Virus record (IMG/VR): IMGVR_UViG_3300046387_000246
Location: 1-64,000 of that record
Direction: 5' to 3' (one strand)
DNA: 64,000 nucleotides
Source: a virus
In this document: in pieces, positions 1 to 64,000 of the stretch
How positions within the stretch are numbered: position 1 is the stretch's first letter
Layout of the letters: every line of letters begins with the position of its first letter
Made by a program: the position numbers and the translations under genes
The notes under the pieces: model-generated
Seen by the model: only the letters and a program-made list of their open reading frames with translations
What the model was told of the DNA's origin: nothing
Database searches by the model: none

Positions 1-42
1 TGGATTCTCAACAGACAACGAAGTAAAAGGACTTAACTTCAG

Positions 43-222
43 ATGAAAAGACGTTACATTTTTGAATGCGAAATTGAAGTCAGCGATCTAGATGATATTC
101 AATGGAAGCATCTACCCGAAGAGATACAAATGTATCTAGATTCTAACTATGAGCATAATAACACATCAAATGTTATTAGGTGGAATATTAGAGATAAATT
201 CCCTTTAATTAAGGACAGTTAA
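43..222 (+). CDS. small early hypothetical protein (59 aa, MKRRYIFECEIEV...FPLIKDS)
   Basis: Manually translated ORF below the track cut-off; ATGA overlap with an upstream partial ORF; its stop lies inside the repeat element at 214. Confidence 0.7.
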   Translation: MKRRYIFECEIEVSDLDDIQWKHLPEEIQMYLDSNYEHNNTSNVIRWNIRDKFPLIKDS

Positions 223-269
223 ATATGTGTCACAATACACCTAGAATAGGGTACAAAATACCTTATAAT
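214..269 (+). promoter_or_regulatory. early promoter element copy 1: GACAGTT-N6-GTGTCAC, 30 bp, TATAAT
   Basis: GACAGTT 214-220, GTGTCAC 227-233, TATAAT 264-269; no -35 box; one of five copies with conserved spacing. Confidence 0.85.
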
Positions 270-294
270 AGTAGTATAGAAACAAAAAGACTAA

Positions 295-522
295 ATGAAA
301 CCAAATCTTTACACAATGATGTTCAATACAGTCTTATCGATAGACTTTGGAAGAACATTCTGGTTAGATGAGCAAAAAGAACTATGTTCAGCACCAACTT
401 TTACAGATGGTTCAACTGACTGGGATATGTCAGACTATGTTTGCGACTGGACAGATCTAGATGGTATAAATCTAGGTAAATTACTTAACATTCAAAAATC
501 ACTTCTTAAGGACTTCCAATAA
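295..522 (+). CDS. early hypothetical protein
   Basis: 75-aa ORF directly downstream of promoter copy 1. Confidence 0.75.
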   Translation: MKPNLYTMMFNTVLSIDFGRTFWLDEQKELCSAPTFTDGSTDWDMSDYVCDWTDLDGINLGKLLNIQKSLLKDFQ

Positions 523-818
523 TGACAAACGATACAAAACTCACAAATGACCAACTCACCGAAATGAAGGATTCATTCGTTGAGATTATGGTAGATGGGA
601 TGGACACCAAAACCTTAGCACGTTATGTTTATGACTCAATGAGTGAGTACTATGAAAAGATGAATGAACACGATTTCAAAGAAGAAATGGATAATTACGA
701 TGAATGCCTTTATGATGAGTTAATGGAAAATGCACTCATTGAAGATGAAGAAGAAAAAGAAGAACACTTCTCAGAAATTCTATTTGATAGAGAAGTTGGA
801 GGTGCTATTGATGACTAA
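522..818 (+). CDS. highly acidic early hypothetical protein
   Basis: 98 aa, very D/E rich, TAATG coupling to the previous ORF. Confidence 0.8.
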   Translation: MTNDTKLTNDQLTEMKDSFVEIMVDGMDTKTLARYVYDSMSEYYEKMNEHDFKEEMDNYDECLYDELMENALIEDEEEKEEHFSEILFDREVGGAIDD

Positions 819-1020
819 TTACAATTCACCTAGTGAGATCGGTGTTGGTGATGTTGTAAAGTACAATAACACACAATACACAGTTTTGACCAATTACATA
901 AAAGGTCAGACTGATGCAAAAGGTCATACACCTAGAGAAAACAGAACTATTTTAATTGATGCAGAAGACAATCGTACAATGTGTCAAGATTTTAACCTAT
1001 TGGAGATTATTTCACAATGA
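811..1020 (+). CDS. early hypothetical protein, possible SH3-like barrel (IGVGDVVKY...)
   Basis: Track ORF 730..1020; the start is more likely ATG 811 (GGAGG upstream), which minimises overlap. Confidence 0.65.
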   Translation: MTNYNSPSEIGVGDVVKYNNTQYTVLTNYIKGQTDAKGHTPRENRTILIDAEDNRTMCQDFNLLEIISQ

Positions 1021-1202
1021 CAACAAAAGAGAGAGATTTAACTGGTCAGCAGTATATTAACGTAATTGCTGAATTACCTGATAAAGATTTTTATCCTATT
1101 GCTGAACAGATATGGAAAGCACTTGATAGAAATAACATCAAACTTGCTCAAGATGCTGAACTTAGTATAAGAGTATATAATTTTGAAGAATATACTGAAT
1201 AA
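1017..1202 (+). CDS. early hypothetical protein
   Basis: ATGA overlap; stop TAA abuts repeat copy 2. Confidence 0.75.
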   Translation: MTTKERDLTGQQYINVIAELPDKDFYPIAEQIWKALDRNNIKLAQDAELSIRVYNFEEYTE

Positions 1203-1258
1203 GACAGTTGGATTAGTGTCACAAGAGTACTACTATTAGGGCATCCATCCATTATAAT
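1203..1258 (+). promoter_or_regulatory. early promoter element copy 2
   Basis: GACAGTT 1203-1209, GTGTCAC 1216-1222, 30-bp spacer, TATAAT 1253-1258. Confidence 0.85.
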
Positions 1259-1283
1259 AGGTATATACAAACGAATTAAGAAA

Positions 1284-1472
1284 ATGAAAAAAGGTTTAAA
1301 CATCGAAGTCACATCCACACAGTACGATTATCTTTATGATGTACTAATGGAAGCATATGCTAATGACGTAGCAGAGCAAAAAGACTGGGATGTCCAAACT
1401 TTCGATAATCTAATTGACAATGTGTGTCAAGCACAACAGACTAACCTATCCAATTCAGTAAAAGGAGCATAG
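1284..1472 (+). CDS. early hypothetical protein (acidic)
   Basis: 62-aa ORF after promoter copy 2. Confidence 0.75.
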   Translation: MKKGLNIEVTSTQYDYLYDVLMEAYANDVAEQKDWDVQTFDNLIDNVCQAQQTNLSNSVKGA

Positions 1473-1476
1473 TCTA

Positions 1477-1659
1477 ATGAGTTGCATACAAAACGAGACA
1501 ATCCTAGAAAATCTATACGATGAAGTATGGGAAGAGTATAGGATTAAAAACAATCTTACTTCAGATCAACTTGATGCTATCGATCAGAATTCTGATCTAG
1601 GTTATCTACCAGTAATTGCAGATGAAGCACAAAAACGTTTCGAGGATTTAATTCAATGA
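1477..1659 (+). CDS. early hypothetical protein (MSCIQNETILENLYDE...)
   Basis: AAGGAG RBS; 60 aa. Confidence 0.75.
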   Translation: MSCIQNETILENLYDEVWEEYRIKNNLTSDQLDAIDQNSDLGYLPVIADEAQKRFEDLIQ

Positions 1660-1985
1660 ATTTACATAATGAGGTTATTGCTGAATCACTCACAAATTTG
1701 AAAAAAGAAGGATTTGATGTTAGAGAGTCAGATCTTGATATGGTTGCTATAGCAGATGAAGCAAAAAAACGAGTTGCTCAATCACTTGCAAATTTTGATA
1801 AAAGCAATCAAATTAAACTTGATTTCTTGACAGATACCTACACACAATGGTTACTACAGGAAAATATCTATGAACGTATATGTGCATCGGATCTAAGATA
1901 TGGATCATATGATTTGAGCGATGAGCAAAATCAATGGTTAGAAACATTCATTGAGATATGGGACATTATAGCGGAGGTGGATTAA
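1656..1985 (+). CDS. early hypothetical protein; N-half paralogous to the preceding ORF
   Basis: ATGA overlap; shared NE.I.E.L and IADEA.KR motifs. Confidence 0.75.
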   Translation: MNLHNEVIAESLTNLKKEGFDVRESDLDMVAIADEAKKRVAQSLANFDKSNQIKLDFLTDTYTQWLLQENIYERICASDLRYGSYDLSDEQNQWLETFIEIWDIIAEVD

Positions 1986-2003
1986 ATGAAGTCAAGCAGT
2001 CTT

Positions 2004-2062
2004 GTGACAGTTATTTTAGTGTCACTCTTTCTCTTCCATTCGATACCAGTAACCTCTATAAT
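2004..2062 (+). promoter_or_regulatory. early promoter element copy 3 (full palindrome GTGACA-N10-TGTCAC)
   Basis: GTGACAGTT 2004-2012, GTGTCAC 2019-2025, 31-bp spacer, TATAAT 2057-2062. Confidence 0.85.
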
Positions 2063-2087
2063 ATTAGTATAAGCAACAAAGAGGTCA

Positions 2088-2252
2088 ATGGACAATTACA
2101 CCGCACTTCTCACTCTCATAGGAGACATCAATAACTCTTTCTCTCATCTAGAGGACGAGGATTCAGCAGATATATGCGATGGTGACATCAAATTGCTAGA
2201 CAAAGCAGTTAAAAGATTTAAAACTACAGTATGGGAGAATCAACTAAAATGA
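2088..2252 (+). CDS. small early hypothetical protein (54 aa, MDNYTALLTLIGDINNSF...)
   Basis: Manual ORF; GAGG RBS; TGA overlaps the ATG of the nuclease gene. Confidence 0.7.
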   Translation: MDNYTALLTLIGDINNSFSHLEDEDSADICDGDIKLLDKAVKRFKTTVWENQLK

Positions 2253-2761
2253 ACGTAATACAAATGTTTTCAGCAGAACAACGCTATCAAAAACTATTTG
2301 AACAAATGTATGAGATATGCGAAACTGAAGGATGGGGTGACCCATTCTCTTATGCAAGATCTAGAGAAATCCATATGGCAGGCGTTTTAGGTCATAGGGT
2401 TGCGGATGACTATTCTGGTGCGGATGCATATGATAAGTATGATCTACCAGTAGAATATAAGTCCACTATAGGTAAGAAACTAACAGCAACTTACAATGGA
2501 ATTTCAGTTCAAGATAGTTGGGATAAACAAGTAGAATACATTCTCAATGAAAAGATCGGAAAATACCATCATCACTATTATGCACGATATGAAGGAGGTC
2601 AGATAGTTGAAGTATGGAGACTAACAGCGAAGCAAGTCTATGATAAATTACTTCCAAATCTCAAAAGACAATTTCATTCAACTAAGGTTAAAAAAGACCC
2701 TAGACTTGGATATACTCTATCAGAAAAGTATATCTATGAAGTTGGTACACAAATCATTTAA
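2249..2761 (+). CDS. PD-(D/E)XK endonuclease, PvuII-like type II restriction enzyme fold
   Basis: Motifs align end to end with R.PvuII as I recall it: EGWGDPF~HGINDIF, GADAYD..VEYKS~GNDAVD..YELKS, IGKY..YYARYEGGQIVEVWRL~IAKY..WIFAIYRGIAIEAIYRL, EKYIYEVGTQII~VKYVMEHGTKIY. Start probably 2249 (ATGA coupling). Confidence 0.7.
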   Translation: MNVIQMFSAEQRYQKLFEQMYEICETEGWGDPFSYARSREIHMAGVLGHRVADDYSGADAYDKYDLPVEYKSTIGKKLTATYNGISVQDSWDKQVEYILNEKIGKYHHHYYARYEGGQIVEVWRLTAKQVYDKLLPNLKRQFHSTKVKKDPRLGYTLSEKYIYEVGTQII

Positions 2762-2787
2762 TTCACCCAATTCTCCAGGAACTTATT

Positions 2788-3015
2788 ATGGAAACTGACA
2801 ACACAGTCATCGAAAATGAACGTCAAATGAATATAGACGTTTTTGCTAATCACTTCTTAAAGCAATGTAAAAAGCATATTGACAACGGTATGCTAGGCGA
2901 AGCGGATGCACTTTTTAATGAATTTATCGTTGATGGCATCGATCCCGAAGATGGTGACGTTAATTTCATTTTCTTACAAGATCTTACAGACTACTATCAC
3001 GAAGAGGAGGACTAA
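2788..3015 (+). CDS. acidic early hypothetical protein
   Basis: AGGA RBS; 75 aa. Confidence 0.75.
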   Translation: METDNTVIENERQMNIDVFANHFLKQCKKHIDNGMLGEADALFNEFIVDGIDPEDGDVNFIFLQDLTDYYHEEED

Positions 3016-3180
3016 ATGAAAGTCACTTTTAAAAACACTAAAAAAGAGATCTATGATGCTATGCTACGGTATGACAATATCAAATTTCTAAAAGAAAAGG
3101 ATATTATCAAATTGAAGCAAGAGCGTAATGTACTTGTCTATATTGCTATCATACTTTTTACCTTAATGTGTCTTACATAG
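3016..3180 (+). CDS. small protein with C-terminal transmembrane helix (54 aa)
   Basis: Manual ORF, GGAGG RBS, C-term VLVYIAIILFTLMCLT; TAG abuts repeat copy 4. Confidence 0.7.
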   Translation: MKVTFKNTKKEIYDAMLRYDNIKFLKEKDIIKLKQERNVLVYIAIILFTLMCLT

Positions 3181-3236
3181 GACACTTATATTACTGTCAC
3201 ATTCAGACGTGAATACAGGTGTTCATCCCTTATAAT
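3181..3236 (+). promoter_or_regulatory. early promoter element copy 4
   Basis: GACACTT 3181-3187, CTGTCAC 3194-3200, 30-bp spacer, TATAAT 3231-3236. Confidence 0.85.
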
Positions 3237-3264
3237 AGTAATATAAGCAACAGAGGAAAAAACA

Positions 3265-3657
3265 ATGGGATTCACTAAAGTACTTGCAAAGCACTCTAAC
3301 AAGACTGTAAGGTTAGACACCTATCAGAGATTACTTTTAACCGCAATCGATTCATATGGTAATGGCAGTTGGAAAAATAACGTATCACTACATCACAAAT
3401 ATGACCAGAGAGGAGCATTTGCAAATATTCTCATCGGTGGTAATGTAGTAGGTAAAGTTGTTTACGATATTCCACAGGATGACATATCCGCAGATGACTA
3501 TAGAGCAATCCACATTGATAAAACTAAATTCTCTAAAGTATCCTATATTGCATTTGTTAAAGATGCTGACTATGATATGCAGACCATCAAATATAGAAAT
3601 CTTTTATCAAAATTCTACTTAGTCATCCTTACCGATAATAAGATGATAAAGTACTAA
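3265..3657 (+). CDS. early hypothetical protein
   Basis: 130-aa ORF, GAGG RBS, sole gene between promoter copies 4 and 5. Confidence 0.75.
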   Translation: MGFTKVLAKHSNKTVRLDTYQRLLLTAIDSYGNGSWKNNVSLHHKYDQRGAFANILIGGNVVGKVVYDIPQDDISADDYRAIHIDKTKFSKVSYIAFVKDADYDMQTIKYRNLLSKFYLVILTDNKMIKY

Positions 3658-3673
3658 GAAGTCAAGCGATCTT

Positions 3674-3731
3674 GTGCCACTTTTATTACTGGCACTCGAT
3701 CACCTGTATTCACCCATTTATCCATTATAAT
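3674..3731 (+). promoter_or_regulatory. early promoter element copy 5 (covariant palindrome GTGCCA-N10-TGGCAC)
   Basis: GTGCCACTT 3674-3682, CTGGCAC 3689-3695, 30-bp spacer, TATAAT 3726-3731. Confidence 0.85.
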
Positions 3732-3756
3732 ATTAGTATAAGCAACAAAGGACACT

Positions 3757-4071
3757 ATGAGAAAAATCGAAGCACAAATGAACAGAGCAATCAGAACTGG
3801 AGAGAACTTCACTTCATCCAATACTTCAGTTACTCACACTTCTGAAGGTGCTAACGTTTACCTACACGGAAATCACATAGCAACAGTTAAGAGAAATTCA
3901 ATCCTATTGTTCGATGGCGGTTGGCAGTCCAATACAACTAAATCAAGACTAAACGCACTTTGCTATGAATTTTCATATGGTGCTAGAGTTTTCGCTAAGA
4001 ACTTTGAGTGGTTCGTAGGTTACAAGAATTTAACTGAAGAATTCGCTAATGGATTTGAGTTAGCACTATGA
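3757..4071 (+). CDS. conserved cyanophage early protein (MRKIE..M..AI...VYLHGNHIA...GGWQSNTTKSRLNAL)
   Basis: Motif pattern recalled from marine phage hypotheticals; AAGGA RBS. Confidence 0.8.
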   Translation: MRKIEAQMNRAIRTGENFTSSNTSVTHTSEGANVYLHGNHIATVKRNSILLFDGGWQSNTTKSRLNALCYEFSYGARVFAKNFEWFVGYKNLTEEFANGFELAL

Positions 4072-4199
4072 GCAATAAAAACACCCCATTAACGGAAGAG
4101 GTCTATAAGCAACTATGCGACCCTAGTCCCATTATACAATATTACTTTCAAATAAAACCAAATGAGAAGGAGGAGGATTTGACAGGGGTAGAAAACTGA
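4068..4199 (+). CDS. small hypothetical protein (43 aa)
   Basis: Manual ORF with ATGA overlap, ending just before a terminator hairpin. Confidence 0.5.
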   Translation: MSNKNTPLTEEVYKQLCDPSPIIQYYFQIKPNEKEEDLTGVEN

Positions 4200-4207
4200 T
4201 ATATACT
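4179..4207 (+). promoter_or_regulatory. host-like sigma70 promoter TTGACA-17-TATACT
   Basis: TTGACA 4179-4184, TATACT 4202-4207, upstream of the HNH ORF. Confidence 0.75.
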
Positions 4208-4231
4208 AGAGGGTATTATATCCCTCTTTTT
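4208..4231 (+). terminator. Rho-independent terminator-like hairpin ending the early cluster
   Basis: AGAGGG-tattatat-CCCTCT followed by a T run. Confidence 0.55.
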
Positions 4232-4244
4232 ATTATATCAAATT

Positions 4245-4574
4245 ATGAACCCATTTAAAAAGATCGATGAATCGACTTACCAGGATAGCGAAGGCATCCT
4301 ATATAAACCTATTCCACAATATGAGGATTATTTCGTTTCTAACCTAGGGGAAATATATTCTACGAAGTGGGGTAAATGGAAGAAATTAAAGACTCATCTT
4401 AATGAAAACGGTTACCGAAGAGTTACTTTAAGACAACACGGTAAAACCGTAGTCCGAAGGTGTGCTAGACTTACCGCACTTGCATACCATCCCCACGGAG
4501 ATAACAATCTCAACGTCATTCATATAGATAAGGACAAAGTAAACGACAAAGCGATAAACCTAAAATGGTTATAG
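4245..4574 (+). CDS. NUMOD4 + degenerate/truncated HNH protein
   Basis: YKPIPQYEDYFVSNLGEIYS (NUMOD4), NGYRRVTL, VIHIDKDKVNDKAINLKWL; ends before the usual T..EN..H helix. Confidence 0.75.
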   Translation: MNPFKKIDESTYQDSEGILYKPIPQYEDYFVSNLGEIYSTKWGKWKKLKTHLNENGYRRVTLRQHGKTVVRRCARLTALAYHPHGDNNLNVIHIDKDKVNDKAINLKWL

Positions 4575-4700
4575 TTTTCCACAGGGTTTTCCACAAAAGG
4601 TAGTATCCTTGAGTATATTTTAAATGGTTAAATAAATATACTTTAGTGTTTTATATTAATGGTTAATTCTTTATATAAACCTATCTAGGAATAGCACTCT
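4575..4700. promoter_or_regulatory. tandem DnaA boxes (TTTTCCACA x2) plus AT-rich tract: candidate replication origin
   Basis: TTTTCCACA at 4575-4583 and 4587-4595, then a nearly all-AT stretch at about 4612-4680 in the largest non-coding gap. Confidence 0.55.
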
Positions 4701-4750
4701 TAGCAGTCTATAATAGAATACTGATTACGTCAACTATATAACAACAGGGG

Positions 4751-4780
4751 TTGACAAATTAGGAAAACGTAGGTTATAAT
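4751..4780 (+). promoter_or_regulatory. consensus sigma70 promoter TTGACA-18-TATAAT
   Basis: TTGACA 4751-4756, TATAAT 4775-4780. Confidence 0.8.
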
Positions 4781-4834
4781 TAGAGAGTCAACGATTCACC
4801 CCACTAACTAACAACAATCCATCGCTAATTACTA

Positions 4835-4993
4835 ATGGGTAAGACATACAAACGGGATGACAATCCCCTGAGTAATATGTCAAATAGACCACGAAGTCTT
4901 AGAGAAAAGAGAAAACAATCAAAACTAAATAAGGGCAGAGTTTTTAACAACAACTCCGCAGATACTTCCAGGACTAAGTATCACAAACCGTAA
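4835..4993 (+). CDS. small basic protein (52 aa, MGKTYKRDDN...)
   Basis: Manual ORF downstream of the consensus promoter; K/R rich. Confidence 0.65.
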   Translation: MGKTYKRDDNPLSNMSNRPRSLREKRKQSKLNKGRVFNNNSADTSRTKYHKP

Positions 4994-5011
4994 CACCCTT
5001 AAATAATAACA

Positions 5012-5197
5012 ATGCCAAACAAATATGAGGTCTATTGTTCTCTATTAGATGAGGGTAATTTGCCACCTGATGAACAAATAGAGTTAGCACAATTCTTAAT
5101 AGATACAGGACTAAATGAGCAGTTGCTTCAGTATCAACAACTATGTGACTATTTCGTACTCGAAGGTTTATGTTATGAAGTAGGATTACCTACCTAA
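5012..5197 (+). CDS. hypothetical protein
   Basis: 61-aa ORF, acidic, helical. Confidence 0.7.
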   Translation: MPNKYEVYCSLLDEGNLPPDEQIELAQFLIDTGLNEQLLQYQQLCDYFVLEGLCYEVGLPT

Positions 5198-5346
5198 AGT
5201 AATACTAACTCGTATCGCTACTAAATGTTAATTAGGCACATATAAAAAAGTCCTTTGAGGTTAACCTACAACAGTATAGGGACAGCTATATTATCGAAAT
5301 CGCCCATTATGGTACCTAGATATAGAAAAAATCCCGCAGGAAAAAA

Positions 5347-5763
5347 ATGTCTCAGAAGTTGAAAAGAAAATACGAAGCTGAGTACGCTCAGTTCATCGGT
5401 AAGGAGTGGAGTAAGACCAAGGGTGGTGGTTGCTTCACTCTTTTGTTTGATATGGGAAAGGAGATAGGATATCACACCTGTAAGGAAGACTATTCATTCA
5501 CCGCCAAGGAGTTCCTTAGAGATCTCTGGGAAGCCGAGGATTGGACTGCGATTAAAACGTCGAGTATGGGTGAGGTATTTGATATCAGTGATCTACAAAA
5601 GTACGACATACTGGTGATGAGGTTGGAGAAAAGACTTAATCACTGTGCTGTGTACTTGGGAGAAGGGTTTATATTACATCACAAAGCGTTCTCGAAGTCT
5701 AACATAGAAGCAGTAGAAACCTATATACCTTCGACACTGTACGTTATACGAAAGAATGCATAG
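5347..5763 (+). CDS. NlpC/P60-family cysteine peptidase (lambda gpK-like)
   Basis: GGGCFTL catalytic Cys, D.LVM...NHCAVYLGEG.ILHH His motifs. Confidence 0.8.
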   Translation: MSQKLKRKYEAEYAQFIGKEWSKTKGGGCFTLLFDMGKEIGYHTCKEDYSFTAKEFLRDLWEAEDWTAIKTSSMGEVFDISDLQKYDILVMRLEKRLNHCAVYLGEGFILHHKAFSKSNIEAVETYIPSTLYVIRKNA

Positions 5764-5914
5764 ATTCACAACAACTATTGAAGAAGATGATGATACAGGG
5801 GAACTGTTTGTTAAACTACCAGAGTCTTTATTATCTGCTGCTGACTTAAATATCGGAGATGTGGTAGAATATAGTGTAGAAAATGAAACTATTATCTTAA
5901 CTAAAGATCAATGA
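5756..5914 (+). CDS. AbrB/MazE-like swapped-hairpin DNA-binding protein (52 aa)
   Basis: Manual ORF: MHRFTTTIEEDDDTGELFVKLPESLLSAADLNIGDVVEYSVENETIILTK matches the G.L...LP..L....L..GD.V......I.L pattern. Confidence 0.7.
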   Translation: MHRFTTTIEEDDDTGELFVKLPESLLSAADLNIGDVVEYSVENETIILTKDQ

Positions 5915-6102
5915 AAAACTCTTTTGCTGATTTAACTGCAAGTGAATTGGAAATGTGTTATGATGCAGTTAGGTATTATCAAATGAATCATATAGGACCT
6001 TTTAAACACGGACCTTATGAAACTGCTAATTCTATCTTAGCCAAACTACATTATGTAAAGACCCCCTATGACAGATCACAAGCAGTCGGAACAGCAGACT
6101 GA
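5911..6102 (+). CDS. hypothetical protein
   Basis: 63 aa, ATGA coupling. Confidence 0.65.
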   Translation: MKNSFADLTASELEMCYDAVRYYQMNHIGPFKHGPYETANSILAKLHYVKTPYDRSQAVGTAD

Positions 6103-6274
6103 GTGGACAATTACTCTCACTAAAGAAGAACGTCAGCTCATATGCAACTCAGGCGGTTGGTGTTTGTTATACAAGGCTGAAGTCTGTGGTGGCAAACCCC
6201 TTGAGAACGTTCAGAAGACGTGGAGATCAATCCGTGCTAAACTAGAAGCTCCTGAGAAGGGATTCATAGAGTAG
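6068..6274 (+). CDS. hypothetical protein
   Basis: 68-aa ORF in the operon run. Confidence 0.6.
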   Translation: MTDHKQSEQQTEWTITLTKEERQLICNSGGWCLLYKAEVCGGKPLENVQKTWRSIRAKLEAPEKGFIE

Positions 6275-6318
6275 TAAACCCCTCTGAAACCTTACCCCCG
6301 CGAGCGTCGTAACTAACT

Positions 6319-6858
6319 ATGAGCTTTGACTTTGATATTGAAGATGAATACTTAGATGCTAAGTCTCTTTGCATACTGCAAGAAGAGATGACTAGCGATA
6401 GGTTCAACTGGAATCTATCTACTAAGGTGGAGGATCGTGCTCTTGATATGCTATTTCCGAACGTAGGACTTTGGAATTGGCAACTATGTAATGTAATGTA
6501 TTCTAATGGACGACCTCTAACTGATGAGTATGACCTTGTACTGCCCTTAATTAATAGGATCTCACCGCGTGCGTTAATACGAGTAAAGGCGAACCTAGTC
6601 CCTATAACTGAGTCTAGGAGAGAGTACGAGTTTCATACGGATTTACATCCAGAAGGGTATGAGGGTGCAAAGACCTCGATCTTCTATGTAAATACTAATA
6701 ATGGTTTTACTTCCATACGAGATGAGATAACTGGTTTTCAAAGAGATGTTGAGTCTAAAGAGAACAGGTTACTTAGTTTTCCACAGGAAGTAATGCATAG
6801 GGGTACCTCTTGTACTAATGCCTCAAATCGTATTGTTATCAACCTTAACTATTTTTAA
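6319..6858 (+). CDS. 2OG-Fe(II) oxygenase superfamily protein
   Basis: FHTD (HxD), IFYVNTNNG, VESKENRLLSF, MHRG, RIVINLNYF. Confidence 0.8.
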   Translation: MSFDFDIEDEYLDAKSLCILQEEMTSDRFNWNLSTKVEDRALDMLFPNVGLWNWQLCNVMYSNGRPLTDEYDLVLPLINRISPRALIRVKANLVPITESRREYEFHTDLHPEGYEGAKTSIFYVNTNNGFTSIRDEITGFQRDVESKENRLLSFPQEVMHRGTSCTNASNRIVINLNYF

Positions 6859-7098
6859 ATGATCGGATCCGAAATGTATGCTATCAGAGACTTGCTTCTC
6901 TCTTGCCCACCTGTGTATACCCTACCAGGTACGTGGACTAAGTGTAATGCTATAATTCCACACTATAATGCTAATCCTAATGCAACGTTTGCTATTTCTA
7001 TTCTAGTGATCCTTATTCTGGGTACTGGTTATGGTCTATATAAAGCGTTCTTTGATAACAAGGAGTTAGCAGATCCTTGGGATGATCACGATGATTGA
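6859..7098 (+). CDS. psbN: PsbN (photosystem biogenesis factor) homolog with N-terminal extension
   Basis: TM helix then TGYGLYKAF..KELADPWDDHDD, matching PsbN TGY.LY.AF...L.DPFEEHED. Confidence 0.8.
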   Translation: MIGSEMYAIRDLLLSCPPVYTLPGTWTKCNAIIPHYNANPNATFAISILVILILGTGYGLYKAFFDNKELADPWDDHDD

Positions 7099-7100
7099 TT

Positions 7101-7628
7101 ATGAGAATGTTAATTGAACCGTTCGGACCTAAGATACTCAGGTCTTTTCTACCTGAGAAATACAGACAAGCTTTGTTAGCAGATGCATTTAATATGGACG
7201 ATGATGCATCTCCTATCCTTGCAGGTCAAGTTAATGAGCAGTTATACTTCTATCCCGAAGAAGGGATAATGACTCCTTTTAACTATGCAGTGCACGAGTA
7301 TCTGGGAGAACAAAGATTACATACTATCGAACCCTTATGGGTAAACTTTGCAGTAGCAGGTGATTGGCAACCTGTACACAACCACGATGGTGACTTAAGT
7401 ATGGTTGCATTCCTAGATGTGCCAAAAGGTATTTACGAAGAGACTGAGATAGCAGGTTCCTTGTTCTTTCAGTATGGAGAGAGGATACAACATAATAAGA
7501 ATACTTACGGACCTATTAAACCCCAAGTAGGAGAGTTCTTTATCTTTCCTAGTTGGTTAAACCATTATGTGTATCCTTTTGTCTCGTCGGGACAGAGGAT
7601 CTCACTCTCAGGAAACATTTACACTTAA
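7101..7628 (+). CDS. 2OG-Fe(II) oxygenase (TIGR02466-like)
   Basis: WVNF..GDWQPVHNH, PQVGEFFIFPSWLNHYVYPF, RISLSGNI; start ATG 7101 or 7107. Confidence 0.8.
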   Translation: MRMLIEPFGPKILRSFLPEKYRQALLADAFNMDDDASPILAGQVNEQLYFYPEEGIMTPFNYAVHEYLGEQRLHTIEPLWVNFAVAGDWQPVHNHDGDLSMVAFLDVPKGIYEETEIAGSLFFQYGERIQHNKNTYGPIKPQVGEFFIFPSWLNHYVYPFVSSGQRISLSGNIYT

Positions 7629-7630
7629 CT

Positions 7631-7729
7631 ATGGAACTTTTTATTATCTTTGGAGGTGCTTATGCACTCTACACAGTTGGTATGGCAATCGCTACTGAAC
7701 TAGACTATCGTGCTGCTAATAAAAAATGA
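7631..7729 (+). CDS. small membrane peptide (32 aa)
   Basis: Manual ORF MELFIIFGGAYALYTVGMAIATELDYRAANKK fills the gap exactly; ATGA coupling to the next gene. Confidence 0.55.
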   Translation: MELFIIFGGAYALYTVGMAIATELDYRAANKK

Positions 7730-8013
7730 GCGACATACCTGAGTTTGAAAACTATCAAGACGAACTAGAATGGAGATTCGTAAAGATTGCGGAATCTATT
7801 AAGTCTCTTGCTATTAAGATAAAGACTGTAGAAGGATTCTTTGGAAGAGGATCTTCAATGATCCAGTATAAGATACCTGGTAACGATGACTACAGTGATC
7901 TTGCTAGTGTGTTTGACGATCTGTATGACCGTCTAAATAAGATTGAAGAAGACATTGCTATAAATGGGAGCTTACCTGATCGAAACAGGTCGGAGTTATC
8001 AGAACCCGATTGA
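7726..8013 (+). CDS. hypothetical coiled-coil protein
   Basis: 95-aa ORF. Confidence 0.7.
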   Translation: MSDIPEFENYQDELEWRFVKIAESIKSLAIKIKTVEGFFGRGSSMIQYKIPGNDDYSDLASVFDDLYDRLNKIEEDIAINGSLPDRNRSELSEPD

Positions 8014-11000
8014 TTCACACGATTATAATCGTACCTATACTGCTGCGGATTCACCTCATATTGGTAATCTTGTAACGTCAGGTTCTGATGGAGAGATGTC
8101 AGTTGATAAGAATGCGACAGGCGGTACATATACAATTACAACTGGTGGTGGTGCTGGTTCTTATCAGTTTGGTAAGGATGAGGTCTATTATATTGGTACA
8201 CAACAAACAACACGAATAGAATACGCATACGCAGAAAGAAGAGAGATATATCGTTGGTATTCTGGTAGGAGAAACGATCATCTATACTATGATCAAGTGG
8301 ATTTGGATGATAGTTTACCTATGAATCCAAAAAGATATAATAAAGAACCACGTAACGGAAGAGAAGTCTTCCTATTGTCAAAAGATAGTCATACTGGTAA
8401 CACTCAGGTATATTTGCATTATGATGCAGCAAACTTTAATTCATATCTATCAACCAGTAGTACAGGTGCACTAAGATCATTAGGTTATATTTGGTCATCA
8501 CAGGCTGCTGCTGACACTGCACAGATTGTACATCCCTCTGAAGACCTACTACCTCTATACCACTATCGTAGAGCTAACCCTGTTGACGACCTCTATACTA
8601 CAGATCCTACTAAAGAGACGAACATACAGACAGATGTGTCAGGTGTTCCCAACTCCCCTAATCCAGGAAATCAAGAATATCAGTATCAAGGTATATACGG
8701 ATACGTGTTCTCACGTACTGCTCCACGCTATAGAAATCAATATGTTGACGTAGGTAAACCAATAAACACTGGTGAAGTGAACAGATCTAACTGGTATAGT
8801 TGGTCAGGAGGGTATAATGAGGACGCATATAACAATTCTTCGCCTCCTGCAAGCACTTTAGGTTGGGGAAATCCAGATAATGCTGAAATAAACGACTCAA
8901 AAGCGAATTTTGAGTGGTTTTATGGCAAAAATGGAGCTGTAAAGGCGTGTTTACCCAAATTTTTGGGTTTTCACGATGCTTTTGAGGGTCAATTCGTCTA
9001 TTATCTGTATGATACGACATTTCCGTTCTCAGGACCGATATATGGTATTAATTTAATTACAACTGATGCTCCTTGTAACCCATCAACTGCTGATTGCCCT
9101 CACGATCCACATACATTATACCATTCTTACTACTATGAGATGCGTCAAGACGCTTGGGAGACCAAAAAGACGCATATTTCAGTAGATACACCAGGTCAAG
9201 ATGGTTTATCCGAATCATTTTGGGCTGTGGGTACTGATGATCAGATGGTATTCTTTAGATACACTACAGAGACTGGTTTCTTCGTACCTGGTGAACAAGT
9301 AAATGGGTGGTTAATACAGTCAGTGCGTTACTTTGGTGATGAACTGCGTTGTGGTTTTATGAGATTGCAGACTATAGCAGGTGCAAAAGGTAATGTATTC
9401 ACTTATCAACAAACATTTACCTCTACAAACAGTGGAACTGCTTCAATATTGGCAGGTTACGGTATTCCTGATAAAGCAGCATTCTTCGGTGTGTATGAAT
9501 TTCCTAAGAAATTGTCCTATTATAAAGCAGAAATCGATAATGATGCACTAATACCACAAAGAAACTTCGATGAAGCAATTTTACAAGCGTATGTAAGTGA
9601 AAAAGGGGAGATTGAAGAGATAGAAATTATCAATGCAGGTAAAGATTACAAAGATCCTGACATTATTATCTCTATTCCAGACATTAGAAGAGTGGAAGGG
9701 TTCACTGATACTGCTACAAACATCCCAGAAATGTTTGTTGATGGTATTTCTGGTGAACCTCAGCTCAATTTTCAGACTACAGAAGACTTTGAGCAATCAA
9801 ATAAGGCAGGTAGGGAGACAGTTACACATCTTGAAAAGCAAAAATGGGAGACAGATGCAGGTTATACTAAAAGTGTAAAGCAAGCAAAGGCATCTATCAT
9901 ATTAAATGAAGAAGGATGTATCAAAAGTGTAACCATATTGGAACCTGGTGCGGGTTATCAACCAGGTGAAGAGGTTGGTGTGCGTGTTGTAGAGCGTGAT
10001 AAAGAGACTAGAGAAGACACATTCGTTGGAGAAGACACCAAAAATGTCCAAGCGGAGTTAGATAATTCATTTGATAGTGACGATACACCGAAGGAAGTAA
10101 GAGATGCATTAAAAGATCCAATGCGTATTATGAAGGAAGGATTATCTTCCATTGATACAACTATATCAACAGACTATGTAACTGGGTATATTGGTGTAGC
10201 AGATCTTGAAAAAGATGAAAAAACTAAGTTCTGTGACAAGATTCCTTCAGAGTGCTTATCACCTGACCTAGGAAAGAACTGGTATAGACTTGGAAATATC
10301 ATAAATCCAGACACATATGTCGGAGGAATCGCTTCTTCACCAAATTCCACTCCAATAGCAAATGAATTGACTAAGTTTTTAAGTCCATCTGTAAGTAATA
10401 ATGTTGCACATTCAAACTATTTGGAAGAAAAGACCTCAAATGGTCTGCCAGGTATGTTTGGTGGTGCTTGTTTAGAGACATTCCAAGCAAAACTATACGG
10501 AGTGAAAAGATTTTTTGATGTACCTTGCCCTATGACTGGATATGATCAATACGGAAAGTACAAAACTTTTGGATTTATCCCATACAAGTATTGCGGAAGT
10601 AAACAAGAAAGTGCACAGGTACGTGTTTCTATTAGTGTAGAGGGTGATGTATCTAAAAAAGGAGAGACAGTTAATCAAGCGTTCCTTGATTGGTTGGAAT
10701 CTCTACCTAAACCTACACTGACTAGACCAAGACCTGTTATGGATGGTAATACTGATAAAACAACCAAGTCACACGCTTGTAATCGTGGTGGTGATGTGAA
10801 TGGTCGTTGCTTTGCTACAGGTAATGGTACATATAGTTTTGTTCCTGAAGCAGGTGATGAGAATACATTTGACTTTGTAGGAACAGAACTAGAGAAGTTA
10901 GCTACGTGGGTAGGTCCTGGCAACTATAACAGTTACGGAACTGGTACAGTGGAGATTACAGACACGATGTTAACGCCACCTAATGACACGTATTCGCACA

Positions 11001-11422
11001 CCTATAACACAATACAATTTGCTACGTGTACAAATGGCAAGTTTCCTAATCCGTGCTGGCACAATTTCATTGCTGATGGCGTACTTGATGTTTATAGTGG
11101 ATATGATGAGAACGGTAATGGGCTTGCATCTGATAACATATGCACAGGACAACCTTTCTCAGACCCATCTACGTGGGTGCAGAGTAGTGTCTTAAACTCA
11201 TATGGTGAATGTGCTGCATTGCAGAACATTGTGCACTCTACTGTGGCATTTGACACAGGTAAAACTAACGAAGATAATCCATACATAGAACTAGGACCGA
11301 TAAACGGTAATATGCACTGGGTCAACTACCTTCCTGGTGCAACACATCTATTAACCCAATCATTAAAGAGATATGGTAATCCGTATTTCGACGAATGCGA
11401 TATAATTGAACCTGAACAATAA
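7964..11422 (+). CDS. large virion structural protein (baseplate hub/spike-associated)
   Basis: 1152 aa; G.I..I.I.N.G..Y motifs shared with baseplate proteins; directly upstream of PAAR; TATAAAT at its start. Confidence 0.6.
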   Translation: MGAYLIETGRSYQNPIDSHDYNRTYTAADSPHIGNLVTSGSDGEMSVDKNATGGTYTITTGGGAGSYQFGKDEVYYIGTQQTTRIEYAYAERREIYRWYSGRRNDHLYYDQVDLDDSLPMNPKRYNKEPRNGREVFLLSKDSHTGNTQVYLHYDAANFNSYLSTSSTGALRSLGYIWSSQAAADTAQIVHPSEDLLPLYHYRRANPVDDLYTTDPTKETNIQTDVSGVPNSPNPGNQEYQYQGIYGYVFSRTAPRYRNQYVDVGKPINTGEVNRSNWYSWSGGYNEDAYNNSSPPASTLGWGNPDNAEINDSKANFEWFYGKNGAVKACLPKFLGFHDAFEGQFVYYLYDTTFPFSGPIYGINLITTDAPCNPSTADCPHDPHTLYHSYYYEMRQDAWETKKTHISVDTPGQDGLSESFWAVGTDDQMVFFRYTTETGFFVPGEQVNGWLIQSVRYFGDELRCGFMRLQTIAGAKGNVFTYQQTFTSTNSGTASILAGYGIPDKAAFFGVYEFPKKLSYYKAEIDNDALIPQRNFDEAILQAYVSEKGEIEEIEIINAGKDYKDPDIIISIPDIRRVEGFTDTATNIPEMFVDGISGEPQLNFQTTEDFEQSNKAGRETVTHLEKQKWETDAGYTKSVKQAKASIILNEEGCIKSVTILEPGAGYQPGEEVGVRVVERDKETREDTFVGEDTKNVQAELDNSFDSDDTPKEVRDALKDPMRIMKEGLSSIDTTISTDYVTGYIGVADLEKDEKTKFCDKIPSECLSPDLGKNWYRLGNIINPDTYVGGIASSPNSTPIANELTKFLSPSVSNNVAHSNYLEEKTSNGLPGMFGGACLETFQAKLYGVKRFFDVPCPMTGYDQYGKYKTFGFIPYKYCGSKQESAQVRVSISVEGDVSKKGETVNQAFLDWLESLPKPTLTRPRPVMDGNTDKTTKSHACNRGGDVNGRCFATGNGTYSFVPEAGDENTFDFVGTELEKLATWVGPGNYNSYGTGTVEITDTMLTPPNDTYSHTYNTIQFATCTNGKFPNPCWHNFIADGVLDVYSGYDENGNGLASDNICTGQPFSDPSTWVQSSVLNSYGECAALQNIVHSTVAFDTGKTNEDNPYIELGPINGNMHWVNYLPGATHLLTQSLKRYGNPYFDECDIIEPEQ

Positions 11423-11955
11423 TGGCATTAGGAGTCTTAAAACCAGTTGCGAATCATAATGGGTTACCTGACACAGGTCACGGTATACCTATTCCTTCGA
11501 CTATTCATAGTACACAACCTTGTAATAGTCCTCCTATTGAATTACCAATTATTGTTAAGGACAAAACTTGTTTATGGCCACCAACACCATTGGTTCCATT
11601 AACTGCTCTCAATCCAATGCGAGCAACAGTATTGGTAAATGGTTTGCCAATTATGATTAACTCTGATACTTTTACCACACACAGAAGTATCACAACCAAT
11701 ATTATTAACTATGTGTGCCCTTGTGGTAAGGCAATGTGCATTATACCGACTCCTATTAACTGTAGTTTGCTTACTATGGAAGATATGAAGGGAATTGGAC
11801 ACGGAAGAACACTATGGGCAACTACATTTACTGTATTTGCGTTCAAAATTCCTATTGGTCGTCTTACAGACCCATTAGGATTCGGTGTAACTGGTAAATC
11901 TTGGCCGTGTTCGTCTGCTATTGCCTTTGGAAGTCCAAATGTATTGGCAGGTTGA
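11422..11955 (+). CDS. PAAR-like spike tip protein (T4 gp5.4-like) with Cys/Pro-rich insertions
   Basis: DTGHG, ATVLVNGLPI..DTFTTH, GHGR, TVFAFKIPIGRLTDPL, C...IAFGSPNVLAG. Confidence 0.75.
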   Translation: MALGVLKPVANHNGLPDTGHGIPIPSTIHSTQPCNSPPIELPIIVKDKTCLWPPTPLVPLTALNPMRATVLVNGLPIMINSDTFTTHRSITTNIINYVCPCGKAMCIIPTPINCSLLTMEDMKGIGHGRTLWATTFTVFAFKIPIGRLTDPLGFGVTGKSWPCSSAIAFGSPNVLAG

Positions 11956-11972
11956 TCTAAATATGCTACAAT
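11944..11972 (+). promoter_or_regulatory. sigma70-like promoter TTGGCA-17-TACAAT (extended -10) with embedded late-type CTAAATA
   Basis: TTGGCA 11944-11949, TG-c-TACAAT 11964-11972, CTAAATA 11957-11963. Confidence 0.5.
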
Positions 11973-11993
11973 CCTACTAGATCATTATTTTTT

Positions 11994-12131
11994 ATGGCAG
12001 TCTATTCGAATACAAACCTATTGAAGGAACCTAACCCTAAAAAAACACGTCAAGGGATGGGAAAACATAGCAAATTAAGTGCAACTTCACGTAATCAAAA
12101 GCGTAAGAGGTATCGAGGGCAAGGAAAGTGA
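11994..12131 (+). CDS. small very basic protein (45 aa, ...KKTRQGMGKHSKLSATSRNQKRKRYRGQGK)
   Basis: Manual ORF; motif recalled from cyanomyovirus genes next to gp25. Confidence 0.75.
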   Translation: MAVYSNTNLLKEPNPKKTRQGMGKHSKLSATSRNQKRKRYRGQGK

Positions 12132-12165
12132 CTAAATAGACATATAATGTCAATATTAACGCTTA

Positions 12166-12573
12166 ATGGCGTATCGGTTTAACGCAGAAAGAAATTTATC
12201 ACGTCAATTCCGTGACCTCAGTATAGGGATGAAAGCAAACCCCAATACTGAGGATTTTTCTATTGTAAAGAATCAGAATGCTATTAAGCAAGCGATGAAA
12301 AACCTTATCCTGACAGGATTTGGTGAGAGACCATTTCAACCAACTAAAGGATCTCGTTTACGTCAGATGCTTTTTGAACCTTTTGATGTGTTTATGTCAG
12401 AAGAACTTAAAGAAGAGATGTTTAACGTATTAAAGACTTTTGAACCTCGCATCGTGGTTAATGAAATAAGAATGATACCTGGTGAACCAAATGAACTAGA
12501 AGTGGAAGTTGATTACACCATTGTAGGAGAGACCCTCATACAAACTGTTGATTTCTTATTGGAGAAAGTATAA
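12166..12573 (+). CDS. gp25: baseplate wedge/sheath initiator gp25
   Basis: AIKQAMKNLILT..GERPFQP..GS.L..LFE, FEPRI; CTAAATA late promoter at 12132. Confidence 0.92.
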   Translation: MAYRFNAERNLSRQFRDLSIGMKANPNTEDFSIVKNQNAIKQAMKNLILTGFGERPFQPTKGSRLRQMLFEPFDVFMSEELKEEMFNVLKTFEPRIVVNEIRMIPGEPNELEVEVDYTIVGETLIQTVDFLLEKV

Positions 12574-14666
12574 TGGCAGCAATTCCATCCAATTTAACCT
12601 CGTTAGATTTTACAGAGATCAGAGAATCTATTCGATCATATCTAAGAACAAGAGATGAGTTCACAGATTATGATTTTGACGGTTCTGCTGCATCATATCT
12701 TTTAGATGTTTTATCATATAACACTTATTATGCTTCATTCACCGCTAATATGGCGATGAACGAGGCTTTTCTCGAATCTGCGACTATTAGAGATAACGTT
12801 GTTAAAATTGCAAAACAATTAAACTATACACCACGTTCTGTAAAAGCACCAAAAGGATGTGTGCGATTTGCAGTACAAACTACTGTAATTGGTAATAGCA
12901 CAGACTATCCTAGTAGTGTAACTATGATTGCAGGTGATGTATTTGTTTCTACAACTGCTGGACAGGGATATACATTCACATTGCCAGAGAATTTAGTTGC
13001 TACTGTTGATCAAGCAACTGGAATCGCAACATTTACACAAGTTGTGATCTATCAAGGTAATACATTAGAGTATGAGTACGTTGTAGAGGACGTTAAGAAG
13101 AGAACATATCTAGTTCCATCAGATGCTATTGATACTGACCTATTAAAGGTCTCTATTGCACCTAACGCACAGTCTGAAGAGATTGACACATATAACTTAG
13201 TAGAAAATATTGTTGATGTTGATGGAACTACTCGTGGTTACTTCCTTGAAGAGACTGATGACCAAAGATACAACGTAGTTTTTGGTGATGGAGTTATCTG
13301 TCGTCAGTTAATTGCAGGTGAGGTTATTAAACTTAAGTATGTGAAGACTGAAGGAACTGCTGCTAACGGATGTAAGAGATTTAGCTTCATTGGACGCATT
13401 CAAGATTCAACTGGTCGCTTTGTTGCTACATCAAATGTATCATTAGTGACCATTGACGGTGCACAAGACGGTGAGGACTTAGAATCTACCCTATCGATTA
13501 AATTCAACGCTCCTAGGGCGTTTAACAGTCAAAACAGGGCAGTTACCGAATCAGACTATGAATACATTACCAAAAAAGTCTATCCTCAAGCAAAAGCAGT
13601 AACTGCTTACGGTGGGGAACGCTTACAACCTCCTGTTTATGGAAAGGTATACATTTCAATTAGGACTAAATCAGGTGCTTTACTTAATACCACAACTAAA
13701 AAAAGAATCAGGACAGATTTACAAAAATATTCCATCGCTGCGATTGAACCAGTTATCGTTGACCCAATTACCCTCTTTATCAGACCTAAAACTTGGGCAT
13801 TCTTTGACGGTAATAAGACTACACTATCAAATAATGAAATTGCGTCTAAAGTTCTTGGAGCTATCGATCAGTACAATTCTCAAGCAGAATCAACTCGATT
13901 TAATGGTCGTATTGATATCTCTGCTTACCAAACGATGATCGATTCATCAGATCCTGCAATTAGTGGTAATGTCACTCATATGACATTGGGTATGAACGTT
14001 GCTGGATTTAACTTTGGTCAAACATTTACTCAATGTATTGACTTTGGTAATGAAATCGCTAACCCTAACGATCTTTCAGGAGCAGACAAAGGGGGAAGTG
14101 GTACTGGCACAGATAACGGAGGTACTTGCACACCTAAGTATTCAAGTGTTAAGAGTGGTACATTCTATGCAACTGGTTATACCGAGAGTCTTCTCGCATT
14201 AACTGGAAGCACAAATGGCAATCAGATATCTTCTGCTTCTCTAATAGAGAATGACACTTCTGCATTCCTTCCAGTGAATATTCGTGATGATGGTTACGGA
14301 ACTCTAATTTTGGTTACAAAGGTTGACGAAACAGAGACTGTACTGAAAAAGAATGTAGGAACTGTAGATTATAAGAATGGACAGGTATGTTTAGGACCTA
14401 TCGATGTAGCAAGTACACCTGATGGAACTAATAGAATCCCTGTTACCGTGATACCTGCATCTAGTAACATAGACGTAGGTCCTGGCTTAGATCCAGCAAT
14501 CTTTAACCCAACTGTTCAGTCGATTGATTACACGATTGATACAACAAATGCTAAAACATTTGACCCATTTGACTTTACTCCTATCAACTTCGATGGTAGT
14601 TCTATAAATATCATTGATTATCCAACCACTGTATACGAAGTACCAGAATTTAATTCTTGCTTCTAG
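12573..14666 (+). CDS. gp6: baseplate wedge subunit gp6
   Basis: LDF..I..S...YL....EFTDYDF.GS, LLD.L.YNTYY, NE.FL.SA..R, QNRAVT..DY. Confidence 0.92.
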   Translation: MAAIPSNLTSLDFTEIRESIRSYLRTRDEFTDYDFDGSAASYLLDVLSYNTYYASFTANMAMNEAFLESATIRDNVVKIAKQLNYTPRSVKAPKGCVRFAVQTTVIGNSTDYPSSVTMIAGDVFVSTTAGQGYTFTLPENLVATVDQATGIATFTQVVIYQGNTLEYEYVVEDVKKRTYLVPSDAIDTDLLKVSIAPNAQSEEIDTYNLVENIVDVDGTTRGYFLEETDDQRYNVVFGDGVICRQLIAGEVIKLKYVKTEGTAANGCKRFSFIGRIQDSTGRFVATSNVSLVTIDGAQDGEDLESTLSIKFNAPRAFNSQNRAVTESDYEYITKKVYPQAKAVTAYGGERLQPPVYGKVYISIRTKSGALLNTTTKKRIRTDLQKYSIAAIEPVIVDPITLFIRPKTWAFFDGNKTTLSNNEIASKVLGAIDQYNSQAESTRFNGRIDISAYQTMIDSSDPAISGNVTHMTLGMNVAGFNFGQTFTQCIDFGNEIANPNDLSGADKGGSGTGTDNGGTCTPKYSSVKSGTFYATGYTESLLALTGSTNGNQISSASLIENDTSAFLPVNIRDDGYGTLILVTKVDETETVLKKNVGTVDYKNGQVCLGPIDVASTPDGTNRIPVTVIPASSNIDVGPGLDPAIFNPTVQSIDYTIDTTNAKTFDPFDFTPINFDGSSINIIDYPTTVYEVPEFNSCF
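14603..14610 (+). promoter_or_regulatory. T4-type late promoter TATAAATA
   Basis: Exact consensus about 70 bp upstream of the giant gene. Confidence 0.7.
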
Positions 14667-14682
14667 TCTCTAAAAACATAAG

Positions 14683-17600
14683 ATGAAGGCTATTACAATA
14701 TCAGATAGGTTGCAGGATCAAATTCCTGCATTCATTAAAGAAGATAACGACCAGTTTGTCAATCTTTTAACGCAATATTATAAATCTCAAGAGAAATCGG
14801 GTCGTCCGTACGATGTTTTAAGTAACATACTGAGATATACAGATATTGGTTCGGGAGAATTTGACCCAAATTTCCTTTCTTCTACCTCTGCTGTACTAGA
14901 AAGAGTAGATCCGACACAAAAAACTATAATTGCAGAAAACGTAAATTACTTCCTCGAAAATGATGGTACAATTAAGATCGATGAAGAAGTCATTTACTAT
15001 GACAAAATTACACACTCTCCTGACATTGTTTTCACGCCTGGTGTTGACAAAGCCGAATTCGATAGAAAAATCCAAGAATTCGAACCAATTTCTGATCAAT
15101 TTGATGGTTCAACAACGCTATTTCCTTTAAGGTTACTTGGAAAACCTGTAACTCCTCAAAGTTCACAACATCTTCTTGTTATTGTAAATAACGAGTTTAA
15201 ATATCCAGATGTAGACTATTTCCTTGAAGGAGATAAGATACGTCTTGTAAACCCCCCAGAAACCCCTACAGGACTGCTTACAGGTGCTATCAATACAGTT
15301 CGTTACCTAATTGGTTACACAAGCATTCCTGTACGTTCTCTGGACACCATTACTGTTGCTAATGATGCTAAAGAATTTGAATTAAAGTTAGACGGATCAA
15401 GTTATACTCCATTATCTACTGTATCTTCTATAGTTGTTGTTAATAGAGTAGAAAAACGTCCATATGAAGATTTTACAATATTTGAAAATAAATTAATCTT
15501 TAAAGAGGATATTGGTGAAAATTCTGTTATCGCTATTCGTTCAATTGAACTTATTGCACCTGAATTTGGTGGTGGTGCGAGTGCAGTTGCTCAAATTGAA
15601 GATGAGAAGTTAAAATCAGTTATTGTTAAGGAAGGTGGTAGTGGATATCGTTTAAGTTTCGCTCCTAAGATTAGTGTTGCGTCAACTAAGGGTACTGGGT
15701 TTGGTGCTACTGCTGAAGCACTTGTTAATGGTATTAAAGAGACTCAATTACTATTTGCAGGACAAGGTTACGCTTCAAACAATCCTCCAGTTGTTATTGT
15801 TGACTCACCTGCTGACCCTGAAGGTAAAACTGCTCAAATCCGTGCAGTTGTTGATGATTCCATCGAAGGGGTCTCACAACTCATTGTAGACAGTTCAGGA
15901 AGTGGTTACGATAGGATCCCATCGATCAAATTCCAGAATCCTGGTGGTGCAACCATTAGTAACCCAACGTTAACTAACGGTGTGATCGATCCTGATTCAA
16001 TTACTGTCACAGATGATGGTTCAGGATATACTACTGCACCTCTTGTGTATTTGGATCTTCCAACAGGTGACAATGCCATAAGAGCTAACGTTGTTGCAAC
16101 AATTGATGCATTCGGGCGTGTTAATGGCATTACAGTCGTTTCAGGAGGACAAGGTTACACCAGTGTTCCTAGAGCACGTATTATTGATCCTGTAGGTGCA
16201 CAAATACTTGATGTCAATGTAACTGCGGGTAGAGTTACTAATATTGAACTATTAACTGGTGGTGCAGGTTACACAGACGCTCCATCGGTGTATATCGTTG
16301 ATAATAGGAAGGATATTACTGGTGCACCAGCTGGTGGTACTGGAGCAACTGCTGTTGCAACCATATTCAACGGAGAGATTACTGATATCAATATAACCAG
16401 TTTTGGAAATGGATACTCAGAAACAGAACCTCCTCAAGTTTTTATTGCTGCTCCACCTGCACCTGAAGCGTCTTGTGACGTTGGTTTTGGTGAAATTACT
16501 GGATTTACGATCCATAGTGCAGGTTCTGGATATCAACCATCTGCATTTGTTAACTGTAAGCGTGGTGTTTCTAGCACATCTTCATTTGATCAGAAAGGAA
16601 ACCAAGTATACAGTACAGAAGCATCTACAATTCAATCTTCACACGAGATTGGAGGAGTCATTCACAACCTAGATACACTCTTTGCTAAGGAATTATACAG
16701 AAGGTACGTAAATCAATATCTACCAAATGCGGAAATTGACTATGAAAAAGTAAATGCTCCGCAGATCATTAAAACTATTTCGGATTTTTACGCATCTAAG
16801 GGTACAAAGATCTCAACACAGTACCTATTCAAGATGCTGTTCTCTGAGAATGTGGATGTATCTTATCCAAAAGATGAGGTTATTAAACCATCTGCTGCAT
16901 CTTGGAACGTAGATACAGTCCTCCGTGCTGAACTTATAGAAGGTGATCCTATTGATTTACTTGATTCACAGTTAATTCAGTATGTGGATGACGTAGATAA
17001 CTCTGTTAAGGGTGCATCTGCACTGATTGAGAACGTTATTGCTATCAATACTGGTGTAGGAACTGTATATGAACTTGCTATATCTGAGGAAACACTACAG
17101 GGTTCATTCACTATACCCTACAAAACAACTCTTGTAGAATCACTTAACACTACAGAATCAATCATTACTGTTGACTCTACGATTGGTTGGCCAGAAAGAA
17201 ACGGAACTATCCGTATTAATGATACTGAGCAAGTACAATATAAGGAAAAGACACTTAACCAGTTCATTGAGTGTACACGTTCTAAGAATGGTGTTGTTGA
17301 AGATTGGGATGCGGGAACTGTAATTCACTCTGATATATTTGTATATTGCAATCGTGGAACCAATACTGAGATTAAATTGCGTGTTTTAGGTATTGCTGAT
17401 GCAAAATCTACCGTATTGACTGATACTGGTTCGTACTACTTACCTGGTGATAAATTAAACGTTGCATCTCTAGGTTCTACTGCTACAGATCAGCGTATCA
17501 CTTCTTGGTTGTATAACGTTAAGAAACTGATAAACGTTACTGATATTGTACCTGGCGGACTTAATAACCAGACTGCAACCGTAACTTGCTCTAATAAGCA

Positions 17601-20600
17601 CGGTCTTCTTGTTGGTGACACTGTTACCATCTACGGTGCAAACCCAACTGTGTTCAACGGTACGTTCCTAGTTACTTCACGTATTAGTGATTTCCTCTTT
17701 GAATACAATATACCTGCACCAGCAGATGCTGCTCCACAAGGTAATATCCTCCTATCTGTTGACTTGAATAAAGGTAAGTCTACAGAAGAAGGTATCAGCA
17801 TTGCAATTAGAGACTTTACTACAAACGTACAAAATACATTCTTTGACGATACACACTCATACATCGCTTCTTCAGGTATACCGAACTATCAGGTAGGTCC
17901 TTTCGTAGGTTCTGCACTGTTACCAGGTAACCAACGTAAACTTATACGTATACCACGTGTCATCAATACAATAAGTAAACGTGAACAAACAAGTTTCGGT
18001 CCTATCGGAGCCTGGGTGAACGGAGTTTCTGCCTGGTCATACAAGTCTGAAACAAAAATTAAGTACGGTGGTGTTATAGACATCTCCATAACAAACGTTG
18101 GACAGGGATATGATGCAGCGAATCCTCCTGTTATTGAGATTAGTGGAGGAAATGGTACAGGTGCTGCTGCTAGTGTTGTTGTAAACGGAGCGTTAAGTGA
18201 GATTGAAGTTACTTCTGGTGGTACTGGTTATACTTCTAGTCCTCTTGTTTCTATCGTGGGTGGTAACGGATTCGGTGCAACTGCTACTGCTGTTATTACA
18301 AACGGTGTAGTTTCTAAGATCTTAGTAGAAAACCCAGGTCAAGGATATACATCTCAACCTGATGTGTCTATTTCAGGTGGTGAAGGAACAGGTGCAACTG
18401 CTACTGCTGAAGTTCGCGGACCTATTCAGTCTGTAAGTATTGACAATGCAGGTTCATCTTATACCGCATCTCCTACTATTAAACTAAATTCAGGTGAAGG
18501 TGCTGTTGCACAATCAATCATTATTAATGGTCGTATCGTTTCAATCGCTATTATTGCAGCAGGTCGTGCATATACTACTGCACCAGAGATTGTAATCAAT
18601 GGAGATGGTTATGGTGCTGTGGCAAGAGCTACAATTGGTACAGTTGGTGAAGATAGAGGTAAGGTTATTGGTGTTACAGTTGTAAATAGAGGTATAGGAT
18701 ATACAACAGGTAACACAACGATCCGATTGGAAGCAGTCGGTGAGATGGCGACATTCACTGCAAACGTTTTTGAGTGGACACGTAACCTACAAGATGAATT
18801 AGGACAATCCTTTGATACAGCACGCGGTTATGTGTTTGCAGGTTACAACACTCAGTATGGTGGTGAATATGCTCACGTATCTGATCCAAAACAGCTCCGT
18901 TACGTCTTAGGCGATAATGTCTTCAAAAACCAATCGACTCAACAATTACAAGAACTTGCTACTGGGTGGTTACATTCTCCGATTCTTGGATGGGCATTCG
19001 ATGGTAACCCCATTTATGGTCCTTATGGTTACATTGATGCTACCGACCAGTCTTCTGGTGTACGTCGTATTAGAAGCTCTTATAAGATTAAGGATGTCTT
19101 AATCTATGACGCTGCAACTAACCCAACTCCAGTAAGAGCAGACGGACCTCTACTAAGCAACTATTCAGCTGGATCATTTATTGAAGATTATGAATATACT
19201 TTCCAATATGGTGACTTAGATCAATATAACGGGCGTTTTTGTAAGACTCCTGAATTCCCTGAAGGCATATATGCGTACTTTGTGTCTATCGATGCATCAG
19301 ATGCAGGTAATCCTATATTCCCATACATATGCGGTTCTCAACTTTATTCTAAAGCAGATGAGTGGAACTACAGTCAGAATGCTGTTCAAACAAATATTCC
19401 ATTAGGTGTTGTTAGATTTAGAGATCCATATGAAGATGTTGACATCGATATTGATCGTCAACCAAACCAAGATACTGATATTCTTGTAACTGAATTTGGT
19501 GAGGAACTTATCTTTGAAATTGAAGATACAAACCGTGATGGTGTTATCAATAATTTAGAAGATAGTACACCTATTAATATTGCAGAAGAACCTGTACTTC
19601 AGTTATTCGATTACTATCCTAAAGTTTCTACTAGATCAGAAGTTGATATTGACATTGAAACTACGACTAAATTTGAGGATGCTCAAGTTGATGGATTTGT
19701 GGTAGAGAATCCTGGTATTTCTTATAAAGTAAACGATAAACTATACTTTGATAATACAGATACAGAAGGATTTGGTGCTTCTGCTAAAGTTGACTCAGTT
19801 AAAGGTCTTTCAATATCTGGTTATTCTTCATATATGGCGAATGATATACCTTATGGTCGTATCACTACTCCTTCAGAACACGAATTGCGTATTGGTGATG
19901 AAGTTATCGTTACCAGTAATCCTATATTAGATTCTACAAATAAAACTTATAGAGTTAAAGTTATATCTGGTGTTGAAGAATTAACAATTACACAGAATGG
20001 TGTTGGTTATTCTTCTGAACTACCTCCAACCTATGAGTTGATTACTGACACAGGACAAGATTTCCAACTTTCTCTGGTTAGAACTGATGCAGGTGGTGTT
20101 TCACAAGCAAATATTATCAACTCTGGTTCTGGATACAGTGCTTCTAATCCTCCACAGATCAGAGTATCACATCCACAGAGATATAAGAAAGCAACTTACT
20201 TCTTATCCTTTATTAAAGAAGCAACTGGTATTCTTTCAGTAAATGACGTTAGAGTCGCTGATGACCGTACTATCTACGTTGTTGGACAAAGAGATATAAC
20301 TGGTGGTGATACTTGTGGTGTTCTTGCTAAGTTCAACAGTGATGGTCGTTTACTTTGGCAGAGAACCTTAGTTCCTACAGTTCCAAATGCTAATCCCAAG
20401 TCACTAAAATGGAATTCACTATATGTCGAAAACAGCAATCCTCATAATATCTACGTTATTGGTGAAACTGTTCCTAATATTACTAACTTAACTCATAACC
20501 CAGACGTTATCGTTGCAAAATATACTTCAGGATTTGATAATGCAAACAACCCTGATGGTATTCTTCAGTGGCAACGTGATATTGCAGGTATATCTGGTGC

Positions 20601-23600
20601 TACAAGAAGGGACTATGCTACTTCTATTGCTCTTGATCAAGATGGAAGAGTAATGATAGGTGGTTATACAGACTCTAACAGTTTGTATGCTGACGATATG
20701 TGGGTTGCTTTACTTGATATCGATGGATCTATTATGGAGAAGCGTAAAATCGCTTCTAGTGCAGTCAGTGAAAGATTACATCAGTTAAAGTGGAAGTCTA
20801 CAGATAGATTCCTTTTTGTTGGTATTAACGAACCAGATAATACCTCTGACATCATTATTGGTGAAACTGTCTATGATAGTGCAACTATTGAATTAGCTTG
20901 GTCTAAGAAGATCACTAATGCATCTTACAAGTTTAAGAATCCAACATTTACTATTGATGAATATGGTTCTGTATATGTAACTGCTACTGCTGTTAATACT
21001 GATGGTAAGAATTATGGTGTTTTATATGTAAAATTTGACAATGACGTTTATACTTCTACCATACACCAAAAGATCTTTGTACCAAGTGGTACTTATCAGA
21101 GTTGTGAGAATGGTGGAGTTAAATTTGATATCTTTGGTAACGTTGATGTATCTTGTTCTGTACAGGAAGATTTCAATGCTGCTAAATCTGTAACTCTAAA
21201 GGTAGGTTGGAACACAGGTACCGCTATTAATTCTACAGTTCTATCAGAAACAAGTGGTATTGGTTTCAAACCTGTTGCAGTATCTAATGATAACTCAGGT
21301 GATACTATTGTTGTTGGTAATAAAGTTGAATCTGACCAACTTGCAATCTTTAACTGGGATACTGCTGATAACTTATTTGATGAGACATATAATGACACTT
21401 TAAAAACTGGTACAAACAAACAGTGGTATGCTACTGGTAACGCTGTAATTGATGACACTAAGAAATTTGCTGGTGCATCTTCTATTAAATTAGATGCTGC
21501 TAACTCTCTTGCACTTCAGTATGGATCAGATGTAGCAACCAGTTGGACTATGGAGGGATTCTGGGCACTAGGATCTACTCAGTACGCTGCTGCTAATACA
21601 AAACCAATATTCTATACATCTACTGATAATGCAGGTAACGTTGTTAAATTTGGTCTTGATGCTGATCAAAGTAGTCCCAACTACGGTAAATCATTTATAG
21701 ACATCTCAGGTACAACTACATTCTCTGCTGCATCTGTATACTTTGCTGTACTTAATAATGAAGTATTCATTCACGTAGCAGCAGTTAAAGAACGTGTTGG
21801 AGTTGGAGATTACAAATATAGATTCTTTATTAATGGTATTGAAACACAAGTTCTTACAAGTACCACAATTGATGTTAATTTAAAAGATGCTAGTGTGGGT
21901 CCTGATGGAACACCTGGTTCAGTCAATAACTGGATTGGTTGGATTGACAACATAGTCATCTCACCGACCGCCAAGTATGTTGAAGCGTTTACTCCCCCTG
22001 ATACACCGATTCTTGGTTCTAATAGTATCAGTAAAGGTTTCTTATACAAGGTTGACAAAGATAAAACACAGTTAGGATCATTTACTCTTAACGATGTTGA
22101 ATCAGGACATCAGATAACTCTTGCTTCTACATCTGCATATACATTCAATACTCAAGCAGTAACGCTGAATCCTTGGACAATAGGTCCTGCTGGTATTCAA
22201 ATCCTTGACTATGGTGATGTAGTAGCACAGCACGTACCTGGTGTATTTACAGTCACATCTACAGATCAGTCTTACGCTAATAAAACTTCTACTATTCCTA
22301 CACCAGGTGGTAAGAAATTACTTCTTACAACTACTGTTGTACCAAAATACTACTTCAAGGATGCAACATATACACAAATTGACCTTGTTAAGACAATATC
22401 ATTTAATCAACCAGCTACATTCACTAAAGGTGCTACATTACAACAGTATTCAGTGATTGGTGGTTCTGATGTTATATCTGCGTATGGTCAAATTGTTGAA
22501 GTAGGAGCTAGTTCTGTCAAGATTGGTAAGATTATTGGTACATTTGATAACACAAAACTACTAAAATCAACTGCTAATGACATAAATGAACTAGAAAGGA
22601 ACTTTACAGAAGAAAAAACAGAAACACAATGGGCAACTAACTTCAATTACACTGTTGGAGATGTAGTTTATAACGATAAAAAACTCTATACTGCACAAAC
22701 AACTGGTGTTTCAAGTACAATTGCACCTGTACATACAACTGGAGTTGTTTCTGATGGTGCTATTAACTGGGCTTATACCTCAGCATCAGGCATATATGTT
22801 GTAGATCTTGCAAATACATCTTATAATGGCAGTACATTAGCAACATTTGCTTCTTGGAAAGCATTCTCAGCGTCTGATTACACTATTAAGATTGAAGAAA
22901 TCTATGATGACTCCAACTTTATTAAAGGAGACACCATTGATGCTGATGCTGTCAACCTACAATTTGCTGTTGATGCTACTGGTAAGATAGCAACCTTCAC
23001 TGGACTGCTTGGTGTTAAGAAGATATCTTTAATTGCAAAACTTAATAAGGACGTAATTCCTTCTGGATCACTTACAAACACTGATTTAGTATATTGTTCT
23101 GCTGCAAGTAGACATAATTTCGAACTTAATGACATTATATTCACTGAAAACTTTGGTACTAATGATTATAATGGTTCATTCTTCGTAGAAGAGATATTTA
23201 ATTCTAGAGACTTCAGTTTCCGTCTAAGAAGCACTGCTGTACAAGATCCTACCTTTGCTGGAACTGGATCTTCAGTAGCTAACGTCAATATTTACGCTAA
23301 ACATCCTAAATTCCTCTTTGTTAGAGGTCATCAGTACATTTTTGACCTTGATGATGCTTCTAACTTAGGATATTACTTGTCATTCTCTAAAGATAACCAG
23401 TATAAACTGGAATATCCTTTCATTAATATCGTTAGAGAAGGTACACCAGGTTTCACTGATGATGATTCACCAACTCCATTGGTTAAATTTATCATTAACG
23501 AAGACGTTACTAATATTTCATACTACTTTGACCCTTCTAGAACAGGTGCAAACTCTCCTGTTGGTGAAGGATCATTCATTGACGTTATAACTTCACCTTA

Positions 23601-26600
23601 TCAAGGTACATTTAGAGTAACTGGTACAAGTAACGGTGGTAAAACATTCGACTTCAGACTATTAAATGAACCAGAAAAAACTACTGGTGCTGTGGGTAAT
23701 GATGAATTTGGTCTTCCTCGTTCTACTTACTCAACAACATCAATTAAGGCTATCGGACCTATTTCCGCTATTAAACTGGTAAATCCAGGTGGATTCTATC
23801 AGAAACTACCAATCGTTACAGATATTGCTTCTAACAGAGAAATTGAAAAGGTTAGAGTTACTAACGGTGGTACTGAATATGTAAATGGTGTCTATTATAA
23901 TGTTCCTATCTCTGGAGACGGTGAAGGTGCTATGTGTAACATCACAGTTACTGATGACGGTGACTTTACTGGTGTTATAACTGATGTTACTTTAACCTCA
24001 GCAGGTAAAGGATATAAAACTGCAACTATTGATGTAGATGCTATACCAGGTATTTTAGGACCTCTACTTGCAGGTTCTGGTGCAGTACTAGATGTTGTGA
24101 TTCCTGATGAAGGTTCAGGTGCATCTGTATTCTTACAAGGTAAATCAATTGGTAAGATCAAGAAACTTAAGAACAATGAATTTGGTTTCGGTTATTCTCA
24201 CGACTATACACTAAAACCTGAAATAACTTTCCCTGTAAACCTTCAGTTGTTTAATACCGCTTTACTAGCACAAATCAAGATAACTGACCCAGGTTCTGGT
24301 TATACTTCAACACCTGCTGTTGTAATCGAAGGTGGTGGTGGTTCTGGTGCTAGTGCTGAAGCAATAGTTAAGAACAACAGACTTTCCGAGATCATTATTA
24401 AAGATCCAGGTGCAGGTTACAGTTCTGAACCAACAGTTACACTTAAATCAGAATTTAACTACGTTGTTAACGTTGATTTAGGATATCTACAGTTCAACTT
24501 CCCACACGGTATAACAAACGGAGCAGAAGTAACATTAAGAGCAGAGGATCTTGGATCTACAGTCGGTATTCTACCAAAACCTAGTTCAGCAGGTTTGGTC
24601 AGTCTATCTTCTTCCCAGACATACTATGCTATTGCAGGTCAAGCAAATGGTCTTGAATCTGATCAGTTACGTATCTCTCTAACACAGTTAGATGCTGAAT
24701 CTGGTTCTTACATTACATTCCTAACACAAGGTGAAGGTAGACAGATACTTCTTACTGAGGTATTTGGTGGTCAAGCAACTGCTATCGTTGAAACTTCTAG
24801 ATTCCTTGCAGGTGAACTTGTTTATCAAGGTACTTCACTTCAACTTGCATCTGCTACAGGTTATGTTTCTACTAACGAAGGTTGGCAGATCGGACCTAGA
24901 ATCCTTAAACTTGAAAACTATGACGGTGTATGGAATCCTGGTGAAAGAGTAACTGGTGAGGTATCACGTGCTTCTGGTTTGATTGATAACCTTTCTATTG
25001 CAAGAGGTACACTTGAAATTGCATCTCTAACCAATACACCAGGTCAGTTTATCGATGACGTTGGTAAACCATCTGAAATTGTTCAGAAGATTCAAGATAG
25101 TTACTTCTATCAGAACTTCTCCTATGTTATTAAGTCTCAAACACCTATTAACCAGTGGAGAAAACCTGTACTAGAAACAAACCACCCTGTTGGATTTAAC
25201 CTATTTGGTGAACTATCAATCACTGGTGGTAAGGATATATCTGGAAGAAAGGTTGTATCTGACCTTATTAAAGAAGTTAATATTAATAGTTTCACTAATA
25301 TTAATAAAATTACATCATTTGCTAACGCACAACCAATTTATACTCAGTTTAATAACACTGAAGTCTTATTCAGACAGAAGAGACTTACTAACTCTGAGGA
25401 AATTCTAACTTCTATCGTTAAGAAATTAGATGATATTTCTGAGGACTTTGATGGAATTAGAACTCAATTCCCTCTTAATGTAGAGGGTGGAAGTATTACA
25501 GCAGCAGATAATCAGATGTTTGTCTTGATTAATGGTGTTGCACAGTCTCCTAGCGTAGCATTCTCAACTTCAGGACCTTCAGTTGTCTTTACTGAAGCAC
25601 CGAAAGCACCTTCTAGAATTAAGTTTAGAAAGGTTACACTAGCACAAAAGATAATCACAAGACTAACATTTAGTAGTATTGGTGGTATTTTCCCATTACT
25701 AGGCAATACAGTTCGTGGTATAGTTTCTGAAGCAACTGCAACTGTAATTGACTCTGGTACTAATTACATTGACGTTATTGATGGAGAAGGAACTTTCCAA
25801 ATCAATGAAAATGTTCTTAATAGTGCCACAGGATTTAACTCTGTTCTTAGCGATGTTTCTCCTCAAACTTCTAAGACTATCTACGAACAAGGTGAAAGAA
25901 TTACTAACCTACAAGGTAAGTTTGCTGTTATTGAAGAAAATAACCTAGATGATGGTACTGTTACTAATTTACTTGTTGTTTCTCGTACATCTGGTACTGC
26001 TGAGTTTGAAACTGGTGAATTTGATTTAGGATTTAACGATATAATTTATTCAGCACGTTCTAAGATTGCAGCAACTATTCAGTCTATTGCACCTTATCAG
26101 GATGAGGTATCTAATCAAATTATTGATACAGTTGATCTATCTCCTTCATCTTCCTTCTTTGGTCTTGTATTCCAGAGGGTTCCTTCAATTACTTTCCCGA
26201 ACGTTATCCTTGATAATATTTCAGAGACTGTTATTAACCCAACTGAACTTTATACTGAAACAGTTAATAACCAAGACTTCCTAGACTTTGAGAATGTACG
26301 TAACCAAGAGGTTAGACTTTATAACCAATCTGGTACTGCATTTGTTGCTGGTGATAAATTACGTCTTAAGAAACTATACTTTGGTAACTCTTCACTAAGA
26401 AGGGGACACGATGTACGTACATTTAACGCTGCTGAGGCTCTAACACGTAATGCAAGATTTATTGCAGAAGAATCCGTGGGAGCAATGTTGGCTTTCTACC
26501 CCTCCTTTAGCATTCAAACTGGAAGAAACGCAGATTGTGAAGATGATATCGTAGATGCTCTTACTATGATGGCGTGGCAGTTAGAGTTTGATGGTAACTC

Positions 26601-29600
26601 TGAAGTATTTGATATTGCTAATACTTACGTTCAAGGTGGCGGTGTATATCACGTAGATGGTGAAGTACCTCAAACTGTTTACGCAATGGAACAGGCACGA
26701 GATCTAGCGATCAAGTGTATCAATATGGTGACTATTAATACTGTACATACTTCATTACAGCAATGGAAAGATTTAACCGTTACTGGTGAGTATAGTGTTA
26801 CTGATAACTCTCACGGTGATGCAAGAACAATGATTCTTGCTAACAAGTGGTATATCGCTCACGAAGCATTGTACTATGCTAAACAGCAGAATCCTGGTTA
26901 TACAGTATCTGGTGGAGATGAGCATTGTCTTTCTGATATTGTTGATGTTCTAGAAGCATTAGGATATAACACTGCTCACGGTGGTAATGACTTTGTATAT
27001 GAAGCAACTGATAGAATTCTTCATTATGGTGTTACTTCTGGAGACAGAGATACCATCGTAAATGCGATGACTAAAGCCAGAGATATGGCAATCGCTGTTA
27101 TGAGAAATACTGCTGTTGCAAAACAAGATACTTCACACGGTTGGACACAGTTTACTGATGCAACTCTAACTGCATCACTTGAAAGTCCACTTTGTGCAAC
27201 AGTTGAGGCAACAATAACCACGTTGATGAATTTACTGATTAATGCCCTCGGTACTACTGCATCACCTGGTACAAGAGCAGCATTCTTAGCTGGTCAAACT
27301 AGAACAGAACCAAGTACAGCACTATTATCAGTTCCTGATGCTAATGCTTGTGTAAACCAGACATCTGCTATTACAAACTACTTCAGAATAATTACTGATA
27401 CATTACAGGATCCTACAGGTGCTGATAAAGTAACTTATCCTTGGTCTACAAGTAACTTACAAAGAGTTGCACCTCCATACTCATTTGTTGACACTGAAAA
27501 TCTTAAATCTATTAAGCACGCTTATAAAGATAAGTCATCTGGTGGATTCTTCGTCTTTGGTGAGACAGTTACAGGTATCACATCTGGAAACACTGCTGAG
27601 ATCATCGGTTCCAATGCAGGTAATAAGTGGATCTATACTAAGAACCCAACTGGTGCATTTACTGCTGGAGAATACATTACTAATAGTCTCTTAACTAATA
27701 CTAATGTAGTTGTAGATAACTTAGATTATGCTGTTGGTACTGGATCATTAGAATTTAACGGTAGTGCATACTTAACATATCCTGCAACTGAAAATGTTGC
27801 TTTTGGAGATGGTGCTGGTGCTGCTGGTGACTTTACTATTGAATTATGGGTCAAGGTTACTGCTGTTAATACTAACCAAGTTCTTATTGACTTTAGAACT
27901 GCTGCTGGTTCTACAACCGAAGCATACTTAATCATTGTTAATAACACTGTTCGTTGGAACACAGGTAATGTTGATAGAATTACATCGTCTGCTAGTTTAC
28001 AAGCAAATACTTGGACACATATCGCTGTAACACGTAACTCTGGTCTAACTAGACTATTTGTTGGTGGTTCAAAAGAAGGTGTTGATTATACAGACGCTAC
28101 AAACTATGGCAATATGCCAGTTAAGATTGGTGCGAACGTTGCTGGTTCTCTACCAATGACAGGTCATATTGAAAACTTGATGATTAAGAAAGGGATTGCT
28201 GAATACAGTTCTAGCTTTACTCCAAGTGCAACATATGATTCTGGAGACTTACGTCTAACATTTGGATTTGATGGTGAAGCACCTATTCCTCTTATTAAAG
28301 GTGAAATTTATGCTACATTCCAACAAACAATAACATCTCAATGTTCTGCTGATGGTGTAGAACTATGGCGTGATGAGATTATGACTGAAGAGATTGATCT
28401 TGCTCGTGATACTTATAGAGATTGTGCAGATATAATTGAGAAGAATAAGTATTGGATTGCTGAGGAAGCTATCGGAAGAATGAAGGCGAAGTATCCTGAC
28501 TTTATCATTCCTGGTGATACTGGTATATCTGATCAAGGTACTAAGACTTGTTTAAGAGATACTTACGAATATATTATACCTGCTATCGTTGCTGATCTTA
28601 AATACGGTGGTAACTATAATACTATTGTTGCAGGTAGAGGATATCTTGCTAACCAACAAGGTCAGTTAGCACACGTTAATGGAGAACTTCTCCAGTCCAT
28701 CTATGCTTGGAGAGAAGTTGGTAAGTTATGTAATACTGTTATCACTGCTAACGCTGATGATCTAACTGGCGTATATACAACTCGTATTCGTGTTCCTAAT
28801 TACTTTGCATCACCAGCCTCCAGTACAATCACTACTTACATTAGTGATATTATGGATGATCTTCTTGATGTTCTAGGTCCTACAGGTCACAGATATAGAG
28901 ACGGTGCTGATCTATTGTACTTTAATAGAAAGGCAATCGCTGAAGAAACAGTGATGTGGTTGGAAGAAAAATACAACATAATGATTGGGTTTAATACCGC
29001 AGATAAACTCACTATACCTGGTGGATCTGTAGGTACCAATAAGTGTATTCGTGACTTGAGAGACCACATTATACCTGCGATCTCAGGAGATTTACTTACT
29101 GGTGGTAATGCTAATATTCAAGGAATTATAGATTCTTATTTAAGTTCATCTGATAATATTTCTTACGTTGAGACAGAACTACTACCAATGCTTGATGCTA
29201 TTGGTTATACTAAGTGGTTAATGGAGAAAGCATTACAGAACTGTTTGGTTGGTAGATCTGAAAACGTCGCTAATATTACAGGTATGACTCCACTGACTAT
29301 AGATGATCTATTCCAGTTGCAGTATACAGACATTCCAGTATTCCGTAAAGAAGTTTCTGCTGATGACAACTTTGCAGAGCAACCTCTTGATCCTCAGATA
29401 TATGCAGGATCACAACGTGCTTTAGATGCTGCTGATCTAATCAATACTAATAAGAGAGCGATTGCTGAGGAAGCAGTTGACTTAACAATCAAAACAGAAG
29501 CATTCAAACATTATGGATTTAGAGTTCCTGGTGGAAAGGTTAATTGTGAAGATGATATTGTTGATATTCTAGAAGGTGTTGTTCACGATCTTAGATTTAA

Positions 29601-32600
29601 CTCTAACTCTAAGACTTACGATGCTGCATTATTGTATCTTGATTCTGAGAATGGATTGAAGCACGTTAAAGATCAACCTGCTGAAACACTCTTTGCTATG
29701 AAGATGGCAAGAGATATGACAGTTCTCGCGATTCAGAACCGTCTTGGATTTAAACCATATGCAACATATGCTCCAGCTGGCGGTGGTGCTACTGGTGGAG
29801 AGGGCTTTGCTGGCGGTGGTGCTATTGTAGAACCACGTGATACTTACTACGAAAACGCTTCTGGTAACAAGGCATATAATGCTGCTGATGAGATTAGAAA
29901 TAACTTAAGATTCATTGCTACCACTGCTGTTGGACGTGCTGTACAGCAGTATCCTTCACTAGCATTTGGTGGATATGGTTATCAGTCTTGTGTTGATGAC
30001 TGTGTTGATATTCTAGAGTCATTAGTATTCAACTTATCACACGGTGGTAATAACAAGATGTGGTATGCCACTGAGTTTTATATCACTGATGCTAATGCTA
30101 TTCAACACGTCAATAACCAAGCAGCTGAAGTTAAGTACGTATTCGAACAAGCACGTGACCTTGCTATTGCAGTAATGAGACAGCAGTTGATCACAACTAA
30201 CGGTTATACCGAAGGTGATGCGATCTATGATCTTGATATTACTATTGACCAAGCAAGTGGAACTGCTAAACATACACCATCAAATGCAACTTATAATCCT
30301 AATACTGGAGACTTAGTTCTTACTATCACTGGTTCTCATTCAATTACTACAAGTGATACTCTTAGAATTGATACTAATTCATTAGTCTTTACTTGTGATC
30401 AAGATGATCATCAAACTTTACACCCATATCCAAGAGCAACTGATCCTGCTGCATTAGCAATTCTTCCTATTACTGCTGTAAGTGGACAGGATATTACAGT
30501 CAATGTTGGTATAACACAGAGAATTAACTTTGATGCAAAGGATTCTACTTATGATCCTGAGACAGGTCTATTAACTCTTGATATTGGATCACACAATCTA
30601 AGAATTGGTCAATCACTTAAGATTCTACAAGATGAACTACTATTCCGTTGTTCACAGGATAATTACAGAACTATTCATAAGTATCCTCGTATTACTGACC
30701 CAGTAGTTGATAAAGCAATTGATATTGAAGCTGTCGGGACTACATTCCATACTGCTACATTTGCTTCTTGGAGACCTGACAGTGCGTTCTTAAGTATTAC
30801 TATTCCTAATCACGGATTCAAGAATGGTGACAGAGTTAGAATCTCTAATCATTCTATGACATTCACTTGTTCTATGGATCAGCATTATAGTAAGAAGACT
30901 TATCCAAGACTTTCTGATGCTGCAAGTGGATTATTCCTACCAATTTCTAATGTAACTAGAAACAATTTTGATGTGAACATTGGTAAGAGTCCTATCAAAT
31001 ACTTCACACCATCTCAAGCAAACTACAACCCAACTACAGGTGCACTAGAACTTATTCTTGGAAACCACGGTTTGACTGCTGGTACTCACATCAAGATAGC
31101 AGATAACTCTCTAACATTCACTTGTGATGAGGACGATAACGCTACTTATCACACATACCCAAGAACACAGACTGTACAGGTTACTCCAACAGATGCTTCT
31201 TACAATCCTGTTAATGGTCACCTAACAGTTACTGTTGCTAATCACGACTTTAAGGTTGGTGAGTTTGTTAAGGTTGCTGAAAATGGAATCGTGATGACTT
31301 GTGATATGGACGGAAATGCTTCTGAGCATCCATATCCACGTAAGAAGGATCCAGCATATGATTCTTGGATGGAAATTGCAGCAATATCTACAAACACATT
31401 TACATTTAAGGTTGGAGAATCTCCTCAAATAAGTTTCACACCGACAGATGCGGTTTACACCCCTACTACTGGTGATATGAAACTCACTATTGGTACTCAC
31501 AATCTACAAGCTGGTACTGCATTGAAGATTGAAGAAAGTGGAATCGTATTCAGTTGTGCACAAGATAATCACGCTACAGAGCATCCTTATCCACGTAGTA
31601 CTATTCTTACTGCTCCTAATATTTCCAACGCTATGTATGATCCAGCGGCTGGTTTATTAACAGTAACAACTGCTGCTGTTCACGGCTTCACAGATGGCGA
31701 TAAAGTTAAGTTTGCTGATAATGCTATTACATTCACTTGCTCAATGGATAGTAATGCAACAAATCATCCATATCCAAGATCAACTGACCCTGCATCTGGT
31801 AAGTGGTTAGAAGTTGATGTAACTAGCACAACTGAGTTTACTTGTAACGTAGGTAGGACACCTAGTGTTGTATTCGATCCTTCAATGGTCGTTTATGATC
31901 CTTCTACAGGTATTATGGTTATGACCATTGGTGCTCACGACTTAACAGTTGGAACATCTGTAAGAATCGCTAATAATTCAATTACATTTAAGTGTGCTCA
32001 AGATAACTACGCTACTGATCACTCTTATCCTCGTTCTACTGACCCATTCTATGATACTTCTTGCCCAATCACTGCTGTTACTGACACCACAATTTCAGTA
32101 CAAGTTCTAAGTACAGTTCCATCTACAAACGTAACTGCTCATACTTGGCAACCACCTGCTAAGTTGACACCAACTAATGCAACTTACAACCCAAGTACAG
32201 GGGTTATGGAAGTTACTGTTGCTAATCACGGTTTAATGAATGGTGAGCACATCAGAATCGATGAAAATGCTTTCACATTCACTTGTAATCAAGATAGTAA
32301 TGCTACTAACCACGCATATCCAAGATCAACTGACCCTGCATACCATCAGTTCTTACCAGTTTCTAACGTAACTCAGAATACATTCCAAGTTACTGTTCTT
32401 GCTGTAACACCTTCTACTAATACTACAACTCACGCATTTGTAAGTGCTGTTTCTGATAGCATTACTAGAGGTGTTGTGAGAAGCGGTGGTATTTACACTC
32501 ACGCATTTGTAAGTGCTGTTGCTGGATCTCTTTCATATAAGAAAGACCAAGCATTTGATTCTTCAGTTACTATTAAGCACGAAGGTACTCCTTTAACTCC

Positions 32601-35600
32601 TACAGGTGCTTCTTATAGTGGAACTACTGGTATTTGTCAGATTACTAGCAACAATCACGGATTAATTGATGGTGATTATGTCAAACTAAGAGATGGTGCA
32701 TTGACATTTACTTGTGCTGAGGATAGCAATGCAACAAACCATCCTTATCCAAGACACACTGATTTAGCATCTAATAAGTGGTTAAAAGTAACTAACGTCA
32801 CTCAGAATACTTTTGACATTCAAGTACTATTCTCTATCCCATCTACTAACCAAACTGCTCATTTATTTGTTTCTGGTTTAACTGATGGAATCGTTAAGAA
32901 GGACGATACAATTACTGTTAATGTTGGTGCAACTACTGCTGGTAACTACGAGCATAAGTTCTTATATGCAGAACCTGCTGCAATCAAGACTGGTGGTAAT
33001 TACAACCACGTATTTAAGTCAGCGTTGCCATATTCTATTACTAAGTCTAAGGATCCATCATACAGTAATGTATTGACAATCGATGGTGCAACTTCAACTT
33101 CAATCACAGTTAATGTTCTTCCAGCAGTACCTTCTACTAACGAAACATCTCATACATTTATTTCTGCTTCCAATAATGCTATTACTACTGGTGGTCAGTA
33201 TGTTCATAAGTTTATTGAAGCACAACCTGATGGTATTGAATTAGAATCTGGATCAATTACAGTTAATGTTGGTACAACACCTGCTGTATTCTATAGTGTT
33301 GCTGATGCAATCTATGATGGTGAAACAGGTGATATGGAACTTATGGTTGGTGCACACGAACTTCTTGAAGGAACAAGTATCAAGATTCACGATAATGCAT
33401 TGACATTTACTTGTGATATGGATGATCACGCTTCTGAGCACGTTTATCCTCGTTTAACTGACCCTGCTGCAAACACTGCTTTAGTAATGAAGGAAGCAGG
33501 TTCCACTTCTCATACTGTTACTGATGCATCTTACAATACTATAACTGGTGATATGACCTGTACCCTTAATGGTCACGGTCTAAAAACCTCAAGAACACTC
33601 TCTCCAACCTTTGCTAAGTTTGATCCTACAACAGGTGATATGGAAATATATTCAGTTAATCACGGTATTACTGATGGAGAAAGTGTCAAACTTGCTGATG
33701 GTGCTGTTACATTTAGATGTGCTAAAGATCAATTCAGTTCAACTCATCCATATCCAAGATCAAGCGATCCTGCATCTGATCAATTCCTAGTTGTTAAACA
33801 CGCTTCTCAAAATAGATTTACAGTTAACGTTGGTACTGGAGAAACTGGTGGTGCTATCTCTGACCAGAGTGAGCATAGATTCCAAGCATCAGTTCCTAAT
33901 AGTATTACTGTTGCTCCTAATATGGTTAAGTTTGATCAGGATGCTATTACATTCACTTGTACTAAAGATAGTAATGCTACTAACCACGCATACCCAAGAG
34001 CAGATGATCCTGTAGCTGGACATTGGATTCCAATTAAGGCAGTAACTACAAACACATTTACTGTTAATGTTGGTGTTTCAACTGCTGCTGGAAACTATCC
34101 TCACACATTCGTCAGTGCAACTACTGGTGGAATGAAACTACAAACTGGATGGGTTAAGGTTAACGTTGGTTCTACACCTTCTACTGGGTTTGATCCTGCC
34201 ACTGCGAGTTTCAACGCAATCACAGGTATTATGACTCTTGGTTTGGGTAATCATTACTTCAATAGATTTGATAATATTAGAGTACAACCTGAGTCATTAA
34301 TATTCACTTGTGGTTTAGATAACAATGCAACGAATCATCCATATCCTCGTTCTACTCTCATCGAATCTACTCCTAGTGATGTAGATTATAATCCTTCTAC
34401 TGGATACTTAACTATCACACAGAATAATCACGGATTCTCTAATGGTGATTTTGTAAGATTCAAGGAAAACGCATTCACATTTACTTGTGATATGAACGGT
34501 AATGCTGATAATCATTCATATCCTCGTACAACTGATCCAGTTTATGATAAGTGGGTTACAGTTGAGAGTGTTCAAGCAAATACCTTTAATGTATTTGTAG
34601 GTAAGACACCTACTACTGGATTTGAACCATATGCTGTAGATTATAATCCTTCTACTGGATTGATGAAGATGACTATTGGTGAGCATAAGTTTACTACAAG
34701 TCAGAGCATTCGCATCGCTGCGATGTCATTGAACTTCCGTTGTGATCAGGATGGTCAAGCTACAGACCACTTATATCCAAGATCTACTGACCCTCTATAT
34801 CAAACTTCAGTACCTATCTCTGCTGTTGACGATACAAGTATTACTATACAAACTCTTGCATCTGCACCTTCAACTAATATAACCACTCACGTTTGGCAAC
34901 CTCAAGTTGGTATTACTCCTACTGGTATTGATTATGATCCTGTGACTGGAATGATGACAGTTACTTGTTCTAATCACGGATATAACGAAGGAGATATGGT
35001 TAAGTTTGCTGAGAACGGAATTACATTTACTTGTGATAAAGATAGTCACGTTTCTGATCACCCATACCCACGTAAGACAGACCCTGCTTGGGATAAGTGG
35101 TTACCAATTGAAACTGTAACTGGTACAACATTCAGAGTTAAAGTTCTTGACAATGTTCCTTCCACTAATATTTCTACTCATACATTTAAATCTGCTGTTG
35201 CTAATTGTATAACAAGAGCAACTGTTAGAGGTGGTGGTGTTTACAATCATACTACTGTGTCTATTGCTTCTAATAGTATGGAGCATAAGAGAGATCCATT
35301 CTATCAGAGAGGAATCAACATTGATCAGGTTGAAGAGACAACTCATACAGTAACCAATGCTTCATACAGTCCATCATCAGGTGTGATGAGACTTACAATA
35401 CCTAATCATAATTTCACTGCTTCCACATCTCATACTGTAACTGATGCTCTTTATACACCTGCTGACAGTATGTTGAGATTGACTATTGCAGGTCACGGAT
35501 TCAAGGAAGGTGACAGAATTAGAATCGCTGATAATTCTATTACATTTACTTGTGATCAAGATAGTAATACTACTAATCATTCATATCCAAGATCAACTGA

Positions 35601-38600
35601 TCCTGGTAGTGGTGCTTGGTTAGTTGCAACTAAGGTAAGTACAAATCATTTCCACGTTAATGTTGGTAACTTCTTTGGTAGAGGTCCGATTTCTAATCAG
35701 ACAACTCACTCATTTGTATCTGCAACTGCTAATGGTGTAGAGAAAGCAAATGATAAAATCAAGATGGCAGAAAACTCAGTTACATTTACTTGTGCTAAAG
35801 ATGATAATGAAACTCTCCATCCATATCCTAGACAAAATGATCCTGCATACAACGAATATCTACCTATTTCTGATGTAACTACTCACGAGTTTGATGTATT
35901 TGTTGGTCGTGCAAACTTAGATCAGACTGTTCATCAGTTCTACTCTGCAACAGATAACGGAGTTACACATCCTACTGGAAATATTACAATCAACGTTGGT
36001 ATTTCTTCTAACACTACAACTCACAACTACGTTACCACTACTACAACTTACGATATAACTGGAGCGACCTACAGCCCAACTACAGGTGTAATGACGCTGA
36101 CCATTCCTAATCATAAGATGTATGTGGGTGAGTACATTTATCTTGCTGATGGTGCTGTTACCTTTAGTCAAGGTGCTTTACCAAATTCAAATGATGAAGT
36201 AAGTGGAAGAATGATTCGTGTACAAGGTGTAATTTCTGATAACCGCATTCTTATTGTTTACGGAACTAATAGTAATACTGCATCTTGGTCATATCAATCT
36301 GCTACTGCTGGTGCAGTTACTAAACCTAAGATTCTTGGTGGTGGTGTTTACAATCACAAGTATGTTAGTTCTACTGGTATGGCAGTTCGTGGTGGTGGAC
36401 ATTATACTCACCAATTCGAAGGTCCTGCTAAGACAACTGTTACTGACGCTGCATACAATCCTACTTCAGGTGTTATGACTGTTACAGTTCCTAACCACGG
36501 TTGGGAAACTGGAGATGGTGTTATTATCGATGACGATTCTATCGTATTCACTTGCACACAAGATAGTGGTGCTACTGAACATCCATATCCAAGATCAAAG
36601 GATCCTGTAAGTCGTCAGATTCTTACAATTTCAAATGTAACTACTAACACATTTGATGTACAGGTTCTAGCAACCACACCTTCTACAAACACAACTACTC
36701 ATACATTTGTAAGAGCAACTAAGCACGGTATCAGAAGAGCTGCTATTCACACTGGTGGTGCTTATAATCACATCTTTGTTAGTTCTACAAATGATTCTCT
36801 AACATCATATGTTGGTGGTGGTGCTGCTCGTTGTCAAAACGAAGCATCTGCTATTACTACATTAATGAATATTCCTATCAATCTATTTGGTAGTGGATCA
36901 GCTAATCCAAATACTTACATAAGTGGTATTACTAGAACTCTACCGAAGGAGTGGCCACTAACAGGTGAACGTGCAATTCAACGTGATATTTCAATCACAT
37001 ATGATAGTGGATCTGGTGACTGTGCAACTGAAGCATCTACAATTAGTACATTATTTGGATACTTAATTAATGTTATTGACACTGCTTCTAAAGGAAATGG
37101 TAACTACTTTACTAACCAATCAATAACAAGAAACGCACCTGCTCAAACTAATACACTTCTTGCTGGTGGTGGTATTTGCTATAACGTAGTTTCTGCTATG
37201 TCAACATTGGCAGACTTGTTAGAAGATACTCTTGGACAAGCTCCTGAAATGTATCGTCAAACTGCAAGACTACTATTATTGAATGACACATACGTCAGAC
37301 GTGAATCATATTATAAGACAGTACAAACTTACGCAGGTTATAACGGTGACGAAGATTTCGGTGATTCAGTACGTAAAGCATTTATTTATGACTTACTCAC
37401 AGACGGTAATATTGCAACAATCGACTTAGTTAATAGTTGGTTTGATGCCGAGGGTAATTTCATCGCGTATCCTGGCATCTTCAGGACACAATTAATCTTC
37501 CACGCAGACGCTGTTAAAGAAATGTGTGTCAAGATTATTAAACAGAAAGCAGATAATCCTGGTGGATATAACCAAGAGATTCCTTATGAGAATAAGGAGT
37601 ATCGTCCTACTGAGACTGCTGAACACAAATTACATCAACTATATCATATAATTGACGTTGCACTTAACCGTTCTACATTCCCATCAATTTACTTGAAGTT
37701 TAACTTTGATGTTGGTGCTCAGGTTAATCAGAATGGTTCACTTGATGCTCCTGATGGACACAACTTCGAAGCATATGATCGTGTAACTTATACAGTTCTT
37801 GGTACTGCTATTGAAGAATTAGATCGTACAACTTATATCATTCACCCAGACACATCAGAGAATCTAATCTGGTTGGCAGAAGAGATTGATGGTGAGAAAC
37901 TTACCGTACTATCTCCAGGCACACCTGGTCAGACTCACCAATTATCTGTATCTGATGAGACTGGTATCAATAGAGTTCCTACAACTTACGGTACACGTAA
38001 TGTTCCTACACCTATTACTGGTGGTATCAATACTGCTGATATATTCTTCGGTGAAACTTCAGGTGCATATGGTGAAGTTATTAGAATCCAAGACAACTTA
38101 GCAGATATTCTATACGCTGTTAAGTGGATGCCACTCACACGTACAAGTGATCCTGAGACATTTGTTAACGGTGAAGAAGTTGTTAAGACTGGTGCTACTG
38201 GTAACAAAGGAACTATCCTCGCTACAGACAATGCAACATATGTGAAGATTATTATTACTGGTGGAAACATTCAATCTGGTGATGCAATCGAGGGATCTAC
38301 CTCTGGTGCTACAGGTAATATTGGATCTGATATTCACGATCGCTTATTGATCAACATCAAGCAAGGTGATTTCATTGCTACTGATATACTTTATGCTAAG
38401 AATGCTACAAGTAAGGCAGAAGCATTGATAGTACGTAATAACGATGGTGCTCTACTTGATAACCAATCTGGACGTGTCACATTTGACATTGAATCTGTTA
38501 AAGGTCAATTCAATAGTGGCGATGTTATCTACGGTTCTGTTACTGATCAAATCATCGAGATTGAAGGATTTAATATCCTTCCTGGATTTGGAGAATATAT

Positions 38601-40383
38601 TCACTCAACATTCATAACAAGATTTGAATATGCATCATTAGTTACTGACTTCGGTGTTGATGATACCTTTAAGGTTGGTGATACATTACAATTACAGAAC
38701 GCTGGACAATCTGTAGGACATACATTTATTGTTACTGAACACGATGCAGACAATAATTACGTATACCTTGCAAATGAAGAAGGTAGATACGTAGGTATTG
38801 GTGAAGATTTAACTGTAATCCAAGGTGATACTGCATATCAACTTGCTAAGATTCCACCTGGATCTAACTTCCCAAGCGTTACAACTTCTGCAATAACTAC
38901 AGTAAATATTTCAAACACAACTGCTTATGGAAAGATTGAAAAAATTGAACAAATCGGTCTACGTGCGATCATTCACCTTGGTGATACTTCTGGAACATTC
39001 GTTAAGAACGCTCAAATCATCGGTGATTATGGATTCAGAGGTGCTTGTTCAGTTGCTAAGACTTTACGTGGACGTGTTAGAAGGTACTTCAGAGGATTCG
39101 ATGGAGAAACTAAGAACTTCAAGTTAACACAAACAAACGGTACTGCATACTTCCCAGATCCAGCAGGTCATATGATGATCTTCGTGAACGGTATTCTACA
39201 ACCACCAGGCGGTAGTAACGCATTCACTGCATTCTCTGACAACATTCAATTCACTGAAGCACCTGCAATTAACTCTACCTTCCACGGTGTGTACGTAGGT
39301 AAGTTAAGACAGTTGGATGACATCTCATTCGACTTCGATTCATTACGTAACTCATTCAACTTGAAGTTAGGTGGAGTGTTCTACTCCTTGACACTAACTG
39401 AAGGTGTACAGTCAAATACAATTAGACCTGAAAACAACATCATCTGTCAGTTAAATGGTGTTATTCAGGAACCAGGCATCGGTTTTGAGATCGTTGGTTC
39501 ACGTATTATCTTCTCTGAAGTTCCTCGTGCTGGTTCAACATTCGTTGCATTCTCCTACATTGGTTCTGATGTTGACGTTATTGCTGCAACAGTCGTACCA
39601 CCAATCGAAGCTGGTGACAAACTAGCAATTGAAGGTGAAGAATTTGAAAGAACTGTTGCTCTGATTGAGTCTTCTAACTCACTAATTACCTTCGAATACA
39701 CTGGATCTGTTCGTGGACGTAACGCTTCTGCTCTTGCAACTATCGAGAAAGGACGTATCACTGAAGCGATACTTACAAACTCAGGTGATGGTTATACATC
39801 TCGTCCAAACGTTGATGTGATTTCCTCCTCTGGTTTCGGTGGTAAGATTAAAGCACTCGTTGGTCTCGCACGTATTGATGTTAAGAATGCGGGTCAAGGT
39901 TACTCACATCCATCGATTGAAGTTGCTACTACAGTCGCAGACGACTTCTTAGGACCTATAGGTGCTGGTGTTAACGGTGGTATCGATATTTACGATCCTA
40001 ATTACATTCCACCTGGCGAAACTGAGGCAGTTGGTGAAGCATTTATAACCATTGAATCACAACCTGTTAACACAACAGTTAACCAAGGTGATCCTGCATC
40101 ATTCACTGTGATCGCATCCACAACACCTGCTGGTGGCACTATTAACTATCAGTGGCAGAAGAAGGATTATGGTACTAACGCTTGGATAAATATATCAGGT
40201 GCTACATCACCTACCTTCAATGCTCCTGCAACTACACAGGCAGATGGTGGTGATGAATTCAGAGTCGGACTTACATCAGTCGGTGCAACTCCAACATTAT
40301 CTCAATCAGCAGTTCTAACGATTAACATCGGTGCAACTACAGTTGATAACTTCAGTCCAGATCAAATCTTTGATGACAACTAA
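14683..40383 (+). CDS. gp7: giant (8566 aa) baseplate wedge initiator gp7-like multidomain virion protein
   Basis: Position after gp6; N-term Q.P.FI.ED..FV..L..YY, IK.I.DFY.SKGT..S...LFK.LF, QDS.FYQNFSYVIKS...HPVGF; GSGY repeats, YHYH, beta-propeller-like, two LamG-like, helical repeats, nested repeats, C-terminal Ig-like. Confidence 0.75.
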   Translation: MKAITISDRLQDQIPAFIKEDNDQFVNLLTQYYKSQEKSGRPYDVLSNILRYTDIGSGEFDPNFLSSTSAVLERVDPTQKTIIAENVNYFLENDGTIKIDEEVIYYDKITHSPDIVFTPGVDKAEFDRKIQEFEPISDQFDGSTTLFPLRLLGKPVTPQSSQHLLVIVNNEFKYPDVDYFLEGDKIRLVNPPETPTGLLTGAINTVRYLIGYTSIPVRSLDTITVANDAKEFELKLDGSSYTPLSTVSSIVVVNRVEKRPYEDFTIFENKLIFKEDIGENSVIAIRSIELIAPEFGGGASAVAQIEDEKLKSVIVKEGGSGYRLSFAPKISVASTKGTGFGATAEALVNGIKETQLLFAGQGYASNNPPVVIVDSPADPEGKTAQIRAVVDDSIEGVSQLIVDSSGSGYDRIPSIKFQNPGGATISNPTLTNGVIDPDSITVTDDGSGYTTAPLVYLDLPTGDNAIRANVVATIDAFGRVNGITVVSGGQGYTSVPRARIIDPVGAQILDVNVTAGRVTNIELLTGGAGYTDAPSVYIVDNRKDITGAPAGGTGATAVATIFNGEITDINITSFGNGYSETEPPQVFIAAPPAPEASCDVGFGEITGFTIHSAGSGYQPSAFVNCKRGVSSTSSFDQKGNQVYSTEASTIQSSHEIGGVIHNLDTLFAKELYRRYVNQYLPNAEIDYEKVNAPQIIKTISDFYASKGTKISTQYLFKMLFSENVDVSYPKDEVIKPSAASWNVDTVLRAELIEGDPIDLLDSQLIQYVDDVDNSVKGASALIENVIAINTGVGTVYELAISEETLQGSFTIPYKTTLVESLNTTESIITVDSTIGWPERNGTIRINDTEQVQYKEKTLNQFIECTRSKNGVVEDWDAGTVIHSDIFVYCNRGTNTEIKLRVLGIADAKSTVLTDTGSYYLPGDKLNVASLGSTATDQRITSWLYNVKKLINVTDIVPGGLNNQTATVTCSNKHGLLVGDTVTIYGANPTVFNGTFLVTSRISDFLFEYNIPAPADAAPQGNILLSVDLNKGKSTEEGISIAIRDFTTNVQNTFFDDTHSYIASSGIPNYQVGPFVGSALLPGNQRKLIRIPRVINTISKREQTSFGPIGAWVNGVSAWSYKSETKIKYGGVIDISITNVGQGYDAANPPVIEISGGNGTGAAASVVVNGALSEIEVTSGGTGYTSSPLVSIVGGNGFGATATAVITNGVVSKILVENPGQGYTSQPDVSISGGEGTGATATAEVRGPIQSVSIDNAGSSYTASPTIKLNSGEGAVAQSIIINGRIVSIAIIAAGRAYTTAPEIVINGDGYGAVARATIGTVGEDRGKVIGVTVVNRGIGYTTGNTTIRLEAVGEMATFTANVFEWTRNLQDELGQSFDTARGYVFAGYNTQYGGEYAHVSDPKQLRYVLGDNVFKNQSTQQLQELATGWLHSPILGWAFDGNPIYGPYGYIDATDQSSGVRRIRSSYKIKDVLIYDAATNPTPVRADGPLLSNYSAGSFIEDYEYTFQYGDLDQYNGRFCKTPEFPEGIYAYFVSIDASDAGNPIFPYICGSQLYSKADEWNYSQNAVQTNIPLGVVRFRDPYEDVDIDIDRQPNQDTDILVTEFGEELIFEIEDTNRDGVINNLEDSTPINIAEEPVLQLFDYYPKVSTRSEVDIDIETTTKFEDAQVDGFVVENPGISYKVNDKLYFDNTDTEGFGASAKVDSVKGLSISGYSSYMANDIPYGRITTPSEHELRIGDEVIVTSNPILDSTNKTYRVKVISGVEELTITQNGVGYSSELPPTYELITDTGQDFQLSLVRTDAGGVSQANIINSGSGYSASNPPQIRVSHPQRYKKATYFLSFIKEATGILSVNDVRVADDRTIYVVGQRDITGGDTCGVLAKFNSDGRLLWQRTLVPTVPNANPKSLKWNSLYVENSNPHNIYVIGETVPNITNLTHNPDVIVAKYTSGFDNANNPDGILQWQRDIAGISGATRRDYATSIALDQDGRVMIGGYTDSNSLYADDMWVALLDIDGSIMEKRKIASSAVSERLHQLKWKSTDRFLFVGINEPDNTSDIIIGETVYDSATIELAWSKKITNASYKFKNPTFTIDEYGSVYVTATAVNTDGKNYGVLYVKFDNDVYTSTIHQKIFVPSGTYQSCENGGVKFDIFGNVDVSCSVQEDFNAAKSVTLKVGWNTGTAINSTVLSETSGIGFKPVAVSNDNSGDTIVVGNKVESDQLAIFNWDTADNLFDETYNDTLKTGTNKQWYATGNAVIDDTKKFAGASSIKLDAANSLALQYGSDVATSWTMEGFWALGSTQYAAANTKPIFYTSTDNAGNVVKFGLDADQSSPNYGKSFIDISGTTTFSAASVYFAVLNNEVFIHVAAVKERVGVGDYKYRFFINGIETQVLTSTTIDVNLKDASVGPDGTPGSVNNWIGWIDNIVISPTAKYVEAFTPPDTPILGSNSISKGFLYKVDKDKTQLGSFTLNDVESGHQITLASTSAYTFNTQAVTLNPWTIGPAGIQILDYGDVVAQHVPGVFTVTSTDQSYANKTSTIPTPGGKKLLLTTTVVPKYYFKDATYTQIDLVKTISFNQPATFTKGATLQQYSVIGGSDVISAYGQIVEVGASSVKIGKIIGTFDNTKLLKSTANDINELERNFTEEKTETQWATNFNYTVGDVVYNDKKLYTAQTTGVSSTIAPVHTTGVVSDGAINWAYTSASGIYVVDLANTSYNGSTLATFASWKAFSASDYTIKIEEIYDDSNFIKGDTIDADAVNLQFAVDATGKIATFTGLLGVKKISLIAKLNKDVIPSGSLTNTDLVYCSAASRHNFELNDIIFTENFGTNDYNGSFFVEEIFNSRDFSFRLRSTAVQDPTFAGTGSSVANVNIYAKHPKFLFVRGHQYIFDLDDASNLGYYLSFSKDNQYKLEYPFINIVREGTPGFTDDDSPTPLVKFIINEDVTNISYYFDPSRTGANSPVGEGSFIDVITSPYQGTFRVTGTSNGGKTFDFRLLNEPEKTTGAVGNDEFGLPRSTYSTTSIKAIGPISAIKLVNPGGFYQKLPIVTDIASNREIEKVRVTNGGTEYVNGVYYNVPISGDGEGAMCNITVTDDGDFTGVITDVTLTSAGKGYKTATIDVDAIPGILGPLLAGSGAVLDVVIPDEGSGASVFLQGKSIGKIKKLKNNEFGFGYSHDYTLKPEITFPVNLQLFNTALLAQIKITDPGSGYTSTPAVVIEGGGGSGASAEAIVKNNRLSEIIIKDPGAGYSSEPTVTLKSEFNYVVNVDLGYLQFNFPHGITNGAEVTLRAEDLGSTVGILPKPSSAGLVSLSSSQTYYAIAGQANGLESDQLRISLTQLDAESGSYITFLTQGEGRQILLTEVFGGQATAIVETSRFLAGELVYQGTSLQLASATGYVSTNEGWQIGPRILKLENYDGVWNPGERVTGEVSRASGLIDNLSIARGTLEIASLTNTPGQFIDDVGKPSEIVQKIQDSYFYQNFSYVIKSQTPINQWRKPVLETNHPVGFNLFGELSITGGKDISGRKVVSDLIKEVNINSFTNINKITSFANAQPIYTQFNNTEVLFRQKRLTNSEEILTSIVKKLDDISEDFDGIRTQFPLNVEGGSITAADNQMFVLINGVAQSPSVAFSTSGPSVVFTEAPKAPSRIKFRKVTLAQKIITRLTFSSIGGIFPLLGNTVRGIVSEATATVIDSGTNYIDVIDGEGTFQINENVLNSATGFNSVLSDVSPQTSKTIYEQGERITNLQGKFAVIEENNLDDGTVTNLLVVSRTSGTAEFETGEFDLGFNDIIYSARSKIAATIQSIAPYQDEVSNQIIDTVDLSPSSSFFGLVFQRVPSITFPNVILDNISETVINPTELYTETVNNQDFLDFENVRNQEVRLYNQSGTAFVAGDKLRLKKLYFGNSSLRRGHDVRTFNAAEALTRNARFIAEESVGAMLAFYPSFSIQTGRNADCEDDIVDALTMMAWQLEFDGNSEVFDIANTYVQGGGVYHVDGEVPQTVYAMEQARDLAIKCINMVTINTVHTSLQQWKDLTVTGEYSVTDNSHGDARTMILANKWYIAHEALYYAKQQNPGYTVSGGDEHCLSDIVDVLEALGYNTAHGGNDFVYEATDRILHYGVTSGDRDTIVNAMTKARDMAIAVMRNTAVAKQDTSHGWTQFTDATLTASLESPLCATVEATITTLMNLLINALGTTASPGTRAAFLAGQTRTEPSTALLSVPDANACVNQTSAITNYFRIITDTLQDPTGADKVTYPWSTSNLQRVAPPYSFVDTENLKSIKHAYKDKSSGGFFVFGETVTGITSGNTAEIIGSNAGNKWIYTKNPTGAFTAGEYITNSLLTNTNVVVDNLDYAVGTGSLEFNGSAYLTYPATENVAFGDGAGAAGDFTIELWVKVTAVNTNQVLIDFRTAAGSTTEAYLIIVNNTVRWNTGNVDRITSSASLQANTWTHIAVTRNSGLTRLFVGGSKEGVDYTDATNYGNMPVKIGANVAGSLPMTGHIENLMIKKGIAEYSSSFTPSATYDSGDLRLTFGFDGEAPIPLIKGEIYATFQQTITSQCSADGVELWRDEIMTEEIDLARDTYRDCADIIEKNKYWIAEEAIGRMKAKYPDFIIPGDTGISDQGTKTCLRDTYEYIIPAIVADLKYGGNYNTIVAGRGYLANQQGQLAHVNGELLQSIYAWREVGKLCNTVITANADDLTGVYTTRIRVPNYFASPASSTITTYISDIMDDLLDVLGPTGHRYRDGADLLYFNRKAIAEETVMWLEEKYNIMIGFNTADKLTIPGGSVGTNKCIRDLRDHIIPAISGDLLTGGNANIQGIIDSYLSSSDNISYVETELLPMLDAIGYTKWLMEKALQNCLVGRSENVANITGMTPLTIDDLFQLQYTDIPVFRKEVSADDNFAEQPLDPQIYAGSQRALDAADLINTNKRAIAEEAVDLTIKTEAFKHYGFRVPGGKVNCEDDIVDILEGVVHDLRFNSNSKTYDAALLYLDSENGLKHVKDQPAETLFAMKMARDMTVLAIQNRLGFKPYATYAPAGGGATGGEGFAGGGAIVEPRDTYYENASGNKAYNAADEIRNNLRFIATTAVGRAVQQYPSLAFGGYGYQSCVDDCVDILESLVFNLSHGGNNKMWYATEFYITDANAIQHVNNQAAEVKYVFEQARDLAIAVMRQQLITTNGYTEGDAIYDLDITIDQASGTAKHTPSNATYNPNTGDLVLTITGSHSITTSDTLRIDTNSLVFTCDQDDHQTLHPYPRATDPAALAILPITAVSGQDITVNVGITQRINFDAKDSTYDPETGLLTLDIGSHNLRIGQSLKILQDELLFRCSQDNYRTIHKYPRITDPVVDKAIDIEAVGTTFHTATFASWRPDSAFLSITIPNHGFKNGDRVRISNHSMTFTCSMDQHYSKKTYPRLSDAASGLFLPISNVTRNNFDVNIGKSPIKYFTPSQANYNPTTGALELILGNHGLTAGTHIKIADNSLTFTCDEDDNATYHTYPRTQTVQVTPTDASYNPVNGHLTVTVANHDFKVGEFVKVAENGIVMTCDMDGNASEHPYPRKKDPAYDSWMEIAAISTNTFTFKVGESPQISFTPTDAVYTPTTGDMKLTIGTHNLQAGTALKIEESGIVFSCAQDNHATEHPYPRSTILTAPNISNAMYDPAAGLLTVTTAAVHGFTDGDKVKFADNAITFTCSMDSNATNHPYPRSTDPASGKWLEVDVTSTTEFTCNVGRTPSVVFDPSMVVYDPSTGIMVMTIGAHDLTVGTSVRIANNSITFKCAQDNYATDHSYPRSTDPFYDTSCPITAVTDTTISVQVLSTVPSTNVTAHTWQPPAKLTPTNATYNPSTGVMEVTVANHGLMNGEHIRIDENAFTFTCNQDSNATNHAYPRSTDPAYHQFLPVSNVTQNTFQVTVLAVTPSTNTTTHAFVSAVSDSITRGVVRSGGIYTHAFVSAVAGSLSYKKDQAFDSSVTIKHEGTPLTPTGASYSGTTGICQITSNNHGLIDGDYVKLRDGALTFTCAEDSNATNHPYPRHTDLASNKWLKVTNVTQNTFDIQVLFSIPSTNQTAHLFVSGLTDGIVKKDDTITVNVGATTAGNYEHKFLYAEPAAIKTGGNYNHVFKSALPYSITKSKDPSYSNVLTIDGATSTSITVNVLPAVPSTNETSHTFISASNNAITTGGQYVHKFIEAQPDGIELESGSITVNVGTTPAVFYSVADAIYDGETGDMELMVGAHELLEGTSIKIHDNALTFTCDMDDHASEHVYPRLTDPAANTALVMKEAGSTSHTVTDASYNTITGDMTCTLNGHGLKTSRTLSPTFAKFDPTTGDMEIYSVNHGITDGESVKLADGAVTFRCAKDQFSSTHPYPRSSDPASDQFLVVKHASQNRFTVNVGTGETGGAISDQSEHRFQASVPNSITVAPNMVKFDQDAITFTCTKDSNATNHAYPRADDPVAGHWIPIKAVTTNTFTVNVGVSTAAGNYPHTFVSATTGGMKLQTGWVKVNVGSTPSTGFDPATASFNAITGIMTLGLGNHYFNRFDNIRVQPESLIFTCGLDNNATNHPYPRSTLIESTPSDVDYNPSTGYLTITQNNHGFSNGDFVRFKENAFTFTCDMNGNADNHSYPRTTDPVYDKWVTVESVQANTFNVFVGKTPTTGFEPYAVDYNPSTGLMKMTIGEHKFTTSQSIRIAAMSLNFRCDQDGQATDHLYPRSTDPLYQTSVPISAVDDTSITIQTLASAPSTNITTHVWQPQVGITPTGIDYDPVTGMMTVTCSNHGYNEGDMVKFAENGITFTCDKDSHVSDHPYPRKTDPAWDKWLPIETVTGTTFRVKVLDNVPSTNISTHTFKSAVANCITRATVRGGGVYNHTTVSIASNSMEHKRDPFYQRGINIDQVEETTHTVTNASYSPSSGVMRLTIPNHNFTASTSHTVTDALYTPADSMLRLTIAGHGFKEGDRIRIADNSITFTCDQDSNTTNHSYPRSTDPGSGAWLVATKVSTNHFHVNVGNFFGRGPISNQTTHSFVSATANGVEKANDKIKMAENSVTFTCAKDDNETLHPYPRQNDPAYNEYLPISDVTTHEFDVFVGRANLDQTVHQFYSATDNGVTHPTGNITINVGISSNTTTHNYVTTTTTYDITGATYSPTTGVMTLTIPNHKMYVGEYIYLADGAVTFSQGALPNSNDEVSGRMIRVQGVISDNRILIVYGTNSNTASWSYQSATAGAVTKPKILGGGVYNHKYVSSTGMAVRGGGHYTHQFEGPAKTTVTDAAYNPTSGVMTVTVPNHGWETGDGVIIDDDSIVFTCTQDSGATEHPYPRSKDPVSRQILTISNVTTNTFDVQVLATTPSTNTTTHTFVRATKHGIRRAAIHTGGAYNHIFVSSTNDSLTSYVGGGAARCQNEASAITTLMNIPINLFGSGSANPNTYISGITRTLPKEWPLTGERAIQRDISITYDSGSGDCATEASTISTLFGYLINVIDTASKGNGNYFTNQSITRNAPAQTNTLLAGGGICYNVVSAMSTLADLLEDTLGQAPEMYRQTARLLLLNDTYVRRESYYKTVQTYAGYNGDEDFGDSVRKAFIYDLLTDGNIATIDLVNSWFDAEGNFIAYPGIFRTQLIFHADAVKEMCVKIIKQKADNPGGYNQEIPYENKEYRPTETAEHKLHQLYHIIDVALNRSTFPSIYLKFNFDVGAQVNQNGSLDAPDGHNFEAYDRVTYTVLGTAIEELDRTTYIIHPDTSENLIWLAEEIDGEKLTVLSPGTPGQTHQLSVSDETGINRVPTTYGTRNVPTPITGGINTADIFFGETSGAYGEVIRIQDNLADILYAVKWMPLTRTSDPETFVNGEEVVKTGATGNKGTILATDNATYVKIIITGGNIQSGDAIEGSTSGATGNIGSDIHDRLLINIKQGDFIATDILYAKNATSKAEALIVRNNDGALLDNQSGRVTFDIESVKGQFNSGDVIYGSVTDQIIEIEGFNILPGFGEYIHSTFITRFEYASLVTDFGVDDTFKVGDTLQLQNAGQSVGHTFIVTEHDADNNYVYLANEEGRYVGIGEDLTVIQGDTAYQLAKIPPGSNFPSVTTSAITTVNISNTTAYGKIEKIEQIGLRAIIHLGDTSGTFVKNAQIIGDYGFRGACSVAKTLRGRVRRYFRGFDGETKNFKLTQTNGTAYFPDPAGHMMIFVNGILQPPGGSNAFTAFSDNIQFTEAPAINSTFHGVYVGKLRQLDDISFDFDSLRNSFNLKLGGVFYSLTLTEGVQSNTIRPENNIICQLNGVIQEPGIGFEIVGSRIIFSEVPRAGSTFVAFSYIGSDVDVIAATVVPPIEAGDKLAIEGEEFERTVALIESSNSLITFEYTGSVRGRNASALATIEKGRITEAILTNSGDGYTSRPNVDVISSSGFGGKIKALVGLARIDVKNAGQGYSHPSIEVATTVADDFLGPIGAGVNGGIDIYDPNYIPPGETEAVGEAFITIESQPVNTTVNQGDPASFTVIASTTPAGGTINYQWQKKDYGTNAWINISGATSPTFNAPATTQADGGDEFRVGLTSVGATPTLSQSAVLTINIGATTVDNFSPDQIFDDN
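30260..36810 (+). repeat. 21 recursively nested copies of a ~100-aa domain (A.YNP.TG...H.L..GD.V....TFTC..D....H.YPR..DP...H.F.SA)
   Basis: 20 YPR motifs plus one variant copy; open and close segments parse as balanced brackets. Confidence 0.85.
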
Positions 40384-42128
40384 TGGCAGCTCAAGGTTCC
40401 TATAATGCAGCAACAGATGTACTAACAGTAACTGGCGATGGAATGCCACATCCAGTTGCTAAGGGTACGTTCCCTAATGCAAACAATCTAAATGAAGTAT
40501 CTGCGTATACTTTCAGTCACGCTTTTACGTATAGAGGTGGAGATAACACAACTGCTGGTGGTTCTATACCACTAGGTATTGTTGGAATTTCTGCCAACGG
40601 TGTTGCTTTGTTTAATCCCTCTGCTGGTAGTCTTGGAACTCCTCCATCTGGATTTAATTGGGTTGCTTCTGATGTCTTTGGTATGTACAATCCTGGTGAT
40701 GATGCTGCTGGTGGTAGACCTAACGCTAATGATCAATACCATTATATTGATGGTGATTTTCTAAGTTCTTGGAAAGTTAATCAAGTGATGGGTTCTTACA
40801 ATGATTATTATGGATTAAGTCAGTATCAAGGTGATAATATGCGTCACCCTGATGGACATTCTAAAATTTTAGGATTGGCATTTGACGGTTATCCTGTCTA
40901 CGGTCCTTATGGATATGATTCAGCACAAGATAACACATCTCCTGTTAAAATTATGGAGACAGGTTATCAAATTAGAGAAAGTATTGCTACTAATAGACCT
41001 GCATATGGTAATACAGCAGCAAATCCTCCTAAAGGTTCTCTTGTAGAGGACTATGAATATAACGTTAGTAAATCTGGGAGACATTTAGATGTATACAATG
41101 GTCGCTATTGCCATACTCCTGAGTATCCAAACGGTACTTTTGCTTATTTCGTCACCATATGGAACGACGAAACGGAAACAAAAACACATACGGTAACTGT
41201 TACAAGTGAATCTGATGGTAACAAATATCGTCTTGATGGTGTTCTTTATCCCAACTTAACATTTATTCAAGGAAGTACATATAAGTTTATACAGGATGAC
41301 TCTAGTAATCTTACACATCCTATTAGATTTTCAACAACACAACACGGTATTCACGGTGGTGGAGTTGAGTATACCAGTGGCGTAACTCACGTTGGTACAC
41401 CAGGTCAACCTGGTGCATATACAGAGTTTGTTGTGCCATCAGATGCACCAAACTTATACTACTATTGCCACAACCATAATGGTATGGCTGGTACTGGTGG
41501 TGCTATTACAGTATTGCCTAATCGCTACTTGACACCTAAGTTTCCGTATATATTAGGACTTTCTTCTAAAGAGACACTAAATATACCAGCAAACCAAGGT
41601 ATTGGTCAGGCAGCAGCAGGTGGTGGAGATGCTGGTGGAGGAACTCCATCCCAACCTCCTAATATTATAATTACTAATCAACCTACTAATGCAACTATTG
41701 CTGCTGGAGGATCACAATCCTTTAGTTTGATTGCTGTAATTGAACCTGAAGATGGTACTAAAGGGTACCAGTGGCAAGTTTCAACTGACGGTGGATTTGC
41801 TTGGTCTAATATATCTGGTGCAAATACATCATCATATACATTGACAGCAGCAGCCTTTATGACTGGTTACAGATACCGATGTGTCGTGACAGGTCCTATA
41901 GGTGAATCACAACAAGCACAAAACTCACCCCTTGCATCAAACCTTGTAATCCTTACTGTGACTGGTGGTACCAGTCAAACCGATACGTCCAATGTTTTGA
42001 AGTGGGACAGTAGTATTGGTAAATTCGATATGACTTCGATACCTTTTGATAGGGATAATAATAATCCCGACTTGGCGAGATCTGACGTACGTTTTGATCA
42101 AACCAATTTTGAATTCGACCTCACATAA
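40383..42128 (+). CDS. YHYH-domain virion protein with inserted cupredoxin-like domain and Ig-like domain
   Basis: G.SANGVALFNP, QYHY, HSKILGLAFDGYPVYGPYG, LDVYNGR...TPEYPNGT.AYF; LYYYCHNHNGM; IT.QP....YQWQ Ig-like. Confidence 0.8.
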   Translation: MAAQGSYNAATDVLTVTGDGMPHPVAKGTFPNANNLNEVSAYTFSHAFTYRGGDNTTAGGSIPLGIVGISANGVALFNPSAGSLGTPPSGFNWVASDVFGMYNPGDDAAGGRPNANDQYHYIDGDFLSSWKVNQVMGSYNDYYGLSQYQGDNMRHPDGHSKILGLAFDGYPVYGPYGYDSAQDNTSPVKIMETGYQIRESIATNRPAYGNTAANPPKGSLVEDYEYNVSKSGRHLDVYNGRYCHTPEYPNGTFAYFVTIWNDETETKTHTVTVTSESDGNKYRLDGVLYPNLTFIQGSTYKFIQDDSSNLTHPIRFSTTQHGIHGGGVEYTSGVTHVGTPGQPGAYTEFVVPSDAPNLYYYCHNHNGMAGTGGAITVLPNRYLTPKFPYILGLSSKETLNIPANQGIGQAAAGGGDAGGGTPSQPPNIIITNQPTNATIAAGGSQSFSLIAVIEPEDGTKGYQWQVSTDGGFAWSNISGANTSSYTLTAAAFMTGYRYRCVVTGPIGESQQAQNSPLASNLVILTVTGGTSQTDTSNVLKWDSSIGKFDMTSIPFDRDNNNPDLARSDVRFDQTNFEFDLT

Positions 42129-42131
42129 ATA
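42124..42131 (+). promoter_or_regulatory. late promoter (CATAAATA)
   Basis: Near-consensus late box 25 bp upstream of ATG 42156. Confidence 0.6.
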
Positions 42132-42155
42132 AAACTGTAGAAAAACCCCACTACT

Positions 42156-43820
42156 ATGGCTAAACAGAATCTTAATATTGGTGTAAGTGCCAATGATGGA
42201 ACAGGTGATACCCTGAGAGATGGTGCTATAAAAGTTAATAATGTTATTAACGAAATGTATGCGGCTCTTGGAGATAATACAAACTTACAAATTTCAATCG
42301 GATCACCTTCGACCAACCAAGTCCTAAAATGGAATGGTTCAGTATTTACTGAAGGACAACTTGCAGCATCTAATCTGACAGACGTGGACGTTAGTGGGGT
42401 TACTAATGGACAGGTTCTTAAGTGGAATACTGCAAATGCTCGCTGGCAGCCAGGCGACGATCTACAAGGAGCAGGTGGTGGTGGATCTGCAATCAACAAC
42501 CTAACCAATAATGGTTCTGGTAACGTTGTTATACAAACTCACTTATTGCCTAATAGTGATAATACATACGACTTAGGATCTCCTACATTACGTTTTAGGG
42601 ATGCTTACCTGTATAACGCTTCATTATGGTTAGGCGAAACTGCACTCTCTACTGATCCTACATCTCAAGAGATGCAACGTAAGAAACGTCAAGAACATAC
42701 TGTACAAACTATTGACACTGGTGCTACTCGTACCGTTCAATCTAAATTGTCTTCTGAAGACTCAACACAAGAGGAGAAGTTTAGATTGCGTTTCAATGCT
42801 ATGAAAGCTGGTACTAAGTTACATATTGAAGATAGTAATGGTGCGAAGGCAGAAGTAGAATTCACTTCATTTACTGCTGAAGCAGGTGCTTCTAGAGGAT
42901 CTATTCAAGTTGCTGCTGTTGGTGCTAACCAATCACAAGAACTATCTACTGCAAGTGCTGTTAAGATTACATCTATCAACCGTATGTTATCTGAAGATGA
43001 AACAGGTAAAGTTGATATTAGTGGACAAGATTTAGATTTTGGTGGTAGTAATAAACTATTCTTTGATGACTCTGGTGTTTTAGAACTTACTGGATCTAAG
43101 ATTCGTTTTGGTGCTTCTGGTTCTAAGAAACTTATAGAATTTGATGGTAATGATAACCTAGTTCTTGATCAAGATACTGAGATACAATTTGGAGCAACAC
43201 ATAAATTGGCGATGGACTCATCTGGTAACCTGACGGTACCCGATGGGGAAATCAGGTTTGGTTCTTCTGCGAGGAAACTTAAGGTTGACTCTGATGGAAA
43301 CCTTGAACTACCAGCAGATGGTGAGATCAAGATTGGAACCAAGCGTATGAAGATTGGTAGTAACGGTACTTTAGACGTTGCTAACGATGGTACTACCTTC
43401 ACTGAAGTTGGTGGTGGATTCCAGACTCAGATTGGTAATGCTCCAGCTGGTGCATCTATCATTAAGGGTCACCAAAATGCGACTGTATACAAACCTTCAC
43501 CTGCGTTTTTATACAGGTTTACTGCATCAGGTCAGTCTGCATACTTAGTAAACGGACCTGGCTTGCCAAGCAACGCATCCAATCCTACTACTTTGGTATT
43601 CCATAGAGGATTTACTTATGATCTTCATAACCAAGCAGGTGGTGTACATCCTTTGAGATTACAAACAACAACTGGTACTTCGGGTACTCCATATACTACA
43701 GGTATTACTGGTGATCAATCTGGTATGCAAGAATTTGTAGTTCCTATGGATGCACCAAATACCTTGTATTTACAATGTACTGCACATACTCCAATGGTAT
43801 GTACTATTACTGTAAAATGA
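42156..43820 (+). CDS. baseplate tail-fibre connector, T4 gp9/gp10-type N-terminus
   Basis: MAKQNLNIGVSANDGTGDTLRDGAIKVN..NE.Y; QVLKWN repeats; C-terminal cupredoxin-like domain. Confidence 0.75.
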   Translation: MAKQNLNIGVSANDGTGDTLRDGAIKVNNVINEMYAALGDNTNLQISIGSPSTNQVLKWNGSVFTEGQLAASNLTDVDVSGVTNGQVLKWNTANARWQPGDDLQGAGGGGSAINNLTNNGSGNVVIQTHLLPNSDNTYDLGSPTLRFRDAYLYNASLWLGETALSTDPTSQEMQRKKRQEHTVQTIDTGATRTVQSKLSSEDSTQEEKFRLRFNAMKAGTKLHIEDSNGAKAEVEFTSFTAEAGASRGSIQVAAVGANQSQELSTASAVKITSINRMLSEDETGKVDISGQDLDFGGSNKLFFDDSGVLELTGSKIRFGASGSKKLIEFDGNDNLVLDQDTEIQFGATHKLAMDSSGNLTVPDGEIRFGSSARKLKVDSDGNLELPADGEIKIGTKRMKIGSNGTLDVANDGTTFTEVGGGFQTQIGNAPAGASIIKGHQNATVYKPSPAFLYRFTASGQSAYLVNGPGLPSNASNPTTLVFHRGFTYDLHNQAGGVHPLRLQTTTGTSGTPYTTGITGDQSGMQEFVVPMDAPNTLYLQCTAHTPMVCTITVK

Positions 43821-43823
43821 TAA

Positions 43824-45698
43824 ATGACAAGAACCGTCCCAGGCACAGGAGCAAAAATTGAACCACTCTTTAACTCTATATTTGGTGTTCGAGATGTTTA
43901 TGTGGTGGATGGTGGTAGTGGCTATAACAGCTCTGATCCTCCCCACTTAAAGATATCTAACTGCGGTACTCCAATTCGAGATGCAATACTTGAACCAGTT
44001 ATTGAAAACGGTCAAATTGCATCTGTTAAGGTCTTGGATCCTGGTGAAGGATATGATCCTTTTAGAATAGATGTTGAAACATCTGGAAATGGTTCAGGTG
44101 CATTTGCATCTGCTGTCTTATGGGAAACAGATCAATATGATCAGTTAGGAAATCTTCTTGCTCCTGCTGGATCAATTCAATATATACAAGTATTATCTAA
44201 CGGTGACGAATACTTTTCAGATGCTACAACTGCTACTATAAAAGGTGGTGGTGGATCTGGAGCAGAATTACGTCCTGTTGTGGGATTAGTTACTGGTTTG
44301 TCTTTGGAGACTGCTGGTGCTAATTATGAGATAGGGGATGTAAACCTCATAGTCTCTGGTGGCGGGGGTCAAGGTGCTACAGGTGTTACCGAAGTCAGTG
44401 AATTTGGTATCGTTAAGAATATAACCATATCAAATCAAGGTGAGTTTTATGAAACTCCTCCTGTTATTCTATTGAATGGTGGTGGTGGATCTGGTGGTAA
44501 AGCAGAAGCAACAGTAAATCTTGGTGCTATTACTAGCATTGATATTAGTAATCCTGGTGGTGGTTATTCTAGTAACCCATCAGTTATCTTTACTAGAAAT
44601 ACTGATCTAACAAAACAGTCAAGAACCAGACAATCATTTAACTCAACATTATATGATATAAGTGGTCTTCTTAAAGACGTTGATGAAAATGATGAAACAG
44701 TCTTTGTTCAAACGACAGCTCCTTATCCAGGATCAGGTAAGATCCTACTTGGTAGGGAGGTTATTCGTTATACAGGAAAGACTCTTACATCATTTACTGG
44801 ATGTGACCGTGCTCTAAACTTTAGATACGATCAAAAAGTTGTATTAGATACTCTCTCAGATATTGACGGTGTATCTAACTATGACTTTAATGTTGGTGAT
44901 AGAGTTGTAAGAACTAATGAGAGTTCTGGTAATAAGATTGCTAGAGTATATGATTGGATTCCAGAAACACGTGCTTTATATTTGGTATTTGAGGTAGACG
45001 AACTAGCATTCATTGATGGTGGTTCTTCTAAGATGGTATCACAGGTGATTGACTTTTCTGGTGGTGTATCTGCTGCATCTGCTACAGGTGTTGAACCTCA
45101 TATCTTGATTGATGCACCTGGTGAAAAGATTATTACTTTAACAGTTCCTATTCAGGATATCCCAGATAAAGCATTCCAAGATATCGCTGAATTACAAGGT
45201 TTGGGTGATGGTATCCCTGACCTGGTAAATACTAATACCGATTTCGAAGGTGAAATCAGTCTTGATGGTGGTATTGCATCATCTTTATATGGTATTGAAG
45301 AAACCCTCGGTGGTACTAACACAACTCTGTTTGCAGTTGGTGACCAAATGACTGACGGTTCTAAACCATCTTTATCACCTACTGTTTCCATTGCTGGAGA
45401 ACTTGGTGATGGTGATTATCATTATGCTTATGTTGATTTTGAGTTCCGTAGTCTCGATGCTAGTGGTTCTCAAAACTTTAGTGTTGATGAGACTGTCACT
45501 GGTTCTATTACTGGAATCACTGCTACAGTTATGACTTGGGATGCAACAACAAAAATACTAAGAGTTAAATCCGTTGTTGAAAATAATGGAAATTCACTCT
45601 GGAATGGCAACGAATTAATCACTGGTTCTTCGACTGGTGCAGTGGGTACGATCAAACAAATCTTGTATCCATCGAGTATTCGAAACGAGCCTGATTAA
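43824..45698 (+). CDS. baseplate structural protein with G.GY/GGGG repeats
   Basis: Repeats shared with the gp7-like and gp8 proteins. Confidence 0.7.
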   Translation: MTRTVPGTGAKIEPLFNSIFGVRDVYVVDGGSGYNSSDPPHLKISNCGTPIRDAILEPVIENGQIASVKVLDPGEGYDPFRIDVETSGNGSGAFASAVLWETDQYDQLGNLLAPAGSIQYIQVLSNGDEYFSDATTATIKGGGGSGAELRPVVGLVTGLSLETAGANYEIGDVNLIVSGGGGQGATGVTEVSEFGIVKNITISNQGEFYETPPVILLNGGGGSGGKAEATVNLGAITSIDISNPGGGYSSNPSVIFTRNTDLTKQSRTRQSFNSTLYDISGLLKDVDENDETVFVQTTAPYPGSGKILLGREVIRYTGKTLTSFTGCDRALNFRYDQKVVLDTLSDIDGVSNYDFNVGDRVVRTNESSGNKIARVYDWIPETRALYLVFEVDELAFIDGGSSKMVSQVIDFSGGVSAASATGVEPHILIDAPGEKIITLTVPIQDIPDKAFQDIAELQGLGDGIPDLVNTNTDFEGEISLDGGIASSLYGIEETLGGTNTTLFAVGDQMTDGSKPSLSPTVSIAGELGDGDYHYAYVDFEFRSLDASGSQNFSVDETVTGSITGITATVMTWDATTKILRVKSVVENNGNSLWNGNELITGSSTGAVGTIKQILYPSSIRNEPD

Positions 45699-45704
45699 AC
45701 CCAG

Positions 45705-45712
45705 TATAAATA
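45705..45712 (+). promoter_or_regulatory. T4-type late promoter TATAAATA
   Basis: Exact consensus in the intergenic gap before gp8. Confidence 0.8.
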
Positions 45713-45733
45713 AAAGGAAGGCAATAGTATCCA

Positions 45734-47269
45734 ATGGCATTACTAACCGATCAATTTAGAATTTTTACCGCAGAGAAGTTCATCAAATCGCTTGAAGGTC
45801 CTGATAAGAACCAGAGCGATATAGCTGCTGGTGCGAACAGAGATCGCTTGTATGTTTTTATTGGACGACCTCAAGAGTGGGATAATGAAAATAACCCACC
45901 GACTCCTGTTGACTCTTTCCAAGAGTTCTCAGATAGTTACGATGATATGATCTCGATGAAGCGTGTTCTAGCGAATGACGCTGTTCAGGTTATACGTCGT
46001 ATTGACTGGATTCCCCCAGAACAAACAACTGGTGGTTTGGGTTATGTGTACGATATGTATCGTCACGATTATTCATCCAGTAAGACAGCATCTTCTGGTG
46101 CTACTAAATTATATGACGCAGATTTCTACGTTGTAAACTCATCTTATCAAGCATATAAGTGTATCTACAACGGAACAAGTCCAAGTGATCCTAATGGTAA
46201 ACCATCAACGGTTGAACCTACAGGTACTTCTACATCTATCATCACAACTGCTGATGGTTATCGTTGGAAGTATATGTTTACGATCCCAGTTGGACAAGTT
46301 TTGAAATTCTTCTCAGGCGATTATATGCCTGTGTTACAAGACACTGCTGTTCAATCCGACGCTGTTGGTGGTGAGATTGATACAGTGGTTATCCAATCAT
46401 CTGGTTCGGGGTACAACAATGGTACATATGAAAACATTCCTATTAAAGGAGACGGTACTGGTGGACGCATATCTGTTGTGGTTGACGGTGGTCGTATCGT
46501 TAGTGCTACTGTAACGTCTGGAGGATCTAATTATTCCTTCGGTAAAGTTATCATTGATGAAATCAATGGTATTGGTGCAGGTACTGGTAGTGGTGGTGCT
46601 ATTGACGTTATCATCCCTCCTAAAGGTGGTCACGGATCTAACCCTGCAATCGAACTTGGAGGTTTCCGAGTTATGATTAACACGAAGTTTACCTACGATG
46701 AAGGATCAGGTGACTTCCCAACTGATAACGATTACAGACGTATCGGTCTAGTTCTAAACCCATTGAAATATGGTACTGAAGAATTAGGTGATGCTATTAC
46801 ATTATCTTCCACAAACGCTGTGATATTTTCTCCAGATTTTACAGGATCCTTTAACACTGATGAAATTATTACTCAAACTCGTACTATTGGTGGTCAACAG
46901 GTCACTGCTAGGGGTAGAGTTGTTTCTTGGAATAGCACAACTAAAGTTCTGAAATACTATCAGAATAGAGTTGACGGTATCTTCCCAGAAATTTCTGGTA
47001 ATAAAACTGTATTTGATGGAGGTAATACTATCGTTGGTTCAGGTTCTGGTACTTCAGCCGACCCTGATATTAACTTCCCAATCATTCCTGGTGAAGCAAC
47101 ACGTGTTATTAATAACACTGAATATGATCTCGGTATGTCATTCACATCTGGTTACGCCAAACCTGAAGTGAAAAAGGACTCTGGAAAAGTCATCTACATA
47201 GACAATAGGAGAGCAATCTCCCGTGCTGGCGACCAAATTGAAGACATTAAGATCGTAGTAGAGTTCTAA
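45734..47269 (+). CDS. gp8: baseplate wedge subunit gp8
   Basis: ALLTDQFRI, Y.FIGRPQ.W, YDMYRHDYS, YKCIYNG, DGYRWKYMFTI, SG.VIYIDNR..I.R..DQ.EDIKIVVEF. Confidence 0.9.
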   Translation: MALLTDQFRIFTAEKFIKSLEGPDKNQSDIAAGANRDRLYVFIGRPQEWDNENNPPTPVDSFQEFSDSYDDMISMKRVLANDAVQVIRRIDWIPPEQTTGGLGYVYDMYRHDYSSSKTASSGATKLYDADFYVVNSSYQAYKCIYNGTSPSDPNGKPSTVEPTGTSTSIITTADGYRWKYMFTIPVGQVLKFFSGDYMPVLQDTAVQSDAVGGEIDTVVIQSSGSGYNNGTYENIPIKGDGTGGRISVVVDGGRIVSATVTSGGSNYSFGKVIIDEINGIGAGTGSGGAIDVIIPPKGGHGSNPAIELGGFRVMINTKFTYDEGSGDFPTDNDYRRIGLVLNPLKYGTEELGDAITLSSTNAVIFSPDFTGSFNTDEIITQTRTIGGQQVTARGRVVSWNSTTKVLKYYQNRVDGIFPEISGNKTVFDGGNTIVGSGSGTSADPDINFPIIPGEATRVINNTEYDLGMSFTSGYAKPEVKKDSGKVIYIDNRRAISRAGDQIEDIKIVVEF

Positions 47270-47273
47270 AACA

Positions 47274-50200
47274 ATGCCACAGAATACCAATCTGAACATA
47301 TCGCCATATTTTGACGATTTCGACGCGGCTAATAACTTTTATCGTGTGTTATTCCGTCCTGGATATCCTATCCAAGCGAGAGAATTAACAACGATGCAAA
47401 GTCTGATGCAGAATCAGATTGAGTCGTTTGGTTCTCATATGTTCAAGGATGGCAGTATGGTCATTCCTGGTCAGATTGGTTATGACTTAGATGCAAAAGC
47501 AGTTATACTTCAAGGATCATTCTTAGGTGCAGACGTTGAGCAATATAGAACACAGTTAGACGGAAAGATTATCAGTGGTTTGACTACTGGTGTAAAAGCA
47601 AAAATTATTTTTAGTATTCCTTCAGCAACTTCTGAAAGAGGATACATTACATTATACGTTAAGTATCTAACATCTGGTGGTGAGGAATCTACTGAAGCAA
47701 CCTTTGTTGATAACGAACAGTTAATTTGTGAGTCTGAAATCACTTATGGTAGTTCTTTGATTGAGATCGGAACTCCATTTTCACAGTTGTTACCTACTGG
47801 TTCTACTGCTGTGGGTTCTACTGCTACCATTTCTAATGGTGTATATTTTATTAGAGGATACTTTGTTGACATCGTAGAGCAAACTATCATTCTTGATCAA
47901 TATACAAACAGTCCATCTTATAGGGTTGGTCTTGAGATCTTTGAATCCATTGTTACTCCTGAAGATGATCCTGCACTAAACGATAATGCTACAGGTACTT
48001 CTAACTACTCTGCTCCTGGTGGTCACAGATTTAGAATCAGAACCAGTCTAGTTAAGAAGGTTATCGATGATGATACAGATAAAAACTTCATCGAACTTTT
48101 AAGAATTAATAATTCTCAAATTGAGAGTTTTGTAGAACGTTCAGCATATAATGAATTAGCAAGAGAGATGGCTCGTCGTACATTTGATGAGTCTGGTGAC
48201 TATACTGTTAGAGATTTTGATATCCGTGTAAGGGAACATCAGAACGATGGTATCAATGGTGGTGTATATTTACCTGGTGAAACATCTCCTGATGGTGTTG
48301 CATCATCTGATGCATACTTTGCTGTTGAGATCGGACCTGGTAAAGCGTATGTTAGAGGATATGAATCTGAAACTCTAGTTCCTACATTCGCTGACTTAGA
48401 GAAATCAAGGAGTACTGTTGCATTACAGAACTCTATTATCCCATTTGAACTTGGCAACTTTATGCTAGGTGCAAATGTTAAAGGTTCTCCTATTATTAAT
48501 GGTAATAATATTACAGAAAACTATCAGGTTATTGAGTTTAGAGATATTGCACCAGGTGGTAACCTAACTGCATCTGGTACTTGTATTGGATATGGTCGTG
48601 TTGCAGCATTTGAGTATCATACTGGTACAAGTGCTGTTGCTTCAAATACTATTTTCAAAGCATACATCTTCGATTTACAACCACTTACTGTAATGAAGAT
48701 GAGTGGTAATGTTACTGTAAACCAAGGACACGTCATTAGAGGACGTAGTTCTAAAGCAAAAGCATTTGTAGAAGCAGATTATACTGGTGTTGATTTAATT
48801 AAAGTATATCAAGTCTATGGACAGTTTAGAGATGGTGAAGTTATTGAAAGAGATGGTGTAGAAATTGGTACTCTAAGTGATTTCTATCAGTATGAGATTA
48901 CTGATTCTAAAGGAATCATTGGTAAAGATCCAGATACTAATGCTATTAGATTTGCAATGGACTTCCTATTAGATCAGGAAACAATCGTTGCAGGTTCTAA
49001 CTTCAATATTAATGGTAATCCTTCTGGTACTCTTACAGGTACACAGTCTAACTTTACTTTAGACTTGAGACCTGGTGACATCCTAACTGTTAATGGTGTT
49101 GCTGAACTACAGATAGATTTAATTTCTACAGTTTCAACTAACATTGATAATCAGATTACCAGTGCTACATCTGCTGCATATAGTAGTAACGCAGTTCCTA
49201 TTCCTAATGGTGACTATGGATTTATTGTAAGACGTAGACCACAGATTTATGATAGTGAAACTGCTGATTTGATGATTGAGATGCCTAAACCATCTATCAA
49301 ATCAATCGCTGATGAATCTGCTATTGTTGCAAGATCATTTGATGATATTACTGTTACTGGTGCTAATGACTTTACAATCTCATTACCAGCAGACGAACAG
49401 TTCCTTGCATATGATAAAGATCATTACCAGTTAGTTGAACTAGCACCTACAGCAGGTACTCTAATTGATATTGCAGCTTCTCATTCATTTAACACAACTG
49501 GTACTCCTAGGACATCATTAACTGTCACAGGTCTAACAGGTGTAAGTTCTTGTCGTATGATTACCTCAGTTTCTAAGAACCAAGCTGAGAAGAAGTTGAA
49601 AAATGCTACTGAAATGGAAGTGATGAAGGTTGAGCGTACTGCTAACTCTTCTGATAATATTAGATATGGTTTAACTTATGGTTCTTTATATGGTACACGT
49701 ATTGAAGACGAAGAGGTATCTCTAGGTTCTACTGACGTATATCATATTCACGCAGTATTCGAATCTAACGATGACAACGCTGCTGTCATTCCTCATATGA
49801 CTTTCCAAGATGCAACCATCTTTAAGAAAGGTACTATCATCGAGGGTGCGACATCTAAAGCAAAAGCACGTGTTGTTAACTTCAACTCAGTGTCGTATGT
49901 ATGCCACTTTGTATATGAAAATGAAAATAGATTCTCTCTTGGAGAAAGTGTTAGTGGTTTTGATGCAAACAATAATGTAATTTCAGGTCTAGTTAATGAC
50001 GCGGATAATAGTATTAATAATGGTTCAAGAAATATTACTGCTAACTTCTATCTTGATCCTAACCAAAAAGGGCATTTTTATGATGTAAGTAAACTACTAA
50101 GGTATGCATCTTCTGGTGCACCTCTTCGTAAGTTGATGATCGTATTTAACCGATTCACTCACGAAGCAACAGGTGACTACTTTGCTGCTCAATCTTATGT

Positions 50201-53200
50201 TGGTATTGATTATTCTAGCATTCCAAGTGTTTCATTCAATGGTGAGAGTAGAGAACTCAGAGATGTTCTTGACTTCAGACCTGCCGTAACTCCAGTTCTT
50301 TCTGGATCAGGAACGGTTGGATCACCATACTATGTTAACTGTGCATCGTTAGACTTTAAAGATAGAGGATTCTCTTCTGGTGGTGTTTCAAATAACGCTA
50401 CGATTATTGATATTCCAAAACCAGAATCAGACTTCCGTTGTGACTATGATTATTATGTAAGTAGAATTGATAAGTTATTCTTAACTGATCAACAGAAATT
50501 CAAACTTGTTAAAGGTATTCCTGGTGAAGGAGATGATGTACCTGGTAATATTGATAATGCGATGTTACTTGCTACTTTATATCACGAACCTTATGGATAT
50601 GATCCTAGGAATGTAAAAATTGTTAGAGAAAACAACAGACGATTTACTATGCGTGATATCGGTCTGATTGAAAGACGTGTTGATAATTTAGAATATTATA
50701 CTGCCCTAAGTTTACTTGAACTAGAAACATCATCTATGTCTGTTAAAGACTCTGATGGTTTCGATAAGTTTAAGAATGGTTTCCTTGTAGATGACTTTAC
50801 ATCTTTTGATTCAGCAGCAACACTACACGAAGACTTTGCTTGTGCTGTTGACTTTGCTGGTGGTCAGTTACGTGCATCACATTACACAACTAATGTACCA
50901 CTCCAATATAATGCTTCAGGATCTTCAGGAGTTACTTATCACACAACAGGAACTTTAACACTTCCATATGAAGAGATTACATTTATTGTTCAACCTTATG
51001 CATCACGAGTTGAGAATGTAAACCCATTCAACGTGTTTGCTTACATTGGTAGATTAGATCTATTCCCATCATCTGATGACTGGGTAGATACACGTCGTGC
51101 TCCTGATGAAGTTGTGAACTTAGAAGGTGATTTTACTGCACAGGTTCAACGTTTTGGAGGAGATACAAACACAGGATTTGTTCCAACACAATGGAACTCT
51201 TGGAGAACTAACTGGTCTTCAAGTTCTAATAGATCTGATACTCAGACTATGAGAAGGGGTTCTTGGCCATTCATTAGAAGGATTACAACTAATACTACAA
51301 ATACAACCAGATCACAAACACGTTCTGGTATTAGAACTACTATCACACCAAGAATTGATAGACAATCTCTAGGTGATAAGGTAATTGAAAGGACAGTAGT
51401 TCCATTTATTAGATCAAGAAACATTGCGTTTAAGATTCAACGTCTAAAACCAAATACAAGATTCTATGCTTTCATTGATAATGTCAACGTAAATTATTAC
51501 ACCTCACCAAGATTAATTGAGGTTATTAAGAACCCAACTGATGATACTCGTACTAATAACACTCCATTTGTTAATGGTGAAACTGTTGTTGGTCAAACAT
51601 CTGGTTGTAGATTAAGGATCGTAAGTCCAGACACAGGATTTGATGATGGTTTAAGTCCCTATGATAGTTCTGAACTACCAACATCTTATGCATCTACCAC
51701 ACCTCTTCTTAACATCGATACTAAAACGATGTCTGAAACAGTTGCAGGTACTTACTTTGGTAACCCATTAGAAACTGAAATTCTAGTTGGTCAATCTTCA
51801 GGTGCTCGTGCTGTTGTTAAAACAAAACGTTTAGTTGCAAACACTAACGGTGATATGGAAGGTATTATGTGGATACCTAATCCTGGTGTACAAACTAACC
51901 CAAGATTTGCTACAGGTACACGTGTTATTAGATTAACAACTTCAGAAAAAGACTCTAGAGTTCCTGGTACTGTTGACTCTGCTGCATCTGCTAACTACGT
52001 TGCATCTGGTGTCATCGAGACTAAGCAACAAACAATTCTTGCTGTTAGAAATGCTGACATTGTAAGAGATACAGTTGTTAGTGATCGTGTTGTTAACGAT
52101 AACTCCACATCAACCAGAGACACAGGTTGGTATGACCCTCTTGCTCAGTCCTTCTTGGTTGAGTCTAAGGGTGGTGCATTTATTTCTAGTGCTGAATTGT
52201 ATTTCAATACAAAGGATGCAAGAATTCCTGTATCAGTACAGATCAGAGAGATGGCAAATGGTTATCCAACTACTAAGGTTCTTGCTTTCTCTGACGTTAC
52301 TCTTCTACCTTCACAGATCAATCTATCTGAGAATGGTACAGTTTCTACAAGATTTACATTCCCATCACCTGTATACGTTACAGAGAATAGAGAATACTGT
52401 TTAGTTGTTCTTTCTGACTCAAACGAATACAAACTCTGGATCTCCAGAATGGGTGAGGATGACGTTACTAATGACAGAACGATCTCTGAACAGCCATATG
52501 CTGGTGTTCTATTCAAATCACAGAACGCATCTACTTGGACTGCTGACCAGTATGAAGATTTAAAATTCAACATATACAAAGCTAGTTTTAGTACCTCTGG
52601 TTCTGGTACTGCTATATTCAATAACTCTGAACTTGCTATAGGTAACAGTGGTATTGCTCAGTTACGTTCTAATCCAATCAAGACTCTAAAACCAGAGATT
52701 AAGATTATCCTTTCAGATCACCAAGCAAACTTTACTATCGGTGCTGAGATTACACAGACGGATACATCTCCTATACCTTCAGCGATTATTAGATCTGTTG
52801 TACAAGGTATTTCAGGTTCATCTAATGCTTATATCATCGTTGATGATGTAAACGGAACATTTAGAGAAGGTGTTCAGTCTGGTTCTAATTACATCTATAG
52901 ACTTGTATCTTCAAGATCACTTGCTGATATTACATTAACTGGTGTGACAGGTACGTTTGCAACTGGTACTGCTGTAACAAATGGTACTGGTGCATCTGGT
53001 ATGGTCACCGCTTGGAATTCAGGTACTGGTGTTCTTTCAGTTAAGTCTGTTACTGGTACGTTTGCAGACGCAGACGCAATTCAACAAGAGACTGGTGGAT
53101 CTACAACTGGATCTGGTACTATCGGATCTAGTGGTGTAACAGCAACTGGAGATGATATTAACGATTACCCTGCTGCTCCTATCTCATACTTCAACCAAGC

Positions 53201-54488
53201 AACTGAGGTTGAGATCTTACACGCTAACCACTGTATGCACGACGCAGGTAATAATGTAAAAATAGATGGTGTAATTTCAGAAGTTGCTCCTACAATCATT
53301 GACTCTGCATATCATACAAATGGTATCACTGCTGCTGATGGTGTGTCTGGTACATTCTCATTACACGTTAACGATGCTTCAGCATTCCATACTACTATTA
53401 ATGGATCTACTGTAGGTACAAGTAATCCTGGTTACATTATCATTCGTGACCCTGAAATTGGACAGAAGCATTATGAAATTATTGAATACAGTGGTATATC
53501 TTCTGATGGTAAGATCATTACACTTCCTTCTGGATCTCGTGGTAAGGCAGGAACTGCTGCATTAATACACAGTTCACTAAGTCTTATTGAATGTTATAAC
53601 ATAGATGGTATTCCTTTAACAGAAGTTAATAAGTTACACACTGCTATTGGTACACCTACTTTGGATTCTTACAAAGTCGCAGTTACATCTGTGTCTACAA
53701 ACGGTATCCAAAATGGTGGTCATAATATCACAGCAACTCAGAACGTTCAATTCGAACAGTTCTATCCACAGTTGCAACAAACTGTATACCCAGAAACAGA
53801 TATCATTCCTAGATTGAACGTTGTTTCTGCTACATCTATTAAAGATGGAAATAATACAGACGAAGCATCCTTCATTAATGATGGTGTTTATCTCGACTGT
53901 ATTGCAAATGAGGATAATTACCTCACATTCCCTAAACTTATATGTTCTAAAGTAAATGAAGATGCTAAGTTAAGTGGTTCTAAATCACTGACTTTCCAAA
54001 TGTTATTAAATTCTAATAACGCTAACTTGACTCCTGTCATTGACACTGATCGTTGTTCTTTGATTACTACATCTAATAGAATCAACGAAGTAACACAAGC
54101 AAATTCAAATGCTGAGAATAGAACTGGTGATAAGAATGATGCAGTATACATTACTAAGGTAATGAATTTATTGCAACCTGCGAACACCTTGAAGGTACAG
54201 TTTGAAGGATGGAGACATCCTGATACAGAGATCTATGTTATGTACAGAATTCAACCTGTTGGTTCTTCTATTGCATTCGATGAAATCGGATATACATACT
54301 TTAATGGGAATGGTAAAGAAGACAAAACTATTCAAAAATCTGAAGCATACTTGCTCAGAGACCTTGAATACACATACAACGGACCTGAGTTCATTTCAGC
54401 TCAAGTGAAAATTATTATGACTTCGAGAAACCAAGCATATGTTCCTCTCATTAAGAACCTTCGCTGCTTATCGTTAAGTGACCTCTAA
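47274..54488 (+). CDS. VrlC-like (DUF4815-type) large structural protein
   Basis: MPQNTNLNISPYFDDFD...FYRVLFRPG..QARELT, APG.HRF, ARRT.DESGDY, FKNGF.VDDF, DPLAQSF, LFKSQN..TW...Q.EDLKF. Confidence 0.85.
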   Translation: MPQNTNLNISPYFDDFDAANNFYRVLFRPGYPIQARELTTMQSLMQNQIESFGSHMFKDGSMVIPGQIGYDLDAKAVILQGSFLGADVEQYRTQLDGKIISGLTTGVKAKIIFSIPSATSERGYITLYVKYLTSGGEESTEATFVDNEQLICESEITYGSSLIEIGTPFSQLLPTGSTAVGSTATISNGVYFIRGYFVDIVEQTIILDQYTNSPSYRVGLEIFESIVTPEDDPALNDNATGTSNYSAPGGHRFRIRTSLVKKVIDDDTDKNFIELLRINNSQIESFVERSAYNELAREMARRTFDESGDYTVRDFDIRVREHQNDGINGGVYLPGETSPDGVASSDAYFAVEIGPGKAYVRGYESETLVPTFADLEKSRSTVALQNSIIPFELGNFMLGANVKGSPIINGNNITENYQVIEFRDIAPGGNLTASGTCIGYGRVAAFEYHTGTSAVASNTIFKAYIFDLQPLTVMKMSGNVTVNQGHVIRGRSSKAKAFVEADYTGVDLIKVYQVYGQFRDGEVIERDGVEIGTLSDFYQYEITDSKGIIGKDPDTNAIRFAMDFLLDQETIVAGSNFNINGNPSGTLTGTQSNFTLDLRPGDILTVNGVAELQIDLISTVSTNIDNQITSATSAAYSSNAVPIPNGDYGFIVRRRPQIYDSETADLMIEMPKPSIKSIADESAIVARSFDDITVTGANDFTISLPADEQFLAYDKDHYQLVELAPTAGTLIDIAASHSFNTTGTPRTSLTVTGLTGVSSCRMITSVSKNQAEKKLKNATEMEVMKVERTANSSDNIRYGLTYGSLYGTRIEDEEVSLGSTDVYHIHAVFESNDDNAAVIPHMTFQDATIFKKGTIIEGATSKAKARVVNFNSVSYVCHFVYENENRFSLGESVSGFDANNNVISGLVNDADNSINNGSRNITANFYLDPNQKGHFYDVSKLLRYASSGAPLRKLMIVFNRFTHEATGDYFAAQSYVGIDYSSIPSVSFNGESRELRDVLDFRPAVTPVLSGSGTVGSPYYVNCASLDFKDRGFSSGGVSNNATIIDIPKPESDFRCDYDYYVSRIDKLFLTDQQKFKLVKGIPGEGDDVPGNIDNAMLLATLYHEPYGYDPRNVKIVRENNRRFTMRDIGLIERRVDNLEYYTALSLLELETSSMSVKDSDGFDKFKNGFLVDDFTSFDSAATLHEDFACAVDFAGGQLRASHYTTNVPLQYNASGSSGVTYHTTGTLTLPYEEITFIVQPYASRVENVNPFNVFAYIGRLDLFPSSDDWVDTRRAPDEVVNLEGDFTAQVQRFGGDTNTGFVPTQWNSWRTNWSSSSNRSDTQTMRRGSWPFIRRITTNTTNTTRSQTRSGIRTTITPRIDRQSLGDKVIERTVVPFIRSRNIAFKIQRLKPNTRFYAFIDNVNVNYYTSPRLIEVIKNPTDDTRTNNTPFVNGETVVGQTSGCRLRIVSPDTGFDDGLSPYDSSELPTSYASTTPLLNIDTKTMSETVAGTYFGNPLETEILVGQSSGARAVVKTKRLVANTNGDMEGIMWIPNPGVQTNPRFATGTRVIRLTTSEKDSRVPGTVDSAASANYVASGVIETKQQTILAVRNADIVRDTVVSDRVVNDNSTSTRDTGWYDPLAQSFLVESKGGAFISSAELYFNTKDARIPVSVQIREMANGYPTTKVLAFSDVTLLPSQINLSENGTVSTRFTFPSPVYVTENREYCLVVLSDSNEYKLWISRMGEDDVTNDRTISEQPYAGVLFKSQNASTWTADQYEDLKFNIYKASFSTSGSGTAIFNNSELAIGNSGIAQLRSNPIKTLKPEIKIILSDHQANFTIGAEITQTDTSPIPSAIIRSVVQGISGSSNAYIIVDDVNGTFREGVQSGSNYIYRLVSSRSLADITLTGVTGTFATGTAVTNGTGASGMVTAWNSGTGVLSVKSVTGTFADADAIQQETGGSTTGSGTIGSSGVTATGDDINDYPAAPISYFNQATEVEILHANHCMHDAGNNVKIDGVISEVAPTIIDSAYHTNGITAADGVSGTFSLHVNDASAFHTTINGSTVGTSNPGYIIIRDPEIGQKHYEIIEYSGISSDGKIITLPSGSRGKAGTAALIHSSLSLIECYNIDGIPLTEVNKLHTAIGTPTLDSYKVAVTSVSTNGIQNGGHNITATQNVQFEQFYPQLQQTVYPETDIIPRLNVVSATSIKDGNNTDEASFINDGVYLDCIANEDNYLTFPKLICSKVNEDAKLSGSKSLTFQMLLNSNNANLTPVIDTDRCSLITTSNRINEVTQANSNAENRTGDKNDAVYITKVMNLLQPANTLKVQFEGWRHPDTEIYVMYRIQPVGSSIAFDEIGYTYFNGNGKEDKTIQKSEAYLLRDLEYTYNGPEFISAQVKIIMTSRNQAYVPLIKNLRCLSLSDL

Positions 54489-54711
54489 TAAAAAAAAGTA
54501 CCTCTATGTGGAGGGAAAACCCAATCTAGTCCGAGATACTAATTCTGGTGCTATACTAAATACAAATGCAACCCCTCCTGGCACTGCTGCTAAAGCAAGA
54601 CGTGCTAAGGATGACCGAATAGAATCTATGCAAACTGAGCTAGATGTGCTAAAATCAGAACTATCTGACATTAAATCATTACTTATTAAATCATTGGAGC
54701 TGAACAAATGA
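54478..54711 (+). CDS. small coiled-coil protein (VEG.PNLVRD.NSGAILN)
   Basis: Motif typical of the gene following VrlC-like genes; C-terminal heptads. Confidence 0.75.
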   Translation: MTSNKKKYLYVEGKPNLVRDTNSGAILNTNATPPGTAAKARRAKDDRIESMQTELDVLKSELSDIKSLLIKSLELNK

Positions 54712-54920
54712 CTGCTGACCAAACTGAAACTGTTGATCAGGAAAAACTACTTTCTGATTTTAAAACTCGTTACCAAAACCTGATTGGAGAGAACCAAAAA
54801 CTCGCTGGTCAAATCAAACAAAACGAAACTCAAGCACTAAAACTGCAAGGAGCAATCGAAACGCTAGAATATATTTTACAACCTGGAGAAGAAGTAGACG
54901 AGGTTTCAACCGCAGAATAA
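54708..54920 (+). CDS. small coiled-coil protein, possible fibre chaperone
   Basis: GGAG RBS; LKLQGAIETLE heptads. Confidence 0.7.
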   Translation: MTADQTETVDQEKLLSDFKTRYQNLIGENQKLAGQIKQNETQALKLQGAIETLEYILQPGEEVDEVSTAE

Positions 54921-54922
54921 GC

Positions 54923-54947
54923 AAAGAGACCGCAAGGTCTCTTTTTT
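54923..54947 (+). terminator. Rho-independent terminator
   Basis: AAAGAGACC-GCAA-GGTCTCTTT followed by TTT; GNRA tetraloop. Confidence 0.9.
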
Positions 54948-54952
54948 ACGGT

Positions 54953-54960
54953 TATAAATA
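54953..54960 (+). promoter_or_regulatory. T4-type late promoter TATAAATA
   Basis: Exact consensus right after the terminator. Confidence 0.8.
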
Positions 54961-55012
54961 TCTCCAGTAGGCATTTCGTTTTCGTGCACGGAAACCATTA
55001 GAGATCTAACCA

Positions 55013-58000
55013 ATGGCAAATAGATTACAATTACGACGTGATGGAGCTCAGCAGTGGGCTAACATCAACCCCATTCTCGCACAGGGTGAATTGGGTATTG
55101 AGATTGATACATCACGTATTAAGATCGGTGATGGAGTAACTCCGTGGAATAGTTTAAAATATGAAAGACCTTTAGAAACAGAATCGAACGCTGCTAATAC
55201 ACTTGTAAAGAGAGACGCTGATGGTAACTTCCAAGCAGGTGCTGTAACTGCTACTCTAATTGGTAATGCTTCTACATCCACACGTCTTGCCAACGCACGT
55301 CAAATCCAATTAGCTGGTCAAGTTACTGGATCAGGTTCTTTTGATGGATCTCAGAACCTTACATTAACAACTGACCTATCATTAATTACAACACTTCCTC
55401 ATTATAACCCTGCTGATCCTGACGCTAGTGATCTATACACTCGTGTTAGAGTTAACTCACAGGGTAGAGTTATCGGTGCTGAACTTGCTTCTACACTTGC
55501 AAACTATGGTATTACTGATGCTCAACCATTAGATGACGAACTTACTTCACTTGCTAGTTTAACCACACTTGGACTTCTTGTACGTTCTTCTGTTGGTAAC
55601 GTTTCTACTAGACAGTTAACTGGTGGTGCAGGTCGTCTTGTATTTACAGTACCTGATGGTAGTTCACAAAACCCATTTATTGACCTTGCTGACACAGCAG
55701 TTGTTGTTGGTAACTATAACGTTGAATCATTAACATCTGTTGATTCTACTGGATCTAGTTCAGAACCTTTTGGTACCGAGACAGTTAATGCTACAAGATT
55801 TAGTGTTGATAGATATGGTCGTGTTACATTAGCAAAGAATGTTCCTATTGCTACAGCAGTAGAAGGATCTAAGTATGGTGCATATGATGCAGGTGTCGCT
55901 TATAACCGCTATGACATAGTTGAACAGGGTGGAAGGATATATCAGGCAATTCAGGATCTAACTGCTGGTCTAGGTGCACCTGGGCATACTACAGGAGATG
56001 TGGGTGGATGGAGATTTACAAATAATGCTACAATTGAACAGAAAGGACTTGCATCATTTGCTCAAGAAGACTTTGATGTAGATTCAAATGGTCACGTAAC
56101 TATCTCAGCAGCAGGTGTTGATAACACCCAACTACAGAACAACCGCATCATTTATACTGACGGAAATACTGTACAGGAATTTGAGTTAGACAATGAGCTA
56201 ACAACTTCCACTGGACACACAGGATTTGATTACCTCAACTATATTAAAATTAATGACACTTCTGGAAATCTTCTCTTTGGTGCTAATAACACCGATAATA
56301 GTTCTGCTGGTGGAGTTGATATTAATGTTGACACTAATATTAGTGGTGCGAATATCATCCTAGACAGACCTGGCAACACTCCTTTACAGACTATTGAAAG
56401 GACAGCAGGTTCATTAAAAATTCATCATAATGTCAATTCAGCAACTGATAGAACTCTTGATATTATTTCAAACAATAGCGGTGCTGGTACTGCTAGTATT
56501 AATATTACGGCTGACGAAGATATAACAATATCTGCGACTAATGTATCTAATAGAGTTAATGTAGAGGGATTCCAATTCCAAGACGATACCCTCAGTAGCA
56601 CTGCTACTACTATGATCTTGGATCCAGGTGATGACGATGCTGCAACTGGTAAAGTTCAGATTCGTGGTGACCTTCAAGTAGATGGTACAACCACTACTGT
56701 TAATTCCACTGTGGTAACTGTCGATGATCCAATCATCGTTCTTGGTGGTGACACTGCTCCTGTTGCAGATGATAACAAGGATCGTGGTGTAGAGTTCTCA
56801 TATTACGACACACAAGCAAGGACAGGATTTTATGGCTGGGACGAAAATTACACAGACTCTAATATCTGGAATGGCACTGGTGGCTTTAGGTTCCTCTACA
56901 ATGCCACTAACACCAATGAAGTATTTACTGGTACAGACGCTGCTCTCATCGCTGGCAACCTCAGACTAACAACAAACACAGGTTCTACATCAGATACAAC
57001 AGGTACATTAGTTGTAACTGGTGGACTTGGACTTTCTGAGAACGCACATATCGGTGGTACTGTTACTATTGCAGGTCAATCCGAAGTTAATAACAATGTA
57101 ATTATCAAGGCAGATAATAAGTCATTCAATATACAGACTGCTGCTGGTGTAGATAAGTTTACAGTTGATACAGATAACGGAAATACAGTTATTGAAGGTA
57201 CATTAGATGTTCAGTTAGAAACAACTATAACTGACAATGTAATCATAAAAGCAGACAATAAGAAATTTGATATTCAAACTGCTGCTGGTGTCAGTGTATT
57301 TGATGTAGATACTGACAACGGTAACACACATACAGATGGTACTCTTGACGTAGACAGTGGTGTCACCTTCAACAGTACACTCGACGTTGACCTTGCTACA
57401 ACTCTTAATAACATATTAGATGTCGATGGTATTTCCACATTCCATAATGACATCATACTTGATACAACTGGTAAGACCTTTAAAATTACTAACGGTTCTG
57501 CTGATAGATTCGTTGTAAATAGCACCTCTGGTAATGTAGATTCAGAAGGAACATTAAACGTAGCAAGTCTTGTTCACTTTGAATCTGCTGATGTACCCAC
57601 AGTTACTACTGATGCAGGTAATAACTTTATTATAGGATCAGCTGACTACGGTGCTTTACGAGTAGATGGAGGTGGTTACATTGCAGGTGATGTTCTGTTT
57701 AACTCTGACATCTATGTCAACGGTATTATCAATGAAAGAGACTTAGGTACTACTGAAACATTCAACACACAAAACTATTTAAGAGTAAGATATAAACTTC
57801 GTACTGGTGTTACTGCACAATATACTCCAACTTTTGCACAAGATAATTCTTCAAACTTGAGAGTATTTGGTGGTGGAGGTATTGCAACTGATCTTCATAT
57901 TGGTGAAAATCTATTTGTAGGTAAGAAAGCAAACTCAGATAACATTGAATTCTCTGTTGATGAAGATGGTAATACAGTTATTGGTAGATCTGGTATTGGT

Positions 58001-61000
58001 TCTAACTCTCTAGGAACTTTAACAGTACACGGTGACGTTACATTAAACCGTGACGTGTCGTTAACTGGTTCACAAATTACTCTTGGTAATGAAACTGCTG
58101 ACGCTCTAACTGTCGAAGCAACAAGTACGTTTAATTCTAATGTTACTTTAGCATCGGGACAGGATCTGTTAGTTGGTGGTAATGCTGAAATTACTGGTAA
58201 CTTAACAGTTCAAGGAACTACTACAACAACTAATAGTACAGTCGTTACTATTGATGATCCTATTATCACACTGGGTGGAGATACTGCTCCTAACACGGAT
58301 GACGATAAGGATCGTGGTATTGAGTTCCGTTATTATGATTCACAGGCTCGTCTTGGATTCTTTGGATGGGACGATTCTGCTGGACGTTTTGCCCTTTATA
58401 ATAATGCTACTAATAGTTCTGAAGTATTCTCTGGTACAAGATCTGGTATTGATGCTGGTTCTATCAAATTGTTTGATACAACTAACGCAACCAATTCTTC
58501 AAGTGGTGCTCTTATAGTTGGTGGTGGTGCTGGTATAGGTCTAGATCTACACGTCGGAGATGACCTCACGGTTGTTGACGATGTATCAATCGGTGGAAAT
58601 GCCGAAATTACAGGTACTCTGGATGTAACAAATGATTTTGCAATCAATTCTAATAAGTTCAACGTTGATAGTATTACTGGTAACACAACTGTGGCTGGGA
58701 CGTTCGGTGTGTCAGGCATTGCAACACTTTCTTCAACCGTTAACATCAGTGGAGCAGGTTCGAACCTCACAGTAGGTGGTACTGCTTCTATTTCAAATGA
58801 CTTCGATATTAACTCTACTAAGTTTACCGTTGCTGCTGCATCTGGTAACACAGTAATTGATGGAACACTAGACGTAGATGAAGCGACAAACGTTACATCA
58901 ACCCTTGGTGTTACTGGAATTATTACTGCTACAGATAGCACACAGTCATCAGTTGGTGGCACATACAATAGCGATGGTGCTTTCAGATTAACTGGTGGTG
59001 CTTCTATCGGTAAGAACGCTGCTATTTCTGGTGATCTTAGAGTTTATACTAACTCACAACTAGATGGAACTCTTGATGTAGAAGGTGTAACTAACTTCAC
59101 AGAGCAAGTCAAGATTAATAAAGTTACTGATTCTGGAAGTGCATCTGATACTTCTGCATCAGTATATACAGCAGGTGGTTTAGCAGTTACTAAGAAAGCA
59201 TTCATTGGAGATGACTTGAATGTTGGTGCAAATAACTTTACTGTTGACGGACCTACAGGTAACGTTGGAATTGCAGGTACTTTAGATGTATCACAAGCAT
59301 CTGGATTCTCTACTATTACTGCTAGTGGTGTTGCTGAACTACAATCAACTCTAAACCTTGGTGGAGGATTTAACATCAACACCAACAAGTTTAACGTTTC
59401 ATCTGCAACTGGTACTACAGATATTGCAGGTCAGTTAAATGTCGTAAATGCTGTTGACTTTGATTCTACTCTTAACGTAGATGGTAATGCAGATTTCAAT
59501 GCTGGTATAGATGTCACAGCAGGTAATGCAACTTTTGCTGGTCTTGTACAGGCAGATAACGTAACTGATTCTACTGGATACACTGATGCTTCTGCATCTG
59601 TATCTACAGACGGTGGTTTATCAGTTAAGAAAAAAGCATTCGTTGGTGGTAACTTCTCTGTTGGTGGTGCTGCTGGAGTTAAAGCATCTATCCTTGCTGC
59701 ATCTGGTAACACAGATATCAAGGGAACATTAAACGTTGACGATGCTGTAACCCTTGGTTCAACTCTCGGAGTCACAGGTCAGATTACTGGTAATGTAACT
59801 GGTGATTTAACAGGTAACGCTGATAGTGCAACTCAGATTAATACTACTAATACTAACAACAACACTCTGTTCTACCCTGCATTTATGGGTGGTAACACTG
59901 GTAATCAAGGAGTGTTCGTTGACTCAAGTAACTTAACTTACAACCCATCTTCTAACACTTTATCAGTTAATAACTTTGTATCTACTACGAACTTCGAAGT
60001 TCAAGGTAATATGAACGTTACTGGTTTGATTAGTTTCGGACAATCAGAAGTTTCAAGTCTTGCAAACCACACCACTGATGTTCTTACTGAAGGTTCAACT
60101 AACTTATACTTTACTGACGAACGTGTAGATGACAGAGTAAACAATCTATTTACTGCTGGAACTGGTATCACTAAGGTATATGATGACGCTGCTAATACTT
60201 ACACACTATCAGTAACTCAGGTAGATATCGATACTGACAATGTAACTGAAGGATCAAGCAACTTGTTCACCACTGCTGCTCGATCAAGGACACACTTTAC
60301 TTACGGAACAGGTATTGAGTTGTCTGGTAGTGGTGAACTATCTGTGACTCAAGGTGATATTAATACTGATACAGTAACAGAAGGTTCTACAAATCTATTC
60401 ACAACAAATACAAGAACAAGATCTCACTTCACTTATGGTAATGGTATTGCATTATCTGCTGGTGGCGAACTAACAGTAACTGAATCTCAGATCGATACTG
60501 ACAATGTAACTGAAGGATCAACAAATCTATTCACAACTGCTGCAAGAACTAGAACTCACTTCACATATGGAGTTGGTGTTAAGTTAACCTCTGCTGATCT
60601 AGCAATAGACTTTACAGAATTTGACACAGGAAGTATCACTGAAGGGTCTAATCTATACTATACAGATGAGAGAGTTGATGACAGAGTTAATAATCTGTTC
60701 ACTGCTGGCACAGGTATCACTAAGGTTTACGATGATGCTGCTAACACATATACTCTTACAGTCACACAGTCAGACATTAACACTGACAATGTAACTGAGG
60801 GATCAACAAATCTCTTTACCACTGCTGCTAGGACAAGGACTCACTTCACATATGGCACAGGTATCACTCACAGTTCTGGTACTCTTAGTGTTACTCAGTC
60901 AGACATTAACACTGACAACGTAACTGAAGGATCTACTAATATCTTCTATACAGAAGCACGTTTCACAGCAAGTCTTGGAGGTAAGAGTACAGCAGATTTG

Positions 61001-61705
61001 ACAGAGGGAGCTAACCTCTACTACACAGATGCTAGAGCAGATGCAAGAATTGCTGCTGCTGATACTGACAATCTATCAGAAGGATCAAGCAATCTTTACT
61101 TCACAAATGCTAGAGCAGACGCTAGAATTGCTGCTGCGGATACTGGAGACCTCAGTGAAGGATCTAACCTTTACTATACAGATGCAAGAGCAGACGCAAG
61201 AATCGCTGCTGCATCTACAAGTGATCTAACAGAAGGAACAAATCTATACTATACAAACGCTCGTGCTGATGCTCGTGTTGTCGCTGGTATCACTGGAAAA
61301 CTTGACGCATCTGCTGTCAGCACCTTCGGTGGAACCCTAATTGATGATGCTGACGCTGCTGCTGCAAGAACAACTCTTGGTCTTGGCACTGCTGCTACCA
61401 CTGCTGCAACTGCATATGCAACTGCTGCACAGGGAACACTCGCTGCATCTGCTACACAACCAGGTGACTTAGCAACTGTAGCAACCAGTGGAGACTATGA
61501 TGATCTAAGCAACAAACCTACATTGGGAACTGCTGCTGCGACTGCATCTACTGCATACGCTACTGCTGCACAAGGTACAAAGGCAGATGCTAATGACACT
61601 GACATAGATGACATCTATACTCAGTTAGATACGATTGGTAATAACGCTGCTATTACAACAGTTGCAGAACTTAAAGCAGCATTACTAGCAATGGTAAGGA
61701 GTTAA
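55013..61705 (+). CDS. long fibre protein (collar/whisker or tail fibre) with Mtd-N-type N-terminus
   Basis: RLQLRR....W...NPILAQGELG.E.DT...KIGDG...WNSL.Y; GAL.V.GG.GI repeats; TD...EG..NLY.T repeats; sits near the T4 wac position before gp13. Confidence 0.8.
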   Translation: MANRLQLRRDGAQQWANINPILAQGELGIEIDTSRIKIGDGVTPWNSLKYERPLETESNAANTLVKRDADGNFQAGAVTATLIGNASTSTRLANARQIQLAGQVTGSGSFDGSQNLTLTTDLSLITTLPHYNPADPDASDLYTRVRVNSQGRVIGAELASTLANYGITDAQPLDDELTSLASLTTLGLLVRSSVGNVSTRQLTGGAGRLVFTVPDGSSQNPFIDLADTAVVVGNYNVESLTSVDSTGSSSEPFGTETVNATRFSVDRYGRVTLAKNVPIATAVEGSKYGAYDAGVAYNRYDIVEQGGRIYQAIQDLTAGLGAPGHTTGDVGGWRFTNNATIEQKGLASFAQEDFDVDSNGHVTISAAGVDNTQLQNNRIIYTDGNTVQEFELDNELTTSTGHTGFDYLNYIKINDTSGNLLFGANNTDNSSAGGVDINVDTNISGANIILDRPGNTPLQTIERTAGSLKIHHNVNSATDRTLDIISNNSGAGTASINITADEDITISATNVSNRVNVEGFQFQDDTLSSTATTMILDPGDDDAATGKVQIRGDLQVDGTTTTVNSTVVTVDDPIIVLGGDTAPVADDNKDRGVEFSYYDTQARTGFYGWDENYTDSNIWNGTGGFRFLYNATNTNEVFTGTDAALIAGNLRLTTNTGSTSDTTGTLVVTGGLGLSENAHIGGTVTIAGQSEVNNNVIIKADNKSFNIQTAAGVDKFTVDTDNGNTVIEGTLDVQLETTITDNVIIKADNKKFDIQTAAGVSVFDVDTDNGNTHTDGTLDVDSGVTFNSTLDVDLATTLNNILDVDGISTFHNDIILDTTGKTFKITNGSADRFVVNSTSGNVDSEGTLNVASLVHFESADVPTVTTDAGNNFIIGSADYGALRVDGGGYIAGDVLFNSDIYVNGIINERDLGTTETFNTQNYLRVRYKLRTGVTAQYTPTFAQDNSSNLRVFGGGGIATDLHIGENLFVGKKANSDNIEFSVDEDGNTVIGRSGIGSNSLGTLTVHGDVTLNRDVSLTGSQITLGNETADALTVEATSTFNSNVTLASGQDLLVGGNAEITGNLTVQGTTTTTNSTVVTIDDPIITLGGDTAPNTDDDKDRGIEFRYYDSQARLGFFGWDDSAGRFALYNNATNSSEVFSGTRSGIDAGSIKLFDTTNATNSSSGALIVGGGAGIGLDLHVGDDLTVVDDVSIGGNAEITGTLDVTNDFAINSNKFNVDSITGNTTVAGTFGVSGIATLSSTVNISGAGSNLTVGGTASISNDFDINSTKFTVAAASGNTVIDGTLDVDEATNVTSTLGVTGIITATDSTQSSVGGTYNSDGAFRLTGGASIGKNAAISGDLRVYTNSQLDGTLDVEGVTNFTEQVKINKVTDSGSASDTSASVYTAGGLAVTKKAFIGDDLNVGANNFTVDGPTGNVGIAGTLDVSQASGFSTITASGVAELQSTLNLGGGFNINTNKFNVSSATGTTDIAGQLNVVNAVDFDSTLNVDGNADFNAGIDVTAGNATFAGLVQADNVTDSTGYTDASASVSTDGGLSVKKKAFVGGNFSVGGAAGVKASILAASGNTDIKGTLNVDDAVTLGSTLGVTGQITGNVTGDLTGNADSATQINTTNTNNNTLFYPAFMGGNTGNQGVFVDSSNLTYNPSSNTLSVNNFVSTTNFEVQGNMNVTGLISFGQSEVSSLANHTTDVLTEGSTNLYFTDERVDDRVNNLFTAGTGITKVYDDAANTYTLSVTQVDIDTDNVTEGSSNLFTTAARSRTHFTYGTGIELSGSGELSVTQGDINTDTVTEGSTNLFTTNTRTRSHFTYGNGIALSAGGELTVTESQIDTDNVTEGSTNLFTTAARTRTHFTYGVGVKLTSADLAIDFTEFDTGSITEGSNLYYTDERVDDRVNNLFTAGTGITKVYDDAANTYTLTVTQSDINTDNVTEGSTNLFTTAARTRTHFTYGTGITHSSGTLSVTQSDINTDNVTEGSTNIFYTEARFTASLGGKSTADLTEGANLYYTDARADARIAAADTDNLSEGSSNLYFTNARADARIAAADTGDLSEGSNLYYTDARADARIAAASTSDLTEGTNLYYTNARADARVVAGITGKLDASAVSTFGGTLIDDADAAAARTTLGLGTAATTAATAYATAAQGTLAASATQPGDLATVATSGDYDDLSNKPTLGTAAATASTAYATAAQGTKADANDTDIDDIYTQLDTIGNNAAITTVAELKAALLAMVRS
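60060..61290 (+). repeat. T.D..EG..NL(Y/F).T.(E/A)R coding repeats (about 12 copies, two length classes)
   Basis: Read from the translation. Confidence 0.8.
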
Positions 61706-61707
61706 TT

Positions 61708-62028
61708 ATGAAACCATTTCCACTTAAATTTGTCCCTTTATTATTTGTGCTTTGTTGCCTAGCATCATTCACTATAAATGTGGCACCTGTATTTGCTAAT
61801 CACTTACCAGTGATGTATGTACAAGTACCTCAGTGGGCAGATGATTGGGCAGTGTGTGCTGTTGATATACCTGATGCTAAATGTCATTGGTATGTTATGG
61901 CACCTGATAATACATTTGGTGAGGGATTTGACTGGGAGAGTGCTCCTTGGTTTGATGCCAATGGATTAAGTGATATCGCTCCTATGGGTAAAGAAACAGT
62001 TGTACAACAACTACAATATCAAAAGTAA
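61708..62028 (+). CDS. hypothetical exported/membrane protein
   Basis: AAGGAG RBS; hydrophobic signal-like N-term; Trp-rich core WADDWAVC...CHWY. Confidence 0.7.
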   Translation: MKPFPLKFVPLLFVLCCLASFTINVAPVFANHLPVMYVQVPQWADDWAVCAVDIPDAKCHWYVMAPDNTFGEGFDWESAPWFDANGLSDIAPMGKETVVQQLQYQK

Positions 62029-62846
62029 TGGCACAACCTAATTCAAAAGCAACATTAAAGGAGTTTGCTCTTCGTAGACTCGGTAAACCTGTATTGGAAA
62101 TAAATGTTTCTGATGATCAGGTAGATGATGCATTAGATTATACTATTGAAAAGTTTCAAGAATATCACTACGGTGGTTCTGAGAAGATGTATATGAAGCA
62201 TCAGTTTACTGCTGAAGATTTAGCTAGGTTCCAAGCAGATGAATCTACAACTGGTACTGATACTTTACAGGCAGGTAATACAGGAACTGTATTTAAAACA
62301 CAGTCAAACTATTTGATAATGCCTGATCATATTCGGGCAGTGAATGGTATCTTTACTTTCCAAGATAAGGGTACTGCAAATATGTTTGATATTAGATATC
62401 AGTTACGTTTGAATGACCTGTTTGATTTTACATCAACACAGTTTCATCATTACTATATGATTCAGACACACCTTCAAACTATTAACTTCTTACTAGAAGG
62501 AATGAAACCAACTAGGTTCAATGCTTCTAATGGTAAGTTGTTTATTGATATGGATGTTCTAACTGATGTTAGAGAAGGTGAGTTTGTTGTTATGGAATGT
62601 GTCAGTGCTATTGATCCAGCTAACTGGACAAAAATATATAATATTATGTGGGTTAAAGATTATGCAACCGCAATGCTGAAGAAGCAATGGGGTCAAAATA
62701 TGACTAAGTTTCAGAACGTTCAATTACCAGGTGGAGTTACTCTTAATGGTGAGAAGATTTATTCTGATGCTGTGACTGAATTAGAACAACTAGATGAACA
62801 ACTTCGTAACACATACGAAACTCCACCTATGGATATGATCGGCTAA
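62028..62846 (+). CDS. gp13: neck protein gp13
   Basis: P.SK..LK...LRRLGKPVLEINV.DDQ, KKQWGQN..KF..VQLPGG.TLNG. Confidence 0.93.
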   Translation: MAQPNSKATLKEFALRRLGKPVLEINVSDDQVDDALDYTIEKFQEYHYGGSEKMYMKHQFTAEDLARFQADESTTGTDTLQAGNTGTVFKTQSNYLIMPDHIRAVNGIFTFQDKGTANMFDIRYQLRLNDLFDFTSTQFHHYYMIQTHLQTINFLLEGMKPTRFNASNGKLFIDMDVLTDVREGEFVVMECVSAIDPANWTKIYNIMWVKDYATAMLKKQWGQNMTKFQNVQLPGGVTLNGEKIYSDAVTELEQLDEQLRNTYETPPMDMIG

Positions 62847-63712
62847 TGGCTACTAATTCTTATTTCACAATGGGAACTTCGGGGGAACAGAACCTCGTTG
62901 GATCTCTAGTTAAAGAACAGATAAAAATGTTCGGTCAGGATGTGTATTACATTCCTAGAGTCATAGTGGATGAAGATCCTGCATTTGGTGAAGACTCGAT
63001 GTCTAAATTTGATGACGCATATATTATAGAAGCGTACTTAGAAAACGTACAAGGATTTGAAGGAGATGGAGATTTATACAGTAAGTTTGGTGTAAGGATA
63101 TCTGATCAAGTTACATTTGTTATATCAAGGGATAGGTTCACAGAGTTAGTGGATGACAATACAACTCTAGTGGTTGAAGGTAGACCTAATGAAGGTGACT
63201 TAATTTACTTCCCTTTAGCATCTAAGTTATTCCAAATTCAATATGTAGAATATGAAACTCCTTTCTTCCAATTAGGTAAGATTCATACTTGGGGTTTGAA
63301 ATGTGAACTCTTCGAGTTCAGCAACGAGAACTTCGATACAGGTGTGGATGCTATTGATGTAGTTGAAAGAAATTTCTCTACTACTATCACTCTAAATTTT
63401 GCAGAGGGTGGAAGTGGTACCTTTACTGCTGGTGAAACAATTGCAGGTGGTACATCTAATGTAACTGCTGAGGTTAAATCGTTTGATTCTACTACAAGAC
63501 AACTACAGATATACAACAGGTCTGGTATCTTTACAATTCCAGAAACCGTTACTGGACAGACATCTGGAGCAGCGTGGACAACCTCAAGTTATAATACCCT
63601 AAATAATACTAACTCAGAGTTTGATCAAAATCAATTCTTTGAGACAGGTGGTGATGCAATACTTGACTTTAGTCAAGGCAATCCATTTGGTGAATTCGGA
63701 GGCAAGAGTTAA
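62846..63712 (+). CDS. gp14: neck protein gp14
   Basis: N.YF..G..EQNL...L..EQIKMFG.DVYY.PR, SKFG, RPNEGDLIYFP, DFS..NPFG. Confidence 0.93.
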   Translation: MATNSYFTMGTSGEQNLVGSLVKEQIKMFGQDVYYIPRVIVDEDPAFGEDSMSKFDDAYIIEAYLENVQGFEGDGDLYSKFGVRISDQVTFVISRDRFTELVDDNTTLVVEGRPNEGDLIYFPLASKLFQIQYVEYETPFFQLGKIHTWGLKCELFEFSNENFDTGVDAIDVVERNFSTTITLNFAEGGSGTFTAGETIAGGTSNVTAEVKSFDSTTRQLQIYNRSGIFTIPETVTGQTSGAAWTTSSYNTLNNTNSEFDQNQFFETGGDAILDFSQGNPFGEFGGKS

Positions 63713-64000
63713 TGTTAGGAACATATTCGTACAACGAAATATTTCGTAAGACTGTTATCGCATTTGGTACTATCTTCAATAACATTGAAGTAAAACGTCA
63801 GGCAACTGGTGCAGCAACTGAAGTTATGAAGGTACCTTTGGCATACGGTCCGAAGGATAAATTTCTAGCACGTTTGAATCAAACTGCTGATGCAAGTGAT
63901 AGAACAACTCAAATTACTTTACCTCGTATTTCATTTGAAATATCTGGTTTCTCTTATGACACCACAAGGAAAGTAGCACCTACTCAGATCATACGTCACG
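63712..64000 (+). CDS. gp15: tail terminator/sheath stabiliser gp15 (partial, runs off window)
   Basis: Manual translation MLGTYSYNEIFRKTVIAFGTIFNNIEV...KVPLAYGPKDKFLARL...ITLPRISFE. Confidence 0.92.
   Translation, partial: MLGTYSYNEIFRKTVIAFGTIFNNIEVKRQATGAATEVMKVPLAYGPKDKFLARLNQTADASDRTTQITLPRISFEISGFSYDTTRKVAPTQIIRH

What the first reader, a model, noticed from the sequence alone, without database searches (positions are those of the whole stretch)
1..64000. Apparent purge of CATG from the genome (possibly also CCGG and GCGC)
Seen: I found no CATG in blocks read base by base (about 1-4.6, 8-10, 20-21, 52-53 and 61.5-62.8 kb, plus spot checks), whereas base composition predicts a few per kb. 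Codon choice appears to dodge it. His before G is CAC (cacggt, cacgat). Thr/Ala/Ser/Pro before Cys/Trp use NCT or NCG (the TFTC repeats read act-tgt) although NCA is common elsewhere. Asn/Asp/Tyr/Cys before Met use T-ending codons (cac-tgt-atg-cac-gac near 53230). I also saw no CCGG despite abundant Thr-Gly and Pro-Gly, and no GCGC, but checked those less carefully. GATC, AGCT, GTAC, TGCA and TCGA are common. Inference: strong selection by a CATG-cutting nuclease, either the host's or the phage's own.
Basis: partly seen in the sequence, partly recalled or inferred. Interest (0 to 1): 0.75.

Follow-up and report, generated by a model that had tools for sequence, protein, structure and literature searches.

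The report
CATG-free cyanophage with methylase-less nuclease
This stretch of a T4-like virus of marine cyanobacteria contains no CATG, CCGG or GCGC. The CATG loss is best explained by a restriction-type DNA cutter that the virus itself carries without the usual protective methylase, so its own DNA is probably spared only because it has no such sites.

Summary
The 75.5-kb contig holding the window has 0 CATG, where a protein- and codon-preserving shuffle gives 113±7. It also has 0 CCGG (45±6) and 0 GCGC (29±5).

The causes differ. ORF 2231-2761 is a PvuII-fold nuclease (R). In relatives it sits next to a small NPPF methylase (M). All 30 R-bearing loci that lack M have zero CATG (0 against 1944 expected in 560 kb). 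49 loci with M have 870 against 1685. Genomes with neither gene keep CATG. R stays intact and under purifying selection without M (dN/dS 0.13). The likeliest reading is that R cuts CATG and the phage is immune because it has no sites.

CCGG is absent across nearly all cyanomyoviruses sampled, whether or not they carry R. CCGG or GCGC loss also recurs in unrelated podoviruses isolated on NATL-type Prochlorococcus, so another, unidentified nuclease drives those.

Two caveats apply. Cleavage has not been tested, and the CATG-free phages may stem from a single evolutionary event. This scan reached the same reading earlier on other cyanophage DNA. I found no paper describing it.

The parts
1..64000 (.). 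Whole window, and the contig out to 75,493, with no CATG, CCGG, GCGC, CTGCAG or ACTAGT. AGCT is at 0.25 of expectation and RGCY at 0.29.
   Evidence: k-mer counts against composition, Markov and codon-preserving shuffles; codon-context tables
2231..2761 (+). Gene for a 176-aa PvuII-fold PD-(D/E)XK nuclease (R). An alternative start lies at 2249. It has no methylase partner on the contig and is the proposed CATG-specific enzyme.
   Evidence: AlphaFold2 model, pLDDT 90.3. The top 11 Foldseek PDB hits are all PvuII, E 2e-7, TM 0.63-0.73. Nine of 23 relatives match PF09225. D65, E75 and K77 are invariant or nearly so. No M homologue on the contig.
11576..11579 (+). GGCC forced by Trp-Pro (TGG CCA)
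11903..11906 (+). GGCC forced by Trp-Pro (TGG CCG)
17189..17192 (+). GGCC forced by Trp-Pro (TGG CCA)
36953..36956 (+). GGCC forced by Trp-Pro (TGG CCA)
51265..51268 (+). GGCC forced by Trp-Pro (TGG CCA)

Best explanation
The window comes from a T4-like cyanomyovirus (Kyanoviridae). Its genome has been cleared of several short palindromes by synonymous codon choice, and two separate agents are involved.

(1) CATG. The phage carries a PvuII-fold type II restriction endonuclease (ORF 2231-2761). In sister phages this enzyme is paired with a small NPPF-motif, presumably N6-adenine, methyltransferase. In this clade the methyltransferase is gone. I infer that the nuclease cuts CATG. With no methylase, any CATG in the phage genome would be a self-inflicted double-strand break, so every site has been removed and none can return. 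The enzyme would then cut only foreign DNA, either the host chromosome or co-infecting phages. Cyanomyoviruses lack the T4 host-DNA nucleases denA and denB, so this would fill that gap.

(2) CCGG, GCGC, avoidable GGCC, CTGCAG, ACTAGT and the RGCY depletion do not follow this gene. They look like classical restriction-site avoidance against nucleases encoded elsewhere, most likely in some host lineages.

Shown: the purges, the fold, the catalytic motif, the R/M/CATG association, and purifying selection on R. Inferred: the CATG specificity, the activity and the biological role.
For: The purge is real and synonymous.

R is a PvuII-fold enzyme. The model has pLDDT 90.3 and the top 11 PDB hits are all PvuII. 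PF09225 matches 9 of 23 relatives. The D-x9-E-x-K motif is conserved. A symmetric homodimer through the N-terminal helices is predicted: score 0.74, best of 3 controls 0.20. That mark was reached by 20 of 30 proteins solved as pairs of one chain and by 1 of 23 solved as single chains. The runs agree in 100% of contacts and partner pLDDT is at least 85. The pass may reflect memory of solved PvuII dimers.

Among 83 R-bearing loci, 30 lack M and all 30 have 0 CATG. Pooled, that is 0 against 1944 expected in 560 kb. The 49 loci with M have 870 against 1685 pooled. In an unbiased scan of all 4- to 6-mers, CATG is the only word that separates the two sets.

M is absent from three 94-100% complete genomes of the R-bearing clade, and a positive control found M in 5 of 5 records. 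One of these, G003 (181,945 bp with terminal repeats), has CATG 0 against 662 expected.

Among isolates, R and M occur in exactly the same phages: P-SSM2, P-SSM5 and P-TIM68. The sampled regions of P-SSM2 and P-TIM68 have CATG; P-SSM5 was not counted.

Seven isolates, none of them among the only R- or M-bearing isolates found, have CATG at 0.45-0.68 of expectation. Three complete IMG/VR genomes without R or M have it at about 0.5-0.7 in the stretch sampled.

M has the NPPF motif, so its target should contain A. That fits CATG and not CCGG.

Some M-bearing lineages already have 0-1 CATG. Clear cases of CATG present without M are nearly absent. That order, purge first and methylase loss second, is what a live CATG nuclease would impose.

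R is intact in all 30 loci without M, with dN/dS 0.13 against 0.11 where M is present.

The R family is abundant in marine metagenomes (1048 clusters). A motif-limited scan of 185,579 prokaryote genomes found one hit.

Podoviruses and R-less myoviruses isolated on the same host genera keep CATG.

[quoted passage not shown] Cyanomyoviruses lack denA, denB and ndd and may use an undescribed way of degrading host DNA (PMC2984593).
Against: No biochemical data exist. CATG specificity is inferred only from which word is missing.

The window protein itself has no Pfam match, and sequence searches of the PDB do not reach PvuII.

The association rests on few independent events. The CATG-free phages form one clade by the gp8-like core protein: at least 92% identity for all 16 CATG-free loci, at most 84% for all 64 others. 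On the R tree only about 3 changes of M state are needed, and a single M-less clade is not rejected (AU p = 0.08). A clade-specific host nuclease could therefore give the same pattern.

Locus L071 has an intact R, no M within 15 kb, and 27 CATG. Its contig is only 9% of a genome, so M may lie elsewhere, as in P-SSM2 where it is 7 kb away.

The window's own genome is only about 42% covered by the contig, so absence of M from the rest rests on relatives.

The cause of the CCGG, GCGC, GGCC, CTGCAG and ACTAGT purges is not identified.
Confidence: 0.65

Rival explanations
1. A host-encoded CATG-specific restriction enzyme, found in the hosts of this clade only, drives the purge. Once the sites were gone the phage methylase became useless and was lost. 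R is then a passenger kept for another reason, or has a different specificity.
For: The CATG-free phages form one clade by core gene and possibly by R, so a shared host range could explain the pattern. The other purged words (CCGG, GCGC) plainly have a cause other than R. Some M-bearing lineages are also strongly depleted in CATG.
Against: A type II nuclease kept under purifying selection without its methylase is tolerable only if its site is absent. CATG is the one word that distinguishes M-less from M-bearing genomes. M occurs only together with R in isolates, so M looks like R's partner and not a free-standing anti-restriction methylase. No podovirus or R-less myovirus sampled avoids CATG, including those isolated on NATL2A, the host of the nearest isolate. 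Restriction-modification is reported as uncommon in these hosts (PMC6708340).
Confidence: 0.2
2. Both forces act. CATG avoidance began as defence against nucleases of hosts or competing R-bearing phages. It reached zero, and that allowed loss of M. The phage's own R now enforces the state.
For: There is a gradient of CATG observed/expected from about 1.0 to 0 among M-bearing lineages, and CATG is at about 0.5-0.7 in R-less cyanomyoviruses.
Against: This reading cannot be told apart from the best explanation with the present data. It differs only in what started the decline.
Confidence: 0.1
3. The absence is an artefact or a mutational bias. Candidates are systematic basecalling error at a modified motif, library digestion, or deamination of methylated sites.
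For: None found.
Against: The same zero count appears in dozens of independent metagenome contigs from many samples and in a complete genome with terminal repeats. The replacements are synonymous and depend on codon context, and reading frames are intact. Mutational decay would not reach exactly zero out of hundreds of expected sites in every lineage.
Confidence: 0.02

Closest known systems
Restriction-site (short palindrome) avoidance in virulent dsDNA phages. Surveyed by Rusinov et al. 2018 (PMC6286503); Sharp 1986 from my own knowledge.
   Same: Short palindromic words are under-represented, and they are removed by synonymous codon choice.
   Different: Here several 4-mers are removed completely: 0 where 113 to 263 are expected in the contig, and 0 of 662 in a complete relative. 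For CATG the selecting nuclease appears to be the phage's own. The survey's text mentions neither cyanophages nor CATG.
PacI of Pseudomonas alcaligenes, a solitary restriction enzyme with no methylase whose host genome lacks the site (discussed in Ershova et al. 2012, PMC3488263)
   Same: A type II nuclease without a cognate methylase, with self-protection by absence of the recognition site.
   Different: PacI recognises an 8-bp AT-only site, which is rare by composition in a GC-rich bacterium. Here the word is 4 bp with hundreds of expected copies that had to be purged actively, and the carrier is a lytic phage.
R.PvuII / M.PvuII (CAGCTG; PF09225; PDB 1PVI, 2PVI, 1F0O)
   Same: The fold, the D...ExK catalytic motif, the small size (about 160-176 aa) and the predicted N-terminal helical dimer interface.
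   Different: Only 19-21% identity. CAGCTG occurs 9 times in the contig, so the specificity differs. The partner in relatives is a small NPPF methylase, whereas the PvuII methylase is an N4-cytosine enzyme (own knowledge). There is no partner at all in this clade.
Chlorovirus restriction-modification systems, e.g. R.CviAII / M.CviAII of PBCV-1, which recognise CATG and help degrade host DNA (own knowledge)
   Same: A virus-encoded nuclease with a 4-bp site, and the same word if the inference holds, usable against the host chromosome.
   Different: Chloroviruses protect themselves by methylation. This clade has no methylase and relies on having no sites. Homology to CviAII was not tested because no sequence was on hand.
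T4 host-DNA breakdown by denA and denB, with self-protection by hydroxymethylcytosine (own knowledge). The absence of these genes from cyanomyoviruses is noted in PMC2984593.
   Same: The proposed role: selective destruction of non-phage DNA during infection.
   Different: Self is told from non-self by sequence content (no sites) and not by base modification. The enzyme family is unrelated.

Membership tests
PvuII-family type IIP restriction endonuclease (PF09225, PD-(D/E)XK) | PvuII-like three-dimensional fold | tested here: met
   Model pLDDT 90.3. Foldseek ranks 1-11 are all PvuII, E 2e-7 to 3e-6, TM 0.57-0.73.
PvuII-family type IIP restriction endonuclease (PF09225, PD-(D/E)XK) | Catalytic D...(D/E)xK motif | tested here: met
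   GADAYD...VEYKS. D65 and E75 are invariant and K77 is conserved in at least 90% of 23 relatives. The D-to-E spacing is as I recall it for PvuII (D58/E68/K70, own knowledge). The motif is intact in all 30 copies without a methylase.
PvuII-family type IIP restriction endonuclease (PF09225, PD-(D/E)XK) | Match to the Pfam model above its cut-off | tested here: not met
   The window protein has no Pfam match at E <= 1. Nine of 23 relatives match PF09225, best E 5.7e-6, and P-TIM68 gp050 scores 18.5 bits against a cut-off of 25. Profile and single-sequence searches of the PDB do not reach PvuII.
PvuII-family type IIP restriction endonuclease (PF09225, PD-(D/E)XK) | Homodimer able to read a palindrome | tested here: inconclusive
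   The predicted complex passes: score 0.74 against a best control of 0.20. The mark was reached by 20 of 30 solved one-chain pairs and 1 of 23 single chains. The pass may come from likeness to solved PvuII dimers.
PvuII-family type IIP restriction endonuclease (PF09225, PD-(D/E)XK) | Sequence-specific cleavage, blocked by the cognate methylation | not testable with these tools
   Needs enzyme assays.
Type II restriction-modification system (linked R and M genes) | Cognate methyltransferase gene next to R or in the same genome | tested here: not met
   No M homologue on the contig or in three 94-100% complete genomes of the clade (positive control). In most M-bearing relatives M lies directly downstream of R.
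Solitary restriction endonuclease protected by absence of its site (PacI type) | No cognate methylase, and zero recognition sites in the carrier genome | tested here: met
   0 CATG in 75.5 kb here and 0 against 662 expected in complete genome G003. M is absent. That CATG is the site is an inference.
Solitary restriction endonuclease protected by absence of its site (PacI type) | The nuclease is active | not testable with these tools
   Indirect only: ORFs are intact and dN/dS is 0.13.
Restriction-site avoidance | The word is under-represented against a null that keeps proteins and codon usage | tested here: met
   CATG z = -15.6, CCGG z = -7.8, GCGC z = -6.2, AGCT z = -16.3. CTGCAG and ACTAGT are 0.
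Restriction-site avoidance | A nuclease of matching specificity in the host | not tested
   No host genome could be reached. HpaII and MspI family nucleases are absent from five cyanomyovirus records. Convergent CCGG or GCGC loss in podoviruses isolated on NATL strains points to a host-side cause.

The most novel reading that the evidence does not exclude
The patchwork of completely purged words across Kyanoviridae includes CATG here, TCGA in S-SSM4, CTGCAG and ACTAGT in this sub-lineage, and CCGG almost everywhere. In this reading it is driven mainly by site-specific nucleases carried by the cyanomyoviruses themselves and used against the host chromosome and co-infecting phages, and not by host restriction systems, which are reported to be rare in marine picocyanobacteria. 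Immunity would then be written into genome content, with no DNA modification, as a general way of telling self from non-self in this phage family.
Probability: 0.15. Interest if true: 0.85.

Novelty: new variant of a known kind. Interest (0 to 1): 0.62.

Why it matters
Cyanomyoviruses kill a large share of the ocean's Prochlorococcus and Synechococcus and recycle host DNA. They lack the T4 genes for host-DNA breakdown and do not use T4's modified cytosine. A methylase-less 4-base cutter, safe for the phage only because the phage has no sites, would supply a concrete and testable mechanism for destroying host DNA or excluding rival phages. It would also be an extreme case of a genome's word content being shaped by its own enzyme. 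The gene family is abundant in marine metagenomes (1048 clusters at 90% identity). In practice, CATG-free, CCGG-free and similar word profiles are sharp lineage markers for cyanophage contigs. The enzyme could also be a new small CATG-specific restriction enzyme.

Tried and rejected
An artefact or mutational bias is rejected. The same zero count appears in many independent assemblies and the changes are synonymous.

R is not CCGG-specific. Several R-bearing loci carry CCGG (L071, L072, L089, L099, L107), and its partner methylase has an adenine-type NPPF motif.

R is not specific for CAGCTG or AGCT. There are 9 CAGCTG and 76 AGCT in the contig.

The larger N6_N4 methylase (P-TIM68 gp049 type) is not the CATG protector. 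It is present in many CATG-free loci.

Known CCGG nuclease families HpaII (PF09561) and MspI (PF09208) are absent from five cyanomyovirus records.

No C5 cytosine methylase is present in G000, G001, G003, G004 or P-RSM6.

Sequence-only searches gave nothing for R in Pfam, NCBIfam or the PDB.

Tests of phylogenetic independence were underpowered. There were 2-3 independent pairs, and the AU test for one M-less clade gave p = 0.08.

Seven further CATG-free records showed no R. For the two longest, G013 and G014, I checked that the expected position, about 43 kb upstream of the gp8-like gene, falls beyond the contig end; the other five are only 7-23% complete. They are uninformative.

The promoter scan around R was no better than shuffles.

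Comparison with P-RSM6 at orthologous sites was of limited use because the proteins are only 33-82% identical.

Literature searches for cyanophage with site avoidance, CCGG, CATG or PvuII found no prior description.

Full report
**What the DNA is.** The window is the first 64 kb of a 75,493-bp viral contig, about 42% of a genome by CheckV. It carries the baseplate, neck and tail module of a T4-like cyanomyovirus. The nearest isolates are P-RSM6, S-SZBM1, S-WAM1 and P-TIM40, all Kyanoviridae, at about 70-78% nucleotide identity. GC content is 38%. Fifty-four of the 55 called genes are on the plus strand.

**The observation.** CATG is absent from the window. Composition predicts 222 and a Markov model 207. 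It is also absent from the whole contig, against 263 and 243. I shuffled synonymous codons within each gene 200 times, which keeps every protein and each gene's codon usage. This null is conservative, because codon usage has itself been bent by the avoidance. It gives 113 ± 7 CATG (minimum 90), 45 ± 6 CCGG and 29 ± 5 GCGC, and all three are observed at zero.

- The five most depleted 4-mers are all palindromes: CATG, CCGG, GCGC, AGCT (76 against 307, ratio 0.25) and GGCC (7 against 22).
- Six of the seven GGCC are TGG-CCN, that is Trp-Pro, which no synonymous change can remove.
- Two 6-mers are also gone. CTGCAG is 0 against 47.5 ± 5.6 and ACTAGT is 0 against 21.7 ± 4.0. RGCY as a class stands at 145 against 500.

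The codon dodge is exact.

- His before a G-initial codon is CAC 97 times and CAT never. Elsewhere CAT outnumbers CAC 164 to 85.
- NCA codons never precede TG (0 of 100, against 40% elsewhere).
- C-ending codons never precede ATG (0 of 142, against 24% elsewhere).

**Distribution among relatives.**

- Nineteen IMG/VR loci with 75-100% identity to the 624-aa baseplate protein encoded at 43824-45698 have 0 CATG and 0 CCGG.
- A second sample of 80 loci, taken through the gp8-like protein, is sharply bimodal. All 16 loci with at least 92% identity have 0 CATG. All 64 with at most 84% identity have CATG at roughly 0.2-1.0 of expectation.
- Seven isolates, about 45 kb each (P-RSM6, S-SZBM1, S-WAM1, P-TIM40, S-SSM4, S-TIM4, MbCM1), all have CATG at 0.45-0.68 of expectation. 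All have 0 CCGG and low AGCT and GGCC.
- Other words are lost lineage by lineage. GCGC is 0 in P-RSM6, P-TIM40 and P-SSM2. TCGA is 0 of 168 expected in S-SSM4. GTAC is low in P-TIM40 and S-TIM4. CTGCAG and ACTAGT are lost only in the window's nearest relatives.

CCGG loss is therefore nearly family-wide, and CATG loss marks one clade.

**The nuclease.** ORF 2231-2761 has no Pfam or NCBIfam match and belongs to PHROG 35715, of unknown function.

- Size of the family: 1048 clusters of marine relatives. They are very conserved and share an invariant GADAxD...EYKS core.
- Link to PvuII by sequence: 9 of 23 relatives match PF09225, the PvuII endonuclease family.
- Link to PvuII by structure: an AlphaFold2 model (pLDDT 90.3) finds PvuII as its top 11 PDB hits, E 2e-7, TM 0.63-0.73.
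- Predicted dimer: a symmetric homodimer through the N-terminal helices, score 0.74 against a best control of 0.20. That mark was reached by 20 of 30 solved one-chain pairs and 1 of 23 single chains. The runs agree in 100% of contacts and pLDDT is at least 85. The pass may reflect memory of PvuII dimers.
- Absence from cells: a motif-limited scan of 185,579 prokaryote genomes found one relative, on a 3.3-kb contig of a Flavobacteriales metagenome-assembled genome.

**The methylase link.** Among isolates, only P-SSM2, P-SSM5 and P-TIM68 carry R. The same three are the only cyanophages carrying a small (176-198 aa) methylase with an NPPF motif. In P-TIM68 this methylase lies directly downstream of R. 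In P-SSM2 it lies 7 kb away. The sampled regions of P-SSM2 and P-TIM68 have CATG.

I collected 83 R-bearing loci, with up to 10 kb of flank on each side where the contig allowed.

- The 30 loci without this methylase all have 0 CATG: 0 against 1944 expected in 560 kb.
- The 49 loci with it have 870 against 1685.
- In a scan of all 4-, 5- and 6-mers, CATG, together with the longer words that contain it, is the only word that separates the two sets. CCGG is near zero in both.
- The methylase is absent from three 94-100% complete genomes of the clade, and a positive control found it in 5 of 5 records.
- One of these, G003, is 181,945 bp with terminal repeats and has CATG 0 against 662 expected.
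- A second, G001, has 12 CATG, all within the last 2.4 kb of the contig. That looks like a chimeric end or a recent insertion.
- Three complete genomes with CATG have neither gene.
- R is intact in all 30 methylase-less loci, and its dN/dS is 0.13, the same as where the methylase is present (0.11).
- Some methylase-bearing lineages already have 0-1 CATG (L070, L073/L081, L072). The reverse combination appears clearly only in L071. Its contig is 9% of a genome, so the methylase may lie elsewhere.

**Reading.** A type II nuclease kept under selection without its methylase is tolerable only if its site is absent from the carrier. The only word absent from every such carrier, and present where the methylase is present, is CATG. 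All flanking contexts of CATG are purged, so the site is the bare tetramer. The partner's adenine-type motif fits CATG and excludes CCGG. I therefore take R to be a CATG-specific enzyme whose carrier is immune because it has no sites. This is the PacI situation (PMC3488263), but with a 4-bp word and in a lytic phage.

Its likely use is cutting host or rival-phage DNA. Cyanomyoviruses lack denA, denB and ndd, and have been suggested to use an undescribed method of host-DNA degradation (PMC2984593). From my own knowledge, chloroviruses use a CATG restriction-modification pair (CviAII) against host DNA, but with a methylase.

**Limits.** The specificity and the activity are both inferred. The CATG-free state is probably a single evolutionary event. 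It forms one clade by the gp8-like protein. The R tree needs only about 3 changes of methylase state, and a single methylase-less clade is not rejected (AU p = 0.08). The 30 loci are therefore not 30 independent trials, and a clade-specific host nuclease remains a live rival. The zero count does persist across lineages that differ by 10 points of GC and 25% in core proteins, which implies continuing selection.

**The other words.** CCGG, GCGC, GGCC and AGCT do not follow R.

- CCGG is 0 in R-less isolates.
- Cyanomyovirus genomes hold no HpaII or MspI family nuclease and no C5 methylase. The complete R-bearing genomes carry only a Dam-type methylase, which fits the over-represented GATC.
- The T7-like podoviruses P-SSP7 (isolated on MED4) and Syn5 (WH8109) and the siphovirus P-SS2 (MIT9313) show no such purges.
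- Podoviruses isolated on NATL strains do show them. P-SSP10 has CCGG 0 of 69 expected and CGCG 1 of 69. NATL1A-7 has GCGC 3 of 67 and CGCG 2 of 67.
- None of these unrelated phages avoids CATG or AGCT.

Convergence in unrelated phages of the same host group points to host-side nucleases for CCGG, GCGC and CGCG. The window's pattern (CCGG 0, GCGC 0, CGCG low) matches P-RSM6, which was isolated on NATL2A. This sits uneasily with the report that restriction-modification is uncommon in these hosts (PMC6708340). The agent remains unidentified.

**Earlier work.** This scan had already noted the same phenomenon and the same reading on other cyanophage DNA. I had started at 70% for a host nuclease. 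I re-derived every claim used here. Searches of the paper library found no published description.

**Verdict.** This is a new variant of known kinds: site avoidance and a solitary restriction enzyme. It is well supported by comparative genomics and ready for a simple biochemical test.

Noticed in passing
window 1-64000 (contig to 75,493): Two 6-bp palindromes are also completely absent. CTGCAG is 0 against 47.5 +/- 5.6 in codon-preserving shuffles and ACTAGT is 0 against 21.7 +/- 4.0. The loss is confined to the window's nearest relatives (L001-L003, L007-L010, L014-L016, L018). S-WAM1 also lacks CTGCAG.
   Followed up: partly
window 1-64000: RGCY as a class (AGCT, AGCC/GGCT, GGCC) is at 0.21 of the composition expectation, while YGCR is at 0.88. 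From my own knowledge, this matches the specificity of the chlorovirus enzyme CviJI.
   Followed up: partly
window 14683-40383 (+): A single open reading frame of 8,566 aa. It corresponds to the giant 'virion structural protein' genes of P-RSM6, S-SZBM1, S-WAM1, P-TIM40 and S-SSM4.
   Followed up: no
G001 (IMG/VR record behind L063), 185,063-187,347: This 187-kb genome is otherwise CATG-free but has 12 CATG packed into its last 2.4 kb. That suggests a chimeric contig end or a very recent foreign insertion.
   Followed up: partly
L024 (S-SSM4), L028 (P-TIM68), L023 (P-TIM40), L025 (S-TIM4): Other lineage-specific purges. TCGA is 0 of 168 expected in S-SSM4 and 2 of 121 in P-TIM68. ACGT is 11 of 121 in P-TIM68. 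GTAC is 33 of 167 in P-TIM40 and 46 of 156 in S-TIM4. S-SSM4 carries an annotated small 'endonuclease' at L024:47070-47525, which I did not examine.
   Followed up: no
L031, L032, L041-L043, L063-L067, L143-L147: Some CATG-free sub-lineages have also lost AGCT entirely in 12-21 kb loci, for example 0 of 73 expected. Complete genomes G003 and G001 keep only 16 and 13 AGCT against 662 and 690 expected.
   Followed up: no
L133 (P-SSP10) and L134 (NATL1A-7): T7-like podoviruses isolated on Prochlorococcus NATL2A and NATL1A show their own purges. P-SSP10: CCGG 0 of 69 expected, CGCG 1 of 69, and TCATGA, CCATGG and GGATCC all 0. NATL1A-7: GCGC 3 of 67 and CGCG 2 of 67. Podoviruses isolated on MED4 and WH8109 show none of this.
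   Followed up: partly
window 4245-4574 (+): A small HNH/NUMOD4 endonuclease-like ORF of the homing-endonuclease type. It sits between a terminator-like hairpin at 4208-4227 and a perfect sigma-70-type promoter at 4751-4780. A second near-perfect promoter lies at 4179-4207.
   Followed up: no
P-RSM6 record NC_020855, 46852-47679 (-): The match to the N6_N4 DNA methylase family contains one in-frame TGA. The gene may be broken or recoded in this isolate.
   Followed up: no
window 6319-6858, 7095-7628, 11422-11955, 12166-12573: Two 2OG-Fe(II) oxygenase-like genes, a PAAR-like protein and a gp25 baseplate wedge protein lie upstream of the giant ORF. PHROGs labels the first oxygenase 'DNA endonuclease V', which looks like a misleading family name.
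   Followed up: no
L038, L044-L052: On the R tree, a methylase-bearing, CATG-containing, low-GC (33%) group nests inside the otherwise methylase-less R clade. This suggests either transfer of R between lineages or repeated loss of the methylase.
   Followed up: partly

Follow-up and report, generated by a model that had tools for sequence, protein, structure and literature searches.

A PvuII-fold nuclease without its usual adenine methylase in a CATG-free cyanophage: a candidate restriction enzyme made harmless by the absence of its site

A Type II restriction enzyme whose methylase is missing is held to kill its carrier. What, then, does such a nuclease do in a phage genome that seems to lack the matching methylase, and what keeps it from cutting that genome? 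The question is raised by the first 64,000 nucleotides of the viral record IMGVR_UViG_3300046387_000246 (hereafter the window), near whose start lies a gene for a PvuII-like endonuclease. The original prediction, made from the letters of the window, took this gene for a solitary restriction enzyme that is used early against host or competitor DNA and is harmless to the phage because its genome lacks the cleavage site, and it connected the gene with a depletion of both CATG and CCGG. The comparative pattern described below fits a nuclease that, without a methylase, is harmless by site absence, and it points to CATG as the missing site, not to CCGG. On balance we think it probable that the gene encodes a CATG-specific Type IIP nuclease whose adenine methylase has been lost, and which is harmless to a CATG-free genome while cutting CATG-bearing DNA of the host or of rivals.

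The nuclease gene is intact (product P0001) and is the second gene in a four-gene cassette (Table 1), its start overlapping the stop of the preceding open reading frame (ORF) in an ATGA at 2249-2252. The promoter-like element that heads the cassette matches its pattern exactly, with no match expected in shuffled sequence. The same module of palindrome and TATAAT is repeated near 214, 1203, 3181 and 3674, one per start of a small-gene cassette, and the copy at 3181-3262 also matches several places in two other loci (L003 and L004). In two marine studies, contigs from RNA libraries span positions 2090-2284 and 2331-2971 at 99% or more, although transcription, strand and timing are not readable from contigs of this kind. 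The nuclease would be expressed from this cassette within an early-gene region, presumably early in infection.

Table 1. Features around the nuclease gene and at gp6, in window coordinates.
Feature	Position	Strand	Remarks
Promoter-like element	2004..2062	+	palindrome GTGACA-N10-TGTCAC with TATAAT about 31 nt on; heads the nuclease cassette
54-aa ORF, no assigned function	2088..2252	+	stop overlaps nuclease start
PvuII-fold PD-(D/E)XK endonuclease (170 aa), phrog_35715	2249..2761	+	homologues, model, motifs
Catalytic segment	2423..2461	+	D59 at 2423-2425, E69 at 2453-2455, K71 at 2459-2461
Putative base-reading strand T81-Q88, TYNGISVQ	2489..2512	+	in the place of PvuII STHHH
Two small cassette ORFs	2788..3180	+	2788-3015, 75 aa; 3016-3180, 54 aa
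Terminator-like hairpin	3168..3185	+	ends the cassette; consensus scan alone
gp6	12573..14666
ORF of 8,566 aa	14683..40383	+	right after gp6, in the position of the giant gp7-like cyanomyovirus baseplate gene

The whole contig measures 75.5 kb, or about 42% of the genome of a T4-like cyanomyovirus, and the nuclease lies 2.2 kb from its end. Judged by gp6, no cultured phage is closer than Prochlorococcus phage P-RSM6, whose identity is only 56%, and a megablast search of positions 1500-4500 against cultured phages gave no match. P-RSM6 has a similar giant ORF after its own gp6. In many samples the assembly breaks off shortly after the nuclease cassette, on its downstream side (about 3300-4500 in the window) and 7-9 kb before gp6, with L083, L109, L112, L134, L142, L160 and other contigs ending in this region, which suggests a hypervariable or repeat-bounded island.

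The PvuII fold proposed for this protein was borne out by structure prediction. In a fold search with an AlphaFold2 model of the nuclease (pLDDT 92.2, pTM 0.85), the 11 best PDB matches were all R.PvuII (TM 0.54-0.71, E about 1e-6, 18-21% identity), and the next ones, the methyl-dependent PvuII-like enzymes NhoI and Eco15I and then DpnI, were far weaker (TM 0.3-0.5). The catalytic D...E.K motif described originally is indeed intact and conserved: across 44 homologues no substitution is seen at D59, E69 or S72, K71 is kept in at least 90%, and D59, E69 and K71 are likewise conserved in 10 divergent homologues. The active site of PvuII consists of D58, E68 and K70, a spacing equal to the D-x9-E-x-K of the nuclease.

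PDB sequence searches, both with the protein and with a 44-row profile, gave no significant match. The nuclease itself has no match in Pfam, where the gathering cut-off of the PvuII family PF09225 (Endonuc-PvuII, 25 bits) was not reached; the homologue in phage P-TIM68 scores 18.5 bits, and 14 of the 44 sampled homologues match the family weakly (best E 5.7e-6). Searching the contig with PF09225 gave no match, and control genomes were equally silent, which leaves that search uninformative. One further homologue, P0084, aligns weakly but co-linearly with PvuII in HMMER (E 0.22; residues 12-152 against 16-147). The link to PvuII thus runs through the fold search and the weak alignment of this one homologue, and the nuclease family, which belongs to a phrog with no annotated function, is a remote sister of PF09225 and not a Pfam member.

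Homodimer prediction gave an ipSAE of 0.73 against 0.02 for the best control, a value to be read as likeness and not as proof, since PvuII dimers have already been solved and the prediction may reflect those structures. The pLDDT of the partner was at least 86 and the runs shared at least 98% of their contacts; of the proteins with solved structures, 20 of 30 homomers and 1 of 23 monomers attained the ipSAE mark. The predicted interface is symmetric and is formed by the N-terminal helices (residues 8-51) together with residues 116-118. These models present the nuclease as a true structural relative of R.PvuII, and it would act as a homodimeric, Type IIP-like restriction endonuclease.

Where PvuII has its STHHH and NNPK segments, the nuclease reads TYNGISVQ and KDPR, and both replacements are invariant within the family of 44 homologues; in the longer STHHH-aligned stretch TATYNGISVQ, T81-V87 is the invariant run. 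The alignment with PvuII suggests a putative role of TYNGISVQ in recognition. CAGCTG has 6 copies in the window, one of them at 16328, and 9 in the contig as a whole, which encodes no cognate methylase for it. With CAGCTG present and the reading segments replaced, the nuclease is therefore, on this indirect evidence, probably not a PvuII isoschizomer, in support of the earlier expectation of a different specificity. Three other words were tried as its site and ruled out: AGCT, with 76 copies in the contig, GATATC, with 29, and GCGC, which is present in L026-L028.

Homologues of the nuclease fall into more than 900 clusters in marine metagenomes. A scan of 185,579 prokaryote genomes returned no more than two matches, on short contigs of marine MAGs (3.3 kb at 46% identity and 2.3 kb at 45%) that are probably binned phage fragments, and at the sensitivity of that scan it found no bacterial home for the family.

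In most of the roughly 150 related viral nuclease loci that we examined, an ORF of about 185 aa starts between -24 and +37 nt from the nuclease stop, often with stop and start overlapping. This ORF carries an invariant NPPF motif and belongs to phrog_799 ('DNA methyltransferase'), and the best fold matches of its model (pLDDT 72) are the catalytic domains of M.TaqI, TrmM, PacII and M.BseCI, all of them N6-adenine methylases. Among the cultured cyanophages in 50,697 phage records, the small methylase is found only in P-SSM2, P-SSM5 and P-TIM68, which are exactly the carriers of the nuclease; in P-SSM2 it sits 7 kb upstream. At two loci the methylase slot holds something else, a 539-aa NPPY protein (L045) or an overlapping PF01555 methylase (L267), and other methylases may thus fill the place of the partner in CATG-bearing DNA. 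Given the pairing in most related loci, the nuclease family would by default be the R gene of a restriction-modification (R-M) pair, and most carriers would hold a two-gene module of nuclease followed by small adenine methylase.

This defining companion, a cognate methylase encoded with the nuclease, is present in most relatives and absent from the examined DNA of this phage. The two small ORFs after the nuclease, in the slot where sister phages have the partner methylase, gave no methylase match, and neither the window nor the whole contig contains a PF01555, PF02086, PF00145 or small phrog_799-type methylase, as had been said of the window. An exact-word scan of metagenome contigs (the same word had no match among viral contigs) turned up VMHT01151873.1 (L083), which is 99.9% identical over window positions 1-3330 and extends 10.8 kb further upstream, bringing the portion of the phage examined to about 86 kb of an estimated 180 kb. 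In this extension, at 8806-9729 of L083, lies a 307-aa PF01555 methylase that is 73% identical to gp049 of P-TIM68; it lies on the upstream side, at a distance of 1.1 kb from window base 1 and of 3.35 kb from the nuclease, so that the statement of no methylase holds for the window and the contig and ends there.

Is this upstream enzyme the missing partner? Many cyanophages without the nuclease carry its type at 60-80% identity (P-SSM4, P-HM1, P-RSM4, P-SSM7, S-SSM4 and others), and this type was not found in three complete or near-complete (94-100%) nuclease genomes, G001-G003. It is common to many Prochlorococcus and Synechococcus myoviruses, in which it is annotated variously as dam or as a cytosine methyltransferase. 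From this distribution it is probably a common orphan type and not the partner of the nuclease. The small partner-type methylase is lacking from the 75.5 kb and from the 10.8 kb of L083, and was not found in 99 kb of a close relative (G036). The description of the nuclease as solitary is thus right in that no small methylase is present in the examined DNA, and is otherwise partly an effect of the window edge, in a family whose members are mostly paired.

G001, G002 and G003 each have one distant PF02086 Dam-type gene. With tblastn, the method that had detected methylases in other loci, neither G001 nor G002 gave a match to any of the three methylase types. The dN/dS of the nuclease in the methylase-less clade is 0.05-0.19, values that point to strong purifying selection on the gene in that clade.

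The contig is free of CATG (251 copies expected), CCGG (31) and GCGC (28). When the methylase-less nuclease loci were pooled with this contig, the complete genome G001 and 185 kb of G002, the resulting 862 kb of nuclease-bearing DNA without the small methylase contained no CATG, against about 3,246 expected, while 410 kb of DNA with both genes contained 776. Among words of 4 to 6 letters, only those containing CATG separated the two sets, apart from the generally rare CCGG. The complete genome G001 (181,945 bp, with terminal repeats) has no CATG where 645 are expected. In G002 (L189, 187 kb) all 12 copies fall at 185063-187347, where the final 2.4 kb show a normal density; this stretch is probably the end of a chimeric contig, or else DNA imported very recently.

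Counted by locus, 45 have the methylase and CATG, 31 have neither, 5 have the methylase without CATG, and none has CATG without the methylase. The 80 closest relatives by gp6 are all CATG-free. Every CATG-free record that reaches the syntenic position carries the nuclease, and the 26 CATG-free records without a nuclease match all stop short of that position and are uninformative on its absence. CCGG and GACGTC are absent from every methylase-less nuclease genome and are purged even in loci that bear the methylase, whereas CATG is tolerated there; the methylase therefore relieves avoidance of CATG only. CATG has the adenine that an NPPF enzyme needs; CCGG has none. The site of the module would most likely be CATG, or a site that always contains CATG.

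Comparison with phages lacking the gene separates the depleted words from one another. The earlier idea that the loss of CCGG is tied to the nuclease failed here, CCGG being just as completely lost in nuclease-free cyanophages. Equal depletion in relatives without the gene, a pattern that would indicate host restriction, is found for CCGG and GCGC; it is not found for CATG in the nuclease-free P-RSM6, which has 673 copies against 858 expected.

The tallies require caution in how they are counted. There are just 2 changes of methylase state across the nuclease tree, and the seemingly perfect table of methylase and CATG shrinks for this reason to 1-2 independent contrasts, too few pairs for a phylogenetically independent test to reach significance. 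Nuclease-free cyanomyoviruses also purge other 4-mers equally well, namely CCGG in all of them, GCGC and CGCG in P-RSM6, and GGCC in S-CAM7, and S-CAM7 is in addition depleted 5-fold in CATG (136 copies against 744 expected). Since phages without the nuclease show such purges, host restriction alone could have removed CATG; it may have made the purge first, with loss of the methylase following.

Some divergent homologues (41-55% identity) lie in CATG-rich DNA with no methylase within about 10 kb (L273/L274/L276, L275/L272 and L270). Reading motifs are altered in the first two of these groups. In L270 they are nearly canonical, with YNA for YNG, and this locus is a possible counter-example to the CATG reading. 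These homologues may have other specificities or distant methylases. P-SSM2-like contigs (L242, L250-L257, L070 and L073) also contain CATG and no methylase, on flanks of less than 5 kb upstream that are too short to judge, given the 7 kb at which P-SSM2 has its methylase.

How, then, would the enzyme work in this phage? With the methylase gone from its lineage and no CATG left, its own DNA would offer the nuclease nothing to cut, and CATG-bearing DNA in the infected cell would be open to attack: the host chromosome, yielding nucleotides and host shut-off, or alternatively the DNA of co-infecting phages. In our view the probable targets of the nuclease are the CATG sites of host or rival DNA, while the phage genome is spared. 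The CATG purge may have come before the loss of the methylase or after it. That this is a phage which, with a Type II enzyme and no modification enzyme, defines self by having erased CATG from about 180 kb, and whose own nuclease keeps CATG out, is a bolder proposition that we hold as tentative and rather doubtful.

The most substantial rival is that host restriction removed CATG, as it would have removed CCGG and GCGC, while the nuclease recognizes another site that is protected by a methylase or generally purged (CCGG or GACGTC); the protector would be the upstream PF01555 enzyme in this phage and the Dam-type enzyme in G001-G003. It draws on the complete purges of other 4-mers and the low CATG count of S-CAM7 in phages without the nuclease, and on the placement of PF01555 genes (upstream in L083, immediately upstream in P-TIM68, L022 and L029, and no more than 2-8 kb away at some 12 other loci), together with the single Dam-type gene of each of G001-G003 and the methylase-less L270 and L273 group in CATG-rich, CCGG-free DNA. 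Yet the PF01555 type occurs in many phages without the nuclease and is missing from G001-G003, the tightly linked partner is an adenine methylase by its NPPF motif and M.TaqI-like fold where CCGG offers no adenine, and CCGG and GACGTC stay purged despite the methylase while CATG is tolerated. We judge this rival unlikely.

Two other readings change what kind of enzyme the nuclease is. It would be very improbable, in our estimate, that it is no restriction enzyme at all but a mobile homing-type or a recombination or repair nuclease that has kept the PvuII fold: its place in a variable cassette region where the assemblies of several samples break would suit such an element, and PD-(D/E)XK homing endonucleases and resolvases do appear among the distant fold matches, but the best full-length match is a Type IIP enzyme, the predicted dimer is symmetric, methylases are its constant companions, and in the CATG-free clade it keeps a fixed syntenic position upstream of gp25/gp6. 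We hold it to be very improbable that the nuclease is a methylation-dependent PvuII-like enzyme that cuts modified host DNA and spares unmodified phage DNA. Enzymes of this sort require no partner methylase, and NhoI, Eco15I and DpnI come next after PvuII in the fold search; they do so, however, at TM 0.3-0.5 against 0.65-0.70, below all PvuII chains, and the coupled amino-methylase of most relatives would turn the phage's own DNA into a target, with the association of CATG and methylase left unexplained.

The enzyme shares with R.PvuII (Proteus vulgaris; Type IIP, CAG^CTG, PF09225; PDB 1pvi, 2pvi and 1f0o) the full-length fold (TM 0.65-0.70), the D-x9-E-x-K motif at near-identical residue numbers and the small size, and by prediction it would also dimerize through its N-terminal helices. 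It differs in having only about 20% identity, in the replaced STHHH and NNPK segments, and in a genome where CAGCTG stands unprotected. It also has neither the N4-cytosine partner of the M.PvuII type nor a controller gene, and the small N6-adenine methylase that takes the partner's place in relatives is absent here. The chlorovirus PBCV-1 encodes R.CviAII and M.CviAII, which act on C^ATG and make Cm6ATG, and early degradation of host DNA is the function ascribed to them. This pair resembles what we propose in being a virus-encoded Type II nuclease with an adenine methylase and the site CATG, and differs in that self-protection is by methylation, not by absence of the site, and that the host is a eukaryotic alga. 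DenA and DenB of T4 (endonucleases II and IV) likewise destroy host DNA while the phage genome is exempt, through hydroxymethylcytosine; their folds are different, and they rely on a modified base in place of the total lack of a 4-bp word proposed here.

Site avoidance is classically read as escape from host enzymes. Avoidance of restriction sites in phage genomes was reportedly described by Sharp in 1986 and by Rocha et al. in 2001. The present phage resembles these classical cases in that the genome of a virulent phage has lost short palindromes altogether, and departs from them in that the avoided word tracks the phage's own methylase beside its own nuclease. A literature search on PvuII or on CATG avoidance in cyanophages found nothing relevant. 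If the proposal is true, nature would offer an exception to the lethality rule, a methylase-less enzyme conserved and under selection throughout a clade of abundant marine viruses, its mechanism of self-protection would be readable from the sequence alone, and, on the bolder proposition above, absence of the site would be a third way to exempt phage DNA from a host-destroying nuclease, beside base modification and methylation. Part of the word avoidance of cyanophages might then be linked to the phages' own genes and not to host defences alone. Comparative genomics would further predict the specificities of both enzymes, CATG for the nuclease and Cm6ATG for the methylase. Cyanomyoviruses have no denA, denB or ndd, and it has been suggested that they degrade host DNA by a route not yet described (PMC2984593). 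The nuclease is a candidate for such a route, or for the exclusion of rivals, in the subset of T4-like cyanophages that carry it.

Several smaller observations accompany these results. The divergent sub-family represented by L273 has its nuclease (7671-10803 for the segment) between a 776-aa phrog_459 'peptidase' gene, whose stop overlaps the nuclease start, and a small ORF that is ligase-like; the neighbourhood contains no methylase. Beside CATG, CCGG and GCGC, this contig also lacks CTGCAG, ACTAGT and GACGTC; in G001 and G002, GATATC, AGTACT, GTATAC and TACGTA are absent or nearly so and CTGCAG is common, so that the set of purged palindromes differs lineage by lineage. Two loci with both nuclease and methylase, L081 and L067, are almost free of GATC (2 copies in 15 kb and 2 in 5 kb, respectively), a separate purge of their sub-lineage.

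What the first reader, a model, noticed from the sequence alone, without database searches (positions are those of the whole stretch)
30260..36810. Recursively nested (matryoshka/tree-shaped) domain array inside the 8566-aa virion protein
Seen: about 2180 aa consist of 21 copies (A-U) of a ~100-aa module: [A.YNP.TG..L.I..H]-[GD.V.I...TFTC..D...H.YPR]-[.DP...L.I..V]-[.F.VNVG]-[H.F.SA...I]. The copies are not tandem. Many break off at one of five fixed points (after the first His, after YPR, after I..V, after VNVG..P, or after H.W/F), host another copy, and resume later in last-in-first-out order. Example: D stops at YHTYPRTQT and resumes several hundred residues later at KDPSYSNVLTIDG. F stops at HPYPRSTI, resumes at KDQAFDSSVTIKHEG, hosts J, then resumes at DDTITVNVG. 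Closing strands stack up (VVRSGG / IYTHAFVSA / NYNHVFKSA / QYVHKFIEA / AYNHIFVSS). My hand parse balances fully: A(B(C(D(E(F(G(H(I)))(J)))))(K(L(M))(N(O(P(Q)))(R(S))(T)))(U))). Depth is 9, and B and N each carry three children. The whole tree sits in a loop of a helical repeat (ARDLAIAVMRQ...ITID // RCQNEASAITTLMN). Inference: one polypeptide folds into a branched, antler-like surface appendage built by repeated in-frame insertion of the domain into itself. I know of no description of this architecture.
Basis: partly seen in the sequence, partly recalled or inferred. Interest (0 to 1): 0.9.

Follow-up and report, generated by a model that had tools for sequence, protein, structure and literature searches.

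The report
Nested barrel-domain tree in phage baseplate
A giant baseplate protein of a marine T4-like cyanophage contains 21 copies of a small beta-barrel domain that are inserted into one another up to nine deep. The same principle is known on a smaller scale in cyanobacterial RNA polymerase, but I found no description of it in a virus particle or at this size.

Summary
Residues 5194-7376 of the 8566-aa ORF (window 30262-36810) hold 21 copies of a ~105-aa module: 7 contiguous and 14 split into 2-4 pieces.

Evidence that the split copies are nested:
- A profile built only from intact copies stops at fixed positions (28, 58, 72-74, 82-84, 95) and resumes later.
- The pieces of each split copy add up to 101-106 aa, and each joined copy aligns to the whole profile.
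- All pieces together cover the region except for 3 residues.
- The invariant His92 of ten split copies lies in the distant closing piece.
- In 67 related proteins from viral metagenomes, a resuming piece matches the most recently opened copy 310 times, against 115 ± 10 after shuffling.
- AlphaFold2 folds an intact copy (pLDDT 97) and a five-copy nested chunk (pLDDT 89). Single solved barrels superpose on the split copies across their inserts.

The fold is a six-stranded barrel like the ubiquitin E1 FCCH domain and the endosialidase barrel. Such barrels are known as outward-facing phage tail decorations.

Recursive insertion of a domain into its own kind is already described for the SI3 region of cyanobacterial RNA polymerase (8-10 domains, 6 levels). 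This is therefore a new and much larger variant, not a new principle. The branched shape and any adhesive or metal-binding role remain inferences.

The parts
14683..40383 (+). Giant ORF of 8566 aa. It is a gp7-type baseplate wedge / virion structural protein of a T4-like cyanomyovirus.
   Evidence: phrog_701 virion structural protein and phrog_2885 baseplate wedge subunit. It directly follows a gp6-like wedge gene (phrog_219, window 12573-14666). The P-SSM2 and P-SSM4 homologues are annotated gp7.
30262..36810 (+). The whole nested array, aa 5194-7376: 21 module copies, depth 9.
30262..36810 (+). Copy A (depth 1). Pieces: aa 5194-5280 and 7358-7376. Broken at profile position ~81-83. Hosts B.
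   Evidence: The joined copy is 106 aa and aligns to profile 2-103, gaining 8.2 bits. His92 lies in the closing piece.
30523..36759 (+). Copy B (depth 2). Pieces: aa 5281-5355, 6189-6200, 7238-7249, 7354-7359. Hosts C, K and U.
   Evidence: 105 aa, profile 4-95, gain of only 4.5 bits, so the later pieces are weakly supported. His92 and Phe94 are present in piece 3.
30748..33246 (+). Copy C (depth 3). Pieces: aa 5356-5437 and 6170-6188. Hosts D.
30994..33189 (+). Copy D (depth 4). Pieces: aa 5438-5496 and 6124-6169. Broken at profile position 58. Hosts E.
   Evidence: The second half is an independent profile hit (profile 56-104, E 4.5e-12). Joining gains 49.5 bits. The two halves folded as separate chains gave weak support (0.45 against 0.01 for the best control).
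31171..33048 (+). Copy E (depth 5). Pieces: aa 5497-5582 and 6104-6122. Hosts F.
31429..32991 (+). Copy F (depth 6). Pieces: aa 5583-5640, 5954-5968, 6074-6103. Broken at profile positions 58 and 74. Hosts G and J.
   Evidence: gain of 21.3 bits. In the AlphaFold2 chunk, solved barrels align over model range 1..529 with 67-82 residues aligned.
31603..32541 (+). Copy G (depth 7). Pieces: aa 5641-5727 and 5935-5953. Hosts H.
   Evidence: The E1 FCCH and phi92 endosialidase barrels align with 80-81 residues over model range 62..378.
31864..32490 (+). Copy H (depth 8). Pieces: aa 5728-5825 and 5931-5936. Broken at profile position 95. Hosts I.
   Evidence: The closure cannot be tested by sequence (gain 0.6 bits). 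The model makes it a strand (residues 355-358), and barrels align over 151..358.
32158..32472 (+). Copy I (depth 9), intact, aa 5826-5930.
   Evidence: 143 bits, profile 2-104. AlphaFold2 pLDDT 97.4.
32587..32901 (+). Copy J (depth 7), intact, aa 5969-6073. Second child of F.
   Evidence: model range 391..497.
33283..36390 (+). Copy K (depth 3). Pieces: aa 6201-6273, 6488-6499, 7220-7236. Hosts L and N.
33502..34140 (+). Copy L (depth 4). Pieces: aa 6274-6303 and 6412-6486. Broken at profile position 28-29. Hosts M.
   Evidence: Both pieces are independent profile hits (profile 1-29, E 5e-7; profile 30-103, E 4.5e-27).
33589..33915 (+). Copy M (depth 5), intact, aa 6303-6411.
34180..36345 (+). 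Copy N (depth 4). Pieces: aa 6500-6558, 6870-6885, 7098-7120, 7216-7221. Hosts O, R and T.
   Evidence: pieces at profile 57-72 and 75-98; gain of 26.6 bits.
34357..35289 (+). Copy O (depth 5). Pieces: aa 6559-6645 and 6851-6869. Hosts P.
34618..35238 (+). Copy P (depth 6). Pieces: aa 6646-6741 and 6847-6852. Hosts Q.
   Evidence: the closure cannot be tested by sequence. P is the paralogue of H (51% identity between G-H-I and O-P-Q).
34906..35220 (+). Copy Q (depth 7), intact, aa 6742-6846.
35338..35973 (+). Copy R (depth 5). Pieces: aa 6886-6913 and 7022-7097. Broken at profile position 28. Hosts S.
   Evidence: Both pieces are independent profile hits (E 3e-8 and 2.7e-26).
35422..35748 (+). 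Copy S (depth 6), intact, aa 6914-7022.
36043..36327 (+). Copy T (depth 5), contiguous but degenerate, aa 7121-7215. It lacks Cys43 and the YPR motif.
   Evidence: 46.9 bits, profile 2-104. No YPR in this stretch.
36430..36741 (+). Copy U (depth 3), intact, aa 7250-7353. Third child of B.
36811..36939 (+). Terminal helix of the helical repeat unit whose loop hosts the whole tree (aa ~7377-7419).
   Evidence: Local alignment to aa 4171-4208 scores 68, against shuffled 31.7 ± 4.6.

Best explanation
Residues 5194-7376 of the gp7-type baseplate wedge protein form one tree of 21 copies of a ~105-aa six-stranded beta-barrel. The barrel resembles the E1 FCCH domain and the endosialidase barrel. Each copy except the leaves is interrupted in one to three inter-strand loops: after profile positions 28, 58, 72-74, 82-84 or 95. 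A complete further copy sits in each interruption, and the host copy resumes afterwards. The chain therefore runs out to the leaves and back, and the missing strands are supplied in last-in-first-out order. Every child is thus tied to its parent by two chain crossings. Every parent is completed only after its whole subtree has been made, so folding should proceed from the inside outwards (inferred). The closing pieces carry the invariant His92. Together with His24, Cys43 and His52/Asp46, His92 probably forms a structural metal or core cluster that locks each barrel shut (inferred, not tested). The tree is itself inserted in a loop of a helical repeat unit. It evolves by duplication of whole sub-branches and by gain or loss of whole modules (shown). 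The most likely role is a rigid, branched, multivalent decoration at the periphery of the baseplate that adheres to host surface glycans or otherwise tunes adsorption. This role is inferred from three things: the baseplate gene context, the use of the same fold as an outward decoration on other phage tails, and the sialic-acid-binding barrel of endosialidases.
For: Shown:
- Hits of a profile built only from intact copies stop and restart at five fixed positions.
- The pieces of all 14 split copies add up to 101-106 aa and align end to end with the profile. The region is covered except for 3 residues.
- His24, Cys43, Tyr54-Pro55-Arg56, Asp59 and His92 are present in all 14 joined copies. Cys43, Pro55 and His92 are invariant in 143 intact copies. 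In A, B, C, D, E, F, G, K, N and O the His92 comes from a closing piece 200 to 2100 residues downstream.
- Last-in-first-out order holds in 67 distinct relatives: the class of a resuming piece equals that of the top of the stack 310 times, the second element 62 times and neither 74 times. Shuffled: 115 ± 9.6, maximum 147.
- AlphaFold2 gives pLDDT 97.4 for intact copy I and 88.7 for the 529-aa chunk F(G(H(I)))(J). In the chunk every closing piece forms the strands that its parent lacks.
- VIA-align places the same solved single barrels on model ranges 62..378 (G; 9mc4_A Z 8.2, rmsd 2.9, 81 aligned; 4hiz_A Z 7.3, rmsd 2.5, 81 aligned), 1..529 (F; e.g. 8ftm_B Z 6.1, 81 aligned), 151..358 (H; 6geh_A Z 5.2, 80 aligned) and 391..497 (J).
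- The two halves of D, 627 residues apart, were folded as separate chains. Result: weak support, score 0.45 against 0.01 for the best of 3 controls. The runs agree in at least 89% of contacts and the partner pLDDT is at least 63. The mark was reached by 51 of 78 solved complexes and 2 of 108 mismatched pairs. At 0.60 or below it was reached by only 5 of those 78 solved complexes and by all 4 mismatches that passed.
- Orthologues at 69% identity are colinear without indels. One at 53% identity differs by indels the size of whole modules: 97 aa at copy I, 88 aa at copy T, and about 545 aa extra within P.
- The F subtree and the N subtree are 44% identical, and G-H-I and O-P-Q are 51% identical with 1 gap.

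Context:
- The gene follows a gp6-like wedge gene.
- The fold matches the E1 FCCH domain, the phi92 endosialidase barrel and phage tail proteins.
- FCCH-like barrels face outwards on siphophage tail tubes (PMC13576161).
Against: The three-dimensional evidence is prediction only. I could not read coordinates, so closure is inferred from secondary structure, pLDDT and the ranges of structural alignments. The alignment for F had only 8 full-length rows. The pTM of 0.55 means the overall shape (rod or branched) is not determined. Closing pieces of the same class cannot be assigned to particular parents by sequence, so their order is assumed. The 6-aa closures of H, P, N and B carry no sequence signal. 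About 30% of informative resumptions in relatives did not match the top of the stack. I attribute this to short pieces the profile missed and to ORFs cut at locus ends, but I did not prove it. No evidence bears directly on function, metal binding or position in the virion. No solved structure or experiment exists for this module.
Confidence: 0.82

Rival explanations
1. The region is a degenerate tandem array. The short pieces are decayed remnants of copies or plain linkers, and truncated copies simply fold as incomplete barrels strung one after another.
For: The 6-aa closures of H and P add no profile score. Several short pieces were not detected automatically. Copy T is degenerate.
Against: Piece lengths add up to the module length for all 14 split copies. 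The invariant His92 is always supplied by the proposed closing piece. Piece classes follow stack order far beyond shuffled expectation. The model gives closing pieces a pLDDT of 80-93, and they lie within the ranges that superpose on single barrels. Decay would not keep the order and register conserved at 69% identity.
Confidence: 0.03
2. The chain does run out and back, but in the virion the closing strands complete barrels of neighbouring chains. That would make an intertwined, domain-swapped oligomeric fibre, like the out-and-back needle of the T4 long tail fibre tip, rather than a monomeric tree.
For: Phage fibres are commonly intertwined trimers. Recursively inserted HABAS domains in RNA polymerase sometimes exchange secondary-structure elements (PMC11515920). 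Only a monomer was modelled here.
Against: The monomer model closes all five barrels within one chain at a mean pLDDT of 88.7. T4 gp7 is present as a single copy per wedge (established knowledge of the T4 baseplate). Nothing in the sequence calls for a partner chain.
Confidence: 0.1
3. The nested architecture is real but is mainly a structural spacer or ruler that sets baseplate geometry or protects the protein mechanically. It has no ligand-binding role.
For: No binding site could be examined. The conserved residues look structural: a Cys/His cluster, YPR and DP turns. Double tethering would make a stiff strut.
Against: Copy number and topology vary widely between related phages: 12-35 profile hits and depth 5-11. 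This is more typical of host-facing decorations than of a ruler. The same fold serves as an exposed decoration, and the endosialidase barrel of this fold binds carbohydrate (PMC13576161; the endosialidase point is from my own knowledge).
Confidence: 0.3

Closest known systems
SI3 insertion of cyanobacterial RNA polymerase beta' (recursively inserted HABAS / sandwich-barrel hybrid motif domains)
   Same: One small beta-domain family is inserted into loops of its own kind again and again, in the pattern A1-B1-C-B2-A2, with nodes that hold more than one child (PMC11515920; PMC13114784; PMC10895346).
   Different: SI3 has 8-10 domains and 6 levels in an enzyme. Here there are 21 domains and 9 levels, and up to about 35 profile hits and depth 11 in relatives, in a virion baseplate protein. 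The best fold matches here are FCCH / RIFT-type barrels, not RNA polymerase. Kinship with HABAS was neither shown nor excluded. Topology varies between close phage lineages.
E1 FCCH-like barrel (PF16190) decorations of phage tail tube proteins, and the endosialidase beta-barrel domain (PF12195)
   Same: Same six-stranded barrel: 4p22_B Z 7.6, rmsd 2.8, 75 aligned; 4hiz_A Z 7.6, rmsd 2.4, 80 aligned; 9jlf_E Z 7.3. Weak Pfam matches to both families. The nearest named cluster in the ESM Atlas is a viral E1_FCCH cluster. On siphophage tails the domain faces outwards (PMC13576161). In endosialidase the barrel is itself inserted in another domain (my own knowledge).
   Different: Those occur as single copies. 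Sequence similarity is marginal: the best Pfam stretch is 18 residues, and PF12195 scores below its cut-off. The Cys43/His24/His92/YPR signature is specific to the cyanophage module.
T4 gp7 baseplate wedge protein
   Same: The gene sits directly after the gp6-like gene. There are N-terminal matches to baseplate wedge families. Homologues in P-SSM2, P-SSM4 and P-HM2 are annotated gp7.
   Different: T4 gp7 is about 1000 aa and has no such array (my own knowledge). The Pfam Baseplate_wedge match is below its cut-off (15.8 against 27 bits).
Tandem Ig-like, FN3 or BACON domain arrays on phage surfaces (for example T4 Hoc)
   Same: Repeated small beta domains displayed on virions and thought to give weak multivalent adhesion. 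Copy number varies between relatives.
   Different: Those are beads on a string with single linkers. Here the domains are nested, each with a double connection, which gives a tree.

Membership tests
Recursive (nested) domain-insertion architecture, A1-B1-C-B2-A2 | The host domain's sequence is interrupted, and both flanks are needed to make one complete domain. | tested here: met
   Joined copies are 101-106 aa and align to profile positions ~2-104. His92 is supplied by the far piece.
Recursive (nested) domain-insertion architecture, A1-B1-C-B2-A2 | The inserted element is a complete domain lying wholly inside the gap, and it can itself be a host (recursion, stack order). | tested here: met
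   Seven intact leaves and 14 hosts. Stack order holds in the window and in 67 relatives.
Recursive (nested) domain-insertion architecture, A1-B1-C-B2-A2 | The interrupted host folds as one compact domain in three dimensions. | tested here: met
   By prediction only. The AlphaFold2 chunk has pLDDT 88.7. Single solved barrels align across the inserts at 62..378, 1..529 and 151..358. No experimental structure exists.
E1_FCCH (PF16190) | Sequence match above Pfam's gathering score. | tested here: inconclusive
   The 2271-aa region sums to 34.3 bits against a cut-off of 29.5. No single stretch passes, and the best covers 18 residues.
E1_FCCH (PF16190) | Six-stranded closed antiparallel barrel of the FCCH type. 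| tested here: met
   4p22_B Z 7.6, rmsd 2.8, 75 aligned; 9mc4_A Z 8.2, rmsd 2.9, 81 aligned. A Z of 7-8 is only middling, so this shows a shared fold, not proven kinship.
Endosialidase beta-barrel (PF12195) | Sequence match above Pfam's gathering score. | tested here: not met
   25 bits against a cut-off of 35. The structural match to 4hiz_A is Z 7.6, 18% identity.
HABAS / sandwich-barrel hybrid motif of RNA polymerase | Fold similarity to the hybrid-motif domains of RNAP beta'. | tested here: inconclusive
   No RNA polymerase chain appears among the 50 rows listed for either model. A family that is not listed is not excluded.
T4 gp7-type baseplate wedge protein | Baseplate_wedge (PF23786) match above cut-off. 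| tested here: not met
   15.8 bits against 27.
T4 gp7-type baseplate wedge protein | Position in the baseplate gene cluster after gp6, and homology to annotated cyanophage gp7. | tested here: met
   The phrog_219 wedge gene lies immediately upstream. phrog_2885 match E 2.7e-298. P-SSM2 and P-SSM4 hits are annotated gp7.
Structural Zn / Cys-His metal site | Three or four conserved Cys/His/Asp ligands that are close together in space. | not testable with these tools
   Conservation: Cys43 100%, His92 100%, His24 98%, His52 83%, Asp46 86%.

The most novel reading that the evidence does not exclude
Marine T4-like cyanophages build tree-shaped baseplate appendages from a single polypeptide by recursive self-insertion of a metal-clamped barrel domain. 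The tree is remodelled quickly by gain, loss and duplication of branches, and it serves as an evolvable multivalent host-adhesion organ. It would be the deepest and largest recursively nested protein architecture known. It would also be a natural case in which outer domains must wait for thousands of residues before they can finish folding.
Probability: 0.35. Interest if true: 0.85.

Novelty: new variant of a known kind. Interest (0 to 1): 0.72.

Why it matters
Domain insertion is usually one level deep. The record described so far is six levels and 8-10 domains, in cyanobacterial RNA polymerase. Here the same principle yields 21 domains nine levels deep in one protein. The module recurs in 321 cultured or assembled cyanophage records, and nested arrays of differing topology appear in dozens of viral metagenome contigs.

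- Protein folding: copy A cannot close until about 2080 further residues have been made.
- Automated annotation: profile searches report these copies as truncated fragments, and no Pfam or NCBIfam family covers the module.
- Structure prediction for giant phage proteins.
- Cyanophage biology: the array lies in the baseplate, where host recognition happens, in some of the most abundant viruses of the ocean.
- Protein design: it offers a natural template for rigid branched scaffolds made from one chain.

Tried and rejected
- Sequence search of the module profile against all solved structures found nothing credible. The best hit was an iota-carbonic anhydrase at E 0.011, with no stretch passing.
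- NCBIfam gave no family for the module or the region.
- Foldseek against the PDB gave no match at E <= 0.001. The fold was assigned from VIA-align.
- A search for stand-alone single-module proteins (55-210 aa) returned 108 hits. Most lie on contigs of 500-1500 bases and so look like pieces of larger genes. None carries a Pfam domain. I did not examine the hits on long contigs, so this neither shows nor excludes a free-standing form.
- A second locus scan with the 529-aa chunk added only a few orthologues, so the alignment for copy F stayed shallow.
- Automatic token parsing misses pieces of 12-15 aa. It also once read a closing strand as a new copy. I therefore placed short pieces by coordinates.
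I repeated it with coordinates only.
- Literature searches for a prior description in cyanophages or phage tails found none.
- I considered an out-and-back intertwined fibre like the T4 gp37 needle. I ranked it low because the monomer model closes every barrel within the chain.
- Model coordinates are not exposed. The overall shape, the faces from which children emerge and the geometry of the Cys/His cluster could therefore not be examined.

Full report
**What is there.** The window carries a baseplate gene block of a T4-like cyanomyovirus. The source is an IMG/VR record of 75,493 bases, about 42% complete. A gp6-like wedge gene (window 12573-14666, phrog_219) is followed directly by an uninterrupted ORF of 8566 aa at 14683-40383. 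That ORF matches the giant cyanophage 'virion structural protein' and 'baseplate wedge subunit' families (phrog_701, phrog_2885). Its relatives in P-SSM2, P-SSM4 and P-HM2 are annotated gp7. The finding covers aa 5194-7376 of this protein.

**Checking the observation.**
It gives 24 significant hits, all between aa 5196 and 7353. Of these, 21 begin at profile positions 1-7 and three begin at positions 29, 30 and 55.
- A second profile, made from 143 intact copies (6 from the window, 137 from 77 IMG/VR loci), gives the same picture.
- Hits do not end at random. They stop at profile positions 28-29, 58, 71-74, 81-86 or 95.
- On the AlphaFold2 model of an intact copy, the stops up to position 86 fall in loops: between strands 2 and 3, 5 and 6, 6 and 7, and 7 and 8. 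Position 95 falls at the C-terminal end of strand 8, just before the 8-9 loop.
- Searching the gaps between hits finds the short resuming pieces at the expected profile positions: 89-103, 73-104, 90-103, 57-72, 75-98 and so on.

**Is it nested?** Four sequence-based tests agree.
1. *Lengths and coverage.* I placed all pieces by coordinates. The 14 split copies reassemble to 101-106 aa (intact copies are 104-109 aa). Each gives one continuous profile alignment. Pieces plus intact copies cover the region except for three residues.
2. *Invariant residues.* All 14 joined copies carry His24, Cys43, Tyr54-Pro55-Arg56, Asp59 and His92. For ten of them the His92 lies in a closing piece hundreds to about 2100 residues downstream of the rest.
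Eight of 11 resumptions match the top of the stack by class, a result reached by 65 of 20000 permutations. The three misses each follow a short piece that the profile failed to detect.
4. *Stack order in relatives.* In 67 distinct related proteins, I took resumptions where the two most recently opened copies differ in break class. The resuming piece matches the most recent copy 310 times, the one below it 62 times and neither 74 times. Shuffling the resuming pieces gives 115 ± 9.6.

Closing pieces of the same class cannot be told apart by sequence, and the 6-aa closures of H, P, N and B carry no signal of their own.

**Structure.**
- AlphaFold2 folds intact copy I with pLDDT 97.4 as an all-beta domain of nine short strands.
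- VIA-align finds the FCCH barrel of ubiquitin E1 (4p22_B, Z 7.6, rmsd 2.8, 75 aligned), the barrel domain of the phage phi92 endosialidase (4hiz_A, Z 7.6, rmsd 2.4, 80 aligned, 18% identity) and a phage FCWL1 head-to-tail interface (neck) protein (9jlf_E, Z 7.3).
- Further matches are FNR-type FAD-binding barrels, riboflavin synthase, domain 2 of translation factors and chains of the large ribosomal subunit, which I take to be uL3. From my own knowledge this set is the 'reductase/isomerase/elongation factor' (RIFT-type) barrel.
- These Z values are middling, so they show a shared fold rather than proven kinship.
- Weak Pfam matches to E1_FCCH and End_beta_barrel and the nearest named ESM Atlas cluster (viral E1_FCCH) point the same way.
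- BFVD holds predicted models of cyanophage tail, fibre and 'baseplate wedge initiator' proteins with the same module at TM above 0.9, all without a family name.

**The nested chunk.** I folded aa 5578-6106, which is F(G(H(I)))(J). The 62-row alignment had 8 colinear full-length rows, 23 rows of the conserved G-H-I cassette and 30 intact copies, and I checked its register first. Mean pLDDT is 88.7 and pTM is 0.55. Each closing piece forms exactly the strands its parent lacks, at block pLDDT 75-93.

Coordinates are not exposed, so I used structural alignment as the test. The same solved single barrels that match the intact copy align, with 67-87 residues, to these model ranges:
- 62..378, which is copy G with H and I skipped: 9mc4_A Z 8.2, 4p22_B Z 8.0, 4hiz_A Z 7.3.
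- 1..529, which is copy F in three pieces: 8ftm_B Z 6.1 and several others.
- 151..358, which is copy H plus its 6-aa closure after I.
- 391..497, which is copy J.

This supports breaks at positions 58, 74, 83 and 95 as true domain insertions, on prediction only.

The two halves of D (59 and 48 aa, 627 residues apart, not part of the chunk) were folded as separate chains. The verdict was weak support: 0.45 against 0.01 for the best of three controls. The runs agree in at least 89% of contacts and the partner pLDDT is at least 63. The mark was reached by 51 of 78 solved complexes and 2 of 108 mismatched pairs. At 0.60 or below it was reached by only 5 of those 78 solved complexes and by all 4 mismatches that passed.

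**Host of the tree.** The 36 residues after the last closing piece (aa 7384-7419) align to the terminal helix of an upstream helical repeat unit (aa 4171-4208) with score 68, against shuffled 31.7 ± 4.6.

**Evolution.**
- The module occurs in 321 phage records, all of them cyanophages or marine viral assemblies, often in several proteins per genome.
- In IMG/VR relatives the number of profile hits per protein ranges from about 12 to 35 and the parsed depth from 5 to 11. Further insertion points appear near profile positions 17, 21-23 and 68.
- Orthologues at 89% and 69% identity are colinear with the window and have no indel of 15 residues or more, so the tree is inherited intact.
- One orthologue at 53% identity differs by indels the size of whole modules: 97 aa at copy I, 88 aa at copy T, and about 545 aa extra within P.
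- The F and N subtrees are 44% identical over about 500 aa. The G-H-I and O-P-Q cassettes are 51% identical with one gap.
- Trees therefore grow by duplication of branches and by gain or loss of single modules. The DNA-level mechanism was not examined.

**How it probably works.**
- *Shown or predicted:* a single chain makes 21 closed barrels. Each child is joined to its parent by two chain crossings. Leaves are completed first and copy A last.
- *Inferred:* folding proceeds from the inside outwards. The Cys43/His24/His92 (plus His52/Asp46) cluster is a structural metal or core site to which the closing strand contributes His92, locking each parent shut. The result is a stiff, branched body.
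- *Function is inferred from context only.* The gene sits in the gp7 slot of the baseplate. FCCH-like barrels face outwards on siphophage tail tubes (PMC13576161). The endosialidase barrel of this fold binds sialic acid (my own knowledge). Copy number and topology change quickly between phages. I favour a multivalent adhesion or host-range decoration at the baseplate periphery. A purely structural strut is the main alternative.

**Comparison with what is known.** The principle is not new. [quoted passage not shown] A survey of 2.7 million domains singles out that case as a six-level nested architecture of 8-10 domains with branching nodes, and most insertions elsewhere are single-level (PMC13114784). 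What is new here is the domain family (unnamed in Pfam and NCBIfam), the setting in a virion baseplate protein, the scale (21 domains and 9 levels here, more in relatives) and the evolutionary plasticity. Five literature searches found no description of it. Subscription journals are largely outside that library.

**Verdict.** The nested reading is strongly supported by sequence statistics and by prediction. The branched shape and the function are plausible but untested. I class it as a new, much larger variant of a known kind of architecture.

Noticed in passing
window 36043-36327 (aa 7121-7215, copy T): The only copy in the tree that has lost the conserved signature (no Cys43, no YPR), yet it keeps full length and a 47-bit profile match. 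It may be a decaying or re-purposed leaf. The orthologue L038 lacks about 88 aa at this place.
   Followed up: partly
window ~28420-28570 (aa ~4581-4630) and the helical repeats at aa ~4080-5190: The helical repeat units that precede and host the tree give a Pfam Phycobilisome (PF00502) match: 35 bits for the whole piece, above the 22.2 cut-off, but with no single stretch passing. A globin-like helical module in a cyanophage baseplate protein would be curious.
   Followed up: no
window ~27790-28190 (aa ~4371-4501): A Laminin_G_3 / concanavalin-like lectin domain (E 1.7e-16) lies upstream of the helical repeats. This is a further candidate carbohydrate-binding element in the same protein.
   Followed up: no
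window ~18775-19295 (aa 1365-1537) and ORF 40383-42128: A YHYH domain (PF14240, E 2.5e-30) lies in the giant protein. Related segments occur in the next gene (phrog_25852 / phrog_2576).
   Followed up: no
loci L019, L029, L034, L012, L026, L032 (IMG/VR relatives): Relatives use insertion points not used in the window, near profile positions 17, 21-23 and 68. Some reach a parsed depth of 11 (L043, L054) or 35 profile hits (L041, L046, L048).
   Followed up: partly
window 31414-33000 versus 34180-35970: The F subtree and the N subtree are paralogous (44% identity over ~500 aa). The G-H-I and O-P-Q cassettes are 51% identical with one gap. Whole branches have therefore been duplicated.
   Followed up: yes
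window 47274-54488 and 55013-61705: Two further very large genes (2404 and 2230 aa; phrog_358 of unknown function and phrog_697 structural protein) lie downstream. Neither contains the module.
   Followed up: partly
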